A stretch of 63,682 bases of DNA, filler included, from Octopus bimaculoides (GCF_001194135.2; 6 parts of 5 records of this genome joined end to end with filler, not necessarily neighbours in it), one strand, 5' to 3'. Counted from the first letter of the whole stretch, positions 1 through 63,682 are shown. Notes: generated by a model from the sequence alone, not told the origin. Translations and numbers: made by a program.

Positions 1-152
1 GGACCACTGATGAGGTCGAAATAAGATTAAGATTAATGTAATATGAAGCTGAAGCAAATTAACACCAAATATACAGTGCGTGTGTTTTTATTGGCTAAAC
101 TGACAATATGACCATCCCCAAGTACAACAACATATATATATATAGACACACA

Positions 153-208
<56 letters not shown>

Positions 209-227
209 AACGTGTGTGTGTATCATC

Positions 228-296
228 TTTAGGGTCTGAGGAGATGTTGTAAAGCTAAGTGCTTTATGGCTGCGAAACCCTGGGTAGCCCTATAAA
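228..296 (+). ncRNA. Type I hammerhead ribozyme with palindromic helix III
   Basis: Stem I TTTAGGGT/GCCCTATAAA. Core CTGAGGA at 236-242. Long stem II (GTAAAGC/GCTTTAT, loop TAAGT, G-C closing pair, two mismatches near the base). GAAA at 274-277. Helix III ACCC-T-GGGT. GUA cleavage triplet, cut after 286. Confidence 0.8.
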
Positions 297-572
297 TCAG
301 CCGTAACTATCTTTATCTAAATATTCTACTGCTCTACAACTTTCGGATTTATGATTTACTGATGATATATGTTACACACACACACACACATCTATATTTG
401 TATAATTATTATTATGTTTTTCTTCTGTTGTATATAGCTGTAAGTCTTCATGTTATTATATATGCATAAATCTTCATCTTTTGTATTTATATAATGTCTT
501 GTTTGTTTCTGTCTCAGTATACATTCACTAGCTTTTTCCCAGTAGCTTAATAACAGCACTGGTGCCTCCAGG

Positions 573-660
573 ATTGAGTGGTCTCACTGATAATGGCGTG
601 AAACTACAATGATATTTTGGTTCATTGACTGATGAGGAAAACTCAGCTGTGAATATTCTG
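573..660 (+). ncRNA. Two decayed hammerhead-like motifs in tandem
   Basis: ATTGAGTGGTCT leader is identical to the HHR at 9305, followed by CTGATAA...GAAA (core mutated). A second CTGATGA (629-635) is followed by GGAAAACTC and a palindromic CAGCTG but lacks a proper GAAA. Confidence 0.5.
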
Positions 661-791
661 TGTATTGTGTATCTGTCTATATTCTCCATCTGTTAAGTTT
701 CTATTTAGTTTCCCATTTGCTCTGCTTTTGTCTAACTTTTCTCTTTGTTGTGTTCTTTTTGTTCAACTCTTAACATATATATGTATGTATA

Positions 792-932
792 TTTTACTCT
801 TTTACTCATTTCAGTCATGTGGCTGCAGTCATGCTGGAGCACCACCATGGAAAATTAATGTTCACATGCTGGGAATGGAACTCTGGACACCTGATTGAAA
901 GCCAGGAATCTTAACCACTAGACTACATGGGA
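792..932 (-). mobile_element. Short SINE: tRNA-Glu(TTC)-derived head plus shared octopus SINE 3' tail
   Basis: 861-932 (-) folds as a cloverleaf: TCCCATG/CATGTGA acceptor, GTCT/AGAT D-stem, CCTGG-CTTTCAA-TCAGG anticodon arm, degenerate T-arm (GTTCCATTC). It is followed by GGTGCTCCAGCATGACTGCAG...TGACTGAAATGAGTAAAAGA, a tail also seen near 9915-9960 and 46490-46545. Confidence 0.7.
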
Positions 933-937
933 AATCG

Positions 938-2007
938 CATCATCATCATCATCATTGTTTAACGTCCGTTTTCTATGCTGGCATGGGTTGGATGGTTCAA
1001 CTGAGGTCCAGGAAGTCAGGAGTCTGCACCAGGTCCCAGTCAGATCTGGCAGTGTTTCTATAGCTGGATGCCCTTCCTAACGCCAACCACTCCAAGAGTG
1101 TAGTGGGTGCTTTTTATGTGCCACCATCACAGGGGCCAGAGAAGGCTGGCAACGACCACGATTGGTTGGTGCTTTTAACGTGCCACTGGCACAGGGATCA
1201 CAACTACAATTACCATTTGATTTTGATGTACTTGACTCAATAGGTCTCCTCAAGCACAGCATGTCAACCTATGATCCAAGGTATTTATGAGTGGGCTGCG
1301 GCTGGTTATGCGAAACTGGTGTAGGATACAGCTGTGAATTCACTTTATTTGCCAGGTCTTCACAGCCACAGTATATCTCCAGAGGTCTCAGTCTTTCGTC
1401 ATTGCCTCTGTGAGGTTTGAAGGTCATACTTGACCACCTCATCCCATGTCTTCCTGGGTCTACCTTTACCTCGGATTCCTTCAACTGTTTGGGAGTGGCA
1501 CTTCTTCACACAGCTCTCCTTATCCATCTGTAGTACATGACCATAGCAGCACAAACATCTCTCTTGCAAGCCACATCTAATGCTTCTTATGTCCAACATT
1601 TCTCTCAGGGTGTTTACACTTTGTTGTGTGTGCACACTGACATTACACATCCAGTGGATCATGCTAGCGCCATTTCTTTCAAGCCTACACATATCCTCAG
1701 CAGTCTTTGCCCATGTTTTACTGCCGTGAAGCATGGCAGTTCGCACACATGCATCGTACAATCTACCTTTCACTCTGAGTGAGAAGCCCTTTGTCACCAG
1801 TAGGGATAGAAGCTTTCTGATCTTTGCCCAGGCTATTCTAATTCTAGTGGTAACAATTTCTGAGCATCCACCCCCACTACAGACTTGGTCACCTAGGTAG
1901 TGGAAGCTATCAACTACTTCTAGTTTCTTCTCCTGGAATGTGATGGAATCTGTTTTCTGAGCATCTGTAGTGTTTATTACCCCTGTGCATCTGTTGCACA
2001 GTAACAA
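938..2007 (-). mobile_element. 5'-truncated RTE-clade LINE (ORF C-terminus, 3'UTR, (ATG)n tail)
   Basis: ORF 1399-2007 reads SFHYLGD...TRIRIAWAK...KGRLYDACVRTAMLHGSKTW...GKGRPRKTW, typical of the RTE post-RT region. The 3'UTR ends in CCAACCCATGCCAGCATAGAAAACGGACGTTAAA plus (ATG)n. Confidence 0.9.
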
Positions 2008-2904
2008 TGATGAAAATAATAATAATACTAGATAAAGAAACTACGATAAGAAAATTAGACTAACACATACATACAATTAATTATAATAACAAGTGCTTTG
2101 AGAATGATCAAAAACATGCAGACAAATACATAACTAAAACCTTAAGACTTAGAAATATGTATAACACACAGAAAACAGCTCTTTAGTATTCATACGTATT
2201 ATGTAGAGCACATTCACTAAAGGGAAAATAACAAAACTAACACAAAACACTATGTTTACTCAAGGCATGTAGAACTGTGCTCAGATGTACAGTGATAATA
2301 AGCAATAAAAATAAGACTATTGCATAATAATAACAATAATAATAATAATAAATCATAAAAACATTTAATTGGAAAATATTTGTATCAAGCATAAAGTACA
2401 AACATACCAATAAAACAACAAAATATAAAGAAAATAGTAATACATGCAACAGCAACGTCAATTACAACAACAGTAATGAAAGTTACACCATACCCTCTGA
2501 CAATAACAAGCCCAAACAATATGCTTACACATCTACACAAATCAACCATCAAAAACTGCACAAAAGAAAAAAGAAAAAGAAAAACCAGAACACAAAATGA
2601 GAACTACATTTCTTCCATTTATGACATAATTTTGACTCCCTTCCATCCATCAGACTCAAAGCAATAGAGAAATCTAAAAACCCAAAACTCCTAAAACATC
2701 TATGTCATTAAAGAGATGCTGCATTTACCAATTTGTAGAACTGCCCATACCAGATCTATCAAATTTCCAAATTTACAATAATCCTGAACAACAAAAGTCA
2801 AATGATATAATAATCATAGACATCTCACCCTATCTTCATGCACTGCCTCAGATAGCCTAGAAATGTTAAACTGGGACACTTAATACTTGCATACTCCTCT
2901 CACA

Positions 2905-3110
2905 ATGTAATAATAGTTTATTTTGGCACAAAATCAGCAATTTTGAGGGACGGGTTTAGTTAATTAAACTGATTCCACTACTTGGCTGGTATTTTATTTT
3001 ATCAATTTTGATGGAGAGAAAGCAAAGTTAACTTATAATGCAAAAAGCCAGAAGAAAAGCATAAGGCATTTTGTCAGATGCTCTAATTTTTCTGCCAATC
3101 TACTATTGCT
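2905..3110 (-). mobile_element. Decayed tRNA-derived SINE copy
   Basis: Degenerate match to the abundant family seen at 40940 and 44021 (GGCAGAA head; TTGCTGATTTTGTGCCAAAATAAAC tail). Confidence 0.5.
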
Positions 3111-3344
3111 ATTTGATATTTTAATAACTGTTCTCAGTGTTTAACTTCATGGCACATTGGAGATCAAAGTAAAAAATACTGGTGCATTTCACACAGGAAG
3201 TTGAAAATAATAAACTGAGAACTCAGAAACCTTGTTATATTAACCATATTAATGTTTAACAAAATTATAAATCACATTTTTCAGGACAATCAAAAATTAA
3301 CATGGATTTTTTTGAAGCCTTAAATAAATTTTTTAATTCTGCAA

Positions 3345-4082
3345 TACATTGACTTCTGACCGAGACCTTTGGAAATATGCTGTGCGTGAGAAGACCCGGC
3401 AAGCCAAGCAAGACCAAAATCCAAGGCCTTGCCATCCCACTTATGCGTAACATCCCTTTTTTTTTTTTTTTTTGTATACTAAACTCCGCCTGCGAAGACC
3501 TGTTGAAGCAAGTGAAATCAAAATCAAACTAAATTTGTAGACTGGCACCCATTCCAACGTCTTCATTGAACACTAAACTCGGCTTGTGAAGACCTGTTGG
3601 GGCAAACGAAAGCGAAATCGTGATGGCACCAGTACCAATAACTCACTAAGAGCACTGTCCGAGCGTGATCGTTGCCAGAGCACCAGCTGCCTGGCTTCGT
3701 GCCGGTGGCACGTAAATAGCACCATTTGAGCGCGACTGTTACCAACGTCGCCTTCCTGGCACTTGTGCCAGTGGCACGTGAAAAGACATTCGAGCAAGTT
3801 CATTGCCAGTCCTGCTGGACTGGCTCCTGTGCAGGTGGCACGTAAAATACACCATTTCGAGCGTGGCCGTTGCCAGTACCCCCTGACCGGCCTTCATGCC
3901 GGTGGCACGTAAAAGCACCCACTACACTCTCTGAGTGGTTGGCGTTAGGAAGGGCATCCAGCTGTAGAAACTGCCAAATCAGATTGGAGCCTGGTGTAGC
4001 CATCTGGTTTCACCAGTCCTCAGTCAAATCGTCCAACCCATGCTAGCATGGAAAGCGGACGTTAAATGATGATGATAATGAT
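3345..4082 (+). mobile_element. RTE LINE 3' fragment (ORF end plus long 3'UTR)
   Basis: Begins with DRDLWKYAVREKTRQAK, homologous to the ORF end of the 938-2007 copy. Ends with CCAACCCATGCTAGCATGGAAAGCGGACGTTAAATGATGATG. Confidence 0.85.
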
Positions 4083-4088
4083 TAAGAC

Positions 4089-4357
4089 CAATGGTTCTCA
4101 ACAATTTTTTGCCTATGGACCCCTTTGATTCCTACTTTACACTACTGGACCTCCTGAACCATTCACTGTGTATAAAATAAATCCTACTACACATTTATAA
4201 TCAAATATTAGGAATTGTATGAGAAATTTAAAATGTTTTGTGTATTGTAGACATATAAACAAGTTATTGCACCTAAATTTTAGCAACAAAATCTTATATG
4301 GACCCCCACGGATTTAGATATTGCTTGTGCTACAGTGCTTAGTCTGAGAACTGATCT
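4089..4357. mobile_element. hAT/Charlie-type MITE, inverted homolog of 13765-13988
   Basis: Left end CAATGGTTCTCAAC; interior is reverse-complementary to 13765-13988; right TIR degenerate (TGAGAACTGATCTG). Confidence 0.6.
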
Positions 4358-7300
4358 GATATAGATTCAGATGACTATATCCAACCACAATTTTACTCAT
4401 GAACCTAACATGACTTCAATGATGAACAATGCTGACACACAAAACAAAGATTTTGGTTCTATTTCACTCAGTCTCTGCTTACAAAATTTACTTGACACCA
4501 TCTTAAGAAACAATACAAAATTCTGGCTTTCAAACTACTTATCAAATCATCAAGCATATGAAGTGAACAAGAATAATGCTTCCCAAATTTGCAATTTCTC
4601 CCATGGAGTACCACAAGAAATTGTTGTGTCAACCTCTTTTTTCAACTTATACCAACATGACGTTCCTACACCTCCCTAAATTATATGCACAGGACCATTT
4701 ACAAATGAAATCACACATTTTTCTTTTTTCTTTTTATTTCGTAACAACTTTATTCACTTCTTGTGCATATTCTATGTACTGTTCATGCACTTTTAGCTAC
4801 TTTTTCTCTTGAGTTGTAGAGCACCTGAGCACTGTGTACAATAAGTTAATTATCATTCTTTTGCTTTGTATTCTCTCCCCATTCTCCAAACATAGCTGCA
4901 CACCTACTCCACCCAATATAAATCATGTTCTGGGCTCACCCTCAATAGACTTAAATTATCACCAACCAAATACAATACCCCCTTTCTAAGTAACAAAAAT
5001 CAAGTACAACCACTCATCAAACTGAACATTACTCACAAAAGACAAAAATATTAAAATGTACAACAATTCTATAATATTCACAACTCTCACATAAAACATA
5101 GTAAAGAAAGTAGTATAGCACACAAACACCTAGAGCAGTTGCAGTGTGTGTGTGTGTGTATATGTATGTGTGTGCACATGCTCGTGCATGCATGCGCACA
5201 AACGTGCGTGCGTGCATGCATGCATGCACACACATACACACACAAACACATGCACAACTACATATGAACTTCATAAAATTTGAACTCAGAATGAAAAGAA
5301 ATAACTAATGCTGGCTGAAAATGAAATCTCTTTCTTCCATGCTTGAAACTGTAACAGTGCCTGTTCTGGTACTGATTTTCTGTATATCACTGGTGAGGAG
5401 GTGAGTTACTGCTACCTCTAGCAGTTGAGTGTCCATCATTGATGAGACAAAGGAATGTTGAAATCATGTGATCTGATGGTCTCAGTGCTGGAGATGGTGG
5501 GGATTTATCTCCCTGCTAGCGATATAAACAAGTGAGCATTTTGGACCAAAAGCCTATATGAGAGTTTCTCTCATGGTATCTACCACAGTAAAGTTTGCTT
5601 TAACAGAACATCTACATTTAAGTGGAAATAAATATGACTTCATGTATAAAACTGTATATCAACAGTTCAACTATAGCCATAACTGGTTTTGAATCAGCTG
5701 AGAGCTGAACTAAGAACTGTCTGGAAGAAAGCCATATTAAACATTTCAGCACAAGAGAAATAACAGCCAAATTTTCTTCAAATCATACACAACAGTTTTA
5801 AATAAGGAAAGGCCATATTGTAGTCTTACAGACCATTAATACCAGGATGGTCATGGCTTGAATACCCTTGAATGTGGACGTTTACAATCAGGGTTGATTT
5901 TGGTTAAACACCACTGTCACCACCACCACCAACAAGAACAACATACATGCATACATACATACACCCGTGTATCTACTGAACTACCATCCTAAACTCAACA
6001 ACATTAGAGAATTTCCCAACCTACGCACATTGCTATTAATATTTTCTTTGATTCTTGTTTAATTAACACTCCAAGAGTTTCCTTAAAATATTTCTCCTGT
6101 AATCTTCCAATTTGATGAAGTCGAAGAACCAACAGACCAAAGTACCATACGCTCACCAATCTTCATATTAATGAGTTCATTTCCACATATTTAAACGATC
6201 CCATTTTCATTTAGTTTTCTTTTTTTTTTTTCAACCTCAATGTTCCATGACATTTTAAAGATTTAATCAATATCTTTGATCACAGTTTCTGTGAAAATTG
6301 TCGTGGCATTATGTGGGAATCTGTAGGTTTCATCCATTTCTGAGTTGCTGGAAATTTAAGCATCATTGCTATAACATCTTTAGATGACCAAACATCAGTT
6401 TTAACAAAAATATTGAATATCTCATTAACTAAATTCATTTTATTTTTCATATTATTCTTAAAAAAAGCTTGTGCTTATGGGTATCTTTTAATATTAATTC
6501 ACTGTTTTATTTGAATTTATTTTTCAATTAAACTTTTATAATTTTACTTTTGTTTGTTTATCTTATCTTTTTTTTTCTAGAAAGATCTGTCTGACTATCT
6601 AATAACATCATATTAAGAAAGTAATATTAAAAAAACAATTACTCGACCCTCAACAGCAAATTATTGTAACGATGAAAGCAAGAAGTTTATTTAGTATGAA
6701 CGTGATACTAATGGTTTCTCTCTCTCTCTCTCTGTTTCTCCCTATTTCTCTCTGCCTCTCCCTCCCTTTCTTCCTCACCTTCATATGTCTCCACAGCTGA
6801 GGTCTGATACACACTATTGTTCACGTGATGAACAATGAGCAAAAACACCAGAGAAAGAAAGTACAAAAGAAAAAAAGAAAGAGAAAGAATGAAACTATTA
6901 CTGCTTGATTTTCCCAAGGCTGCTCCCTGCATGATGAATATATAGTTAAGTACAAGATAACATGCATAAAGTAATGAGTTTCCAACTTCCTTCCAATATA
7001 AAAATAACTCAAAACTACAGCTCTTAGCAAAAGAAAACTTTGTAGTATTAATGATAATTCTTGTCAAAAAAGGTAAAAGAAAGAACTCTGAAATCCAGAT
7101 TGATTAAATGAGGGTTGGTAGTATGAAGTGAAATGTGAATCTGAGGGTGGATACAGTGACAACTGTGGATATATTTCTACATAATAAACTCACCTTCTTA
7201 CTTAAATGTAGTTTTACCAAACCTAAGATGACTGAGAGGGATAAAGGAGCTCTAATAATATAGTCACATGTCTAAAGTTGTTTGTGCACTTCCCAAGACT

Positions 7301-7590
7301 TTAGACCTAGCTCTTCTGCATGCCCTCAGTCAACTTTTAATTCATTTTAACCAATTTAAATTTTAGTGTTTCTTCCCTATCTTTCTTGACCAGAACTAAG
7401 AAATGAGCTAATGATTTGCTTTCTCTTCATTATGAGTGTCATTTTAAAAGTCTATGTGCAATACACATCTCCTTATTAGGGCCTAACTTGGCTAATATTA
7501 TGTATAATACATGCAAGATTACATAACTACTACAAGAGTAGGTAATCTATTATAATCCAATACATTAGCTTTTAATTTCTTATTCTATAT

Positions 7591-7752
7591 AAGATGGCAA
7601 ACTGGCAGAATTGTTAGCACACGGCAAAATACTCAGCAGCATTTTGTTGTGATTTCAAATTCTTTCAAGGTTGACTTTACCTTTCCTACTTTTGGTGTCA
7701 ATAAAATAAGTATCAATTGAGCACAGGGGTTTGATTAAATCAACTTAGCCCT
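7591..7752 (+). mobile_element. tRNA-derived SINE (decayed)
   Basis: GGCAAACTGGCAGAATTGTTAGCAC...GTTGACTTTACCTTTCC...ATAAAATAAGTA; same family as 44021. Confidence 0.75.
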
Positions 7753-7996
7753 TCTGGAATTGCTGGTCTTGTGCCAAAATTTGAAATCAATATTTTATTT
7801 TATAGAAAAAATATTTATGTATAATGATAAAATAATCTTAAATGATAATATATGTAACTTTATTAATGTAGGGTTTTTTTTCTTAATAAAAGTGAGTGGG
7901 GAAAATATTTGCAGCCTCATACCATGTAGTATATACACTTCTAATTTTAATATTGATTTTGTTGAAAAAATAAGCGGGGTAATGCTAGATTTGGAG

Positions 7997-8130
7997 ATCA
8001 TCATCATCATCATCATCATTTAATGGGTGCTAGGACTGAGTCCAGTGTCTGCTTTGTTATGGCTTTTATGCTTGGATAACCATCCTAATGCCAACCACAT
8101 TACTAGGTATACTGGGTACTTTTCTCTTAC
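7997..8130 (-). mobile_element. Decayed RTE-tail-derived fragment
   Basis: (CAT)n followed by CTTGGATAACCATCCTAATGCCAACCAC, homologous to the RTE 3'UTR at about 1065-1090. Confidence 0.55.
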
Positions 8131-8162
8131 CGCAAGCAGTAGTAAGGATTATAACACACAAA

Positions 8163-8328
8163 GTAGGATGTAGGCTTTATAATAGGAGATGAGGACTTGA
8201 AACACAAGACAGGATGTGTGCTTTATGCTACGAGATGAAGGTTTAAAACATAAGGTGGGATGTGGGCTTGATGCTAGGAGATGAGGGTTTGAAGCAAAAG
8301 GTGGGATGTGGGCTTTATACTTAGGGGT
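8163..8328 (+). repeat. ~45-bp minisatellite, about 4 imperfect copies
   Basis: Unit approximately GGATGTGGGCTTTATGCTAGGAGATGAGGGTTTGAAACATAAGGTG. Confidence 0.8.
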
Positions 8329-8399
8329 GCAGAATTTAAAGACTGACTAAATGTCCCTAAGCATTTTATCCATCATGGTAACGATTTGCCAGCTTACTG

Positions 8400-9240
8400 C
8401 CTTTCAATCAATTACTAGTTAATGAAAAGAGGTTACAGTTTGTACCAAAGGGAGATAATTCTTTGAAGCAAGATTTTTCTTTTCTTTAAATAAACTTTTT
8501 AGTTTGTTCATGGTTGTCTATAAAATTTGATGACGGTCATCTTCTTCCTTAATTGTGGATCCTTGAACATAATCTTTTCCCCTTAACACCATGTGCTACC
8601 TTTCTCGATTTAATTAATTTCAGCTTACTGACATATTTCCAAGTTTTTTTGTTTATTTTATAATGGTGATATCACTATCAGTGTTCAACTGCATTTTAAC
8701 ACATGTATTTCTAATTTTCACATGCCCAAATTTCCTCATTGTTATATTATCAATTTCTTCTGATGAAATGCTATTTATTCTTTTTCCTTTGTTCTGATGT
8801 TTTGTCATCTTTGTTCTACAGTGCACCTTTATATGTCCGATATTACCACAACGAAAGCACTCCACTTTTTTAAATAGACAATTTTTCCTCAAGTGTATAC
8901 CTCCACATGCACAACATAGGTTTATTTCCTGATTTTTGTTGTGTCTTTTAGAAAACACTTTATGTCTAATTTGACTATTTCGTACTTGCTTTACTTGGAA
9001 ACAATTTTTATATTCTATTTCTTCTGTGTCTTGTCTTAATTTGACTATCCTTTCACATTATTCTGACACTTACTGTAGGGTTACATCCTGGTTTTGTTCC
9101 AGCTTTGCAAGAATTCTAGCAGTAACTTCTGCCTCCTTTTCAGCAGTAAGCTCCTGTGTAGATATCAAACATTTGAACATATCTGGCGTTAATTCATCCA
9201 ACTTAAATTTCTTGCATTCTCTGTTTACCAGCTAAATCAT
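8400..9240 (-). mobile_element. Ty3/Gypsy (K02A2.6-like) gag-protease relic
   Basis: FKLDELTPDMFKCLI...EVTARILAKLEQ gag region; zinc knuckles CCACGGIHLRKNC and CFRCGNIGHIKVHC; protease motif decayed to MQLNTDSDITII; multiple stop codons. Confidence 0.8.
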
Positions 9241-9304
9241 CCAGTAATATGGCTGACATAAACATAAATACAAATGACAAAGTGAGTCCAGAAAGAGTCG
9301 AACA

Positions 9305-9375
9305 ATTGAGTGGTCTTAACTGATGAGGCAATGGAAATGGTTGAAACTGACGTATCAGTATTAGGAATTCTCAAT
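9305..9375 (+). ncRNA. Type I hammerhead ribozyme with extended, internally looped stem I
   Basis: ATTGAG/CTCAAT and TCTTAA/TTAGGA stem I with TGG/ATT internal loop. CTGATGA at 9320-9326. Imperfect stem II GGCAAT-GGAA-ATGGTT. GAAA at 9343-9346. Helix III ACTGA-CGTA-TCAGT. GUA triplet, cut after 9360. Confidence 0.82.
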
Positions 9376-9504
9376 CAGCACTTTTCGGACAATTATGGTC
9401 CCTGTTAGTGTATATGTTTCCATTCATGTGTGTTAACTACAGCATTAGAGCAATTTAGCCTTTATTTCTAGCAATGTAGTTTCCTAACAGCCTAGTCACA
9501 CTTA

Positions 9505-9505
9505 G

Positions 9506-9576
<71 letters not shown>

Positions 9577-9681
9577 ATATGTATGTATATATATATATAT
9601 ACATATATATATATGTATATATATATATATATGTATGTATATATGTATGTATATATATATATCTATATATATACATATATA

Positions 9682-9720
<39 letters not shown>

Positions 9721-9750
9721 GTATGTATGTATGTATTTACGTACGTGTGT
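9505..9750. repeat. Compound (TA)n/(TATG)n microsatellite
   Basis: Directly visible; it produces the spurious poly-YI ORFs. Confidence 0.95.
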
Positions 9751-9764
9751 GTCATTGTGTCTAT

Positions 9765-9962
9765 GCTTGTCCCACCAACCTTCACTTGACAACCAATGTC
9801 GATGTGTTTACATCCCCTTAAACTTAGTGGTTTGCCAAAAGAGACCAATAGAATAAGTACTGGGCTTACAAAGAATAAATCCCAGGGTTGATTTCTTCAA
9901 GTAAAAACCATTTAAGGTGGTGCTCCAGTATGGCCGCAGACAAATGACTGAAACAGTTAACA
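9765..9962 (+). mobile_element. SINE 3' half (microsatellite-associated octopus SINE tail)
   Basis: CTTGACAACCAATG...GATGTGTTTACATCCCC...AAAAGAGACCAATAGAATAAGTAC...GGTGCTCCAGTATGGCCGCAG...TGACTGAAACAG; inverse homolog at 46490-46690. Confidence 0.75.
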
Positions 9963-10975
9963 TAGTGGCATCACTGAACTATTAAAGCTGTAAGTTAATG
10001 TACAATCAATTCAAACCAATGCGAGTAACAGTGTGGGTAAATAAGCATAACATTTGACAGAATAACCTGAATGCTAAAGGGTCAAAACTGACTACCATGG
10101 TTTGTTCCCCAGCCTTTGACCTTTTGGCATCACTCCCAGTGCAGCAGAGTAGTCGGTGATTAAATGTCAAGGCATATCTTGGCGCCCACTGCTGCTTGGA
10201 GATCTTCTGTCAAGCTAACATGTAACTTCAAAGCATCCAGTTACTATGTGTAAGTATGGGTGGCCATAGCTGGAGCTTTGGTGAGGGAGAAGCTTTGCAC
10301 TGGCAACCTAGTGTGTGTGCACCTACTGTACACACACTGGGTTGCTTCTCATTTCATTACATGGGTTGACCAAGATTAGCCAGCCAGTAGCAGCAAGCTG
10401 TAAGTAAAGATAGTTGCAAGCACCAGATACATGACATTGCCTACACACACACACATGCACAGGCACTCACAGAGGTACACACACACACACATGCACAGCA
10501 CTCGCAGAGGTACACAGACACACACAATCACTCACGTATTTGCTTTAAATGACTTGCATATACACATACATATATGCAGATATGTCATCTCCGTCTCTAT
10601 CACCCACACTTCAAACTCAAATACCCAGTAACAACGTTTACTGTTGCCATTGATAGTTACTACTATTGCATGAGTGTGTGTGTGCATGTGTGTGAGAGTG
10701 AGTCTGTGTGATGTGTGAGTGAGTGAGTGTGTGTGTATATGTGAGTGTATGTTTGTGTGTGTGTGTGTGTGTGTGTGTGATCAGGGATTGCCTTGTTCAA
10801 AAGAATGCAAAACCTGTTAATCAAAGACAAGTGATAACATGTATTCAAAAGAAACCAACTTAAAATCCTGGTTACTCCTGGTAACTCTACAAACACATAC
10901 ATACCCTCCCACACTCTATCTCTCATACATACAATTCACACTACAGACACACATACACACTTCTGTGTGTGTGTG

Positions 10976-11018
<43 letters not shown>

Positions 11019-12694
11019 GTGTGTGTGTGTATGTATATATCATATATACACACATACATACTCTTATTCACACACATGAATATAAACTCATACATACATA
11101 TATATGTACACATGCACATGATACATTGTTCACATGTGATTACATTAGTGTTGTTATAAACAAATTACCAAATACTAATCATCAACTACTAATTACTGAT
11201 TACTACTGATCCCTGATCATGCCAGTAGGATTTGATTTTAGACAAGACTCACCTCTTCTCATTGAACAACTGGAAAAATCCTTAAGGGTAAGATGGCTTT
11301 CCAAATTTAGAAATTCTTCATGATCCTTTTTTGTTATTGTGTTTGGTCTCCATTTTCTTTCATTTTGACCTCTTACCTTTCACCTTATGACCTTGATCTC
11401 TTCATACTTCACATCCTGTGTTGGTATGAAAATGCATTACTGTTATTTATTAAGAAATACCCCTTTTTTATATTCTTTTACTGGTTTCCAACATCAGACT
11501 GTAGCCATGTTGAGGCACTCACTGTCACAGTAGGTGGAACTTGGAGATTGTGATTTCTTTTATTGACACTGGAAGATAACAGATAAAACATTAACCTGGT
11601 CGGGATTTGAACTCAGAATGTTGTAAAGGAATGTTAGCAAATACAAAATATGTTTATATACAAAGAATATCTAAAGTATTTCTTAATTGTTGCTTTCACT
11701 GATTTCCAGGTAGATATGTTAATTAAGGGGTAAATAGAGGTACAGGTACCAAATAACTCATCTCACATTCACATTTACAAAATATACACACAACCTCCCC
11801 CCACCCCATACTTTCTCTGTCCCTCTTTATCATCCTATCTTTCTAGCTACCTGCCTGTCTGTCTGTCTATCTATCTACCTATTTGTCAGCCTATCTGTCT
11901 GTCTATCTCTCTATCTACTTATCCACCCATCTGTCTATCTATCTATCTGTCTGTCTGTCTGGCTATCTATCTATCTGCTTACCTACCCACCTATTTTTCA
12001 GTCTATCTGTCTATCTATCCATCCATCCGAACACTTTCTTTCTCTCTTTTCCTCCTCCTCCTCTCTCTCTCTCTCTCTGTTTGTTTACACAATTGTTTCT
12101 CCAGATGCTGTGAGCTACAGCCAGTGATGTTATTTCTCCTGTCAATAAGTCATCCACTGGCGATATGCCTTTGAAGATAAAAGATCCCTAAGTTGAAAAA
12201 GAGTTAAGGGCTAAGGACAGGAAGGGCATCTGGCAGTGAAACAAAAACTCAGTAATACATTCATCTTACTCATGTTAATAAAGGAAAACAGTCGTGAAAA
12301 CAAACAAAAAATGAATATAGACTTTTCTGATGCTCTCGGTCTTACTAATTTACACATTCAGATGAATATACACTCATGCACTAACACACTCTCTCATTAA
12401 CTTACATTCTTGCACACTCACTCACTCATTCATTCACACATTTGTTGATGCACACAGTTGCCCACACACTTACTGACACCCTCAAATACTAACGCATAAA
12501 GTCACTAACATACTCAGATACTCATTGGTTCACTCCCTCACATGCTCATCTACTCATTCACACTCATATGTTTGCTCACTCATGCACTCATATTTTTCCT
12601 GAAATATTCACTTCATTCAATCTCCTCTCATACATTCACTCAGTCAGTCATTCACATAATGAATTTATCTTCCATCCACATTGATCTGTTTCCT

Positions 12695-13040
12695 TCAAAT
12701 TACTGAGAATAAGGGAATGAACTGGTACTCCATCAGTTACAATGACAAGAGTTCCTGTTGATCCAATCAATGGAACAACCTGCTCATGAAATTAATGTGT
12801 ACATGGCTGAGCATTCCCCAGACATGTGTATCCGTAAGATAGTTCTCAGAGAGATTCAGTACGGAAAAGAGTGGGACAAGTCTGGCCATTTGAAGTGCAG
12901 GTACAACTCATTTTTGCCAGGTGAGTGGACTGGAGTAATGTGAAATAAAGTGTTTTGATCAAGGAACACAATGCAGTGTCAGGAATTGAACACATGACCT
13001 TACACTCATGTGCCAAACACCCTAGCCATCAAGCCAGACC
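12695..13040 (-). mobile_element. tRNA-derived SINE sharing its tail with the 24316 copy
   Basis: Tail is reverse-complementary to 24550-24700. Carries a CORE-like AAGTGTTTTGATCAAGGAACACAA box and a degenerate B box (GTGTTCAATTCC). Confidence 0.7.
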
Positions 13041-13089
13041 ATAGCTTTCTCAGGCCTTAATAAATGAGTGATATTGATGTTGATAATAT

Positions 13090-13300
13090 CAGTTTCACAT
13101 TTTGGCTCAAGGCCAGCAATTTCAGAGAAGTGGGTAAGTCAATTACATCAACCCCAGTGTTCAACTGGTACATTTTATATTAATTCCAAAAGGATGAAAA
13201 GCAAAGTTGACCCTGGCAGTATTCGAAAATGAATGTAAAATCAGAAAATAAACCACAAAGCAGTTTTCCTGACTTGGTAATGATTCTGCCAGCTTGCAGT
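13090..13300 (-). mobile_element. tRNA-derived SINE (decayed)
   Basis: AAGGCCAGCAATTT...ATTACATCAACCCCAGTG...AAAGGATGAAAAGCAAAGTTGACC...TTCTGCCAGC; same family as 39905. Confidence 0.75.
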
Positions 13301-13764
13301 CTCATTGCTGTTGATAATATTGAGATGGACTTCACAGTTGAATGACAATGATTAGATAATGGTGAATAGGAACTTTATGGATGAATGATATTGATGTAAA
13401 TAAATAGGACCTTCACTGGTGAGTGATGCTGGTGTAATGTTAAGTGTGAACTTTAATTGGTCGATATCCTGTTAAGAAAATACAAGCAGGGATGGCAATC
13501 ACTATATGGTTGTTCAGCTTGCTAAAAATAGCAGTCAGATCTTACTTAAATTACTTTCTATTGTTTTAAGAAAATAAAGAGCACATGAGTACATTCAAAA
13601 ATGTAGAATTAGATACATTCACTAAAACATAGGATAGTCATGACTGGAAAGCCTTTTCTGATAAGTCTGTTGTAATAGGGTTGAGGATCCACAAGGAGGA
13701 ATTCTTGTAGGGGAGATTTGTGTGATCTGTGTAGTTTGTGATTTGCATAGGGATTAGACAAAAG

Positions 13765-13988
13765 CAGTGGTTCTCAACCAAGGTCCATATATGATTCTGT
13801 TGTTAAAACTTGCAGAATGAATTAGTTATATTTCTACAATACACAAAATGTTCTAATAATTTTAAAAATAATACTTAATAATATTTAATTATAAAAATAT
13901 AATAGGATTTTTTAAACATCAAATGGTTTTGAGGGTTCACCCAAGTGAAACAGAAATCAAAGGGGCAAAAAATGGTTGAGATCCACTG
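13765..13988. mobile_element. hAT/Charlie-type MITE with TIRs and 8-bp TSD
   Basis: TIRs CAGTGGTTCTCAACC / GGTTGAGATCCACTG; flanks GACAAAAG / GTCAAAAG (7/8 match). Confidence 0.85.
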
Positions 13989-14137
13989 GTCAAAAGGATC
14001 AGTGATGAGTTCATTGAGTGTATTTGGAATAGATTTGGATACTGTAATGTTGCAGTGAACAGTGTGCAGTCTGGTATTACCATTGTACTCTGATCATTAA
14101 AGTACTATGTCCCCATACACTGTAGACTGTGATATCA

Positions 14138-14230
14138 CCATTGTGCAATTTTCATTGTGATATCACCATTATATTATTTTCATTGTGATATCACCCCATG
14201 AAACACTGATCACTACCATGTCACCATTAT
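14138..14230 (+). repeat. ~28-bp minisatellite, about 3 copies
   Basis: TGTGATATCACCATT...TTTTCAT repeated. Confidence 0.75.
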
Positions 14231-14302
14231 ATGCAATTTGCTGTGATATTAAAAGTAGTTTACAAAACTGTGAGAAATTGGAGCAGCTGGTAGAAAATAT
14301 AC

Positions 14303-14333
<31 letters not shown>

Positions 14334-14451
14334 TGCATGCATGTATATGTATGTATGTATGTATGTATGTATACAGGCATGCATGTGTGGGGTGTGTATG
14401 GATATATGTTTTCATATACACACACATATATACATATATGCATACACACAC

Positions 14452-14497
<46 letters not shown>

Positions 14498-14597
14498 NNN
14501 NNNNNNNNNNNNNNNNNNNNNNNNNNNNNNNNNNNNNNNNNTTAATTAATTAANNNNNNNNNNNNNNNNNNNNNNNNNNNNNNNNNNNNNNNNNNNN
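14498..14597. other. Artificial scaffold linker N44-TTAATTAATTAA-N44 (also near 21555, 36086, 42939, 53874)
   Basis: The same 12-mer, with stops in all six frames, is centred in 100-bp N gaps five times; assembly artefact. Confidence 0.95.
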
Positions 14598-14641
<44 letters not shown>

Positions 14642-15266
14642 GTATACATGTGTGTGTGTATGTATGTATGTATGTACATATGTATGTATACATGTGAATG
14701 TATACGTACACACACTTGTATGTGTATATATTTAAGAGCGATGAATACAAACATGACGTATGCAAATAATATATTGCTATCATTGTGATTGTTGCTTTGC
14801 GCTGCATTTCATCCGTGTCCTCAGATCAGTGATGCAGACATAATGTTCAGTTTTATCATGGTTGCCCTGACATTGTCAGTGGTGCATCACTGTAATTGGG
14901 TGAGATGTGAACATCTCTTCCAACATGACATATTTCTAATGTTGTACACCATCAGCTATTGATATTTCACACCGCACAACATATTCTCACCGCCATGAAC
15001 CACCTCCCACGCACAAAACGCTGACATATTTTTCCGAGTACATGGTAATGAAAGTAAACATATGTGTATATACATATATATAGAAATATACATATCTATA
15101 TATACATATACACATATACATATATATATATAATAATATAGATTTTATCAAAAGATTAAATGTGGTACTTAAAATGTTTGAGGCACCAGAATTTGGTAGG
15201 ATAAAAACCAAAAACAAAATCGAGAGATTTGGTGAATAAAATTTGAAGTTAAGCAACAAAAATTCA

Positions 15267-15542
15267 ATAGGTTATAGCAGTACGTACGTTTCGTACAAGC
15301 TCCACTTATTCATGTAGTGAGAACACTACAGAAAATGCAATGAAAATGTACTCCTCAGCTGCATAATGGAATTTCATTTTAGAAAGTCATTTTGAAGATG
15401 TTTGCAAACATCTTCAAAATGACTTTCTAATATGAAATTCCATTATGCAGCTTAGGAGTACATTTTCATTGCATTTTCTGTAGTGTTCTCACTACATGAA
15501 TAAGTGGAGCTTGTACGAAACGTACGTACTGCTATAACCTAT
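15267..15542. repeat. 276-bp spacer-less inverted repeat (138-bp arms)
   Basis: Symmetry centre TTTG|CAAA at 15404/15405; only two mismatched pairs found by eye. Confidence 0.95.
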
Positions 15543-15575
15543 ATATATATATATATGTATATATAAATGTATATT

Positions 15576-15645
<70 letters not shown>

Positions 15646-15983
15646 GAGCGATAGACAGACAGACAGACAGACAGATAAATGGATAGAGAGATAGGGAGAT
15701 ATAGAGATAGATAGTTAGGCATATAGTTAGATACGTATGTGTCTGTGCATGTGTATGCACTGTGTGTTGCCACAATGGACGTTTGAAAAAATGTTGGAAG
15801 AGAAAATGAAAAACAACGCTTTAGACTTTTTTTTTACATTTGGGTTTCGGTTTCAAAAACACGAGAATATAGGCATCGACAAGCGCTGAGCTGGACAGAT
15901 TCTTTGGTTTAGTGTGTCGATTTTACGTCGTATTTTATCGCATAAATATCGGGAAATTCTTATATGCTGTAGATAGAGGCATA

Positions 15984-16181
15984 TACGAGGGAACGCGGGA
16001 AAGTTCCTGGATTTGGGTAAAAGGAATTGCAGGAGGATCAGTTATTTTTTTTTTTTCAATTTATTCCCTTCTCTGATTCACACTCTTTTTCTAAGCCCTG
16101 TAAAAGAACTCGGAAAGTAAGGTTTCTAACCACACCTTTCATGACACGCTTAAAACCATGAACTTTTAGTACCCCCTTGTA
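15984..16181. mobile_element. Tc1/mariner MITE with TA TSD
   Basis: TA|TACGAGGG...AAAGTTCCTGG at the left end and CCATGAACTTTT...CCCCTTGTA|TA at the right end. Confidence 0.75.
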
Positions 16182-17088
16182 TAACCCCTTACTCTTCATG
16201 TTTCCTATACTCCCCTGCTTTCTTTGTATGTCTATATTCCGATCAATCAGTCTGTTTCTCTCTATTCGATTTTGAGAAAGAACCACCTATCAGACGCACA
16301 TTCAAAATATGTGAATAACTTCTTCATGGCATTTTGCCCGACAATAACCAGAAATAATCAGATTATTCAAACCTTCAGGAACCAAACCTACCTACTAAAG
16401 CTTCAATGATTGAACCAACAGGCTTCCGTATGAAGAAAATTAATCCATAGCTGAGGCACTCTGTACACTTTTGAGGAAAACGCATGCCTTTCCGACTGTT
16501 AAGCAATATAAAAAGGGAACATATGTTTACCGGCTTATGTAGTGTAGTATATACACTGGAATAAATTTTGCTGGTTGGAAGCAGCATTAGTAGTATGCAA
16601 AGCAGTAGTAGTATGCAAAACACACACTCGTAGGAATACTTTTCTCGTTGGACAAAACGAAATCTATTCCGAGAAACTATACAATACGGTCCCTGTCAAA
16701 GCCACATAATGGAATATTGAAAATTCGAGGAATAATGAGAATACCCTTATAAACTATATCTTAAAATCAACACAATGAAATGCTGAGTAACATGATTAAT
16801 ACAACTAATATGTACGTATCATAATACACACCAATCCCTGAGCTAAGTCCTGTATCTCTGTTCCTTTCATTTATCTAACTATTTATTTTATTGCTTGGCA
16901 GAAGCATTCAATTGGTGGGTTATTGAAATATAATGTAAATTGAAATGTACAATTTCGTTCGTGTTTCTATCTTTGTGATAATTTAGTAAATATTCTAATT
17001 TTATTCAATTTTCGCATAAAATGTACTTTAGATAAATAGTACATATATGTAAATACACCCCACCACACACATACCCCCCCACGCATAC

Positions 17089-17140
<52 letters not shown>

Positions 17141-18929
17141 GTACTTACCTCTCTACCACCCGCTCTCTTTTTCACATACGCACACGAAACAAATATTGAT
17201 ATTTCACGAAACAATCACAGCGTGTTCACAACTTTTCATTAAAATTTTCCTCATTTCTTTTTTCTCAATTTCTGTCAAGCTATATTTGGTGATGCATTTT
17301 GATCATAAGTACCTCTACACTACAATTATCGACTGGATCATTCATTTCAATCAGTCATTTTCTTACTCAGTTTCATTTTTCCTTTATTATTTCCTATTAT
17401 TTTATTATTATCATTTCTCTTAATTTTTGTAATGATTGTCCCTGTAAACGCCCGTTTGAAAAATTCGCTAATCCGGTCTCTGTTAATTTGCTGCACAAAA
17501 AAAGACACACTCAGCTCCTAATAGTCGGGTTTTTGCCTACGCAGGTTGTCTAAGTCTAACAAACAGAACACAATTTCTTTATACTGGTCATCTGAATGCA
17601 CTATCGAGATTTCATCTGGATATACCCACGTTGGTGCTGTCAGAATGTAAGAATCATTTTGATTATGTTTGCGATTCTTTTCGCTAATTTTACTTTGGAT
17701 AGACTTGCACAGTTCAAACGTGTTATATCGTTACAATATTCCACTATCCATTAGAAGTGGGACTTTCTTAGGAAACGCTCCAGAAACATGAAGAAAGCTG
17801 GTTCCGCTGCTCTGCTGGGCCCTAGACGGTTACTAGATTGAAATGTTGACTTCGCTGCTAAACAGGTCCAGCTTTCTCAACTTAATTTCGGGGTCCCAGA
17901 AGATGGCCTATTTCGCAAGATCCCCGAATTTTGAAACAAGAAGGCCTTATGACCTTATGACACCTATAGCTCTGATGATAGTGGTAGTGGTGATAATGAT
18001 AAAGGTATTGATAGTATTGCTAATGTAGGAGATGGTGTCGGTACGTCGTTCTTGGCAGGTATTTGTCGCGTCCGGTTGAGCCTACCAGTATTTTTCGTTG
18101 ACAGTTTTTCCTTCTTTCTTTTTCATTTTTGTTATTTATTGGATTTAGCGTTGGTTGGAAGCATATGAGAATTTCGTGTTGCTTGTCTTGTTCCATTATT
18201 TTCATTTTCATTTACCTTTTCTTTATTATTGCTCCTGCAGTATCTGTTGAGTAGTGGACAGATGACTACAACTCGGATGGGAGGATGCAGAAGTTATCTT
18301 GTCAATGTACGCCTCTAACAATAGAGACACACAGAAAAAATGTTGGCTCGAGGTATACACTTGGTGGCGATTATTTTGGTATAGATATTGTGTTTTGACA
18401 TCTCGGTTGTTACTTCGTCCAAATATTATGTTCATTTCGTTGGTGCTACTGTTGTTGCTGCTTCCATATCCTCTGCTGCCGTTGGAAGGCTTGTCATTAT
18501 TGCAGATCTTACCTTGTTACATTTGATTATATTTCAAAAAATGCTATTTATGTCGTAGCTGCTATTGTAGCTCCCTTCTTCCCCTGCTGTTACCTCTGTT
18601 ACTCCTTTTCTTGAAGAACACGAGTAATCTCGGTCATCTTCCCACAAAATTATTCGTTTTTCCATCCTATCTGACAAGGAACTGATATCTGTGATCTTTG
18701 GCAGATGCTTAGGTTTCTCATCCCGTTCTCTTCAATTCCAGCAGAGTTAGCTAAAAACGTCTAATTCCTGTGACATCATCTATGATATTATATTTGTGCC
18801 ATTCTTCCCAAGAAGTGGGTAGCCACCGGAAGCTCTAATACAGACGACCAAATATTAAACTGAGGCTGAAGTACAATACACACACAACCAAAACAACCAC
18901 TACAACAACAACGACAGTAACGGCAATAA

Positions 18930-19132
18930 TCCTTTCTACTATAGGTGCAAGGCCTGAATTTTTGGAGTAGGGGTATAGTCGATTACATGTATCCCAGTGC
19001 TCAACTAGTACTTAATTTATTGACTCTGAAAGGCCGAAAGAAATAGTCCACCTCAGAGGAATTTGAACTCAGATCGTAAAGACCAACGAAATGCTACCCG
19101 GTGTGGTAACTATTCTGCCAGCTCGCCGCCTT
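18930..19132 (-). mobile_element. tRNA-derived SINE
   Basis: On + reads GGAATTTGAACTCAGA...TTCTGCCAGCTCGCCGCCTT; on - it begins AAGGCGGCGAGCTGGCAGAA. Confidence 0.85.
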
Positions 19133-19151
19133 AATAATGATGATGATGATG

Positions 19152-19204
<53 letters not shown>

Positions 19205-19208
<4 letters not shown>

Positions 19209-19990
19209 GCATTTCTAACCCCACCTGTATTCTTATGGATCTTTTCTTTTGTCACTCTCATTATATTTGTTCTTCTTAACATCAACACCCACATTTTCTG
19301 CGACAAGAATACTTGCTGCCTTGATAAAAATATTTGTTTCTGTGATGTTTTTTTTTATTCTGACGTATTTCAGAATTACATTCACATTTTTTGTTCCTTG
19401 GTTCAGTTTCCACCGATCAACATTTTCAAGGCTGCAAATTATGTCGCTATCGTTCTCCTATAGACTTGCTTTTATTCTGTCATAGCTTGCCTTTTGCCCA
19501 TCTGTCATGTCACCATTAGTTTTATTGTCTTCTTCCAGACCATCCATATGTCTCTCATGAGCACGCTATCACCTTTCCTTCGCTGTGGTTTATTACTGAT
19601 TTCACATCTGTTCTTTGCTATGAGACTACTTTAATCAGTAGAAACAGGATTTCATCGTTTCACTTGCTGCTGTTTTCCAATGCCCGTCTTTTGATAGCTT
19701 CGAGCTCTACTTCTGTGAACCAACGATTTTTTCTTATTGCTCTAGCATGATCACATAATCTCTGTTCTGTGAGTTGAAACAATCTTCTTTCTCTCCATTG
19801 ATCATGCATACTTTGTCGTTATCTCCTAATATGAACACCATTTTCGCCTACGGGTTTGCTCAGATAATAACACTCCATGACCACAGCATTGATCTTTTTT
19901 TGTACCATCTACGTGTGCTGGTTTCTTGCTGGATAAGGATAGGGAGGTGTCGGACCAGGATCTCTGAGCATGCCGAGTGTAAAACACTGT
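19205..19990 (-). mobile_element. R4/Dong-clade LINE, N-terminal ORF relic bounded by (TAA)n
   Basis: NAVVMECYYLSKP...[27 protein letters not shown] and NVDRWKLNQGTKNVNVILKY...ITETNIFIKAASILVAE match the R4/Dong N-terminus as I recall it; stop codons present. Confidence 0.75.
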
Positions 19991-20261
19991 CACATTGAAG
20001 GGCTTCAGTTTCAATACCATCTTTATTCGCAATATTTTATTTTTTCATTGTCAATCATATGAGGTTGCGATTTTGTGGTTGCGCACTTACCAGTGTTTTC
20101 TTTTGACACCATCACTAGATGTATCATCAATTTAAGCATAGGGAGATTCCAACTGCTTCCTTTCATTATTATTATTATCATCACTGAAATGATTAGTTTC
20201 ATTTTTCACTACAATTTGTCAACGTTAATATTTCCTCTGATCTGACACGAGTTTTGGCTAA

Positions 20262-20332
<71 letters not shown>

Positions 20333-20646
20333 ATATTCTTTCATGCTTTCGAGGTCGATAAATTAAGTACCAGTCAAGTACTGTGGTCAATGNNNNNNNN
20401 NNNNNNNNNNNNNNNNNNNNNNNNNNNNNNNNNNNNNNNNNNNNNNNNNNNNNNNNNNNNNNNNNNNNNNNNNNNNNNNNNNNNNNNNNNNNNNNNNNNN
20501 NNNNNNNNNNNNNNNNNNNNNNNNNNNNNNNNNNNNNNNNNNNNNNNNNNNNNNNNNNNNNNNNNNNNNNNNNNNNNNNNNNNNNNNNNNNNNNNNNNNN
20601 NNNNNNNNNNNNNNNNNNNNNNNNNNNNNNNNNNNNNNNNNNNNNN

Positions 20647-20684
<38 letters not shown>

Positions 20685-21761
20685 ATTATTATTATTATTA
20701 TTATCATCATTATTATTATTGCAATATTAACATCGACTCAAAAATTTTTGAGTAAGGAAACATTTTGCAGACATAATGGCAGTAAAAGTATATTGTCTCA
20801 GAATTACATTTAACGGAGGAGAAATTGAATATATTATTAAATGGATGTAAAATGGAAGCGAAAAAATTAACCTGTAAGAGAGAATGAGTAAAGAAATAAT
20901 GCTTTTATATCAAAATGAATGTTATAGAATCGTGAAGAAATAAGAAAACAAGCAAAATGGCTAAGACAAAGAAATTTTCACAATTCGATTTTCATTCTTA
21001 ATCTATTTCACTTCAGATAGAGATGCAACGTAAAACATATATCATTATATGTACTTACTTGTCCTACCCGAAATGTATATGTATATGGACACACCCACAT
21101 GCAGATATTCGTGTATGCATATGTGTGTGCGTGCTTGTGTATGCGTGTTTGTGGGCGTTTGTGTATATGCACATACATACACGCATACATATATTTGTGT
21201 GTATCTCTCTATACTTATAACCATGTATATATTCACATAAATGTATCTATACATATACACAGATATTAACACATGCATTTAAGTATATACACGAATGCAT
21301 GTTCATGAATACATATATATGAAGAATAGGAATATACCAGATTTAAAGTTTCATTTACTATGTTGCAATATTTACAAAAAATCGATTAAGGGAAAATTTA
21401 TTATAGAATTAGTACTTGAATTAGAACCTGTGAATCACTAAAATCTATCTATCTATATATCTACTTATCTATCTATCTATTTTTTTTATCTATCTAACAA
21501 CCTACCTACCNNNNNNNNNNNNNNNNNNNNNNNNNNNNNNNNNNNNNNNNNNNNTTAATTAATTAANNNNNNNNNNNNNNNNNNNNNNNNNNNNNNNNNN
21601 NNNNNNNNNNTTAAACATTCACTTGAACAAAACTGTACAAATACAAATATATGGTACCCTAGGCATAACACCTACATGAACTTCTAACTTGTTGTATCTT
21701 GAGGTCTCTGGGTGAGACTTGGATCCAACTTGTACAAATGCAAAACAAAAGTCAAACATAA

Positions 21762-21835
<74 letters not shown>

Positions 21836-21840
21836 TGATA

Positions 21841-21879
<39 letters not shown>

Positions 21880-22415
21880 CCTGTGAATTTGCGTGTGTAA
21901 ACTGGGAATGCATACAATGAGTTTCTCTGCCCTAGGTGTACGGAAAACACTCGGCGAGAAATGGAAGAAAATTTGAAGAAAAAAGAAAAAAAAAGACAAC
22001 ATAATAATGATAATAATAATTTTATGTATAAATAAATATAGAATACACACATATATACACATACATACATACATACATATATTATGTTATATCATACTAA
22101 TCCGGGAACAGGGCTCAATGCTTATGACATTTATAAATCATCTCAGAAAGTGGGAATATGACGACTGATGCTCAGCCTGAACATTAGTATCTGCAGGGAA
22201 AACGTGGGCGAAGTGGGAACGAGGGTGATGTAGGGGCAGTTACTTGGTCTTGTCTGAATGCTTGTAACAAACTGGATCTTTCAGTGGTGCCAAACCTGAA
22301 AACAAAGGGTATATTAACTAGATTCTTTCTTTGTAACTATAGCTCTCGGTCAATAGATATATCTCAGCAGAGGGGTATATGTATACATGTATATGTACGT
22401 GTGCGTGTATGTATG

Positions 22416-22448
<33 letters not shown>

Positions 22449-24008
22449 NNNNNNNNNNTGGTTCTTCCCACGAACACAAATTAAATTGTTTTCGTGGAGG
22501 GTATATATTGAGCATCTTTCCAGCTTGAAAAATGAAGTTCCTTTTATTCACAGTTTCTAATGCTCCTATAGCAGCTGCTGTTGTTGTTGTTGTTGCTGCT
22601 GCAGCTGCTGCTGTTGTTCTTCTTTCTTAATCTTCCTACGGATAACGCTTGTTTTATAGTCGATTCTTACGCAATACACACACATACACATGTATGGATG
22701 TATACATACGCGCGCTCACACACACACACACACACACATACGTGCGCGCGTATGTCCACTATTGCCACATCATTATATATATAATAATCTACCATCCTTG
22801 CCATAACTTTTGATACACGCTACCTTGTGACAAGCTTTGTAAATTCATACACACCCTCTTTCACACACGCGCACACATCTACAAAGAGAAAGTTATAGAA
22901 AATGAGCACGCGTGTGTTCGTTGCATGCATGCATGTATGCATATATGTATGCATATATGTATGCATGTATGCATATATGTATGCTTATATGTATGCATGT
23001 ATGTATGTATGTATGCATGTATATATGCACGTATGTATCTATGTGTGTGTCATTCATTGTGAATGTATTTTGGTCAAATATAATTTGCATATGAATGTAT
23101 CTGAGATGTTTGTGTATAAAGAACTAGTACCCTCTATGATTATCCCCTTCAATCTCCGTCTGATCGGTGTTCTAAAAATATATTTTTTAAAAAATATTTT
23201 CTTTAATTTTCATTAATTACAGATAGTTTATTCTGCTCGCTGACGATTTTATCTGAATTTGAGCTTCTGACAAATTTCACTGTCTATTTCTGTTTACACA
23301 GTTAAAAGACAGAGGAAGATTGTTTCAACACTTTCATGTTAATGAGTTAAACACTGGCCTAATTCGACCAGCTTCAGATAATTTTCAACTAAACTACAGA
23401 GAGAAGTTATGAGAAACGAAATCTAGAAATCTTGTCTGTAGAATTTCTTAGTCATATATATCACTTCAGAATTTATCGTGATTCTGAGCACTAAATTCCA
23501 GTTCTGTTGTGGAAGGGTTCACAAGATTCTCTTCTCAATCACCGTTGGCAAGACAGAAACAACGAAAGTCTTTATTTATTTATTATTTCTAAGAAAGAGA
23601 CTGATACAACTAATTTAATAGATGTTGCGTTATACACAAACATAGCTTGTGTAAAATCATTTCTAAGCTTCTTTGCCTTTCATTTGGTTTCAAATCCCGC
23701 TGAGTTCAACGTCACCGTTCATTTTTTAGAAATCGATAAAATATAATGAGTCAAATACTGAGGACAGTGGTATTGGCTAGCCTTCTTCCTTTCAAAGTTG
23801 TTAGCTATATGTCTAAATTAGAAGACATTATCATTCAACTCAAATTTCGGTCCATAATTTGGATTGAAAATTATGGAAAGTATTGTGACTTTGTATATAT
23901 CCATATTTCTATATACAATATCGCAATACTTGACATTATTCTTTAAACCCAGGTCTTTATTCTATCAGTCACTTTTGCCAAACCGCTGAACATACCTACA
24001 CCGGTGGT

Positions 24009-24101
<93 letters not shown>

Positions 24102-24315
24102 GCACGCATGCACACATATTTTTTGAGTTTGCCATGAGCAATTGTTTTCTAATAAAACAAGCTTCCACCACATCATTTGAGATAAAAAGGACAGATCCTA
24201 TACACTATAGTTCTTTCATGCAGTCTTTCCTGGACATATTGTAGTAATAGTTTGCTAACTGGAATTTCAACATTAACAACAGGGTATGTATGTATGTATG
24301 TATGTATGTATGTGT

Positions 24316-24701
24316 GGAGGTGCAATGGCCCAGTGGTTAGGGCAGCGGACTTGCGGTCATTGGATCGCGGTTTCGATTCCCAGGCCGGGTGTTGTGAGTG
24401 TTAATTGAGCGAAAACACCTAAAAGCTCCACGAGGCTCCGGCAGGGGATGGTGGCGAACCCTGTTGTACTCTTTCACCCCAACTTTCTCTCACTCTTACT
24501 TCCTGTTTCTGTTGTGCCTGTAATTCAAAGGGTCAGCCTTGTCACACTGTGTCACGCTGAATATCCCCGAGAACTACGTTAAGGGTACACGTGTCTGTGG
24601 AGTGCTCAGCCACTTGCACGTTAATTTCACAAGCAGGCTGTTCCGTTAATCGGATCAACTGGAACCCTCGTCGTCGTAAGCGATGGAGTGCCAACAAACA
24701 A
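24316..24701 (+). mobile_element. Near full-length tRNA-headed SINE (probably tRNA-Arg-like octopus family)
   Basis: A box TGGCCCAGTGG, B box GGTTTCGATTCC, body and tail; flanked by (TATG)n on both sides. Confidence 0.88.
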
Positions 24702-25053
24702 TGTATGTATGTATGTATGTATGTATGTATGTATGTATGTATGTATGTATGTGCGTGTTTGTATGTATGTATATGTGCAGATTTGAATGTTTTCTTTTAT
24801 GTATGTCTTCTCATGCATATACTTTCATATCAATGCTTTCATATCTTCTCATGCCTGTACTTTCATATCTACGCTCTGGAAAGTTTTAACAGATTTTTAT
24901 AGTTCCAGTGATGGATTGGATCTGTATGTGTGTGCAGTTTTCTGCTTTGTATCTTGACTTTAAGCCATTCTAGTAAAATTAATGATCGTGTTCAGTTTAG
25001 TGTTGTTTACATTTAGTGATGACTCATAAGCCAATGACATGTCATGATACTGA

Positions 25054-25620
25054 ATGCCCAATACTCCATGTGATCTTAACGAGCGAGTTTTGTCAGCTTA
25101 CAAGGACATACGAAAATGTGTTTTATTTCAACGAAAAAAAGAAAAGAATGTAGTTAAGAAAGATCCTTCAATTAAACAAATTGTCAAGATTGTAACAGAA
25201 AAGATAATTTTTCTTTGGCAAAAGGTATCCATCCCTTGTGTTGCGATTGAGTCAGTTAAACCAAAAATCTTAAACTTTTATCTAAAGAACCAAGCATTAC
25301 TAAAATACGTGAAAAATAGAAATAATGTGCCATCGTTTCAAACAAAGTTTAATGTGTGTAAAAACAATGCAACAAAAGATTTATTTGACATTTCCTGTTG
25401 CAAGTGAAACTCCTTTAAAACTGCTGTTGTAGTAGAGACAAAAAAGTACCACAGAGAGAACAAGATTTTTTACAGGTTCAACGGACAAATCGAAAAATGA
25501 TCATTGGAGGAATAGATCAAGCAGTATCTAAACAGAACGTTCAGAGGTTGATTAGAAAGAATCGGCCAGATCACAGTCGCCCTTCTACATCAGCAAAGGA
25601 TTCTGAATTGTTAATTATTT
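25054..25620 (+). pseudogene. Unclassified DNA-transposon-like ORF N-terminus
   Basis: IIFLWQKVSIP...LFDISCCK*...CCC...KVPQREQDFLQVQRTNRKMIIGGID resembles a Cys-rich N-terminus I associate with invertebrate DNA transposases; superfamily not established. Confidence 0.5.
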
Positions 25621-26744
25621 TTATCATCAAAATGTGTCAAGAATCAAAAATTGGTTTACACGTTATTTCATTTTAATGTGTGTGTAATCTGGACCTAAAG
25701 AAAACAAAGTCGAAAAGTCTATTTATTTCACATAATTTTGAAATTTCAAGTGCATAGCGGAGCTTAAAGATTTAAATTTTAGAGCTTAAGAGTTTATCAC
25801 TCTTATTTTTAAAACAAATTGCAAAAGAAAATCAATTCGTAACAATGAATGTAAAAATAAAATGAGGAATGGCAAACGTGTTATAAATTGATTTTTCGCT
25901 CATTATTTAAAATTTTCAAGTGGGCTGCGTAGCCTGAAGATGTAAATTTAAGAACTTCAGATTTTAGCACAGTTGTTTCTAATGGATTTCACAATAAAAA
26001 ATATATTCTTAAAAGCATATTTCCAAAATCTGTGTAAAAGTACCTTTATTTTTGCTCCACCCTGTTACTGAAATTCCAATGAAAGAGCTCTAAATCTAGG
26101 TTAGAAACCGACTCTTTCTCCACCGACAAGAAATCTAGAAATAAAACTAAGTAACATAGACACACATATATACAGATGTATCTATGTAGGTGATGGGGGG
26201 TCATATATTATCACTTTAGAGGCTTGTGTTGATAAAGAACCAATGAGATGAAGAATTTAAATAGAGATAGATTACATCAAGTATAAAAGGTTAAAATATA
26301 ACGACTTTTGATAACTTTTCGAACTTTGCGGATCATGAAATGCCGTTATAAAATCCTTTAGGACAATATGTCTGTTGATAACGTATTATAAACAGTAAAA
26401 TAAAATATTTTAAAGTGATTTTAAAATGGTTTTGAAATGATATTAAAACCATTTTTTCGTTTCAGTTCAGTGACATAGATAAATAAAGTCTATAAGATGA
26501 CTGCAGTTACAACCATAATTATTTTCAACTATGCTCAGGGGCAGCTATCTAGCTAGTTAGGACATGGTTTACTCTTGTACACTAATGTTATCTTTAAATC
26601 ACAGAAAACCTAAAGTTATTCTGTCTAAACGAAGTAATGATATATTTATTTCATCCTTATTCCATTTCTCTTGCTGATTCAAGTCATACTTGTGCAGCTT
26701 ATCAGACAAACACACGTTTTTATGTCTCTTCAACTTTCAATGTT

Positions 26745-26986
26745 TAGGTGTACAACTGTGCTTCCCAACTATATAGTTCCGGGTTCAGTCCCACGGTGTC
26801 GCACCTTGGACAGCTTTCTTCAACTATAACCGGGGCCTATCAAAGCCTTGTGTGTCGATTTAATAGACGGAAAGAAGCCTGTCACGTGTGTGTGTGTGTG
26901 TGTATGTGTGTGTGTGTGTGCAAGTGTGTATGTGTGTGTGTGTTTGTGTGTGCGCACACTGGCGTGTATATGTGTTTATACATCTA

Positions 26987-27026
<40 letters not shown>

Positions 27027-27075
27027 AATATTAAAAAAAAAAATAACGTTGACCACTAACGTGGACAATTAATGT
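26745..27075 (+). mobile_element. tRNA-headed SINE with internal microsatellite
   Basis: GCTTCCCAAC...GGGTTCAGTCCCAC...CACCTTGG...AAAGCCTTGTG...AGACGGAAAGAAGCC followed by (GT)n/(ATCT)n; same family as 46490 and 61275. Confidence 0.75.
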
Positions 27076-27194
27076 GCTAGAAATAGATCACATCTTGTGT
27101 CTATTAAGACCTAAATTGTTCTCAACATGAAATATAGCAGCATACCAAAAACGTGAGCGGGCAAGACATTTAAAATCACCTAAAAAGGCATTCT

Positions 27195-27260
27195 CAAACA
27201 GGGACCGGTTTCGGATTTAACAAATCTTACCATTTGTCCATTCCTCTTCAGCCTGATTTG
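27195..27260 (-). ncRNA. Type I hammerhead ribozyme with palindromic helix III (PLE type)
   Basis: Minus strand reads CAAATCAGG-CTGAAGA-GGA(ATGG)ACAAAT-GGTAAG-ATTTGT(TAAA)TCC-GAAA-CCGG-TC-CCTGTTTG. All core bases are present; GUC triplet; cut between + positions 27203 and 27202. Confidence 0.88.
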
Positions 27261-27551
27261 TAATGTAACCGCAATCATCAGAATCGTATACCGAGTTGCC
27301 CACCGTCATGGGTGCGCGTGCATATGGTTCTGCTAATTACAGCTTAATGGTAAAATTCAAATGTCTTCGTTTTGGCGCGCTAATTCCAGGAATATATCAG
27401 CAGAAAATATTTACTGCGTCGTATATATTCAGTATGAGAACATGGATATATATATATATATATCGGCTATACCCTTGGAGCCCTAGTAATCCGTTACACC
27501 ACTTACCTAGCGTACCTAGTCGTTTAGATCATCTATGAACTAAACCCTTAT

Positions 27552-27616
<65 letters not shown>

Positions 27617-27699
27617 AATAAAGTTACATGGTCTGGTTTTAACGTTTTCCTTATTGTATTTTTTTTACAATGTTGAAGTGTGTTAAACATTAAAAAAAA

Positions 27700-29490
27700 T
27701 ATTTAGTAATGTTTATAAAGTTCAGTTAGCTCTTTCATACGTTCGTAGTAATCATCAGATTTCAAAATGTATTGACTGACAGTTGAGTCGAATTCTTGAC
27801 AACTGTAGTAAAATGACTGACTTCTTCCTTTTAGAAGGCTCCAACAAGTTGAATTTTTCGAATAAGGTTTTGACCAATCAGCATGCAACTTAAACGTCAC
27901 GGTTTGTCGGGCGCAATTTTGATGTAACAAACTTATATATGAACATTCCACATGATTTGAGAATTACTGCCATAAAATATTGGGTCGAGAAACAGAGAAG
28001 TGATCCTCAGTAGATTTACTGTAACCTTCATACTAGACACGGTCAGCCTCATCCTCGCAAGCAATACATTCCTTTTCAACAAAAGAAAACTAACTCCAAA
28101 TTTGAGGCAGCGCTATGGGGATGCAATTTGCTCCAGTTTTCTCGAACTCAGTATTGAGATACTTGGAACAAAACCTATATCAAAAAATAAAGGAAACTAC
28201 GGCATGACCTTTAGAAGGCATATGGCGAATACAGGGAAAAGATACCTCGATGATTGTTTCCTAATTTGGACCAAATCCCTCGAAAATCTGGAAGAATTCA
28301 GCACCCTCCTCAACAATCTACATCCTAGTCTCAAATTCACAGGAGAAATGAGCAACACACAATTACCATTTTTGATACAATGGTAATTAAAAACAACACC
28401 ACAATCACAACTGATATCTATTACAAAAGCACAGATACATACCAGTACCTAAATTTCAAATCATGCCACCCAACACACACAAAACTCAACATCCCGTACT
28501 GTCTAGCCAGGAAAATTTGTACTATAGCAGATGATCCAAATACCAGGAACATACGTCTTACAGAACTCAAAGGATATCTGGTCAAGCAAAAATACCCCTC
28601 TCCTACTTATAGAAAATAGCATACAACGAGCAAAAGAGATACCTGTAGAACAACTTAGGGCGGACAAAGCGGACCGTCACTACACTCCCGTTTTTTGTTT
28701 TTTTACAGAAATCTACGTTTCCGAATCTGTAAAAACAATTGGTATTTCAAAATTTCAATTTTACCCCCACCCTACCTAATTTCTTCACGTTTTTACAGAA
28801 TTCTTATGGGGCAAAATACGTAGAAAAGTTTTTGAATTATTATGTTTTCATTATCGGAATTTACGATTTTCCAAACAAAAAAAAATATTTCAACTTAGGG
28901 CAACACGAGAAACACGAACACATCAACGGAACACCATGCCATTTCTAGTAACACACAATACGCATCACCAAAACATTTTAAACATCGTCAAAATAAATTT
29001 GCCAATCATAAAAGGTGAAGAATTAAAAACAAACATAACTAATCAAACACTTATCTTAAGCAAAAGGCAACCATATAACCGAAAGAAACTATTAACAAAA
29101 GCAAAATTCAACATGAACAAACAGGACAAAACATTCACAGTATCCAAGTGTAATGATAACAGATGTGGAAATGTCAATATATGCATACTGGTAGATCCAT
29201 TAGAACAAAAATGGAAAGATTTTCGCAAATGCTGATATGAACTGCAAAAGCAGAAATTTGATCTACTGCATTAAATGCCCTAATTGCGAGGAATTGGCAA
29301 GATAGGGAATGCATTATCGGAACGTTCACGAGTTCACAGACAACAAATCTGGAACACTAATGTTCACCAAATTCCGTTGAGCGAACATATAGAAGCATGT
29401 GGTCAGAAAGTGTTTCTAATTTTTCCATTCCACAAAATACATGACAAAAGTGAGGTTGGAAGAAAGATAAAATGTTCAAACCTGTTCTAA
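27700..29490 (+). mobile_element. Penelope-like retroelement (RT plus GIY-YIG endonuclease), frameshifted
   Basis: FDVTNLYMNIPHDL; RYLDDCFLIW...LHPSLKFT; TDIYYKSTDTYQYLNFKSCHPTHTKLNIPY; SKRQPYN; SKCNDNRC; CKSRNLIYCIKC; LSERSRVHRQQI. Confidence 0.92.
28662..28890 (+). mobile_element. 229-bp insertion with 11-bp direct repeat inside the PLE
   Basis: CAACTTAGGGC at 28651-28661 and 28891-28901; A-rich 3' end; PLE coding homology stops and resumes across it. Confidence 0.7.
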
Positions 29491-30050
29491 ATGGAAATTA
29501 CAACAGAAGAATCTAGTTACAACAGAATGAAAGAAGTAAAAGTTAAAAGATGACAGATAGGTTCACGTAAACATCATGAAGTAGTTTATATATAGAGGAC
29601 ATTAAGAGGAACAGAGTCAACTCCTGTTCATTCTATCTTTTTTGTGTTACTTCGTTCATTAAGTGAGAAGCGGTATCAATTACATTGTTTGCGTAACAGC
29701 ATCTGTTCAGTTTCTAAAAAAATTGCAGCATAAATAAAGCGAATAAAGATAAAATAACTGTTTTTGATTTTTCAAAATAAGAAATAATCGAAGTACATCG
29801 ACCTTTGTAAAAAGGGGAAACTCTATTTAATTGAAACTAGGATTCAGACATGCAATTTTTTATTCGTATTGAGGACTGCGATCCATTGAGAGAATTGTGT
29901 GTTGTTAGCTTAATGCTAAGATATTCAATGCATGGACCATTGATATGAAAGCTAAATAGAAATATGTTTCACTACAAATATATACTGAATGGGAAACATC
30001 AATATTAATAAGTGATTGATATTATTTTTCTTTTTCTAGTAAGTACAGAA

Positions 30051-30096
30051 GAATATTGAACATGTTTCGATCTTATTCTGACCTCAGCAAAGCATT
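30051..30096 (-). ncRNA. Decayed hammerhead-like motif
   Basis: Minus strand TTG-CTGA(core deletion)-GGTC-AGAATAA-GATC-GAAA-CATG-TT-CAA; palindromic ACATGT helix III; core incomplete. Confidence 0.45.
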
Positions 30097-31769
30097 AGTT
30101 TACATTGTTCTCGTCGAAATAATGATGAAAAAAATTTACTAAGTAAATGTACAAGATTAAACATTTCTTGGTGTAGGGAAGAAGATTATTGTAGAACTCA
30201 AATAATACAACGATGTCAACTCACTAAAAAACAACAGGAGTTTAGTTGATATGACTATACTAACGTCTTTTTAATGCGTAGTTTGGAACTTTTCGATTTT
30301 GATGTATGTAATTTTTGTTCATATTTTATAGTGAGGTGCGGTGTTTTGAAAGAAATTTCGTTTTGAACACTGGCATATTTTAAAAGATATATGAGCTAAA
30401 TTCTGTTTTATCTAACTAAATTCATTTCTGTTGAACTGGGAATATTTTTGCTGAAAATGATTTTATATTTCAATGTCCATATAAATTATCTACGTTAGAA
30501 TTCAATACTAAATCTTATTTTTAATAGGTTTATTCATTTATTTATATTTATTTACTTGTGTATTTATCTAAGTTACATTCTGGTTTGTTTATTTCGCTTT
30601 AGAAGGCCTTTCTGATAACAAATCTCTTGATGCTTTTTAGTTTTAGTCATTAAGATCAGGGAATTGAAGTACTCGTGTTAGTTGTTGCATACTTTAGCCC
30701 TTTTGTACTAAATGAACTTTCAAACAACGCTTTCATATTCTGCAAATTCGTGAAGTTCAATGCTTTCAATGTATTGCTTGGGGAACCATAATGACCTCCT
30801 CATTTGGATGTTGGTTACGATATATGTAAGTATATCATTCAAAGACACACGTATTTGCTCTTGGCTATTACCATACATATTTTATTGATGTATGTATCTG
30901 TGATGCAAAGACGGCGTATGTTTGTATTGACGTCGGGCAAAAACGAGAGTAAACTTCCCGTCTGTTATATTTGCTTTACAAAGAACCACTTCAACAGAAA
31001 TCTGGAGAGGGATAGTTATGTGAACAGTTCTTTGATCATTAGCGAAACGTATGCTGTTATCTATCCTTTACATTTCCTCTATCTGCCAATCTATAAAATT
31101 TGTAAACATGTTCCTAAAATGATATATCTGTTAATTATATTCTAATGTCTGCTTACAGATAAAATCGGTTGACTATTGATGTCCAAGCCGATTCGACCCT
31201 AGATTTGATAGCAGTAGATTTGATAGTTTGTATTCAACGACCAACACAGCGCATTTTGACTTATCGTCTTTTGATCAAACCCTTTATGAATATCAGTAGG
31301 TACAGTCCTTAAGTGCTGTAGGCGAGAATATTTCGTAATTAACGAATGTTTTATCTTCTATGAGCCTTGAAAGAAGGGTTCGCACGACAAGCGTGTTTCA
31401 GTTAATTCTGTTATTAACGTCTATCGGTACTTTTTGGTTATCCCACCCCCATTAAAAAATTGGGTTATCTCCCCGCCCCTTTTTACGAGAAATATCGGTA
31501 CTTATGGTTATCACCCTCAACTAAAAAGATTGTTTAACCCTCAATAAAACAACAAAGACAAAATTTTAAAATTAATAAACATGAAAAGTGAAAGGATGAA
31601 ACATCGTTTTGAATCTTATATTTTTATAGCAAATCATACAAAACTGAAAAAATTAATAAACGTGAAAACTGAAAAAGATTAATAAACATGAAACTTGAAA
31701 AAATTAAACATCTTATTGAATCTGATAATATTTTAATAACAAATCATGCTATTTTTTCTATACTACTCA

Positions 31770-31833
31770 TATTAATTTTTTTCATCATTTGGGATTGTGA
31801 AGTCAATTATCTGGTACTTTCTATTGTCCTTAT

Positions 31834-31909
<76 letters not shown>

Positions 31910-33885
31910 CAAAACAGGCATTCTAGCTTCTATTACTCTATCAGTCTGAATGTTAAAGTCCCACAACACCTTGTACTCCTTACTTTCTAGTACTTTACTA
32001 GGTTCGTGTTCATACCATTTATCAGTATGTTCAAATCCTAGCTCTCTACAAAGCTCCCAGTAGGTTGCTCTCCCTAGATTATCATGTCTTTTCTTGTATT
32101 CTTTCTGTGCCACCATGTTACATTCACTTACTATAGGAGTAACGCTTTCCTCTTTTGATTTGCATAATCTTCACTGAAAATCTACTTGGTTTTTGTCTAT
32201 GGTTTTTATCCAATTAGTCCTTAATGCTTGATCTTGTGGTACTACTAACAAACTTTCTGTCTCCCTCTTCAGCTTTCTCTCCTGAAGCCATAACCATGTA
32301 TCACTACTATTATTTGCTGAAACTATCTTTGGAAATCTACCATGCAACGCCTTCTCCTGCCAGTCTGCCAATTTCTGTTCTTTTTTGTTTTTGATTTTTA
32401 AGTTCGTTTGGTGTTTTGGTTTCCTTATGACTTGTGACTCTTGCAGCTTTTAATAACCATTTTTCACTATTACCTACATAGGAGTCTATATCTACTCTAG
32501 CTAACTCCACGCAGTCTTCCACTGATATTAACCCTCTTCCACCTTCCTTTCTAGGTAGGTACAATCTTGCTACCCCTGCCCTTGGGTGGCGTCCTCTATT
32601 CATATCGAATTCCTTCCTAGTTCTTCTGTCTAGCTTTGCTAATTCAGTTTTTGTCCAAACTATAAAAGCTGCTGAGTATCTAAGTAATGATACTGCCCAA
32701 GTATTTACAGCTTTCACTAGATTCGGACCATTTAGCTTTGACTTCATTAGCTTCCTCGTGAACAGGTTATTTCCTTCTGTCAGATTCTAATACTCATAGA
32801 TACTTTTAACTCTCTCCTCCTTTCAATGATTTTAATGTCTAGCCATCTGGTAATTGGATGCCTTCACCGTTGACTACCTGTCCCCTTCTCATGGCTAATA
32901 TTGCATACTTATTTATGCTAAATTCCATACCTATATCTTTACTGAAGAGTCTTACAGTCTGTATTAAGGAATGTGTCTCTTTTTCATTCTTACTAAAAAG
33001 CTTCAGATCATCCATCTAGAGCAAATGGTTAATTTTCCCATTATTATTTCTGAACTGACACTCTGCCTTTGCCTTCCTTAATAATTAAACTGAGGGGATC
33101 AAACATAAGACAAATATTAAAGGGGACAACGAGACCCATGGGAAATTTCTCCTTTTATATTAACTCTACCTAACAGAATGTCACCTGAGTATAGAGCTAC
33201 TTTCCATTTCTTCATGCTAAATCTAATTAATTCTCTTGTGTTGTCTGTTATATTGAGCATGCTCAAACATTCACTTATCTATGAGTGTGGGATCATGTCA
33301 TAGGCTTTCCTATAATCTATCCATGCTATTGTTAGATTTTTCTTTCTAGCTTTTACTTCATTTAGAACTGCTTTGTCTATATATAATAGATCATGCGTTC
33401 CTCTAGCCTGCTTCCTGCAACGTATCTGTTCTTCTAGTAGTAAATTCTGGTTGTCAATTTGCTAGTAAATGCTTTCTGAAAGCATTTCTGTTAACAGCTT
33501 CCACACTAATGGTAAGCAAATGATTGGTCTATAGCTGCTAGCTATATTGCCCTTGCTCTTATCCTTCATAATGAGTGTTGTCCTCCCTTTAGTCATCCAA
33601 TCTGGTATTATTCCTCTACTAAGGCAATCCTGAAATTGTTCCCTCAGCCTCCCGTGTAAACTACTGAATTTCTTTAGCCAGTACTAAATTTGGTCCTAGG
33701 CCCTTCCAATTCGGCATTTTTCCAAGCACTTTACTCATTAATGCACTAGATCTGGTTGCTTCTCACTCACTACTTCTTCCTTCACTTTTTTAAACTTTAC
33801 AGCATCTCCATTATGATTGACTAGTTTATCCCAAATATTACTCCAGAACTTTCTAGCTTCCTCTGCATTAGGTTTCTCATCTTCA
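31770..33885 (-). mobile_element. R4/Dong-clade LINE (RT plus restriction-like endonuclease), decayed
   Basis: DEKPNAEEARKFWSNIW; YRPIICLPLVWK; NHLL*MDDLK; NLVKAVNTWAVSLLRYS; RLYLPRKEGGRGL; WQEKALHG; KRHD...WDFNIQTD...IIDFTIP. Confidence 0.92.
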
Positions 33886-33893
33886 TATTATTA

Positions 33894-34420
33894 CTAGCTG
33901 ACGTATCCAGTAACTCCCTGAAAAGCGGGGCTAATCCCTTGATTCCGTTCTCATAATTGTTTCGCTAATCCAATAGCAACAATACAAAGTATGTAGCCCT
34001 TAAAACGGTTTTTGTGCATTTATAGAGAACACCGAACTGTCTTACATAGGATCTTGTTTGTAGGAAATCCCACTAAATTATGAATACCCAAATCGTAAAG
34101 TCAGTTACGGTTGACTGATGCTCGCGCAGTCCTGGTGAGTGTCTGTCTTAGGCTTCTTTCGAAAGTGTGTTCGACTTGTCTCATGAGTCGGTGTAACTCT
34201 GTTTGTAGTTTGACAAGCTTCTCTCTGTGTTGCCGTCTCTAACTGCCTTGCTCTTTCTTGGTATACTTTCTTTGCATTTACGCGAGCTTGTCTCTCCACT
34301 GCCGTCTCTGTTTGCAATGCACTTTCTTGGTATAGTCTATGTGCAGTGAGTCGATCTTCTGGATCCTCTGCTGTCTCTGACGGTCTTGCCCTTCTATGGG
34401 CTGTTCTATCACGTGTGTCT
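33894..34420 (-). mobile_element. Internally deleted Helitron relic
   Basis: Minus-strand 3' end ...CCCCGCTTTTCAGGGAG...TACGTCAG-CTAG|T. Upstream peptide ETAVERQARVNAK...ETATQREA resembles the charged repeats of Rep/Hel N-termini. Confidence 0.5.
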
Positions 34421-34511
34421 TGGGCTAGTCAGTTATTAGTGATTACAATTAAAACGAGAATATCTGACGCTGAGGCCTAAGACTGCTTTTGTTTTTTCTT
34501 CATCCATCGTT

Positions 34512-36041
34512 ATGGCTACTAAGAAGAGAAAGGTTGATGATGAATGTCGCATTTTCAATAAAGAATGGGGAGAAAAGTACTTCTCTGGAGAAACAAACGA
34601 CCAGAAAGCTAGTTGCCTGATATGCAACGAAAGTGTTGCTGTTATGAAAGAGTACAATACTTGTCGTCACTACGAAGCAAAACATCTCTCAACATATTTT
34701 AAATATTCTGGACAATTGCAGTCCGAGAAATTTGAATCTATGAAACGTAGTTTGGAATCTCAAAGGAATTTCTTAACGAAAATGTTTGTTGAAAATGAAT
34801 CTATCACTCGTGTAAGTTGCAAAATAGTGAATAAATTGGCAAAGCGAGGAAGACCATTTACTGACGGAAACTTTATAAAAGAGTTCATGATGGAAGCAGC
34901 AAATGATTTGTGTCCTGAAAAAGCTAACATATTTGGCTGTATCAGCCTTTCAGCAAGTTCAGTTGTGCGGAGAATAGAAGAACTTGGAGAGAATATACAG
35001 TTACAGATACATGAGAAAGCTAAGAAATTTTTTGTGGTATTCTCTTGCAATGGATGAGTCTACTGATCTCTCTAGTACGTCACAACGTATTGTGTTCATT
35101 CGTGGTGTTAATTGCAACTTTGAGATTATAAAAGAAATGGCATCCGTTTGTGGTATACATGGAACAACTGGTGAAGATATTTTCATAGAGGTGCAGTAAA
35201 CTTGCAAAACTATAACCTTTAGTGGAATCAGCTTCGGTGTGTTACAGTTGATGGAGGTAAAAAACATGGCAGGAGTGAGAAAGGATTTGGTAGGGCGGAT
35301 CCAGACCAAGTTGGAGGAGCTTTAACTTCCGAAAGCTCTATTTATACACTGCATCTATTTATACACAGCAAGCACTCTGTGGAAAACACTTCGATATTTC
35401 TTGCGTACTAAAATCGGTTACAACTGTAGTGAACTTTATTTGGAATCATCACCGACTTAACCACCGACAGTTCCAGGCTTTCTTTGAAGAAATGGATTCT
35501 GATTTCTGTGACTTGCCTTACTACACAGAATTGAGATGGCTCAGTTGCGGTGAAGTCCTGTTTTGTTTTTATAAGCTCCGAAAAAAAATAGATCATTTTC
35601 TCACCGAAAAGAATAGAGCTGATCCACAGCTGTCAGATCCTTCATGGTTATCAAAGTTGTTATTTTTAGTTGACGTAACTTCTCATATGAATGAATTGAA
35701 TTTAAAACTGCAAGAAAAGAATAACCTTATCTGTGATCTCTACAGAATTATTACAGCATTTCGGGGAAAGCTATCATTGTTTGAAGCACAACTTGAAGGG
35801 GGAAACTTCTCTCATTTTCAGTGTTTTCAAGAGTTTTGCACAGAAAATTTGGACCATGTTAACCTCGAGTTTCAGAAAAGAGTTATTCGGGTCTTAAAAA
35901 ATTATTCAGGTTTTTCTCAAAGATTTTCAGAGCTTGACAGAATTAAGAATGAAATTCTTTTGTTTGAGAATCCCTTTGACTGTAATCTTGATAACATGCC
36001 AACTGAACTACAACTGGAGCTTATTGACTTGCAAGCTAATA
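34512..36041 (+). pseudogene. hAT transposase pseudogene (SPIN/OC1/GTF2IRD2-like)
   Basis: KRKVDDECRIFNKEW...CLIC...RHYEAKH zinc finger; RPFTDGNFIKE; YSLAMDESTD; VTVDGG; LNHRQF; YTELRWLSCG; LNLKLQ; LQLELIDLQ. Frameshifts and stops; 3' end lost in a gap. Confidence 0.92.
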
Positions 36042-37099
36042 NNNNNNNNNNNNNNNNNNNNNNNNNNNNNNNNNNNNNNNNNNNNTTAATTAATTAANNN
36101 NNNNNNNNNNNNNNNNNNNNNNNNNNNNNNNNNNNNNNNNNTTCCACAGACTTTATTAGACTCCTTGTCATTGTTATTTTTAAACCCTAATCAAAGCAGA
36201 ATAATCATCAAAAAGTTCCAGCCATGACCATCACACCTGTTTCATTTCTTTTTCGTTATTTGTTGTTTTTATTAGTCTTTTTTGTGCGCGCGCGTGTGTG
36301 TGTGTGTGTGTGTGTGTGTGTTTCAAGAACATAGTACCCCAGACAACATAATCTTTTGAAGTGAAGGACACCAAAGTTTAATCTGAAGGATAATTAACTC
36401 CTATTTCTAGCAAATCAACTAACCATATAAAGACAATATCGGCAACTTTTAGCAATGGCCGCTTTTATTTTTATTTTATTTATTTATGTATTTATTTATT
36501 CACTTATTTTTGTTAACTCTCTCCAAAGCGGTTCACATAAAAATGTCCCCAGTTATTGCGCCTTCGATTACTGGAAAAATGCTAAGGCAAGCAAAACTTA
36601 AACTACTATACAAAAGACTATTTAAAAGCCACCAACTGATCGAACTGGGTGGACAGCCTCGATATCTCCCACCGCGTATTTAATAAACACAGTATATAAT
36701 TAGACACGAGGCCCTCGTCAAGGTAAGGCATTCGGCCTCATTCGCCCATTGAAGTAGGTTTGCCGAGGCTTTCCATCGAGATCAGAGCATTATTTCTTGC
36801 AGAAGATAGATTCCTCGAACGCAGACAGCTGAAGAAAGCCGTCAAGGAAGTAGGTAAAGCAACTGAAATTAGCTCAAGGTGGCTATGGTTGATAAGAGAC
36901 TGTGTATGGAACCCTTCCGTAGGTGAAGACCAGCCCAGCCCTCACTGCGTCATTCAGATGGAGCGTACAGGCTAAGGAGCGAAACACTTGTGACCCTGCA
37001 GACGATGCAGAAGGGCCCCCAGCATTGCAATAGATTTAGAAGATCTTGCAAAATCTCTGAGTAGCTCCAGCGGTTTCTTTGTAGAGCAAAATATCTCTG

Positions 37100-50779: not shown

Positions 50780-52350
50780 TTTTTAAAACGACGGACACTT
50801 TGGAGTTGTCGTCCCTGATGTACAAAATTATGTAGGAATGATAGCTAAAATATTTTTGAACATACGTCTGCTGGATTAAAGCTGACTTGAAGTTAAACAT
50901 TGATATGTACCCGATCGTGTTTACATCGTTTCTTGCAGGGGGATAGTGCAAAAGTTGTATAAGTCGAGTAGAATGGTTGATGATTTATGATGTTTTTCTC
51001 ATTTGAGAGCAAAGAAATCTGAATAAATTTTGAGCTATGCTCAAAGTTAAATGAACTATAATAGAATTTAAACAGTTCACGTCTAATTACTCATAGAGTA
51101 AAGAAAAGTGTAACTGAAGTCGACAATTTTTCAATCTCTTTACCAGGATATTACAACGACATTAAGACGCACATAACTTAGAATGAATGTATAATTAAAA
51201 CAATAATTTTCAAACAAATATGAATGTTCCATGCATCTCCTCATAATGATTTCTTACAAAGTTGATGGAGTCTCTTTATAAAAGTGGTAGACCAGAGACT
51301 TCGATGTGTTCATTGCTAACAATTATTCCTAATTACATTCGGAACAGAAATTAATCGTTTTCAAATCAATGGAGATAAAAATCGATTGCCCCTTTCACAT
51401 TCAGAATGATATATATTAACCGACAAGATGAATGGCTGAACAAGATTTTGGTGTATATCAGCCAGACAATTATCCGCCAAACGTAGGTGTATTTCACACA
51501 ATATGGTTTGGAGGTCATACACTCCAGTATAATGCGTTGTTTTTGTATTTGATGTTATATGAAATAAAATACTGAGTTAAAATTTCTTGGTATTTGAATC
51601 TCCATTGCCGGTTAATCAATCATTCATCTGCTTAATCAAATACAATAGTCATAAAGTTGAATTATGCTTCTGATGAGCCGGGTCAATAATCCTGCTTTGA
51701 ATCCCAATTAGTTACAATAATGTCATGTCCCTTACGCCCTTAATGATCCTGGGGGAATCATAAACACTACTATTTACACCTCAATAATGAATTTAAAATG
51801 TTGTACTGATGAATTTAACTGTTGCGTTTCCACAGATAAGGAATCTTAAAACTCATTAATAAACTCAACATTCCTGTAAAACCGATACCATACTCTAGTC
51901 ACGTATGTCTGTAAAATTGTATACACTATATAACTAACGAGTGCTTCATTAACTTGCAGTGCTGATTTCAAATCATTTCAGAGTTTCCTCTCTTATAGTC
52001 GAACTATTCACATTGTAATCGTTTCTCAACAAATCTAATTCTTACCAGCCAAAGCAGATGTGCAATCGATAAATTAGTGTCATACACAATATTAACGACC
52101 ATTGGATGAAATTGTTTCGGCTGTGGTTCGAAATAATAACGTAGAATCTTTGTGACCTTGCCCTGGCGTTTCGCAATCGATCACCAGCCTCTTTTGACTG
52201 GTGGAAAGAACCCTGCGTTAATTCAAAGGGTTAGCATATTTAATGCAGTTTACTAATAGAGACTTAATTAATGTTCACCAACATTGAAACGGGAAGATAC
52301 TACAAGGAACTTCCATACTTTCGGTTAAATGGATTATTGATAAGAAAGAA
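50780..52350 (-). mobile_element. Possible very old PLE RT relic
   Basis: LYIRDD-like motif near 50820 and only weak PLE-like peptides upstream. Confidence 0.3.
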
Positions 52351-52899
52351 ACAAGATTTGTTGAGGCTACGGCATTTTAACCTTAATTCGGTAGGCCTGA
52401 GATCAGAACACGTGTCCTTAATGAGATTTTAAGCTGCATCCAGTAATGAGGCCCTGGTTCGGGAGTTCCAGGGTCTTGAGGAATTTGGAACTATTATTTA
52501 GCCACTATTGATCCCAGGTCTGTTACTTAAAGTAGTAGCACCCGTCAGGGTCTCAGGTTTTGGTTGATTAGCATGCTATGGCAGAAACCCCAAGCACAAA
52601 ACTAAACACAATAAAGAAAATGATAATGTGAAAAAGAGCAATAAATCATCCAATTGAGCTTATAGATTTACTAGAATTGCCTATTAAAATAACGAATAAA
52701 GTGTATTACAATAATAAAATAGAATCTAAAGACAATAAAATGTCTAGCATGTATAATAATAGCGAGGATAAGAATGTGAAGAATGGAACCTATTCTAATA
52801 GTAACATAAACACTGATAACGATACTGTAATTAATAATTAGACTAGAAGTTCAGAAAGTAATAGAGGGGCTGATAGGATCCGATTTCATAAACATAAGA

Positions 52900-53140
52900 A
52901 TATTAAGAATAATTACGTGGTCTAGTATAACATTCCTTTCAATTGTGCAATCTCTCCTAATATATATTGTGCGTATATTGTGCAATATAATAACTTTATG
53001 GCGATTATGAATAAAAAATTCCCAGCTTCACATAAATATAGTAAATTCTTCTCCCGTTATAGAATCAGAATCTCATATTCTACCCTTCTAAATATAGGTA
53101 CGATTATAGCCCACTTAAACAGAAGAAATATAAACTTAGC
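52900..53140 (+). mobile_element. Penelope-like linker-domain relic
   Basis: VV*YNIPFN...FMAIMNKKFPASHKYSKFFSRYRIRISYSTLLNIGTIIAHLNRR matches the PLE WYNPP/F...HKY.KIF...ISYS motif. Confidence 0.7.
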
Positions 53141-53520
53141 CCACGAGGTTGATAATAATAACGGTAATAGTGGATTAGTTCATGAGACTTCCCTCTAATA
53201 AACGTTTTAATTCTGAGTTTAACGTCCAATAATTTTTAGTTTAAACTATAGCATTGGTGGGATAAGTATTACTTCTATCTTTATTAATTTAACCTAAAAC
53301 TTCGTTTAAATTGTATTTTAAACGAAAGATTTAAGATTAGTTTTGAATATAATATTTCTATTAGTTTATATTATAATAAACGTAAAGGTAATTATGGCAT
53401 GTTTATAATTTATAATTTTTGATACATTTAATAATATTTTTTTATCTTAATATAAGTATTTTATATACATTCATTTGTTATTTATTGTTGGTTGATATTT
53501 TATTATTATTACTGTTGTAT

Positions 53521-53640
53521 TTGGACCTGAAGATTAGCTATATTTTTGAATAGAATTGATTTTCGATCGTTTTAATCGATCTGAATACTTTTAATTTTCT
53601 ATTTGAAAATTTGGTCATGAAACACGTGTAGTTGTTTTAT
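53521..53640 (+). ncRNA. Decayed hammerhead-like motif with very long stem II
   Basis: CTGAAGA at 53527-53533; ~85-nt partly paired insert; GAAA at 53619-53622; palindromic ACACGTGT helix III; GUA triplet; stem I only 3 bp. Confidence 0.45.
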
Positions 53641-56600
53641 TATCTTTATCTTATGATATTTACTTTGTATTATATTATACTTATTTATCGTGCTTTTACT
53701 TATTAATTTTTCTATATGTGACTGTGGATTTTCATGGATTAGTTCATGAACTTTGGTTCTTTTCTCTAAAACTATATATCTATCTATATATATATGTATG
53801 TGTGTGTGTATATACATATACACATACATNNNNNNNNNNNNNNNNNNNNNNNNNNNNNNNNNNNNNNNNNNNNTTAATTAATTAANNNNNNNNNNNNNNN
53901 NNNNNNNNNNNNNNNNNNNNNNNNNNNNNATATATATATATATATATATATACAACCTAAATTAGGCAGCGGTTTAGCAATTTAACACCAAGAAGGAACG
54001 TTATAATTGTCATTACATTTTGACAGAGTGTGTTTGAATACCTACAATGGACAGCTCTCAGAAATTAAAAATAAAAATAAAATGGATTAGCTATCGCTGG
54101 ATATTTTACTTGTCCGAATCTCAAAGGGATGTTTTCGTCCAGCTCTGTAAGCATCTGTATTCTAAATTACCCGAACATTTCGTACTTTTTCGTATTTTAG
54201 TTTAGTTAACATATCCATTGTTGGACAAAACGTCAACTATTCAGGAATGTCCTTCATAGTACACATAAAATTAATGTTACTGAAGGAGAAACGTTATCTG
54301 TGTCTATTTCAGGTGTGTTTCGCAATCTCTAACAAGGTGTGCTAATAAAGCACACACATCCAACATGACTTGCCTTTAAAATAGGAAGCGAATATAATAC
54401 AAAACTTGGAATTATGATCTAGTTCTATATATCCATGTAATGTTTTTTTTGTGATTGCTTTGAAGCAATATACCGCAGATTGAAGTAAAAGATAATGATT
54501 ACAAAAGTAAAAGGAAACATCTGATAAAAGAAAATGTATATGAAAATTACGTCATTTTTAGATACTTATTCCCGAGGAAATATATTTTGTACATATTATT
54601 GCAGGTGGTAAGAGGAAAATAAGCCGATAATGTAATAGCATAAAGATGAGTTCCTGCATCTATTGGTAAATATACTTTTGAAATGAATGCACATTCATGT
54701 AGGAAGATACGGGAGACAAATCTTGGGAATAAAAACAGTAAAATGATTTTATGACTAAAGATCAAGTCATACAATCATACCTACATACACTCACATACAT
54801 ATATGCACACATACATATACTTGTGTGTCTGTGTGCCAATATATTTACTCTTCTATGCATTTATGTAGGTGCGCATATATACAAATTTAATTTAGCAACC
54901 AACTTCTATAATTTCTCCATTCAGATTCGATTTTTAATTAATAAATCTTTATACGAAACTTAATAAGTAACTAGATATTATTAATGACATATCGATTGAA
55001 AAGTACATAAATTGACCCATCAATTTTTCTGCATTATATATGAATAAATGTGTGTAATCTTCGCCGAAATAATGTAAACAATCCGAGAGATGAGAAGATA
55101 TTTCCTTTCATTTATGTTACTAATGTTCTGAGTAAGCATTATTTTCATCAATGGCTTCTTTTTTTCGCTTACTTTATTTGTACTTTAGCTAAAATGAAAT
55201 ATTGATTTGACAACGCAATTTATTATCTATAAATTTTGTGTAAATATTTGCTTATTTGAATACAACATACGCATTCAGCCACTCTCCTCACCAGTTTGGC
55301 TAATAAATGTATTTTGCATTGAAAGGAACAGATTTCAAAATTTCATGCTCGATGGAAGCCAAAGCAGCGATGAGACAAAATCATATTCAGGAATTAAGCA
55401 GGTTCGCGCAGCAACCGTACAGTTTATATATCAAATATCATCCATGATTCCAATGAAGTTTCTAATCTATAACCCTGGTTCTTCAGTTACTTATGGATAC
55501 GTATTTGATTTTCAAACCGTATTATATAGCTTTAATACATCCAATATTATTCATTCTCATAATTATTAATGGAACCTACATATCTTTAAGAGGTTCAAAC
55601 CTCAGGGGACAGCAATGCCGTTAAGTGTACAATATTGTAAAATGCTATCTCATATATGTAAACAAATTTAGGTGTCATAGACAGTGGTTTATATTCACAC
55701 AGAAGGCAGTGGTTTATATTCACACTGCCTATGTGCCGAATGAAGAAGATAGTTAAAATTTTAATCTCCACTAGCGATAACGTGTTATACCTAAAGGAAG
55801 AAAACAGTTGAGTAGAATATCTAGTACTGTATCTGGATCTACAAAAATCAGTCCAGTTTCCAGCCTTCATTGATATTTTTGAATTGAAAATAACAGAGCA
55901 TCTTTGACTTTTAATCTTTTATTATCACCTTTGAATTTATTTAGATGTGATAAAGTTTATATCATCTCTATAGGGGTAATAGTTACATAGTCTCGGTATT
56001 CAGTATTTACTTTATTTTATAAGTGCATGGTATACTTGGGTAATCGTTTTATGTTGTAATGTACCTCTTTGCATAGGCATAGATATTTTCTATCTTCATT
56101 GATTTTGTATAAACAAAATAAAAATGTTCCGCTGATGAAATCCAACTGAAGCGAAGCAATCTCCACATTTGTCATTGTACTGAAGGGCAAACTATTCCCC
56201 GTACTACAATCCATAATTTTTACTTGTGTATTTGTTACTACATAACTTCTGATCTAGCGCATCAATGTGTTTCAAACATTTTTAATAAGAATATGTCATT
56301 TGTTCTAAGTCGGCGTCCTGTAATTTTGCTTCGTATCATACATAACCAATAGCGAAATGCGTGAGGTTATCCGAATATAATGGCGCAGTCAATAGAAATT
56401 TATGTAGTTTGTAAGTGAACAAAACTTGAAATAGTTAGGCAATTACCTGTCCATTAACACAGATGAATGTAAATACTAGATAGTAGTATGACTTACAATT
56501 AGATCTAAACAGCAGTAAACTGTAACTACATAAAGTGCTGAGATAAGTTTGATGTTGAATATTATGTAATGGTGGCAATATATAATCCACATGTCTCAGA

Positions 56601-57363
56601 TTAAAGGAAGTGCGGTGAAACAATAAACCAATTTATCCTTAGTATAATTCGACCAATGGGCTACACATTTACATAGATATATTAATGTCTACTTATGGCT
56701 GGAGAATATAATGTATCGTTTCAGTAGGTTATGAAACAAATACTTTCGAGGGGATACATTCAATAATCATTGCTTCTGTTAATACCCTTCCAATAGATTT
56801 ACCGACCACGCACTCTTGAAACCAATGGTGATTTCTGTGCTACTTGATCTCAGGAATAAAGATACGACTAAATACGAACATTTTGCAGACAAATTTGAGT
56901 TGCATCTATTGATGACATATATCAATGACAAACAAAGGCTTTATTGATGTTGTTCCAATTAGTTATCAAAATACTATCATTGGTTCATTTCACTGAATAT
57001 TTACCCAACAGAAAACACCTGAAACTCTTCCTTTGATCTTAATGACATTAACTGTAGAGATATTAATTAACGTTTAAATATTAAACGTGTTTCTAAATAT
57101 TCTATGTCTTATCAGTATCACTGAAATTGTTCCCGATTCTATAGTTTTATTTAATGCAATGTAGACATTTGATTAATTACAGATGAGTATTGTAAAATAG
57201 TTAATTGAATTACTTGTTATTAATTTTTGTTTTGATTGCCATGAATGATCTTCCTGCACAAAAGAATTTTCTAAATGTTCCTGTGATGAGAAGTCAACAA
57301 TGTTCATGTTTAATTTAATTTGATTCTGTGTATATTTGCATTGATACATACATACATACATAC

Positions 57364-57460
<97 letters not shown>

Positions 57461-57490
57461 GGTGTGTGTACATATATGTATATACATATA

Positions 57491-57538
<48 letters not shown>

Positions 57539-58699
57539 AGTGTGTGTGTGTGTGTGTGTGTGCGTGTGTGTATGTACATATACCATTTTCCTTCGAGATA
57601 GCATGAATACAAAATGGCTGTTAAAAGTAAATATGCAAATATACATATGATTAATCTGGAAACTCATCGACTCTGGGCCGAAGAAAACATACACATATCT
57701 TCTCATCTGGTCTTACAATCATCAATATGTTTTAATTAATGAAGCATAAATTACAAAATAGCAAATGTCAACTAATCAAATCCATTAACATGCAGATGCT
57801 TAAGCAACGACAGCATGAAACCAAGGAACGAATGGCCCAAATACTGCTGCTTTTTATACTTCCATACGTACACCATCTGTTACACGTATACGTAACAGCG
57901 TGGAATGTCTTCCCCTTTGGGGAATCATTCGTTTTCAATGAAGAATTCTTACCAATATCCTATATGAGATGTAATTTTCAAAGGCTGTTCTTAATTTGAT
58001 GCGTGATTTTCTAAACTCTGTTGAATTCAATAAATTAACTTGAAAATAAAGATGAATATTTTCATCTGCTGAAATCCGTGACTTGTTATATTTGGCTTAT
58101 TTTTCTTTTGCTATTCACTCCATGGTGAGTGTCAAAGTAGTTGATTCAATGATCCATATATTTCAATTCGAACATATCTTTATTATCAAATCTAAAAGAA
58201 AGGTTTCAGTGTGAAATATGTTGCAAAGCTTTGTCAGATGTTTATATGAGTGAAATAAAAACTAATAAGCATTTGTTAAATGTTGATCTAAACAAAGCAA
58301 AAAACAAAAACAAAAAAAAACAAAGCTTTTTCGACGCATGAGCTAAACGGATACCACAAGGAAAATCTATGTGATTTAAGCATAAGATTATTGAAATTCT
58401 ATGACTAAATATGGAAGCAAAGGAAAAGAAATGAAGGCAATTGAACAAACTTTGACTGAATCGAGTTCTCTAGTGGATCTAACCAAAACATTTCTCCATT
58501 TTCACTATTAAACTGTACGTGTGAGAAGAGAATCATTGGCATAGCAAATTGGCACCAGGAATCATGCTTTGCTTCAATTATTTGGTAGTTTCTTTTTTTA
58601 ACTCAAAGCATGGTGTTGTCATTTGCAGACTTTTCCACAATATGTTATTGTTTGTTCCTTCCGCAGCCATGCCTGGCTCATAAGAGCCGATTTCCTTCT

Positions 58700-58930
58700 G
58701 TTTCATTGGGACGCCGGTCCCTCACAGATGAGCTGCTAGGTGCATAAGGAAAGAGTGAGAGAAAGTTGTGGTGAAAGAGTCAGCAGAATTTCGCCATTAC
58801 CATCTGCTGGAGCCGCGTGGAGCTTAGGTATTTGACTCATACACACACACATCGCCCAGTTTGAAATTCGAACCCGCGACCCCCTCGCCTGCCAGTCCAC
58901 TGCTCTAACCACTAGGCCATGTGCCTCCAC
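58700..58930 (-). mobile_element. tRNA-headed SINE (same head as 24316)
   Basis: Minus strand GGAGGCACATGGCCTAGTGGTTAGAGCAG...GGGTTCGAATTTC; body shared with the 24316 copy. Confidence 0.85.
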
Positions 58931-60521
58931 TTTCCACAGTATAGTCTCTCAATATTAGTTGAACAAGTTTTTCTTTCCTTTGCTCCTTTGAAGCAGTTAC
59001 AATATGTTAGACGATTTGTAAAACGTTTAATCCTTCATTGAATAGAGTTGTAAAACCACTTTCCAAAATATTTGTAATTAATGTACAAGTTACAGAAATA
59101 TTAGAATATTTGACTCTTATATGCATATGATTCTGAACATATCTCCTCACACACATTCCAAAAGAGAAAATTAGCTTTTTTTATTGAGATCAAGTTATTC
59201 CATAAAGCAAGAAATACTCCATACTGATATACTGTGAGTTAAGTACCAGTAATATGTTTTAACTTGTTCAATGAAAATGAGTAATGCGTATTAAAGTCAG
59301 TAGATCAAGGCTTTTTTTAATTCTGACGACAAATTCTGATACGAATTGATTTATTCGTTATCAGTTCGTTAATAAATTACCAGATTATGCTCACTGATAA
59401 ATGCATACATTGTTATGAAAATATAAGTACTTCAACCGTAGATGGAAACCTCCTCAATCTCTCGATTAACCAGAAACATGCTTCCTGCTCAAAATGCTTG
59501 AGGGAGTTTGGGAACCGTTATTGGAAGCTTGAATCTTTTTTTTTTTTTTTCATCAACACATTGTATAAATACGCGGGAATTATATTTGATTTCGCAAGCA
59601 AAATACGTTTAAATAATGAAATATTGACTACATCTGCGTTGTGACAACTAATTAACTCGTAATTTGAATTAGTTTTCCATACACATTTAATTGGAACTCT
59701 GGCATCAAAATGTCATTCATTGGATGTTGTTGAAAATATATTGGATATTGGTGAAATTATTTATTTGTCTTTCACCATTTATAATTACTGCTGATTGTTG
59801 TCAAGTTTCTTTCGTCAGGTCAAGATATCTCACAAGCCAAAAGCGTGCGTTGACACCTACTAACCTGATTCTAATGATTTGATTGCAAAATATTTCTTCA
59901 CGACCGATACACACATAATAATATATTGTCAAATGATAACAACATATACTTGTAACTTTAGGTCAGCGCGATTCAAAGAATAAACATGTAAATCATTTTT
60001 ATTATGTCCAGATGATTTGAATATGCCAATTAATTTTTTTGAACCCATACTTTTACGCTTATTCATTCTACTTTTTATATTTTCTTACATGCAATTAATG
60101 CTTCATTAGGTGTTAACATCTAGTTAAAAATCCTACGGCTCCTACTCTTTAAATATTTCAGAACATTTTTAGTCACAACTTCCGAGTTTCAATGTGTGTT
60201 ATGCTTAGCATATCAAGTAATCAACATGTTGTTGACATATCCCGATGACGTTTTTTCCTGGTAGTAATTATTGAAATGAATATCACCTGAGTAGTGATCT
60301 TGTTCCTGTTAAGTTCCTAAGTCCTGGTTTCAACAAGCTATTAAATCTTTTCCAAAAATAGATTATGTTGCCTGTTACTAAGATGCTATTTGAAACACTT
60401 CTATACCAAATATTGTTTTGTATACTCATCTATATGCGCGTTTCTACGTGAGAGCGTTTGTGTATACCTGCATGTGTGTGTGTGTGTCTGTGATACAGAG
60501 CGAGAGAGAGAGAGAGAGAGA

Positions 60522-60583
<62 letters not shown>

Positions 60584-61274
60584 GTGTTTCCTAGAGTGAG
60601 ATCTTAAATAAATTAGGAGTCCTGAAACGCCTTTGTAGATGTGATCACATATACGCAGAATCTGATTCCATATAAATGATTACGTTATAAATTCAAACTT
60701 TTTTTCACATGTTCCATATTTTCATTTGCTCCCACACTTCTTGGTTATAATTGCACGTTCAACTGACGAGAAATGATCATTCTTCTGTAGGTAGCATTCA
60801 TGCTAACCATTGAAGTGTGTATACTGCATTGATTAATCAAAGTATATTATAGAGATATGAATTGGCTACGCGTTGAAAAACGGTTTAATAGACTGGAGAT
60901 TTGTAATAAATTTTAAATGTCAAAACTGCGGTCAGTTGTAATATCTGTTTGCTGCATGACGATGTTGTCCATTCTATAAGTATGAGCAATTTGAAAATAT
61001 GTAATATACTGTCTATGTATCTCATACAATATACTGGACGTTGTGTTGGCTATAACTACGAAGATGTAAGTACTAATAATATTTGTTGAAAGAAAATTGG
61101 AATTAAATATCTCAATTTTTAAATATTCATAAAATATAATACTAAATGATCGATGCTCCCTACAGGAACATTGCACGGTTGCAATCAAGAATAAGGAACC
61201 TGAAAAAGTATTGGAATCTAGAAGTCTATGATCGTAATAAACTTCAGTTTCCTATGCACACTGAAGAATATATA

Positions 61275-61408
61275 AAGAATTCTCAACCACATGGTTCCGT
61301 GTTCAGCTTCCCCGTGTGGCATTTGAAGTAAATGTCTTCAAATATAGCTTCGCGTCGACCAAAACCTTGTGAGTGGATTTGATTGATAGAAACAGGGACA
61401 ATTCTGTC

Positions 61409-61465
<57 letters not shown>

Positions 61466-61600
61466 CATGTGTGAGTGTGTGTGCGTGTATCTCTGTATGT
61501 TTGTATATATGTTTGTATATATATGTTTCGACTTATACACTTGAAAGCGGTGCCCCAGTATTGCCACAGTCAAAGGATCCAACCAAAGAAAAAATGAAAT
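61275..61600 (+). mobile_element. Decayed bipartite SINE with internal (TA)n
   Basis: GACCAAAACCTTGTGAGTGGATTTG, then (TA)n, then GGTGCCCCAGTATTGCCACAGTCAAA tail. Confidence 0.7.
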
Positions 61601-63637
61601 ATAGAATATATATATCCAGTATAAATAAAGTAAAAGCATAATACAGTCAATTTTACATATCAACACACACACACACACACACGAACATACGCCCGCTAAT
61701 GCACACCCACCCACGCGTACTCAGAGACGCACACACACACACATTCAAACAGACGAGTATCCATGTGACGTCATTGCACCACCAAAAGCAATGTCTGTAG
61801 AAATCCATTAACTCCCTAGTAGCAGGAACATTTTTAAAGCAAGTGTACAATATATTTATTTATTCATTTTCGTTTTATTGTCAGTGACTGAGGTGCTTGA
61901 ATATAGGCGTTGGTTACTCATAATGTCTTGCCTAAATATGATATCTACGGCTTATTAATCTCTGCTTCTTCCCATAAAGCTCCGTAAATAAACATAAATA
62001 GCTATTACAATTGATTTTATGTTCGTTCTACAGAAAGTGAAGGCACAGGAAGACAGCAACAGACACAGCTATGTTGATATTCTGTGAAGAGATTTTTATC
62101 CCATTATATTATGATTATATTTATAAGTAGAAAACATGTATCCCAAAAGAGTTGATATGGCGTAGCAATCATATGTTGGATTACTTGAATTCTCAACAGA
62201 AACCTCATTTGTTCTTGTCATATGTCAAGAACTCATCATATGAATGAGAAGATCATCCCTGCCCTCTTCCCCGATCGTTCGTTATAGATATTTTGGTTAG
62301 GTGGGTGTCTGTTTCCATAATCTGAGGAGTATTCTCTAGTGACAGATTAGCCAAGAGCTCCCCATATTATTCATCCAATTATTTATTGTTCAATATGCAT
62401 CTCGACTGAAATAATATCACAGCGACACTTTTACTTACAAAGTCACCATTCACATAACTCTAAAAAAGGAATTTACTAGAATTATACATGCCAAAATAAA
62501 CCGAATGAACAAATTGTATATATGTAACGCTCGCACGAAACTGAAAGACAAGATTCTTTAAAAGTAGAACCTGTGCTGACTATGGTATTCATCATTGTAG
62601 AGGTAATGGTCACTAAAGTGGAACATACCTGCACCTATATATCGAATTTATTAGTGAAACTAGTAAGGACGGACGAAAGCTCTCCGCCTTACGTAACTGA
62701 AGATAAATAGACAACTTTATTCAGTATGAAACTATAATAAGATACTATAATATGAAACTATAATTTGAGAAAAACTTTTCTTTCTTATGTCAACTGGTCA
62801 AATAGGGAAGTTAGAGACCTTTCCATATTTGAGTAGCAGAAATATATTCTGCACATCAATTGTATTTAGTGCTTTAGAATCTTGTACCACTGTACAAATG
62901 CCAAAAAAATATTTACCTCAAAATATTTAAAAAGTTAGAACAGTTCTATTTTTGAGGTAATATATTGTGACGTTGCAGAAATAGATAGTTAATAGTTTTC
63001 TCTTGTATATCTTGGCTGGACAAGAACAGAAGCACAGCTCTGTGAAAAATGAACCAGGAGATAAAGAAAGTTAAATGTCAACTGATTGTGCGCACACTAA
63101 CAAAACATCTAGTAGGTGTTAAAAGAAACACTATTGCATGGGAAATAGTCACGTTATCAACAATAAGTTAAACTAGAGAGCATGGTGTAGGTCTGATAAA
63201 GGTCAAGAACTAGTTTGGGATTGATTGACAAAGGTTACCATCGATGTTATGTGTGAAAGTCTCGGAGCAGAAAGAAATCGGCAGAAAATTGCTTAATATA
63301 TCGCAGTTCATTCGTAAATAAAACCTATGATTAAATGATGAGAAGTGGAATGATGTCATGGGCCCAACGTTAAAATCCTGTCGCCCAAACTGAAAATCGA
63401 TAAAACAGAAATTCTACTTATAATATTATATAATATATCACATAGCACTTCTAAAATAGGTGTCGTTGTCCTTCGTTTAGTAATAGGAAGCAAAGCGGTC
63501 ATAAACATATCGCCATTAAATAGGCAGGAAAATAAACTCCTCATTTCAACGGAATAATATATTATTCATTTGATATATTGGTCATTTAGCCGTGCTAAAA
63601 ATCAAATTGCATTCATTTGATAGTGTATACTTCGTTG

Positions 63638-63682
<45 letters not shown>

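Follow-up and report, generated by a model that had tools for sequence, protein, structure and literature searches.

Hammerhead ribozyme motifs recur in the stretch of Octopus bimaculoides DNA (GCF_001194135.2) analyzed here, and the question that they raise is whether they act in place, on host transcripts or as sources of circular RNA, or are the remains of mobile elements. The whole stretch, referred to below as the window, comprises 63,682 nucleotides, filler included, in which six parts of five records are joined end to end. We consider it probable that the four intact and several decayed motifs are 3' end pieces (pseudo-LTR [pLTR] fragments) of several families of Penelope-like retrotransposons (PLEs), likely deposited by 5'-truncated insertion and predicted to be mostly inactive in place. 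Complete type I hammerheads, with a CUGANGA/GAAA/NUH core, helices I to III, and an open helix I, were found at 236+, 9320+, 15358-, and 27251-. Three of these had been claimed in an earlier note on this DNA, and the complete core and helices I to III were indeed present at 228 to 296 (+), 9305 to 9375 (+), and 27195 to 27260 (-). The first, M1 (core 236-242, triplet GUA, predicted cut after 286), has a domain II of 31 nt and an odd palindrome, ACCCUGGGU, as helix III, and it sits within an insert of about 150 bp flanked by microsatellites. M3, on the minus strand at 27195 to 27260 (core 27251-27245, triplet GUC, predicted cut after 27203), has a domain II of 32 nt and the palindromic helix III ACCGGU, and is oriented away from a PLE relic located 490 nt further on. 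M4, also on the minus strand (within 15141 to 15542; core 15358-15352, predicted cut after 15281), has the helix III ACGUACGU and a domain II of 59 nt. Two further motifs, 5439+ (C3 to U) and 15451+ (G5 to U), have one core change each. A microsatellite lay within 300 nt at all 6 motif sites tested, versus 38% of background positions, with a threshold chosen post hoc. M4, 15451+, and 5439+ had been overlooked in the first reading of this DNA.

Decayed relatives accompany the intact motifs. Those proposed earlier around 573 to 660, 30052 to 30094, and 53527+ were supported; the site at 7 to 21, at the window edge, has a core and GAAA but was not supported, because there is no room for helix II and neither helix I nor helix III can pair. 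The relic at 30052 to 30094 (-) has the palindromic helix III ACAUGU and lies antisense to a PLE relic, about 570 to 610 nt downstream of it. That at 53516 to 53638 (+) retains an intact core (53527) and the triplet GUA, together with a 3-bp helix I, an 85-nt unpaired domain II, and the helix III ACACGUGU; it is in sense relative to a Hydra relic, which lies about 340 nt upstream, and its layout, compared by eye, is similar to that of Hydra-1_cRog in File S2 of PMC8557442. The claim of at least four PLE relics was likewise borne out, exactly four being found, three of the Hydra clade and one Neptune/Nematis-like. The latter is a broken ORF (27741 to 29484, +) with RT and GIY-YIG, whose homologs carry DKG and a CX4CxxC linker. 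The Hydra-clade relics comprise linker plus endonuclease (38485 to 38952, +), an RT end, thumb, and endonuclease (44838 to 45990, -), and a thumb/C-terminal RT region (52644 to 53186, +). Among 50 long Hydra-clade homologs used, from 120 listed, the CxCX5C linker was present in 48, RWK in 47, and DKT in 43, and the Hydra profile was matched by the three relics, versus 0 matches in a reversed-window control. For the fragment at 52.9 kb, one homolog search was blank and Atlas matches were weak; phmmer returned 24 relatives. A putative minus-strand RT relic noted by eye at 51.8 to 52.5 kb was supported by neither tblastn nor profile.

The PLE origin suggested in the earlier note was supported by foreign relatives of both PLE types, in which the same kinds of hammerhead were found. 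Among 80 loci with relatives of the PLE at 27.7 to 29.5 kb, some of them near-duplicates, 28 carried type I hammerheads, 26 in sense and 2 in antisense orientation, against 0 to 2 matches per 80 in 10 shuffles. Helix III was a perfect palindrome in 28 of 28, which is informative for the nine longer than four bases (9 of 9), since the 19 four-base cases are automatically palindromic; ACCGGU, the helix III of M3, occurred at 2 of the 28. Hammerheads were present at 9 of 15 Hydra-clade loci, a count made with no shuffle control, and helix III was 9 to 10 nt long in 15 of 18 matches, as in M1 and A5439 (the motif at 5439+). In the window, the palindrome is perfect in M3, M4, and the 30052 (30087-) and 53527 relics, odd in M1, and approximate in A5439, and it is lacking in A9320 (the motif at 9320+). 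A covariance model built from seven of the foreign hammerheads at the 27.7- to 29.5-kb PLE relatives, when run over the whole window, scored M3 highest (30.8 bits; E = 1e-6), followed by the 30052 relic (E = 0.007) and A5439 (E = 0.097), with M1, M4, and A9320 at E values of 0.9 to 4.7; these E values are rough, and recognition was significant for M3 and the 30052 relic but not for the other motifs. A Hydra-trained model gave no significant match in the window (best M4; E = 0.82), M1 and family A (the motifs at 573, 5439, and 9320) being absent.

With regard to terminal-repeat placement, 53527+ follows a Hydra relic in sense orientation. The Neptune/Nematis-like relic has M3 and 30087- antisense beside it, with no matching pLTR, and M1, M4, and family A are solo. 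Sequence comparison linked none of the intact motifs to a PLE ORF. The flanks of M3 were not clearly homologous to the sequence that follows the neighboring PLE (shuffles did as well in 4 and in 21 of 100 cases), and foreign pLTRs did not align with the window motifs except through microsatellite matches. The domain II lengths of M1, M3, and M4 (31, 32, and 59 nt) equal or exceed the longest in the foreign sets (7 to 31 nt at the 27.7- to 29.5-kb PLE relatives and 11 to 24 nt at the Hydra-clade loci). We infer a PLE origin for each solo motif.

The metazoan PLE pLTR hammerheads of Cervera and De la Pena (2014; PMC4209133) share with the window motifs the type I topology and a short palindromic helix III, and, as in the window, several unrelated families occur per genome, mostly as solo copies, with dual motifs on opposite strands. 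The window motifs differ from the minimal form described there in a helix III of 2 to 4 bp and in the long domain II (31 to 59 nt) of M1, M3, and M4. That system is predicted to cleave as a dimer, with low activity in vitro, and the window motifs would resemble it by prediction. In the Hydra-clade hammerheads of Craig et al. (2021; PMC8557442), as in M1, A5439, M4, and 53527, helix III extends for 3 bp past A15.1-U16.1 and has a loop of 0 to 2 nt; a position near the 3' end and (TA)n targets are further features shared with the window. File S2 of that paper tabulates a Hydra-clade PLE hammerhead from O. bimaculoides itself (Hydra-1_Obim), the sequence of which differs by eye from every window motif.

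The several architectures and the palindromic helix III predictive of dimer cleavage put forward earlier were supported, as were multicopy families. In a parent PLE, as modeling and the literature suggest, cleavage would need a dimer, in which two copies within a tandem transcript pair through their short palindromic helices III. The modeled gain of the dimer over two monomers was 11 to 20 kcal/mol for M1, M3, M4, and A5439 and 3 kcal/mol for A9320, and for M3 the hammerhead dimer equaled the modeled MFE. The solo motifs would have been left by 5'-truncated PLE insertion. None of the motifs is accompanied nearby by a member of its own family on the same strand; being mostly dimer dependent and without a partner in cis, the motifs are therefore likely inert, and lone copies would not be expected to cut read-through RNA. 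The window offers a natural panel in which helix III length may act as a switch between dimer and monomer cleavage.

The locus of M4 provides a possible record of how such pieces arise. A young insertion lies between TA-rich microsatellites at 15141 to 15542, its main copy, on the minus strand, carrying M4, and 15405 to 15542 (+) is an inverted copy of 15267 to 15404, with the hammerhead core at 15451-15457 changed at G5 to U. The two arms differ at 2 of 138 bp, and about 125 nt of the insertion is confined to the main-copy arm. As assembled, the 15358- and 15451+ pair forms a 276-bp palindrome (15267 to 15542), which a folding model renders as a single 138-bp hairpin of -245.7 kcal/mol with the ribozyme buried. 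An inverted 5'-truncated copy, a one-sided tail, and a microsatellite target were all found at 15141 to 15542. For PLEs, the same traits, with (TA)n as the target, are described in PMC8557442, where the inverted, 5'-truncated copy of Penelope-13_HM bears its hammerhead in antisense, as in the window. Dual motifs on opposite strands, 100 to 700 bp apart, are described in PMC4209133, and at one foreign locus hammerheads form two head-to-head pairs, with arms of 105 and 143 nt, compared to 138 nt here. The young palindromic insertion may be read as a record of PLE 5' inversion.

An alternative, which we regard as unlikely, is that at least family A (573, 5439, and 9320) is a non-autonomous non-LTR retrozyme. 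Its short units, of about 150 nt or more, would stand in tandem arrays at other places in the genome, self-cleave to monomers, circularize, and be mobilized by PLE proteins, the window copies being solo monomers. A5439 (5397 to 5548, +) has its hammerhead at about 5426 to 5485, with the C3-to-U core, a 10-nt helix III, the triplet AUC, and a predicted cut after 5473. A9320 (9305 to 9375, +) has an intact core, the triplet GUA, a predicted cut after 9360, a bipartite helix I, a weak helix II with G-U at 10.1-11.1, and a helix III of 4 bp plus a tetraloop beyond A15.1-U16.1; alone among the copies, it has a nonpalindromic helix III of the monomer type. The decayed relative at 573 to 660 (+) retains the bipartite helix I but has G8 changed to A in the core and has partly lost helix II; its alignment to 5439 was equaled in 0 of 60 shuffles and that to 9320 in 1 of 60. 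The bipartite helix I and the compensatory pairs speak for a retrozyme: between A9320 and A5439 all six proximal helix I pairs are conserved, three of them changed on both sides, and three helix III pairs are likewise altered on both sides. So does a head-to-tail joint (5548->5397) in an organism A DNA contig at depth 304, from which the bounds of A5439 were taken, although this joint was seen in just one contig of one of four runs, with unknown letters in between, was absent among the RNA-run matches listed, and fits a partial pLTR tandem as well as a retrozyme. In X14, a putative RNA assembly, summed depth at 5401 was 195, versus 3 to 52 at the other motif places, but X14 may contain DNA, and in the RNA run X21 the RNA/DNA ratio at motif places (0.5 to 5.1 per 1,000) was within the range of 7 of 8 neighboring repeat places (1.5 to 5.8 per 1,000; one LINE place reached 31), an ordinary repeat level. 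The A5439 helix III, moreover, fits the Hydra pLTR layout, and the window has no tandem hammerhead array.

Animal non-LTR retrozymes, as in Mytilus (Cervera and de la Pena 2020, PMC7229834; Li et al., bioRxiv 10.64898/2026.07.22.740005), are noncoding, type I, and multicopy like the window motifs. Their defining features are tandem units and circular RNA in abundance, whereas the window has no array, a single joint was found outside it, and the RNA signal in one raw run was not high. The same sources argue that they derive from PLE pLTRs and recognize solo monomers. Mussel supplies molluscan examples (PMC7229834); no cephalopod retrozyme was found in the literature searched. The fuller proposal, that family A is an octopod lineage with a unit of about 150 nt, a helix III lengthened for monomer cutting, circular RNAs, and cutting of host read-through RNA at hundreds of sites, is equally doubtful; if family A were an expressed retrozyme, cephalopods would join the animals with ribozyme-made circular RNAs. 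In viral contigs there were no matches to the M1 pattern, four to the family A pattern (none hammerhead folding), and no PLE relatives.

It is very improbable that the host has domesticated one or more copies for gene regulation through cis cleavage of a long intron or UTR. The persistence of four intact cores would fit such a role, as would exact pieces (depth, 4 to 6) across 1939 to 6405 in the 60-Mb X14 assembly, which hint that this region is transcribed. M1 (270 and 287), 573 (605), 5439, and the 9320 tail (9420) belong to dispersed multicopy families in two species, organisms A and B; summed contig depth, a rough index and not a copy number, was about 50 to 800 times the single-copy depth at 270, 287, 605, 5401, and 9420 in organism A and 40 to 400 times in organism B. 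The letter giving a Watson-Crick pair at the helix I base accounts for about 95% of the depth at 287. Each window copy is off-family or has weakened pairs, as under neutral decay. The X21 reads, from about 6% of one unstranded cDNA run of a kind that may miss small circles, carried the family letter and not the window-copy letter in 25 of 25 cases at 270, 22 of 22 at 287, 11 of 11 at 605, and 21 of 21 at 5401. Pfam revealed no host gene or exon in 295 of 445 filtered frames, a search that missed the PLE fragments as well. RNA ends did not pile up in one raw run over the stretch with M1 and family A, at a low depth that makes this uninformative. The Poseidon PAc hammerhead of Anolis (PMC11167929) is also a pLTR motif whose cut site coincides with no RNA-seq read ends; it belongs to an intact element, and its cleavage requires protein and is dispensable for insertion in vitro, whereas the window motifs are known from sequence and models. 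Cleavage of host intronic RNA and production of circular RNA, as the earlier note had envisaged, are thus unsupported so far, with no nearby partner, array, end pile-up (at low depth), or host exon and with the palindromic ribozyme buried.

Chance matches in AT-rich repetitive DNA, which do account for weak sites such as 62697+, 28788-, and 34534+, and with which the lack of an Rfam match and a monomer hammerhead fold 3.8 to 8.5 kcal/mol above the modeled MFE would agree, are an exceedingly improbable source of the four intact motifs, given their excess over shuffles, a similar monomer gap (6.5 to 9.5 kcal/mol) in foreign PLE hammerheads with a 6- to 8-nt helix III (six four-base controls, for which the constraint was too tight, were left out), and the compensatory pairs in family A. 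The higher frequency than in shuffled sequence, on which the earlier note's reading had depended, was evident in a strict scan (5 sites versus a mean of 0.15 to 0.25 and a maximum of 1 in 60 local shuffles), at the strictest setting (3 versus 0.017), and in other scans (7 versus 0.025 in 40 shuffles; 8 rows versus 0.56 in 200 shuffles). These counts retain the three weak sites, which lie in AT-rich or coding relics, pass some scans (62697+ being the fifth strict-scan site), and are taken as chance. Bare cores numbered 36 versus 21.0 ± 4.6, a value equal to the maximum of 200 shuffles, reached once. The Rfam hammerhead models gave no match in local scans of M1/573, 9320, and 27251 and none among the best 150 of 253 rows for the whole window; standard annotation therefore undercounts ribozyme motifs there. 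For giant squid, 235 Rfam hammerhead_1 hits are reported (PMC6962438). The window families were not found in print, in the literature searched, although Repbase or Lunse et al. (cited in PMC6765202) may list octopus motifs. The finding is of modest importance, extending the well-described class of PLE pLTR hammerheads to several uncatalogued octopus families.

A descriptor scan of both strands of the window returned five type I hammerhead sites (236+, 9320+, 27251-, 15358- and 62697+), whereas 60 local shuffles averaged 0.15 to 0.25 sites and never gave more than 1. The three hammerheads proposed in the earlier note (228-296+, 9305-9375+ and 27195-27260-) were present as described, and the scan also recovered an intact one, 15358-, that the earlier note did not include; 62697+ was weak and AT-rich and was taken as chance. 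When one core mismatch was permitted, seven sites scored at least 22, against 0.025 in 40 shuffles, newly yielding 5439+, 15451+ and 28788-, the last chance-like and within the ORF of a Penelope-like retrotransposon (PLE). Searching for a palindromic helix III produced eight rows (seven sites), compared with 0.56 in 200 shuffles; 30087- and 53527+ corresponded to decayed relatives suspected at 30051-30096 and 53521-53640, and 34534+ appeared chance-like. The suspected relative at 573-660 proved akin to 5439 and 9320, and the one at 7-21 found no support. Rfam hammerhead models, run locally on three motifs, matched none of them.

M1 (core 236+), M3 (core 27251-) and M4 (core 15358-) were mutually unrelated in sequence, with helix III being ACCCUGGGU, ACCGGU and ACGUACGU and domain II 31, 32 and 59 nt long, respectively. 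Family A (573, 5439 and 9320) had a bipartite helix I and flanks in common (alignment score of 53 versus 21 ± 3). Between 9320 (A9320; intact core) and 5439 (A5439; C3-to-U core), all six proximal helix I pairs were retained, three of them altered on both sides. Because the core fixes the alignment register, this pairing leans towards a real structure. Helix II of A9320 starts with two G-U pairs, and its core pairs with helix III in the predicted minimum-free-energy fold. M4 sits inside a 276-bp palindrome (15267-15542) flanked by TA-rich microsatellites, with 138-nt arms that differ at two positions, one being the G5-to-U change of the plus-strand copy; an extension of ~125 nt is present on one arm only. 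Any transcript crossing the palindrome is predicted to form a long hairpin. The same geometry occurred in a foreign Hydra-type locus (L090) with two head-to-head hammerhead pairs (arms of 105 and 143 nt).

The claim of at least four PLE relics was borne out, since four coding relics were mapped using fetched homologs. The relic at 27741-29484 (+; RT plus GIY-YIG) is, judged by the DKG and CX4CxxC linker of its homologs, Neptune/Nematis-like. Those at 38485-38952 (+), 44838-45990 (-) and 52644-53186 (+) matched proteins of the Hydra clade, which is defined by CxCX5C (PMC8557442), present in 48 of the 50 Hydra-clade homologs used. The closest relative of 52644-53186 was an Octopus bimaculoides protein (54% identity), which favors an octopus origin without proving it. 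Scanning 295 of 445 frames of the window revealed no host exon, and the M3 flanks did not match DNA behind the adjoining PLE. About 100 nt behind 38485-38952 and ahead of a (TA)n run lies a possible, badly decayed hammerhead (39040-39090+; GAAA, a short helix, UA and half a helix II), which fails every scan. An inverted repeat of 29 nt (76%; 51637-51665 and 53495-53523) extends with its right arm up to the 53527 relic and may represent the remnant of an inverted pseudo-LTR copy.

Among metagenome loci related to 27741-29484 (the best 80 of 114 examined), 28 had type I hammerheads (sense orientation in 26), and shuffles gave 0 to 2. Helix III was palindromic in 28/28, informatively so in the 9/9 longer than four bases. 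A model built from 7 of these 28 ranked M3 first (E = 1e-6), followed by the 30052 relic (E = 0.007) and A5439 (E = 0.097, not significant); M1, M4 and A9320 reached just E = 0.9 to 4.7. The fourth-ranked hit of this model, at 57077-57122- (13 bits; E = 0.31), may be a further relic. Hammerheads were found in 9 of 15 Hydra-type loci; of these 18 hammerheads, 15 had a helix III of 9 to 10 nt. A model from six Hydra motifs had no significant match in the window, which, like the unmatched M3 flanks, counts against a PLE reading. Loci L085 to L094 hold near-complete Hydra-clade PLEs with hammerheads within contigs from bacterial genome assemblies; contaminating animal host DNA is the likeliest source.

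According to the literature, a PLE hammerhead whose helix III is short and palindromic cleaves poorly as a single copy, and pairing with a neighboring copy in a tandem transcript has been proposed (PMC4209133 and PMC6765202). Folding-model dimer gains (11 to 20 kcal/mol for M1, M3, M4 and A5439; 3 for A9320) agree with such pairing; copies in a tandem transcript would pair via helix III, the dimer doing the cutting, and A9320 could cut itself without a partner, though its G-U-based helix II and its predicted fold speak against this. No same-family partner was found nearby on the same strand for M1, M3, M4, A5439 or A9320. That family A represents a retrozyme (a non-autonomous hammerhead retroelement), the residual novel case, seems unlikely. 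We infer that the window hammerheads are 3' ends left by truncated insertions and mostly inert in place. They are real features of an already known kind: File S2 of PMC8557442 tabulates the hammerhead of Hydra-1_Obim, from O. bimaculoides, and ~25 further Hydra-clade motifs of like layout, and the giant squid genome has 235 Rfam hammerhead_1 matches (PMC6962438). Penelope is an old, expanded family in coleoids (PMC8967140), and the available text of an O. vulgaris repeat study lists PLE families, with ribozymes unmentioned (PMC13282606). Our search, whose scope excluded subscription papers, Repbase and bioRxiv supplements, found no dedicated study of octopus or cephalopod hammerheads or retrozymes.

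All or part of 222-9480 was found in 20 runs from nine studies of two organisms (A and B), and four runs were aligned to it at 80% likeness. Summed contig depth, an index of multiplicity rather than copy number, was ~50 to 800 times single-copy depth at motif positions in organism A and 40 to 400 times in organism B. The family letter (the base most copies have) restores a Watson-Crick pair at 287, and one contig contained a head-to-tail joint (5548 to 5397). In a raw RNA run (X21; unstranded, ~6% read), all reads at 270, 287, 605 and 5401 had the family letter and so derive from other copies or alleles. Motif RNA/DNA ratios resembled those at neighboring repeats, and ends did not pile up at any of the places listed, at a depth of only tens of reads. 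Missing ends are weak evidence, because Anolis PAc, whose cleavage is protein dependent and dispensable for insertion, left none either (PMC11167929). An RNA-guess assembly (X14) contains exact pieces across 1939-6405, one covering A5439, which hints at read-through transcription, though the pieces may be DNA. Joints in RNA and DNA runs connect 3006-3063 and 5278-5299, which suggests that both belong to a further small repeat directly upstream of A5439, as its two halves or as separate copies.

Other repeats were also present. A Gag zinc-knuckle and protease-like relic (8656-9245-; Pfam zf-CCHC, E = 0.0056), which we take to be Gypsy, stops just short of the A9320 element and is multicopy in organisms A and B. 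A tRNA-like match (861-932-; Rfam, 46.3 bits) stands at the head of a repeat with very high copy number, which is probably a tRNA-derived SINE. Two long frames at 34443-36040+, of which one encodes a Spin-doc zinc finger (E = 1.8e-6), have the appearance of a hAT/SPIN transposase relic. We assume 1399-2040 and 31772-32786 (minus) to be LINE-like RT C-terminal fragments, for which Pfam gave no match; position 1546 had the highest RNA/DNA ratio among the places compared. A tandem repeat at 8156-8321 (46 bp, 3.6 copies) lacks a hammerhead. Five gaps (14498-14597, 21511-21610, 36042-36141, 42895-42994 and 53830-53929), each 44 N, 12 bases and 44 N, are probably a nonbiological assembly or masking mark; the 12 bases at 53874-53885 are a TTAA repeat.
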